This document shows, one piece after another, positions 1 through 20,000 of a stretch of 20,000 nt of DNA; position 1 is the first letter of the stretch, and the number at the start of each line of letters is the position of its first letter. The stretch is from Reclinomonas americana ATCC 50394 (lineage: Eukaryota). The notes below the pieces were generated by a model. The model saw only the letters and a program-made list of their open reading frames with translations. It made no database searches and was not told where the DNA came from. The stretch is from assembly GCA_048213135.1 (NCBI GenBank), contig PS015016.1, forward strand, positions 49,627 through 69,626, given 5' to 3'. The position numbers were made by a program, and so were the translations under genes.

Positions 1-799
1 GGCATGCCCACAAAGTACTGATTGAGGAAGCGCCCGGGATCGTCGCTGGCACCCGAGTACGTGCGCAAGTGCGCATCCATGTCACGATACAGGCCCTCGT
101 CCGGCTGCAGCACCATCACCGCCGGGTGGAAGCTGCACGGCTGCGTCATCACCGCACACAGTCGACCCGGGCACGCAAACACATCGTCGATCGCGCCAAA
201 CGCCATAATGCCCGGCGCCAAGTACAACACTCGTCGGTACTCGGCCAGCCGCCACAGCATAAGCACGCGCGAGATGCGCTGGTACATGGGCGGGAAGTCG
301 TCGGGGGTAGACGAGGCGCCTGCAGCAGAGGCCGCCACTGCAGCGGCCTCAGAGGCGGCCGCACTTGCCGCCGCCGCCTCGTCGACATCCTCAATGTCAA
401 TCAGTCGTGCATTGAAGGTGCTCGAGAGCAGCAGACCGCGCACTCGCAGCGACACGTGGCGAGTGACCAGTGCAGTGACCTCGCGTCGCGTGCCCGAGCG
501 CAGCACCGAGTGCAGTGTCACAAACGCCGCCAACTGCATGCACGCGCGTGTGTGACACGTGTGTGTCTGTGTAATGAGAAGAGCGACGAGGGGGGCGCAA
601 CTGCTTCGTCGTCTGAGCTGATCAGTGTGACAATGGCCTCCTCGCCTGCGCGTGCACGCGGGGTGGTGACAGGCGAGGAGGAGGAGGTCTGTGTTGACGA
701 GGGCGGCTGTGATGTCGAGGAGGCGGCATTCACTGCAGCCACGATGCACACCAGCAGGAGTGCTGCGGTGACACCCGCCGCAAGCCTCCTTGCGCGCAT
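1..799 (-). CDS. GT8-family glycosyltransferase (glycogenin/PGSIP7-8-like) with N-terminal signal or anchor; 3' end runs off the window; DxD motif degenerate
   Basis: ATG at 799, MRARRLAAGVTAALLLVCIVAAVNA; intron 601-534 (GTTGCGC...CAG). Spliced product contains LWRLAEYRRVLYLAPGIMAFGAIDDVFACPGRLCAVMTQPCSFHPAVMVLQPDEGLYRDM...RFLNQYF, which follows the GT8 motif order (LW.L.EY.+V+YLDAD / +D+LF / F..G+.VL.P / DQGFLN.YF). Confidence 0.8.
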
Positions 800-983
800 G
801 GGTGTGTGTGTGCGTGTGTGTGGTGTAGTGGAAGAACGAAAATGCATAGCANNNNNNNNNNNNNNNNNNNNACGGCCGACGACGAGAACGACGACATGGG
901 AATGTCCGCAGGTGCTGTTCGCGGAACTTGCCAGCAGTACCGTGTACATTGGTTTCATCGTTAACATTGCGTGCGCAGACGCC

Positions 984-1739
984 ATGCAAGCAATCTCCAC
1001 ACCCGGCCAGGCATTGTATGCGCCACGGAGTAGTGTCGCTGCAGCCTCGGCTGCTGCCGGCGCCGCCCCGGCATCGGCTGTCCCCTATTCTGCCGCCGCC
1101 GCCGGCGGCATGTCGTCATCGACGACCACAACAACAACAACCACGCCGGGTTACCTTGGCGCACCCCCATCGGCGCCACCACGACCTGGGCGCGCTGATC
1201 ACCCAGCGTCGCGTCTGTTGACGTCGACCACGGCGAGAATGGCGGAGACCGCCACTGACGATTACGATGATGCGGGATTGGACGGAGAGCCAGGCGGACC
1301 GGGAAGCGCCTCACTGCAAGTGCGGCGACAGGAGTTTGATCGAACCGTGTTTATGACGGCGCAGGCGCTGGAGGAGGAGCGGTTGCGCGAGCTGCAGGCG
1401 CTGGAGGCCGATATTGAGGATCTGGCCGAGCTGTTTGAGGTGCGTTCGAGTCATGCGCTACCTCGCGCGCCATCGTTTTACAGTGCACTCACTCGTGGTG
1501 CGCGCTGCCAGGATTTCAATGCGGAAGTGTACGCACAAGCCAAGGACATTGAGACGCTGTCGGATAACATCCAACGCGTGGACGACTACACAAACCAGGG
1601 CTTCCAGGCCGTGCTGCAAGTTTCGTGCGATTGTGGGTCCTCCTTCTTTCCACCCCCTCGCGTGTCTTACCCCTCGTCTGTGCAGGCTCGAAAGCATCAG
1701 ATTTCGGCACGCAAAAAGATGATGTGCTCGGTGATGTAG
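984..1739 (+). CDS. Syntaxin-like Qa-SNARE with no transmembrane helix, ending in CaaX (CSVM)
   Basis: Exons 984-1439, 1512-1619, 1686-1739. The spliced sequence EERLRELQALEADIEDLAELFEDFNAEVYAQAKDIETLSDNIQRVDDYTNQGFQAVLQARKHQISARKKMMCSVM is a typical syntaxin SNARE motif with a zero-layer Q. Confidence 0.85.
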   Translation: MQAISTPGQALYAPRSSVAAASAAAGAAPASAVPYSAAAAGGMSSSTTTTTTTTPGYLGAPPSAPPRPGRADHPASRLLTSTTARMAETATDDYDDAGLDGEPGGPGSASLQVRRQEFDRTVFMTAQALEEERLRELQALEADIEDLAELFEVRSSHALPRAPSFYSALTRGARCQDFNAEVYAQAKDIETLSDNIQRVDDYTNQGFQAVLQVSCDCGSSFFPPPRVSYPSSVQARKHQISARKKMMCSVM

Positions 1740-1849
1740 TAGTTGTGGCGTAATGAACTTTGATTGGCTGTTTTTTTTGTGATTGCCTGCATGCCATCAT
1801 CGTTCATCAACAAGAGGCGGTTCATTATTGCAAAAAAACAAAAACACTA

Positions 1850-4807
1850 CTATGAGCCACTGTCACCGGCGCTGTCAGCCTCCTTGACACCGAACTTTAT
1901 GCCGTCGTCCTCCTCCATCAGCGCAGTGAGGAATCCGCCAATGTTTCGTCGCTTCGGCTCCTCGGCCGACGGTGGTTCGCTCCGCGAGCTGGCGCGCGGA
2001 TCCCACGCCCGCTCGCCGTCGGGCTTCACAGTGAACACCCGTGATGCATTGCGCCGCCGCGGTGGACCAATGTCACCCGCCGCCATTGCTCCCACACTGG
2101 TCCCCATGCTGTTGCGCCCCATTCCACCGCCAATCTGCGGTGGGCCACGCACACGCGGTGGTGGTGCTTGTCGCGACAGCACGTGGCGCAGCCCACTCGG
2201 TTGCAGCATCACGGGCTTCTGCAGCGGCGATTCGTCACCTGCCGCACCACTGTCGTCGGAAATGCCGGAGGTGCCGGCGCCGAATGCAGGAGCAGCGGCC
2301 GACTTTGCAGGAGTGGCCTTGCGCCACACGGGCTCGTATCTGGTGAAGCCACCGACTTGACGCAGAGCCGCTCGCACCTCGGCTGCACACACGGAGCTGA
2401 TGAGTGCGCGTCACACACAACAGGCATGAACAAACACACAGACACGCGCACACCTCTTTGTGGCCGAGCAGAGGAAAACATTCGACCCCGGTCGTCTTGT
2501 TGCATGTAAAAGTCGCTGATATCGGAGATACTTGAGGTGTCACTCTCCGCGTCGGTGTCGTACCGGCGGCGCACGGGACTCGGCACGCGCGCACTCTCCC
2601 TGTTGTACTTGTTTGTCATCATCGACGAGGTGCTGCGGCTGTCGTCGTCGTCCGTGTCGGTCGGCGGCACATGCGTCATCATTACGTAGCGCATGGCAGC
2701 CTCCACCGTCACCAAGTGGAAACCCAGCTCTGAGGCAACAAGCGTGTGTGAGAGACACATTGGGAGAGGACGACATGAGAGCAGAATGCTGATAACTCAC
2801 CTGTGGGTGCCACAGCCTGCGGCATGCACTCACGCATGTATTCGCAGTTGGCAAACACACACCGCGCTTGTGTTTGCACAAGAGCCCAGGCCACCAACGG
2901 CAGCAACTCATCCGTGGTCAGCAGCTGCGCCGTACCGCCTGTGACAAGAAAGAGTCAGTCAACAAATGTTGCGTGTTGTGCGTGTAAGCAGTCTAGCGCA
3001 CCAGTTTGTGAGGCCTGACTCTCCGACGCCGAGTTGGCGGCCGTGGCCACCGATCGCACAAATCCCGAGAGCACATACAGTTTCTCCAGTGGATTGGTGA
3101 ACTGATTGAGCGCATGCAACACTCGTCCACGCTGCGGCAACTCCACCATGCCCACCCAGTCGGCGACGCCAAAATCCTGCGGCGTACGATCCTGCAAGCT
3201 CTCGTAGGCCTCCTCCAGCTGCACGTCTTGCTCCCGGTTGACGGTGCGAATGTGATCAAACAGCTTCTCGTACACTGCCGCGCCAACGGGGTGAGTATTG
3301 TGAAGCACATGAGCATTCAGAGAGAGGAAATCTCACCATAGTGATGCACATACGAATGCATGGCCTTGCTGATCTTGGGTGCCAGCGAGGGATCTGTCTG
3401 GCACGTGGCAGCCGTGCGAACATCGCTGTTGATGTATGCGTCGGTGAACTGGTTGTGCAGTCGGTCCAGCTTGTCAATGGACTGGCGCTCGTAGCCCGGC
3501 AAGAGAATCATGGACCGGTTGAACTCGCCGAGTTTCACGCGCAGTCGCAGGAGGACTTTGGCGCCCTCGCTGCCGGCACACGTCTTCAAAAAGTCTTCCA
3601 TACTGCACGCAAACATACGCATACACACAGACAAGGATGAGGATGAGCATGGAAGTGCCTTGTGGAAGCACTGTCATTGTCCACGCACGCTCGGAAACCC
3701 CATGGAATGATGCTGGTATCCTCGCGCTGTGCAGCAGCAGCAGCAGCTGCCGACGACGATGACGACTTGCCCGCCTGTCCATTCACATGAGCAGCGGCCA
3801 CAGGCACACCGGCGCCAGCCGCCGCCTTTAGATCGTCGACACTGGCCGAGCCGGCCAACGAGCGCGGCGAATGCGTGGCAGACGACGACGACGGACTGAT
3901 ATTGCCCGACGACGACACACTGCCGGCGGCCGCCGCCAGCGCCACAGGTGCATGGTACGGCAACGTACTCAGATCGAGCTTGGCCGGCAACGCACCGCTC
4001 TCCGCCGGTCGGTACTCATTCAACGGGAACGGAATGCTGATCAGCCGCAGCGTCGCCGACGCCGATCGTCTCCGCGAGACCGAATCCGCAGCTGCTGCTC
4101 CTCCTCCATTACCACCACTGTTGCCACCACCAGAGACATCCTCGTAATCATCGTCGGGAGTCGCGGTGCGGTGGTGATGCTGACCAGTGGAGAAACGCGC
4201 CTCCTCGGCCAACACCGGCACTCGCATACCCGTGGGGAAACCACCATTCTGCTCACCGACGTGTCAGCTGCAGAGACAGCTCATCGAGAGCACACAAGAC
4301 TCACCGGTACTGCCACGAGGTATCCATCGGCAATCGTCACCTGCTGATCTCGGCTCGTGATGAAACGACCTCGAAAGTACGGCGACGGGAAGAAAATGTG
4401 TGACACTGTGCAGTCACAGTAAGTCAATGACCCCCATATGTGTGTACAGAGTGCGTGTTTGTGCATGTGTGCGTGTCAGAGAGAGTAGAAGAGGACGATA
4501 CGCAACAGAGTGCATCTCGCCGCCGTGTTTTGCGCGTGGCCGCTGACTCTGACGATGATGACGACATTGCTCCTCCTCCTGCTCCTCCCAGTGATGACAC
4601 ACCAGCACCACCACCACCAGCAAGAGCAGAAGGAGGAGGTGGAGGTGGTGGAGGAGGAGGTTGTGCATTGGGCAAGCCGAGCAGCCACTCACAGCGACTG
4701 GTGGGCAGTGCCACGACTCCACCCATGGCATTCGCTCGTGCAATCTCCTCGCCACACTCGGCACATAGCACACGCAGGAGCGGGTGGTCAGCCAGTGAAA
4801 CCTCCAT
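1850..4807 (-). CDS. VPS9-domain Rab GEF with VARP/ANKRD27-like N-terminal region, no ankyrin repeats; 7 introns
   Basis: Start MEVSLADHPLLRVL...GGVVALP, then SHIFFPSPYFRGRFITSRDQQVTIADGYLV, GFPTGMRVPVLAEE, LRLISIPFPL (VARP-like N-terminus). VPS9 core: VYEKLF...NPLEKL...LTTDELLPLVAWALVQ...ANCEYM...ELGFHLVTVEAAMRYV. All introns GT-AG and frame-consistent. Confidence 0.85.
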
Positions 4808-4891
4808 TCGTTCGTTTGCAGAGAGAGAGAGTGGTTGTGACAGTCTGATCGCGCGAGCTTGACTGCACCACTTCGTTCTCACCCTGTCACC
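4808..4891. promoter_or_regulatory. 84-bp divergent intergenic region (putative bidirectional promoter)
   Basis: Lies between inferred ATGs at 4807 (-) and 4892 (+). Confidence 0.45.
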
Positions 4892-6017
4892 ATGGGCCAA
4901 GATCTGTCAAACATCCACGAGTCTGCTCGACTCGTAGAGTTGCGCACCACACACCACGCAGTCGTTGAATGTGTGGCTGACACGCGCGCACCCAGCTCGA
5001 CTCTGATGCCTCCGCCTCCACGTTCCTCTCCTCTTCCTCCTCCTCCTCCTGCTGCTGCTGCTCCTCCTCCCACTGCTCCTGCTACTGTGACAGTGACAGA
5101 AGCAACAGCAGCAGCGCCAGAAGCCGAAACAACACAGGTCACTGGCGCATATCGCCTCTTTATCTCTCTCCTCCCTGTCTGACAGAAGCACACACAGAAG
5201 CAGGAAGAGAAACCACCACCTCGTGGCAAGGGCAAGGTCAAGGGCGGCCTGAACATCATTGTGGCGACAGAAGGACGCTTTGTGCTGGAGGAACCTCGTG
5301 GGAATGCGCACGTGTCGTTTGGACGCTCGGCACCGGGTGGAAAGCCGCTGTTGGCGCCCTCGGAGGCACTCTACATGCACGGCATGCGTCGTGCGTGTGT
5401 GAAGCGAAAGGCCACCGATGCCAACAATATCAAGATCCGTGATCTGTACGGCATGTGCTCGGCCGTTCGTGTGGCGGCCGGCGACGTGCGGGATCCGGAT
5501 GTGCGGATGGATTGGGGAGAGTTTGCGGCGTACTCGTTGTTGCGACAGGACGCGGTGGCGCGGTTGCGTTTGTCGAGCAGGCGGCAGCAGCGTCGCGGTC
5601 GTCGCAGTCGACACCACGGCTCGTCGGTGCTGCACTATGCCGGTGGACGGTGGAATTCGAGACTTGCCGATGATGCAGAAGAAGGAGAAGAAGCGCAGGT
5701 GGAGCAGATGGATGAGATGGAAGAGGTGCCGCAGACCATGGTGGACGTCTTTCAAGCTGCAAGCACCCGTCGACAGATGGAGACGCAACGTGAGCACAAG
5801 CTGACGGGAGTGGCCTTGGTCGTACCGTGCGTACCACATGCTTGTCGTTGCTGCCTCCTGCGGGTTTTCTCGTTCACTCACGCATCGCAGCATGGAGGAG
5901 CGCCTGACTACGGATATTGCGCGTGCCGCGTGTAATCGCAGCGGAGTCTCCTTGCTGGCCATGTCGACGCCACGCAATGTCACCATCTATCGCACGGCCG
6001 ACGGCATTAACGAGTGA
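4892..6017 (+). CDS. TSEN54: tRNA-splicing endonuclease subunit Sen54-like protein
   Basis: VLEEPRGNAHVSFGRSAPGGKPLLAPSEALYM resembles the Sen54 N-terminal motif (V...+G....+G.....L.PEEALYL), followed by FAAYSLLR. Introns 4939-4995, about 5138-5197 and 5827-5890. Last exon MEERL...VSLLAMSTPRNVTIYRTADGINE*. Confidence 0.65.
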
Positions 6018-6020
6018 CGT

Positions 6021-7011
6021 TTACTTGCGCGTACGTGCCCGTTTCTTTGGTGGCGCCTCTTTTTCTTCTTGCGACGGTGGAGGCGCGGCCGCCGTGGATC
6101 CAGACGCCTCGTCGGCTGTTCGCTTGTCGCCTGCCTTTGCTGCTGCCGGCGGGGATGGCAATGGCGACTGCAGGCCGTGCTTGGCACGAGCGTGAAACAC
6201 CCACAACGCCCGCTCCAGCTGCCGCGGAGTGACGCCAAGCTCGGTGGCGCGCTCGCACATGGCCGTCGCGTAGCGCATGTAGTAGGGAACAGTGAAGGCC
6301 ACCTTGCCCAGCTCTGGCACCAAGTGCGCCATGTCCTCATCGAAAAACGGCACACCCTCGGTCATGCACGAGAGGAACGCCGACGCCGTGGCCGGTCCAA
6401 CGCCGCTCAACTCGCACAGCGTCGTAATCGCCCCACGCAGATCGCCGTCGACCTTGAACAGCCGATAAGCACGCTCCGATAGCTGTCGCACAGTGGCATC
6501 GTCGTTCGAGGCCACTGCACCACAATAAGCATGATACGACACGACATGAGACAAACACGACGACTCAACCGAGAGCGCCATTCCGCGGTCGGAACTGCAC
6601 GCAGAGAGTGAGGAACATAAGGACAATGGTAGCAACAGTTGCTGCTCCCACCTTGCCACGAGCCATCTGCGCGGAGAGTAAGCACGTGCATGCATGCAAA
6701 GACAACGATCTTCCCTCCCAACCAAACCTTCCAGGAAGTAATGATCGACGCCTCGTCACGAGTCATGTACACAGCATCGTCGCCCACTCGCTGCTGCACG
6801 GCCGCACGAACCTGCACGCCACAGACACACGCGCGTGAGACAACAACAACACAAGAGGTCGACATCGACCTCCAGCTGCAACCTTGCCAAACGCCTCCTC
6901 CATCTCGCGCAGCTTGTCGCCAGCCTTCCCCGGCACAGCTCGCACTGCGGCATCGTATGCCGCCGCATCGGAAAGCTGCAACACGGCCTCTGCGCTCTCC
7001 ACAGGCCACAT
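6021..7011 (-). CDS. Amun-like helix-hairpin-helix (DNA glycosylase-like) protein; 4 introns
   Basis: Spliced MWPVESAE...YMTRDEASIITSWK-MARGK-FRPRNGAL-VASNDDATVRQLSERAY...AITTLCELSGVGPATASAFLS...VPFFDE...LERALW. WK..RGKFRP and L..L.GVGPATASA are the family signatures. The basic C-terminus PPKKRARTRK looks like an NLS. Confidence 0.85.
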
Positions 7012-7059
7012 ATGAGAAGTCAATCAGTCGACAGAGTGAAAGCTTCTCTAATATAACGA
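7012..7059. promoter_or_regulatory. 48-bp divergent intergenic region (putative bidirectional promoter)
   Basis: Lies between inferred ATGs at 7011 (-) and 7060 (+); AT-richer than its flanks, contains TAATATAA. Confidence 0.5.
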
Positions 7060-10000
7060 ATGGTCAAGCAGCAGTGGTGGTTGCTTGTCGCGCTGGTCGC
7101 TGTTGCCTGGTGCACTGTGAGCTCCACTGCGAGCAGCACTGGTGGTGTGCCGCACTATGTCGATGTGCACGGAGTGCCACTCCACGTCGAACCCTCCTCT
7201 CTGCATCTCGACGCGGGTCCCAGTTGCGTGTGTGTGCGAGAGAGAGCAGAAGGCGCATTGTGTGCACATAAAGACACTCACATCTGCGTGTGTGTGTGCA
7301 GCTGTCACGAGTGTTTCTCCGGAGGTTTGCATTGCATTTGCATTCTGTGCTCTGCATCTTCTTCCTCCAACTCACTGCACACACACACACACACACACAG
7401 AAAATCGTGCGCGTGTTGGATCACCAACTGACAGTCAAGGGCACTGGGTTTACGACGACCGACAAGGCGCAGTTTGCGGTCGGTGGCCACGGATGCGAGA
7501 CCGCGGTCGATGACATGGTGGTGTCGACTGTGACGGTGACTGCGGCCGATCCCACCACCATGGTGGTGGCCATGTTTGCGCATGTGTCGGCAGGCGGGCG
7601 CTACTGGTTGTGCGTGCAGTCGCAGGGCATGGGCCCGTGGCTGAATTTCACAAACAGTCACGTGGAGGTGCTGAGTTGCGTTCGTTGGACACACACTGCT
7701 CTTGCGTCTCTGCTTCTCTTCTTGCTTTGAGGTTCACACGGTGTTTCTTTTTGTGCAGTGGGTATGACGAGCAGCTTTTATCCGCGTCTGCTGGACAACC
7801 ACGGTCCGAGCATGTTGCAGTTGTATGGCACGAGTCTGCCGATCACCGCGCCGGCGACTGCGTTCCGCTTTATTGATGCCACTGGCGGCAACAACTTTTC
7901 GTGCCAGGTGCTTTTCTTTTTTGCAATCCCCTGCTCTCGCTGCGATGCATGTGCTTACTGTGTTCGAAAAAGACCGCGGATCCCAAGCCAGCGATTAACA
8001 CCATCACCATTACCGCGGTGCCGCAACCGACCGCCGAGCATGTGACGCTGCAGCTGACACCCACCACCACCTTCTCGGGTCTGGCGTTCCTCTGCGTACT
8101 GTGCGTTGTGGTCGATGGGGGTGTGCTGTTGTCGACGGCGGATTGCTGACTTTTTGAACACAGCTTCCCGGGCATGGACATTTACGAGCCCGCGTCGCAC
8201 GGCGGTGCTGTGCCGTTGCCGATTCACATTACGGAGAACGCCGAACCCACTCTGACTGGCCTCACGCCGCTGCAGACGAGCCTGTGGTCCTCGATCACTG
8301 TCAGCGTGCAGGGCACGCAGCTGAGGTGAGTGTTTCATCGCTTCCCCCCTTGCCGACAGCCAAGCTGAGCTCGTGACGCGATGCAGCGCGATGGAGGACG
8401 TCATTGTCATCAACGCTGTGGGCAACTGCTCGCCGCCCACTGCTTCCCCGGACTCGGTGGTAAGTGTGCACTCCTGTCCGTCATCGTCGTGCAGTGTTTT
8501 TTTCTCACGCTGCTGTCTTTCGCAGATCCAAGGCGTGCCCGACATTGTCAGCGACACTGCCATTGACTTTATGCTGAAGATCGGCGGTTCGTACAACCTG
8601 CAAGTGTGCATCAAGTTCACCGGTCAGGCAGACTACACCATGGTTCCTGGTGGACCCATTGCGGTGCTCTGTTGCGTTCGCCTCCCTGCGTGTGCACATC
8701 CTCCTGCTCTTCCTTCTGACGACGATTCGACTCGTTCTTTTGTTTCACAGCGCCTTCGGTGAAGACTTTTACGCCGCCGACAATCGCGCCCAACATTCTC
8801 ACGGTCATCACCTTTACTGGAGACAATCTCGCGGGGTGAGTCGTCTCGCGGCTGATGTCACTGCTCTCATCGCCGCAAAAGGTCTCACCGTGCGTGAACA
8901 GTGGCACACAGCAGCTGCTGGTCACCGACGCCAACAACAACTGCGTCGCGAACTCGGCCAGCATCACGGTCGGAAAGACGGCCGCACCGGATGCCCAGCA
9001 TCTCACCTTTGAGGGTGCGTTTGCATGCGCTTATTTGTCTTTCATCATGGCAAGCAGAGCGTGACTAAATTCTCCGCTTGTGCAGTGACGACCACGGCCG
9101 CTGCTGGCACCAGCTATTCCATGTGCATCAAGTTGCGTTGCGACCGGCTGCGTGACTCTTGCCACACCTTCAGCACATCCAACTTACCCCGCATGCTGAT
9201 AATGTAGATACTCTGGCGCTCCGGCCTTCGCCCCGCTGACTGGATCATCGCTCAAGGTGGCGACGTCCACCCTCACCGGCATCGCGCCGGGACTCGTGTC
9301 ACTGACTGCGGCGACCACGGTCACCATCTCGGGCACCGTTCTCGGCGGCGTCACCGACGTGATTGTCATTCAGTCCACACAAACCTGCGCCTCTGGCCAG
9401 ACGGTCCGTCTCGCCATTTCGCCACTCCCTGTGTCTCTTGTTATCTCGCTTCCTTCCCCTGACTGGTGTATGTTTGTGCAGCCGCTGGCGCCGGTCACCA
9501 AGGTCACTCCGTCCGCAAACCAAGTGACGTTCTCCGTGCAGCCGACCCAGGCTGGCGTCTACAGCGCATGCGCTCGTCTTGCCACCGGTGCTGCGTACAC
9601 GGCGGTGCCTGGCACATTCAGTGCTGGCGCCAGCACGAGCGGAGTGCAGCCGAGCACGATTCCGGTGGTGGCTGTCACCACGATGAGCATCTCTGGTGTG
9701 GATCTGGACAACTCGACCGTGCTCACGGTGGTCGCGGCCGGCGAAACTTGCATGTTCACCAACCCTCCGCCACTTCCTGTTGCGTCTGCCGCCGCCGCCG
9801 CTGTGCCCCATCCACCTCCGATCTCCACTCACTGCTGTCGCGTGTAGAACGGCTTGCAACTGTCGAACTTTGCCGTGGTCTCGCCGCAGCTGCTCACCAT
9901 TGGAGTGAGCGCGCCGTTCCCCGCCGCCAACTACAAGTTCTGCATCATGCTGTCGCCGGCCGGCTACTCGGATGTGACGAATGGCGGCTTTGCGGCCGCG

Positions 10001-11974
10001 GTGCCGACCGGAACCAAGATCACACCCGATCAGGTGCCGCTCGGCATTGCTTCCACCGTCACTGTGCTGGGCACGCTGTTCTCGCCGCTGGTGAAGATCT
10101 CGGCCGTGCTGCCCAGCGACACGTGCGTGACGCAGACGCCCAACACGCCAGTTTCGTGTGCATCGTGATCAGTGTGTGTGTGCGTGCGTGTTCTCATCAA
10201 TTCACAGGCGTGGGTCACCATCAACAACCTCATGCTGGTGTCGTCGAGCTCCATCACGGTCACTGTGCTCGGCCAGAACACTGTCGGCATGGTCAAGTTC
10301 TGCCTGCAGGCGTTCCCCAACTCCAACTACATGGACGTGCAGAATGGCGTGCTGTTCATCGCGCCAGGAGCACTCACCGCCAACGCCTTCCCCATGAACA
10401 TTGGTGTCAGCGTGCAAACGCAAATCAGTCTGTACGGCAACAACCTGTACGTGCAAGATTCACAGCTCTTCATCCTCGACGATGGCGTGGCGTGCGACAA
10501 CATGGTTTGTCGGGCTCATTTTTTCTGCTGTCTGCATTGTGCTGCGCGGTCTCATTATCTCTTCTCGAACAGGACACTGTTACCGGTTCGCAGTACGCCA
10601 CCGTGGGCCCGCTGACGGGCGGCCCGTCCACCATGTTCGCGCAGATCACGGTGTCGCAAGCTGGCAACTACATTCCGTGCATGCGTGTCACGGGCGCACC
10701 CAAATTCAAGACTGTCCCCGGCAGTCCGCTGATGGTGTTGGGTAAGTGGCTTTCCTTGTGCGATGTGGATTTGTGAAGGGCGGGTGCTGAACGGCCNNNN
10801 NNNNNNNNNNNNNNNNNNNNNNNNNNNNNNNNNNNNNNNNNNNNNNNNNNNNNNNNNNNNNNNNNNNNNNNNNNNNNNNNNNNNNNNNNNNNNNNNNNNN
10901 NNNNNNNNNNNNNNNNNNNNNNNNNNNNNNGCGTGGCCGGTGACGTGTGCGTTCCGTCAGCGCTTCATCATTTCGCTCACGATGCTGCCATTCATCATCA
11001 GGCCCGCAAGCCACCGAGTTTGTGCCGCACCTGACGTTCTCGTCGCCGGCCTTTGTGCATCAGGTGACGGTCACCGGCCAGGGTCTGTCATACCTCGACT
11101 CTGTGGTGGTCATCAACGCGGCCGGCGCGTGCACCAATCCTGTGTTCGCCGACGGTGTTTCGATCAACACACCGTTCACGAGCACCGACGCCACGCAGCT
11201 GTACTTTGGTCTCACTGGTGCGTGTTTCGGCGTGCATACATGCATGCATGCGCTCGCACTCCACTCACCGACTGTGTCACCAGTGAATACGGCCGGCACC
11301 TACTCGTACTGCATCAAATACCCGCAGACCACCGCCTACGTGCCCATTGGCTCCTCATTCTCCGTGCAGCGGTTGTACGTCAGCGATTTCTCGCCGTCGT
11401 TGATCCCCACCAGCCAGTCGAGCATCAGTGTCACCATCACTGGCTCGGCACTGCGTGCCAGCGACATGATTCGTGTGATCCCCTGGACGAGCCCGTGCAT
11501 GGGTACCGACCTCGTCAACGCCAATGGCATCCAGATCGGCGCCGTCAGTTGCGTTCTCTCTCGTACATCTCATTTGCGTGTGGCAGTCGATCTCACCTCG
11601 TGACGCACAGCTGCCAATCCGAGCGGCTCGAGTCTGGTGGTGCCGGTTATGGCGAACACGCCCGGTACTTACCGCATCTGCATTCGCTTCACGGAAACCG
11701 TTGAATTCGGTGGCATTGTGGGTGGCCAGCTGGTGGTCGAAGGTCTACCGCTTTGTCGTCGTCTGCTTTTTGTGTGGTCTTTCCGTCGTTGACCCCCTTG
11801 CGTGTCTCAGGCTCCAATGGCAGCGGCCTGTCGCCCGGCGTCCTGGCCGTGGTCATCATCGTCCCCATTGTGGCTGTGGCGGTCCTTGTGGTGCTCGGCT
11901 TGTGGTGGTGGCGCCGACGTCGCGCACCGCGCAATGTCGACGCCTCGGACACGGGTCCGTACGGCACCCTGTGA
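7060..11974 (+). CDS. Large type I membrane protein: signal peptide, 10 IPT/TIG-like Ig-fold repeats, TM helix, short tail ending YGTL; 19 introns
   Basis: Signal MVKQQWWLLVALVAVAWCTVSS. Each repeat starts P.vt.v.P...+tv.G..l and ends G.Y.+C+.+. TM GVLAVVIIVPIVAVAVLVVLGLWWW followed by RRRR. All 19 introns are frame-consistent; the N-gap falls in a phase-1 intron. Confidence 0.85.
7378..7399 (+). repeat. (CA)n microsatellite directly before an intron acceptor
   Basis: cacacacacacacacacacaca followed by g; a similar (TG)n run lies near 19176-19192. Confidence 0.9.
10797..10930. other. Assembly gap (other gaps at 852-871 and 17687-17706)
   Basis: Runs of N. Confidence 1.
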
Positions 11975-12106
11975 GCCACAGCTCGACATCGAGGCCCCTC
12001 CACTGCTCCCTTTCCTCTGGACTATGAAATGAATCGCAACCCTGCTGTTTTGCCATGTGTGAGTTGTCTTCAGCGCGTCCTGCAGTCACGTTCATCAGAC
12101 ACCGCA

Positions 12107-14588
12107 ATGGCATCGTCACCCCGATCGCCACCGTCGCTGAGCCGCTCCACACCACGCTCTCCACCAGCCGCGTCCTCGGTTCGCTCACCATCCTCCCTCG
12201 GCAGCGGGAGTGGGAGTGGAGGCGGCTCGCCACCACGATCTGCACGACAAGGCGCCTCGCCCAGCGCCAATGTGGCAGCCGCCGCAGCTGTGGCCGCAGC
12301 TGCATCGCCGGCGACCACCGACGGCAACGCAGCACGTCGAGCCAATCAACTCTTGACTGCGGCAGTGGAGCGATGTCGACGCGGCAGCAAAGAGGTGCGT
12401 GGATTGGCGCGCACTCTTCAACAATCATCTTCAGTCTCACTTCTCTCTCTGTGTGTAGGTGGATCTGTCGATGAAAGCACTGGGCGGTTTGCCGATTGGA
12501 GAGAAGCGTCTGCAGGAGGCATGCAAGCAGCTGTCATCTCTCGACGTGCAACGACTGAACATGTCGGGTGTATCTGGTATTGAATACTTCGTCTCTCTCA
12601 CACACACGCGCGTGTGTGCACTGCTCTCACGCCTGGCTCGTGGCAGTGTTTGTGCGAAACTCGCTGGGAGACACGCAGGCGCGCCTCATTGCACGATCGT
12701 TTTCTCGACTGACGACTCTGGTGATCTCCAACAACGAGGTCCGTCTTCTTCCTCTGTCATGCTCGCTCTCGCCCTTGTGCATGCTGATGGTGAGACGCCA
12801 CATTGCAGATCTCGTTCGAGGGCGTGCGCTTCCTGGCCACCGGCTGCCCAAACCTCACCCATCTGGATGTTGCGTCGCGCTTCATGCCACGCACTCCAGC
12901 TGCCCCTCACCGGTCACTCACTCGGCGTGCGACCTCAGATATCGTACAACATCATCGCATGCGACGGTGTCAAGGAACTGGCATCGCGACTGCCGCACCT
13001 GACCTGGCTCGACGTGCGAGGCAACGATGTCGGCAACGATGGCGCCGCTGTTATCGGCGAACAGATGCCTCAACTTCGTTTTCTGAGTATCGAATGTTGC
13101 GTGGGGTTTTTTGTGGGTGCCTCCGATCCATCGTGGTGCTAACACCTGCTGCGGGTCGGTGCAGCCAATGTGATTGGCACGGTCGGCACCATGGCTCTCG
13201 CCAAGCTGTGCAACTTGACAGAGCTGAGTCTCAGTGGCAACTCGATCGGCGACGGCGGCTGCTACGTTCTCGGGCGCACCTCGTCTCCACTCAAGAAGCT
13301 CAACATGTTGCGTTGCACGTCAAGTGTGCGCAGCTCATAGCCTGTCACTCACACGCGTGCATGTGCCATTGCAGATCATGTATGTGTGCATATCGTGCCT
13401 TCATCATCACCGTTCTCCTCACGATGCTCACTTGCGCAGACAATGTCGTCACACACACTGGCCTGATCGACGTGCTGCGCTTACTCACCATGCTTTCGTC
13501 GCTGAATCTGCGAGGTTGCGAGATCGGTCCCTCGGCCGGCTACGCGATCCAGGAGTACTTGTCGCCGCACCTGACCGACCTGGACCTGGCCTACAACAAC
13601 CTGAACGACTCGAGCATGGAAGACATGGCGGTGGGAGCCACGACGACACTCATCGGATTGCGCACGCTTGTTCTGCGCGGCAACAGCATCGCTGACGAGG
13701 GTGCCAAGCATTTGGCACAATTCCAACAGCTCACCACCCTCGACATCTCCTGCAATCCCGTGGGAGCAGCGGGTGTGGCGGCTCTTGGCCGCGGTCTGAC
13801 ACGACTCAAGACACTACACATTGGGGAGGTGAAGTGGGCCTGGGACTGTGCAGCGGAGCTGGCACGCGGTCGATGGACGTCCACGCTGCGAACGTTGGAT
13901 GTGCGTGGCACGTTTGATTTGAGTGACGGCGAGGCGAGGCTCATGCTCGAGTGCTCCAACCTCACCGCCCTCAACATTTCCTGTTGCGTCGCATCTTCTT
14001 GCTTGTCTCTCTGCTTGTGTATATTCACGGCATGCTTCTATTTTCTGCAGCCACGGGAGTCTCACGGAATGCCGCACGCGGTCTGGCCATGCAGCTGCCG
14101 CTGCTGGTCAAACTTGATACCACCGACGGTTTGCAACCAGTGCCCGTGTGCAGTGGCGCTCCGTCTGCTCCTCACCTTCTACGCCCGCAGAGGAGATTCG
14201 TCTGGCTGCGCAGCCGTATTTGGCACTCAACTACGAACCGTTCCGTTGATTGTTGCACTCGTTGCTGTGCGATGGTGCTGACTCTCCGCTCCGCAGCTTC
14301 CTCATCGAACGTGCCCGCTCGGTGCTGCTGTCTGCACAACGAAAACAACAGCTGATCAGCAGCGGCAGCAGTAGTGGCGGCGGAAGCACGCGAGGCGTGG
14401 ATGCCGACGCCGGCTCTCAGTCGTCGGACGTCGACACACCGCACAGCACCGGCACCGAGGCCTCACCGTCGCAGTTCCGCAGCCAGTCGGCCAGCGGCTT
14501 CGACATAATACGAGTGCTGGACATTGTGCTGACGCAGACGCTGAACGAGCGCTCACGGAGAGTACGCGCGGCTCGCGATCCCACATGA
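12107..14588 (+). CDS. Leucine-rich repeat protein (RI-like LRRs) with Ser/Pro-rich N-terminus; about 10 introns including a 5-nt microexon
   Basis: Repeats LTHLDISYNII, LTWLDVRGNDVGNDGA, LTELSLSGNSIGDGG, LKKLNISYNVV, LTDLDLAYNNLND, LRTLVLRGNSIADEGAKHLA, LTTLDISCNPVGAAG. The donor of intron 2 (about 12568-12578) is uncertain. Confidence 0.88.
13375..13379 (+). other. 5-nt microexon (ATCAT)
   Basis: Flanked by TTGCAG| and |GTATGT; inclusion restores the frame and the LRR consensus LKKLNISYN. Confidence 0.8.
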
Positions 14589-14684
14589 TGCACTCGCGAG
14601 GTGCAGCGTCCACTCCAGTCGTCTTTACAGTCTCTCCTTCTTTGTTGGCATCGTCCAGCAAAAAAACACCAGCGAATTATTGTT

Positions 14685-16788
14685 TTAGTACAGTGTGGCA
14701 TTCCTAAATGACACGAATAATCTCGACGAGCCGGTAAAGTCGACTCCGCGCAGCGTAGCACGCTCAAACGTCGCGTTCTGCAGGTCGGCATCGCGAAAGG
14801 TCGAGTGCGTGAGGATGGCCGCGGAGAAATCGCCGCCAGCCAGCTTGGCCGACGTGAAGTCGCAGTTGACCAGCTTGGCCTCCACAAACAGACGCCGCTG
14901 CTTGTCGTCGTAGCACGCTGTGCGGCGAGGTAGCAGTGAGTCGAGAATTGGCCCGGCGATGGAAGGCCAGTGGGAGAACGCAACAGAGATCGCAGTGTCG
15001 AAACGAGACGCCCGACAGGTCCGCGTGACTGAAATTGATGACAGTGAGGTGTCGCAGCTGCAGCGAGCCAAAGGCGGTGGTGCGGAGGTCGCAAAAGGTG
15101 AGCTGCAAGGTGCCACCGGGTGGCGCCTTGCTTATCAGTCGACACAATTCGTCTTGCGCGACCACACTGCGCGTGGCAGTCGGGGTGTGTGATGCCGACC
15201 GCGCCAGTGCCTCCTTTTCGCGGTGCTCCTTGATGCGACGCAGACGACGCCCGACAGCGCGTCGCAGTCCATCTAGAGCAAAAAACTGCGCCTCCACAAA
15301 CAGCTGCTTCAGGCAGCGTTCGTCGGTGGGATCGACATCCAGCACGCCTCCGCGGCCATCCACACAAGTGCGCAGGAAGCGCAAGATGTGACGGAACAGA
15401 TCGGGCTCACGATCCAAGAACACCTGCCGCACCACATCGGTGAGTCTCATCGGCGTTGCGCTTTCCATCTCTCCGTTGACGACAAGGAACAAACCCGTCC
15501 GTGCGAATCGGTGGCAAGATCGAAGCGACCGGAGAACATGGCGGCGAGCATCGAGTTACCGTCGCGACTCAGCGTGTCGCGCGAGGTCACAAATGTCTCG
15601 CCGCCCACATTCAGCTCCACCATGGTCTCCGACCCCGTTGCCGCTCGCGAACCGCCATTCAACACTTGCACAAAGTGCAGCGGATCGGTGGACTCGCACA
15701 CCGGCGCCAGCTCCTGCATCGTCGTCACGGATTGAGAGAACTGCACCCACAGCCATCACACCACCACGCTCTTCTCTTCTTACGCAACATCCGGCTCCCA
15801 CTCCAACTCGTACACCTGCGTGTTGCTCGAGGCGCCACTGTCTCCCCTGCCTCGGCTCCCTGCAGAAGCCGCAGCTGTCGACGAGGAAGGCGCTCGGCCC
15901 GCGGCCACTGCAGCCGCTGCCGCCGCCGCTGCTGCAACAGCAGACGTCGACATGGGTCCACTGCTTGTCGAGCGCGGCCGGCTGCGCAACGCCCCCGCAC
16001 CGCCCAGCGGCTGCACATCGTCGCCGACCGACAAGTACACCATGTCTGCTTGCCGCATCCGCTCACCGGCCGCCATGGCCGCCGCCTCCTCCGCCTCTGC
16101 CTCGGCCTGTCGGCTCGCATCGCCACCGCTTTCATCGCCATCACCGTTGCCATCAGCAGCAGCAGCAGCAGCACCATAGTCGTCGTCCGAATCCTCATCG
16201 GATCCCGTGCCCGACTCCCACGACGGCGTCGACGGCCGCATAGCACCAGCCTGTGCACCTGTGACGACGACAGGCTCCTCCCTGCGTGAGCATCGCGGGT
16301 GAGCACAGTGCGTCACTCACAATCCTCCCAACACCAGACGCAACTGGATTGGCGGCGGCTGATGCAGCGGTGGTGGTGGTGGTGGTGGCAGCGGTGGGGA
16401 GGACGGCGAGTGATGCGAAGACAGAGGTCCAGCGGCCGCCACGGCACCAGCCGCGTGATAGCTATGATGATGATGAGGACGATGCACACGCGCCGCCGAT
16501 GGTGGCGACGAGGAGATGGGCGGCATGGAGGCAGCAGCCGCCGATGAAGACGACACAGACATGGCGGAGGCGGAGGAGGCCTGCGCGGCGGCAGCAGCAG
16601 CTGCGGCCGCCACTGCTGCTGCGGCCGCGGCGGCCACCTCATTGCCGGTGACTGCGAGCAGTGCAACCTCGGGCGAGCTGGCCTCGCGGGGCATCATTGG
16701 GCCGCCACGGTCGGGCGGAGGGAATGCGTTGAGTCGACGAGGCCGTGAGCGACCAGCGCCAGTGCCTGTGCCGCCGCCGCCGCGGTGA

Positions 16789-16820
<32 letters not shown>

Positions 16821-16949
16821 TTCGTCTTCTTCTTCGTAGGGTTCGGTGCTGTCGACGTTGCCGGTGGAGAGGAAGGAGGCGAGGTCGTCGATGCGAGAGG
16901 TCAGCTCGATGGAGGGTCGAGGCGCACCCGCTGCATCCTCCTCGCTCAT
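14685..16949 (-). CDS. BTB/POZ (KCTD-type) plus pentapeptide-repeat protein (KCTD9/FIP2-like) with long low-complexity N-terminus; 4 introns
   Basis: VELNVGGETFVTSRDTL...SMLAAMFSG...DSHGR-VFLDREPDLFRHILRFLR...LFVEAQFFAL is a T1-type BTB. Then INFSHADLSGVSFRHCDLS...AKLVNCDFTSAKLAGGDFSAAILTHSTFRDADLQNATFERATLRGVDF pentapeptide repeats. Start codon inferred. Confidence 0.85.
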
Positions 16950-16987
16950 CGGACTGGCAAAGCAATAAAGGACAAGGAGCGATGATT

Positions 16988-17631
16988 TCATTTAGTCGAC
17001 GACGATGCGACGGAGCTGTTAGTTGCATCGCCGTTGGTGTGTCGTTGCTGCGTTGACGGCGGCTTGCCACGTGTGGCGAGCTGCTGTGGCACTTGAGCGT
17101 TGCCTGCGGCACTGCGGCACATGGCCTGCACCGAGCGCGTGCGGCGACGCTCGTCGTCCAACATGAGCCGGTGTTTGTCGACGTCCTGCTTCATGGCCTC
17201 CAGAGACTGCCGTGCCAGTTCCGTGGCCTTGAACCCGAGAGTCTGTCAAATGATTCATCAGCACAACCGCGGCGACAGGCGACGAGAGGCAAGCACAACG
17301 CAACGGCGACCAAGGCATGAATCTCCGACTCTTCTCGAACAAAATGCAACTGTACACGCTCGAGAATGTCGCGCTTCTCCTTCACAATCGCCTGCATTCC
17401 ACATCAGCAAGTAAGGAACACAGTCGCACGTGTGCAAGAGAATACGTCCAAGGTGCACACCTCGGGATCAAACACGGGTGACCGCTGCGACAGCCGAGTG
17501 CCGCCCAGGCGCGACGGGCTCGCCGACGGCGCTGCACTCGGACTGAATGGCGCCGTGAGCGCAATCCCTGCAGGCTCTCCGCCTTCAGGAGCTGTACCGT
17601 CCGGTGGCGGCTGTGGCTACCCCGCAACGGT

Positions 17632-17662
<31 letters not shown>

Positions 17663-19470
17663 GAAGGGAAGGAGAGGAAGGGAAGGNNNNNNNNNNNNNN
17701 NNNNNNACGAGGCTGGTGACTGTAACCGCGCTGGATCCATGCACGGGACGAGGAGTGCACTGTCGGGCACGGGAAGATCAGCGGGCTGGTCGTCACGATG
17801 CAGTTGCACTTGAATCAAAAACTCCTGCGCCGGCAAGTGTCAACGCTCAGCACCATGCATTACACACACCCGGACGGTGGCCTGCACTCACCGGTAGACA
17901 TAGGCTGTTGTCGGCATAATAGTACGTTTGGGTGCTCTCATCGAGAACCGTGTTAAAGTCGCCGCTCTGCAACAGGTTGGCCACCACGTGCGGCGGCGCC
18001 GATTGACATCGACACAACTGCTCTCGACAATGAGCCAGAGCCAACTCGAAACGTGAGAACGCGACTCGCACACACCTTGCCAAGAAATACTTTACACAGG
18101 AAAAAGTAGCGGAAGCGACCGGCCTCGTGCTCGTTCTCCATCGCTAATGAATGGCTTCGCGGAGGCGTCAGAAAAGGCAAGCACACATGCGTGCACTTCG
18201 AAGCAAGCAGCGCACCGTGTGAGGCCGGTAATGTCTTGTTGTACAGCGGCGGCACGCCGCAGGATCTCGAGCACCACACGCTTGTCGCCCGTGAGACCCG
18301 TGATGTAGTCGGGCAGCCTGCGTGACGATCACTCGGTGAGACGGGAGATCGCAACGGCGAGTTGAACATGAGGCGCCTTGTCACGCAACACCACGTCAAA
18401 GTCGACAGGCATCACATCGTGGAACACGGCAGGATCGGTGTGTGTGCCAACGACGCAGATGCGAGCCACATCCGACACCTCGCACTGCAGAAAGAGACCC
18501 TTGAAGAGATTGATCTCCACCTCCAGCCGCTGCTCCAGACACACATCCTCCACCGTCTGCTGGAAGTCGCGCTTCAGCACCGAGTTCTCCATCTGGTACA
18601 CGTTGGTGACGCGCACAGAGAGATCCTTGCTCGGATCGGCCGACGGCCTCAAGCTGGCCATGATGGCATTCGCACACTGCCGCCCCGCCCGATCAACGCT
18701 CAGCTTCCACGACGACAACACGACAACAACAACACAAGACACGTGCGCGCAACTCGTTCAAAGAGCGCATGCCCTGGTCTGACATACACCAGATTGGCAC
18801 GCCGGCCGGTCTCCCGATACACGTGCTTGCCGATCTCACTGAGCACACCGGCACACTGCACCGCACTCTGCACATTCTTAATCGCATTGATCTTCTTGAC
18901 CGAGTAGGCCAGCCGCATGTCGCGCTCCCGTTCCAGCTTGGTGAAGAAGGTGACCATGAGACGCATCAGACTAAAGTCGACCTCCTTGAAACGACGCACA
19001 AAGTGCGTGCGCTGCATTGAGTCTTGCAGTCGCGACGAGGTCAGACACGCCATCACTCGTCGTCGCAGGCGTCGCCTGCGCGCAGCCAGCCACTGAATGC
19101 GGTTCTCCGACTCGCTCTGTGAGTGTTTCTTCCACTGCCGAAAGTAGCGCACGAGCTCGTCAAAGGCCTCTGTGAGTGTGTGTGTGTGTGTGTCAGTGAG
19201 AAGAAGAGTGATTGTGTGTGTGTGCATTGATGCAGAGTGCGTACCAAACTCGGTGCCCGCACTGGTCAGCACGTTCTGGTGCCAGATGACGTTGCCGGGT
19301 ACGCCAGTGAGCACCTCAGAGAGGAGAATGTCTGTGTGTGTGCGCGCGATGTGTGAGAGCGCGCAACCATCAACCGATCATCATTCATGGGAGAACGTGT
19401 GTGTGTGCGTGTGTGTGCGTGCTTGTGTGCAGAGCGGGGACGCACCGGCGAGCGTGACAAGCTCACTCAT
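16988..19470 (-). CDS. Protein with a degenerate PARP-like (ART-fold) domain and helical/coiled-coil flanks; about 10 introns
   Basis: Ordered PARP-like motifs: VRVTNVYQMENSVLKRDFQ; KGLFLQCEVSDVARICVVG; RYFFLCKVFLGK; FNTV...TYYYADNSLCLPEFLIQV. One intron spans the gap 17687-17706. Confidence 0.6.
17637..17662 (+). repeat. (AG)n microsatellite inside an intron, next to an assembly gap
   Basis: Direct reading of agagagag... Confidence 0.9.
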
Positions 19471-19598
19471 GAGTGAGTGTGGGTCGATGCACACACACAC
19501 ACAGGAAGGCGATACGAGAGATATCGATGATCAATCGATCGATGATGGCTGGTTCGATCGCTGCGGGCGAAGGAGAAAAAACAACATAATAACTACAT

Positions 19599-20000
19599 TC
19601 ACTGTTCGCCGCTTCCTGGACCCGCCTGCAGTCTCATGTTGATGCGATCGCGCAGTCGCTGGCGGATTTCGGCACGATCGGGACTGTTGGCGCCGAGAAC
19701 CGGATCGCTGTCCATGGCTGTGCGGGGGAAACGAGGGAGTGAGAGGATTGCGCAAGATGAAGGACGTGGCGCTAGAAAAAGCAAACTGACCCTTGCGGAT
19801 ACGCACAGCGTCGGCTTCGCTTCCGCGTCGGGGTGAAATGCTGCCGGAGCCAGCAGGCTCGAAGCCATTGCGATTCATGAACTGATCGACGGCGTGCGAC
19901 GGCTTGGGCCGCCGTGTCAGGGGCGACACGCGCGACGACGAGGTCGGACTCGCCGCCGCCGCCGCCGCGTCATTGTCGGCTGGTGCGAATGAAACGCGGG
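19599..20000 (-). CDS. 3' end of an unknown protein (partial)
   Basis: Open frame ...SPLTRRPKPSHAVDQFMNRNGFE...VRIRK, intron G|GTCAGT...CACAG, last exon AMDSDPVLGANSPDRAEIRQRLRDRINMRLQAGPGSGEQ*. Confidence 0.55.

Follow-up and report, generated by a model that had tools for sequence, protein, structure and literature searches.

In the window, that is, the whole gene-dense 20,000-nucleotide stretch of GC-rich Reclinomonas americana DNA analysed here, 23 of the 60 introns with an identified donor (38%) start with GTT[GTC][CA]G[TC], a predicted 5' splice site that probably corresponds to the ordinary donor signal displaced by one base. These introns are referred to as class A, the six with other GTT donors as class B, and the remaining 31 as ordinary, so that 37 introns lie outside class A. 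The original prediction had put the proportion at about 23 of about 61, and the heptamer that it placed at 23 coordinates is indeed present on the given strand at every one of them. All genes were rebuilt by hand, and this curation was made with the motif already known; one further intron, in gene G8, has its donor hidden by an N gap at 17687-17706. Class A introns occur in 10 of 11 gene models and 9 of 10 genes (20 kb, about 10 genes), which supports, within the window, the view that they would form a routine second donor class and not a rarity. No report of GTTGCGT as a donor motif was found in literature searches. The class A and class B introns are the following:

534..601, minus strand: class A intron in G1 (read as GT8-like), GTTGCGC at 601, 68 nt, phase 0
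1620..1685, plus strand: class A intron in G2, GTTTCGT, 66 nt, phase 0, placed by signals only
4406..4506, minus strand: class A intron in G3 (VPS9-like), GTTGCGT, 101 nt, phase 1
4939..4995, plus strand: class A intron in G4 (Sen54-like, a weak Pfam match), GTTGCGC, 57 nt, phase 2
6515..6569, minus strand: class A intron in G4b (HhH/OGG-like), GTTGAGT, 55 nt, phase 1
6667..6727, minus strand: class B intron in G4b, GTTTGGT, G at -1
6812..6882, minus strand: class B intron in G4b, GTTGCAG, G at -1
7223..7301, plus strand: class A intron in G5 (IPT/TIG-like repeat membrane protein), GTTGCGT, 79 nt, phase 1, followed by a 23-nt micro-exon
7325..7400, plus strand: class B intron in G5, GTTTGCA, G at -1 and +5
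7675..7758, plus strand: class A intron in G5, GTTGCGT, 84 nt, phase 1
8671..8750, plus strand: class A intron in G5, GTTGCGT, 80 nt, phase 1
9132..9207, plus strand: class A intron in G5, GTTGCGT, 76 nt, phase 2
9779..9847, plus strand: class A intron in G5, GTTGCGT, 69 nt, phase 0
10151..10207, plus strand: class A intron in G5, GTTTCGT, 57 nt, phase 0
10505..10572, plus strand: class B intron in G5, GTTTGTC, G at -1 and +5
11548..11610, plus strand: class A intron in G5, GTTGCGT, 63 nt, phase 1
12869..12938, plus strand: class A intron in G6 (RNI-type LRR protein), GTTGCGT, 70 nt, phase 0
13096..13164, plus strand: class A intron in G6, GTTGCGT, 69 nt, phase 1
13307..13374, plus strand: class A intron in G6, GTTGCGT, 68 nt, phase 2, followed by a 5-nt micro-exon (13375-13379)
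13983..14050, plus strand: class A intron in G6, GTTGCGT, 68 nt, phase 1
14129..14190, plus strand: class B intron in G6, GTTTGCA, G at -1 and +5
14240..14296, plus strand: class A intron in G6, GTTCCGT, 57 nt, phase 2
14918..14984, minus strand: class A intron in G7 (BTB and pentapeptide repeats), GTTGCGT, 67 nt, phase 1, no alternative GT
15424..15494, minus strand: class B intron in G7, GTTTGTT, G at -1 and +5
15741..15788, minus strand: class A intron in G7, GTTGCGT, 48 nt, phase 0
16282..16344, minus strand: class A intron in G7, GTTGCGT, 63 nt, phase 2, frame restored
17243..17304, minus strand: class A intron in G8, GTTGCGT, 62 nt, phase 0, frame kept
18318..18389, minus strand: class A intron in G8, GTTGCGT, 72 nt, phase 2
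18677..18753, minus strand: class A intron in G8, GTTGCGC, 77 nt, phase 0, frame restored

The class A motif marks donors specifically. The window contains 27 copies of GTTGCGY, compared with 13.6 +/- 3.7 expected from 200 dinucleotide-preserving shuffles, none of which reaches 27; GTGCGY is not enriched (64 versus 74.8 in the shuffles). The GTTGCGY copies are split 23 to 4 in favour of the sense strand (binomial p=3e-4), and 19 of the 23 sense copies are donors; for the exact heptamer GTTGCGT the figure is 16 of 17, and for sense GTGCGT 8 of 20. Of the GTTGCGY copies with A or T at -1, 18 of 18 are donors, and each of the four sense copies not used as donors has G or C there (Fisher p=6e-4). 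Class A varies much less than the ordinary class and is no simple copy of its mix. The heptamers are GTTGCGT (16), GTTGCGC (3), GTTTCGT (2), GTTGAGT (1) and GTTCCGT (1), positions +3 to +7 being nearly invariant (T 23, G 20, C 22, G 23 and T 20, each of 23), and 19 of the 23 class A donors have GCGY as their core, whereas 10 of 31 ordinary donors are GTGCGY (GTGCGT 8, GTGCGC 2).

Are the boundaries set correctly? When the introns are cut at the class A GT, none of the rebuilt coding sequences contains an internal stop, and seven junctions (6569, 7675, 8671, 9132, 12869, 13096 and 13307) are exact to the residue, as judged from homologues, paralogous intron positions or the leucine-rich-repeat consensus, in line with the earlier claim that reading frames and conserved motifs fit this GT. 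A motif-agnostic gene finder (dynamic programming on codon usage, with donor knowledge limited to GT or GC) places exon ends precisely at 9 of the 23 sites, among them 1620, 7675, 8671, 10151, 11548, 13983, 15788 and 18389. The frame is restored at 4506, 4939, 11548 and 14240 and kept at 9779 and 10151, the intron at 601 joins two frames without a stop, and reading through 15788 leads directly into a stop (GAT GTT GCG TAA). No alternative GT is available at 6569, 12869, 13983 or 18389, nor an in-frame one at 4506.

In the leucine-rich-repeat protein, at 12869 (LTHLD/ISYN) the 25-residue repeat period and the consensus residues are kept, and at 13096 (LRFLSIE-S-NVIG) the consensus Asn is kept, in the same repeat position and phase as at 13983. 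After 13307 the frame closes only with the 5-nt micro-exon, which gives LKKLN-IS-YNVV, parallel to LTHLD-ISYNII. The 23-nt micro-exon in the IPT/TIG-like protein yields TVTSVSPE, parallel to the repeat start SPSVKTFTPP. Elsewhere, the spliced protein aligns without gaps with 20 homologues across 6569, and the spliced C-terminus of G7 can be aligned from end to end with homologue P0001 (E=1e-48, 41% identity); there the junction Ser at 14984 is aligned, and a 4-residue gap follows two residues beyond. Among class B introns, the junctions SWK/MARGK (6667..6727) and HGR/VFLDREP (15424..15494) are colinear with 20 homologues and with BTB homologues, respectively, and in the alignment of G4b with homologues a 1-residue gap falls at the junction of 6812..6882.

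It is very unlikely that GTTGCGT is instead a conserved element, for example a splicing enhancer, situated near a real GT or GC donor, with part of the boundaries mis-set. Such a reading could draw on the 9 of 23 sites that have another in-frame GT within 15 nt, on 16344, which is ambiguous given an in-frame, consensus-like GTGAGTGA (GTGAGT) 24 nt downstream that would leave a 39-nt intron, and on the two G2 introns at 1440 and 1620, both of which are in frame without stops and thus rest on signals alone (Pfam SNARE was not detected in G2 exon 2). Yet 14 sites have no other in-frame GT within 15 nt and 6 no in-frame alternative at all, and both the residue-exact junctions and the stop-free coding sequences speak against it. 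Where alternatives exist, as at 7223 (GTCCCAGT at -6 and GTGTGCGA at +9), 9779 (one GT at +24) or 601 (a sole in-frame GT 30 nt upstream), they resemble no recurrent donor; on the acceptor side, 17243..17304 has a second possible in-frame site 15 nt further on. Cleavage in vivo would, judging from these models, take place at the first GU.

Could the uniform heptamer simply reflect descent, i.e. a recently spread family of introner-like elements sharing a 5' terminus? The similar lengths (48-101 nt) would fit as well, but this seems the least probable of all the readings considered. When 59 of the 60 introns (a 260-nt intron with an N gap was left out) were compared by blastn-short outside their first 8 and last 6 nt, just two class A pairs gave matches of 11-15 nt, the remaining matches being CA or GT repeats. 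Moreover, class A introns share their positions with ordinary ones in paralogous repeats: 7675 and 8671 have the same end-of-repeat position and phase as the GTAAGT intron at 10742 and the GTCTAC intron at 11743, and 9132 agrees in phase and in position (Cys codon, one codon, then 2 nt) with the ordinary GTGCGT intron at 8101.

On the exon side, G stands at -1 in 1 of 23 class A introns compared with 33 of the 37 others (Fisher p=2e-11), T being found there in 10 of 23. Set against the ordinary exon-side profile, class A scores a summed +9.4 bits when slid by one base and -61.5 bits unslid; all 23 introns prefer the slide, whereas class B and ordinary introns prefer none, the test being driven mainly by the single -1 position. 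These observations support an alignment of CA/GUUGCGU with CAG/GUGCGU (the slash marking the splice site), in which the class A +1 G replaces the ordinary -1 G, and thereby a displacement of the ordinary signal by one base. The alternative is that the same U1 pairs with G+1 and U+2, bulges out the U at +2/+3 and reads GCGU as the ordinary +3 to +6. This bulged register has been proven at human sites (PMC4856993), the price of a bulge would be compensated by the stricter core of class A, and 21 of 23 heptamers equal a locally used hexamer plus one T, just as the original prediction of common donors with one extra T had it. However, bulging predicts the ordinary -1 G, paired with C9, and folding with the standard U1 picks the bulge for only 1 of 23 donors; because -1 G is almost absent and the exon profile fits only when slid, the shifted register is preferred and the bulge appears improbable. 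Hence, of the proposed routine shifted splicing code, the routine class and the one-base displacement are supported within the window, while the extra-T wording does not hold. What the shifted register does not explain is the T at -1, which would face U10, a position favouring A.

Further downstream the classes are alike. Of the class A introns, 19 of 23 contain a branch-like CTNAY motif, as do 27 of the 31 ordinary ones, and its median distance to the 3' splice site is 16 nt in the former and 17 nt in the latter (e.g. CTGAC 15 nt upstream of that site in 4939..4995 and 14240..14296, CTCAC 17 nt in 9779..9847 and CTGAT about 15 nt in 17243..17304; none was seen by eye in 15741..15788). C occupies acceptor position -3 in 21 of 23 versus 26 of 31, and the median length is 68 versus 66 nt. 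Given this agreement in branch point, 3' splice site and length, the same spliceosome would be expected to finish both classes.

How, then, might class A donors be recognized? Median duplex energies (dG) with a standard U1 5' end are -1.4 kcal/mol in class A, ranging from +0.5 to -5.6, and -6.1 kcal/mol for ordinary donors; with this U1 the canonical register is adopted by all ordinary introns and by none of the 23 class A donors, just three of which fold, weakly, in the shifted register. Nearest-neighbour folding puts CA/GUUGCGU in the shifted register, +1 G facing C9 and U+2 mismatched, with either U1 tried, although the second is a hypothetical sequence made up for the test and the better fit needs it. 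C occupies +5 in 22 of 23 class A donors, whereas 14 of 31 ordinary ones have it at +4 (p=9e-5). Because the standard U1 pairs so poorly and this C is nearly invariant, an altered donor reader is predicted. Of the changes in U1, U6, U1C, Luc7 or Prp8 that the original prediction had proposed, the duplex energies lend indirect support to no more than such an altered reader.

We infer from the sequence both which molecule would read class A sites and in which register. At roughly even odds, class A introns are genuine major-type GT-AG introns with a lineage-typical (C)(A or U)/GUUGCGU, that is, the ordinary (C or A)AG/GUGCGU slid one base into the intron. Most likely, both classes would be bound through one and the same GCGU core and exon-side bases, by whichever snRNA or protein recognizes ordinary donors; with U in class A opposite the ordinary +1 G, the sole GU for cleavage would lie one base upstream, and the cut would be made there. 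Because the core must be nearly perfect and the +5 C is almost invariant, this reader would carry G opposite that C, implying a U1 whose 5' end is ACGCAC-like instead of the universal ACUUAC.

A dedicated reader, either a second U1 paralogue or one U1 with a one-base-longer, ACGCAAC-type 5' end, is the less probable option, though the most credible of the alternatives. It would pair contiguously with GUUGCGU, with neither shift nor bulge, giving two matched snRNA-site pairs in the manner of U1/U11. Full Watson-Crick pairing would account for the near-invariance of +3 to +7, standard U1 pairs very poorly in every register, and A or T at -1, unlike the G of ordinary introns, looks as if it faced a different base; a precedent would be the Entamoeba U1, which pairs completely with its donors. 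Under a separate reader, by contrast, it would be a coincidence that the class A exon profile resembles the ordinary one slid by one, and the identical branch and acceptor signals are likewise against it, as is the window, in which no snRNA gene was found.

The displaced class resembles several known systems in part. In humans, shifted-register 5' splice sites were reportedly described by Roca and Krainer in 2009, and the bulge +2/+3 and +3 registers, it is said, by Roca and colleagues in 2012. At the shifted sites U1 pairs one base off the point of cleavage, with C9 opposite the +1 G, and cutting still takes place at the GU; their consensus CA/GU-N-..., which has +6 G and +7 U, matches class A. 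Unlike these sites, class A has C instead of A at +5, which standard U1 cannot pair, and whereas the human sites are a handful of atypical cases, here a nearly fixed heptamer opens 23 of 60 introns. The bulged sites likewise have GUU followed by an ordinary core, with G moved from +5 to +6, but their register would keep a -1 G, which class A has in only 1 of 23. A second, highly uniform 5' splice-site class beside an ordinary one is also formed by U12-type introns, whose donor is [A/G]TATCCTT with its own branch motif; class A has neither and carries the branch-like and acceptor signals of ordinary introns. In Tan et al. (2016, PMC4856993), the human shifted register is summarized with the model oligo ACA/GUCAAGUAUA, bulged sites are predicted at 68 (+2/+3) and 51 (+3) of 201,541 (Table 3), and validated non-canonical registers together make up 1.5%, compared with the 38% seen here.

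Altered consensus sequences in other lineages offer a parallel to the predicted reader. According to Roy and Bowser (bioRxiv 10.1101/2022.06.08.495308), the GUUUGUU donors of Entamoeba are matched by a U1 5'-AACAAAC-3', and in M. balamuthi, with GUGCGC donors, the U1 is ACGUAC, with G opposite the +4 C. These lineage-wide GUU or +4 C donors explained by a changed U1 5' end may, by analogy, serve as a model for the altered reader. However, both show one transformed consensus in the usual register, whereas here two classes coexist, one displaced by a base, and Entamoeba is intron-poor whereas the present genome is intron-dense. GTGCGY donors in Mamiellales green algae and +4C donors in Thecamonas trahens (Irimia and Roy 2008, PMC2483917) resemble the ordinary class, which also has +3G/+4C and CTSAC-type branch motifs near the 3' end, but these genomes are intron-poor with a single consensus, and the parts consulted mention no GTTGCGT class. 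Because the +4C preference of T. trahens and Mamiellales coexists with a standard U1 (Roy and Bowser, the same preprint), C at +4 or +5 need not mean a changed U1. As a separate observation, the six class B donors (GTTTGT/C/G) are similar to those of Entamoeba.

The introns considered here come from genes rebuilt by hand on both strands with a frame-checking script, the models being curated with the donor motif already known. The window is eukaryotic, about 60% G+C and interrupted by three N gaps, and it holds ten genes in the form of eleven model pieces, a gap splitting one of them (G8). Internal stops are absent from all 11 models after intron removal. Coding DNA is 62% G+C (71% at third positions) and introns are 55% G+C.

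Gene models (G1 to G9, including G4b) and N runs of the window
G1: GT8-like, by our own reading
G2: small coiled-coil protein with the C-terminus CSVM
G3: VPS9, a weak match (E=0.0011) under the cut-off
G4: Sen54 N-terminal, a weak match
G4b, 6021-7011 (-): HhH/OGG-like, with 20 homologues
G5: 1,100 residues with signal peptide, transmembrane segment and repeats; weak IPT/TIG matches (E=0.011) under the cut-off
G6: RNI-type leucine-rich repeats (LRR_6, E=1.5e-19)
G7: BTB_2 (E=5.7e-5) plus pentapeptide repeats (E=4e-23)
G8 and G9: a family assignment was sought and none was found
852-871: N run
10797-10930: N run within the G5 intron 10742-11001, which could conceal an exon
17687-17706: N run concealing the donor of one G8 intron

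A word-index search returned no homologues for exon 4 of G7 or exon 4 of G8, and a metagenome scan returned no relatives of G8. G2 may be SNARE-like or syntaxin-like, but a PDB search with its read-through translation gave no SNARE or syntaxin match, and Pfam gave no SNARE match on its exon 2. The protein ends in Cys-Ser-Val-Met (1727-1738, +), which resembles a CaaX prenylation box instead of a transmembrane anchor. The closest relatives of G4b in the protein collection (P0019-P0038) are unnamed and about 190-230 residues long, and the source label of one of them names a Chloroflexia bacterium; it is possible that this intron-rich gene is of bacterial origin.

The models contain 60 introns with a known donor. 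The donor of one further intron, in G8, falls in the gap 17687-17706; its acceptor and its tail of polypyrimidines and CT repeats occupy 17617-17686. Leaving out a 260-nt intron that contains an N gap, lengths run from 48 to 114 nt. Plasmodiophora (introns of 55.7 +/- 7 nt), Mastigamoeba balamuthi (137-nt introns, 3.4 introns per gene and 1.3 kb of intergenic DNA), Thecamonas trahens (described as intron-poor) and Acanthamoeba (for which no information on donors was found) were weighed as possible sources of the DNA and rejected. The original prediction had proposed that about 38% of the introns use a donor displaced by one base, and in this respect it stands: all 23 of its sites carry GTT[G/T/C][C/A]G[T/C], with the conserved G at +6 and not at +5, and these introns (class A) make up 23 of the 60 in the rebuilt models. 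Their heptamers are GTTGCGT (16), GTTGCGC (3), GTTTCGT (2), GTTGAGT (1) and GTTCCGT (1), and they are present in every gene except G9, a fragment with one intron. Six other donors also start with GTT (class B), and the remaining 31, which start with GTV, are here called ordinary.

How far do the three groups differ? Ordinary donors carry G at -1 in 27 of 31 cases, G at +3 in 22, C, A or T at +4 in 14, 10 and 6, G at +5 in 27 and T at +6 in 23. Class B (GTTTGCA twice, GTTTGTC, GTTTGTT, GTTTGGT and GTTGCAG), with G at -1 in 6/6 and at +5 in 5/6, behaves like ordinary-register donors carrying T at +3. On the intron side class A shows G at +4 in 20 of 23 sites, C at +5 in 22, G at +6 in all 23 and T at +7 in 20; on the exon side, A (10), T (10), C (2) or G (1) stands at -1 and C (13), A (6) or G (4), never T, at -2. 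The sharpest contrast lies at -1, where G is found in 1/23 class A introns vs 33/37 of all others (Fisher p=2e-11).

It is this contrast that bears on how class A might be paired with U1, for two registers have to be weighed, one in which a U is looped out of the duplex and one in which every pair is moved by one base relative to the cleavage site. In the bulge +2/+3 register known from human, -1 G, +1 G and +2 U all stay paired. Since the -1 G pair is kept, G at -1 should be as frequent as in ordinary introns, and it is not; the ‘one extra T’ of the original prediction, which amounts to this bulge, is thus disfavoured by the single -1 G among 23 sites. Consistent with this, just one of the 23 class A donors folds as bulged with standard U1. 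When class A is instead placed one base to the left on the ordinary profile, the columns match at most positions: class A -2, -1 and +1 G fall on ordinary -3, -2 and -1 G, +3 U falls on +2 U, and +4 to +7 (GCGU) fall on +3 to +6. Class A +2 departs from the slid profile because a U is needed there to make a GU. Summed over the 23 sites, the exon-side profile score is +9.4 bits when slid and -61.5 bits when unslid, a test that depends largely on one column, and the slide is preferred at 23/23 class A, 0/6 class B and 5/31 ordinary donors. The fit suggests that CA/GUUGCGU (the slash marking the cut) would correspond to CAG/GUGCGU, with U occupying the position of the ordinary +1 G and cleavage falling one base earlier. 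Judged on these profiles, a shifted-register mechanism is the most likely one for class A; the T found at -1 in 10/23 sites is not accounted for by it.

All of this presupposes that the cut is correctly placed, which was judged from sequence by four indirect tests, namely motif-blind prediction, alternatives, homology and paralogy. A gene finder that scores codon usage alone and requires just GT/GC...AG placed exon ends exactly at 9/23 class A sites. When the acceptor was kept fixed and alternative GTs were scanned from 30 nt upstream to the first stop, 6/23 sites had no alternative in frame and 14/23 had none within 15 nt; the sole donor-like alternative, GTGAGTGA, lies 24 nt past the donor at 16344 and would leave a 39-nt intron. 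As to homology, the alignment of the spliced G4b protein with 20 homologues runs ungapped through three junctions and two micro-exons (15 and 25 nt), ...SWK/MARGK/FRPRNGAL/VASNDD... facing ...EWKMKRGTYRARNLVLVRGNDD..., so that the class A donor 6569 is fixed to the codon. For G7, the spliced C-terminus and a homologue of 291 residues can be aligned over their full length (41% identity, E=1e-48). No gap falls at 15494; at 14984 the residue at the junction has an aligned counterpart, but two residues beyond it a gap of 4 residues opens within a low-complexity loop.

Paralogous repeats provide a further test. In four repeats of G5 an end-of-repeat intron lies in phase 1 immediately after V-L or V-E, with class A donors at 7675 and 8671 and ordinary ones at 10742 (GTAAGT) and 11743 (GTCTAC); likewise, of two introns placed two codons and 2 nt beyond the cysteine of a repeat, one is class A (9132) and the other ordinary (8101, GTGCGT). 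For G6, splicing at 12869 (LTHLD/ISYN), 13096 (LSIE-S-NVIG) and 13307 (LKKLN-IS-YN) restores, residue by residue, the LRR consensus together with its period of 24-26 residues. Homology and paralogy thus fix seven class A junctions to the residue. The intron at 1620, in G2, is a candidate, since it is in frame and without stops, which makes the reading-frame test uninformative there.

The motif also behaves like a signal within the one 20-kb window from which the evidence on class A is drawn. GTTGCGY occurs 27 times vs 13.6 +/- 3.7 in shuffled sequence, a count attained by 0/200 shuffles, and 23 of these copies are sense and 4 antisense with respect to a gene (p=3e-4). In the models, sense GTTGCGT is a donor in 16/17 cases, compared with 8/20 for GTGCGT and 5/8 for GTGAGT. 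Whether a copy is used seems to depend on the base at -1: [A/T]GTTGCGY is a donor in each of its 18 sense occurrences, while the sense GTTGCGY copies that are not donors in the models, four in number, carry G (1382, +; 5563, +; 19367, -) or C (15990, -) at that position (p=6e-4 for -1 base against donor use). Three of these four are exonic, encoding Leu-Arg, and one is intronic; the copy at 5563 (+) could open an in-frame, stop-free intron of 117 nt in a low-complexity part of G4.

Do class A introns belong to the major spliceosome at all? All 23 begin with GT and end with AG, and termini, frame restoration and branch-like motif all agree with major (U2-type) GT-AG introns. A CT[ACGT]A[CT] motif, which is a pattern match rather than a mapped branch point, is present in 19/23 class A and 27/31 ordinary introns, at a median of 16 and 17 nt, respectively, from the 3' splice site. 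Branch-like motifs (mostly CTCAC), CAG acceptors and phases are common to all three classes, whose median intron lengths span 66-69.5 nt. U12-type introns have [A/G]TATCCTT donors and a branch motif of the TCCTTAAC type; 0/23 class A donors fit, having T at +3, G at +4 and C at +5 instead, and the branch-like motifs of class A are CTCAC, CTGAC and similar, the same as in ordinary introns. A second candidate, an introner-like family, was rejected after 59 of the 60 introns had been compared (all but the 260-nt one with the gap): no more than two class A pairs have 11-15 nt in common outside their termini, and introns with no common sequence beyond the termini do not form such a family. The only similarities found between introns are due to (CA)n and (GT)n microsatellites, which are frequent in introns (e.g. 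7325-7400, 19170-19244 and 19332-19445) and often sit between branch-like motif and acceptor. Class A would thus represent introns of the major spliceosome that are read in a non-canonical register.

What kind of molecule would read them? For the universal U1 5' end given in PMC4856993, and with effects of pseudouridine and proteins excluded from all duplex energies, class A has a median of -1.4 kcal/mol (range +0.5 to -5.6), with 0/23 in the canonical register and 3/23 folding, weakly, as shifted; ordinary donors have a median of -6.1 kcal/mol, with 31/31 canonical, and class B one of -4.8. Moreover, C is found at +5 in 22/23 class A donors vs 14/31 ordinary donors at +4 (p=9e-5), which runs opposite to the preference of standard U1 because that RNA pairs with A there. 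With a hypothetical U1 carrying ACGCAC the medians become -6.5 (class A) and -9.9 (ordinary donors), and CA/GUUGCGU folds in the shifted register; a good shifted-register fit of class A requires this U1. The near-invariant +5 C and these modelled energies lead us to predict that the reader of class A carries a G opposite that C. There is precedent in the preprint of Roy & Bowser (bioRxiv 10.1101/2022.06.08.495308), in which the M. balamuthi U1 (ACGUAC) bears a G opposite a donor C and the Entamoeba U1 (AACAAAC) fully matches GUUUGUU donors. The same source describes a +4 C preference alongside standard U1 in T. trahens and Mamiellales, so the prediction of an altered reader may fail.

A live rival to the shifted register is a separate U1 paralogue that would pair contiguously with GUUGCGU. 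The heptamer is nearly fixed, and the duplex of class A with standard U1 is calculated to be very weak whichever the register; the exon-side profile scores favour the slide. An Rfam search of the window at E<=1 returned no snRNA, its only matches being sub-threshold miRNA, sRNA and snoRNA-like ones. A more far-reaching proposal, which we regard as rather improbable, is that the major spliceosome has two matched 5'-splice-site systems here, ordinary U1 and a second U1-like snRNA or re-tooled ACGCAAC-type U1 5' end dedicated to [A/U]/GUUGCGU introns; if true, it would add a third snRNA-defined intron class beside the U1- and U11-dependent ones, serving more than one third of all introns.

To our knowledge, the donors in 5' splice-site profiles form a single mode with G at +5, and GTTGCG or GUUGCG as a donor was not found in the literature among the matches listed. 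On the shifted-register reading, CA/GUUGCGU would extend a register known from a few human sites (PMC4856993). There, a bulge at +2/+3 is predicted at 68 and one at +3 at 51 of 201,541 human sites, and validated non-canonical registers together make up 1.5% of sites (PMC4856993); displaced registers are thus rare exceptions in human, whereas here one displaced register occupies 38% of introns with a nearly fixed heptamer. If true, a genome with about 40% displaced, nearly invariant donors would be a natural experiment on cleavage-site choice: how is the cut fixed when U1 binds out of register, and how does U1 pass the site on to U6? Such a genome would also offer, after Entamoeba, a second opportunity to test the co-evolution of U1 and splice sites. 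Gene finders trained with one donor model only will annotate it wrongly, and even the motif-agnostic one used here was right at only 9/23.

Several further features of these genes deserve mention. Spacers separating coding regions measure -4 to 184 nt: the convergent G4 and G4b have stop codons 3 nt apart (6015-6023), the G8 stop overlaps the first ATG of G7 on the same strand (ATGA, 16988-16991), and the other spacers are 48-184 nt long. Packing this tight means that transcripts must overlap or undergo very tight processing. G6 contains a micro-exon of just 5 nt, ATCAT (13375-13379, +), flanked by the class A intron 13307-13374 and by an intron with a GTATGT donor (13380-13439). Unless these 5 nt are included the frame does not close; with them the protein reads LKKLN-IS-YNVV, in agreement with LTHLD-ISYNII of the adjacent repeat. 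The G4b micro-exons 6652-6666 (15 nt) and 6570-6594 (25 nt), both (-), are confirmed by the gap-free alignment with 20 homologues, and a 23-nt micro-exon (7302-7324, +) provides the start of an IPT/TIG-like repeat. Finally, tandem GAG/CAG acceptors three bases apart, both in frame, are found at 4249-4254 (-) and 18018-18023 (-) and are candidates for NAGNAG-type alternative splicing.
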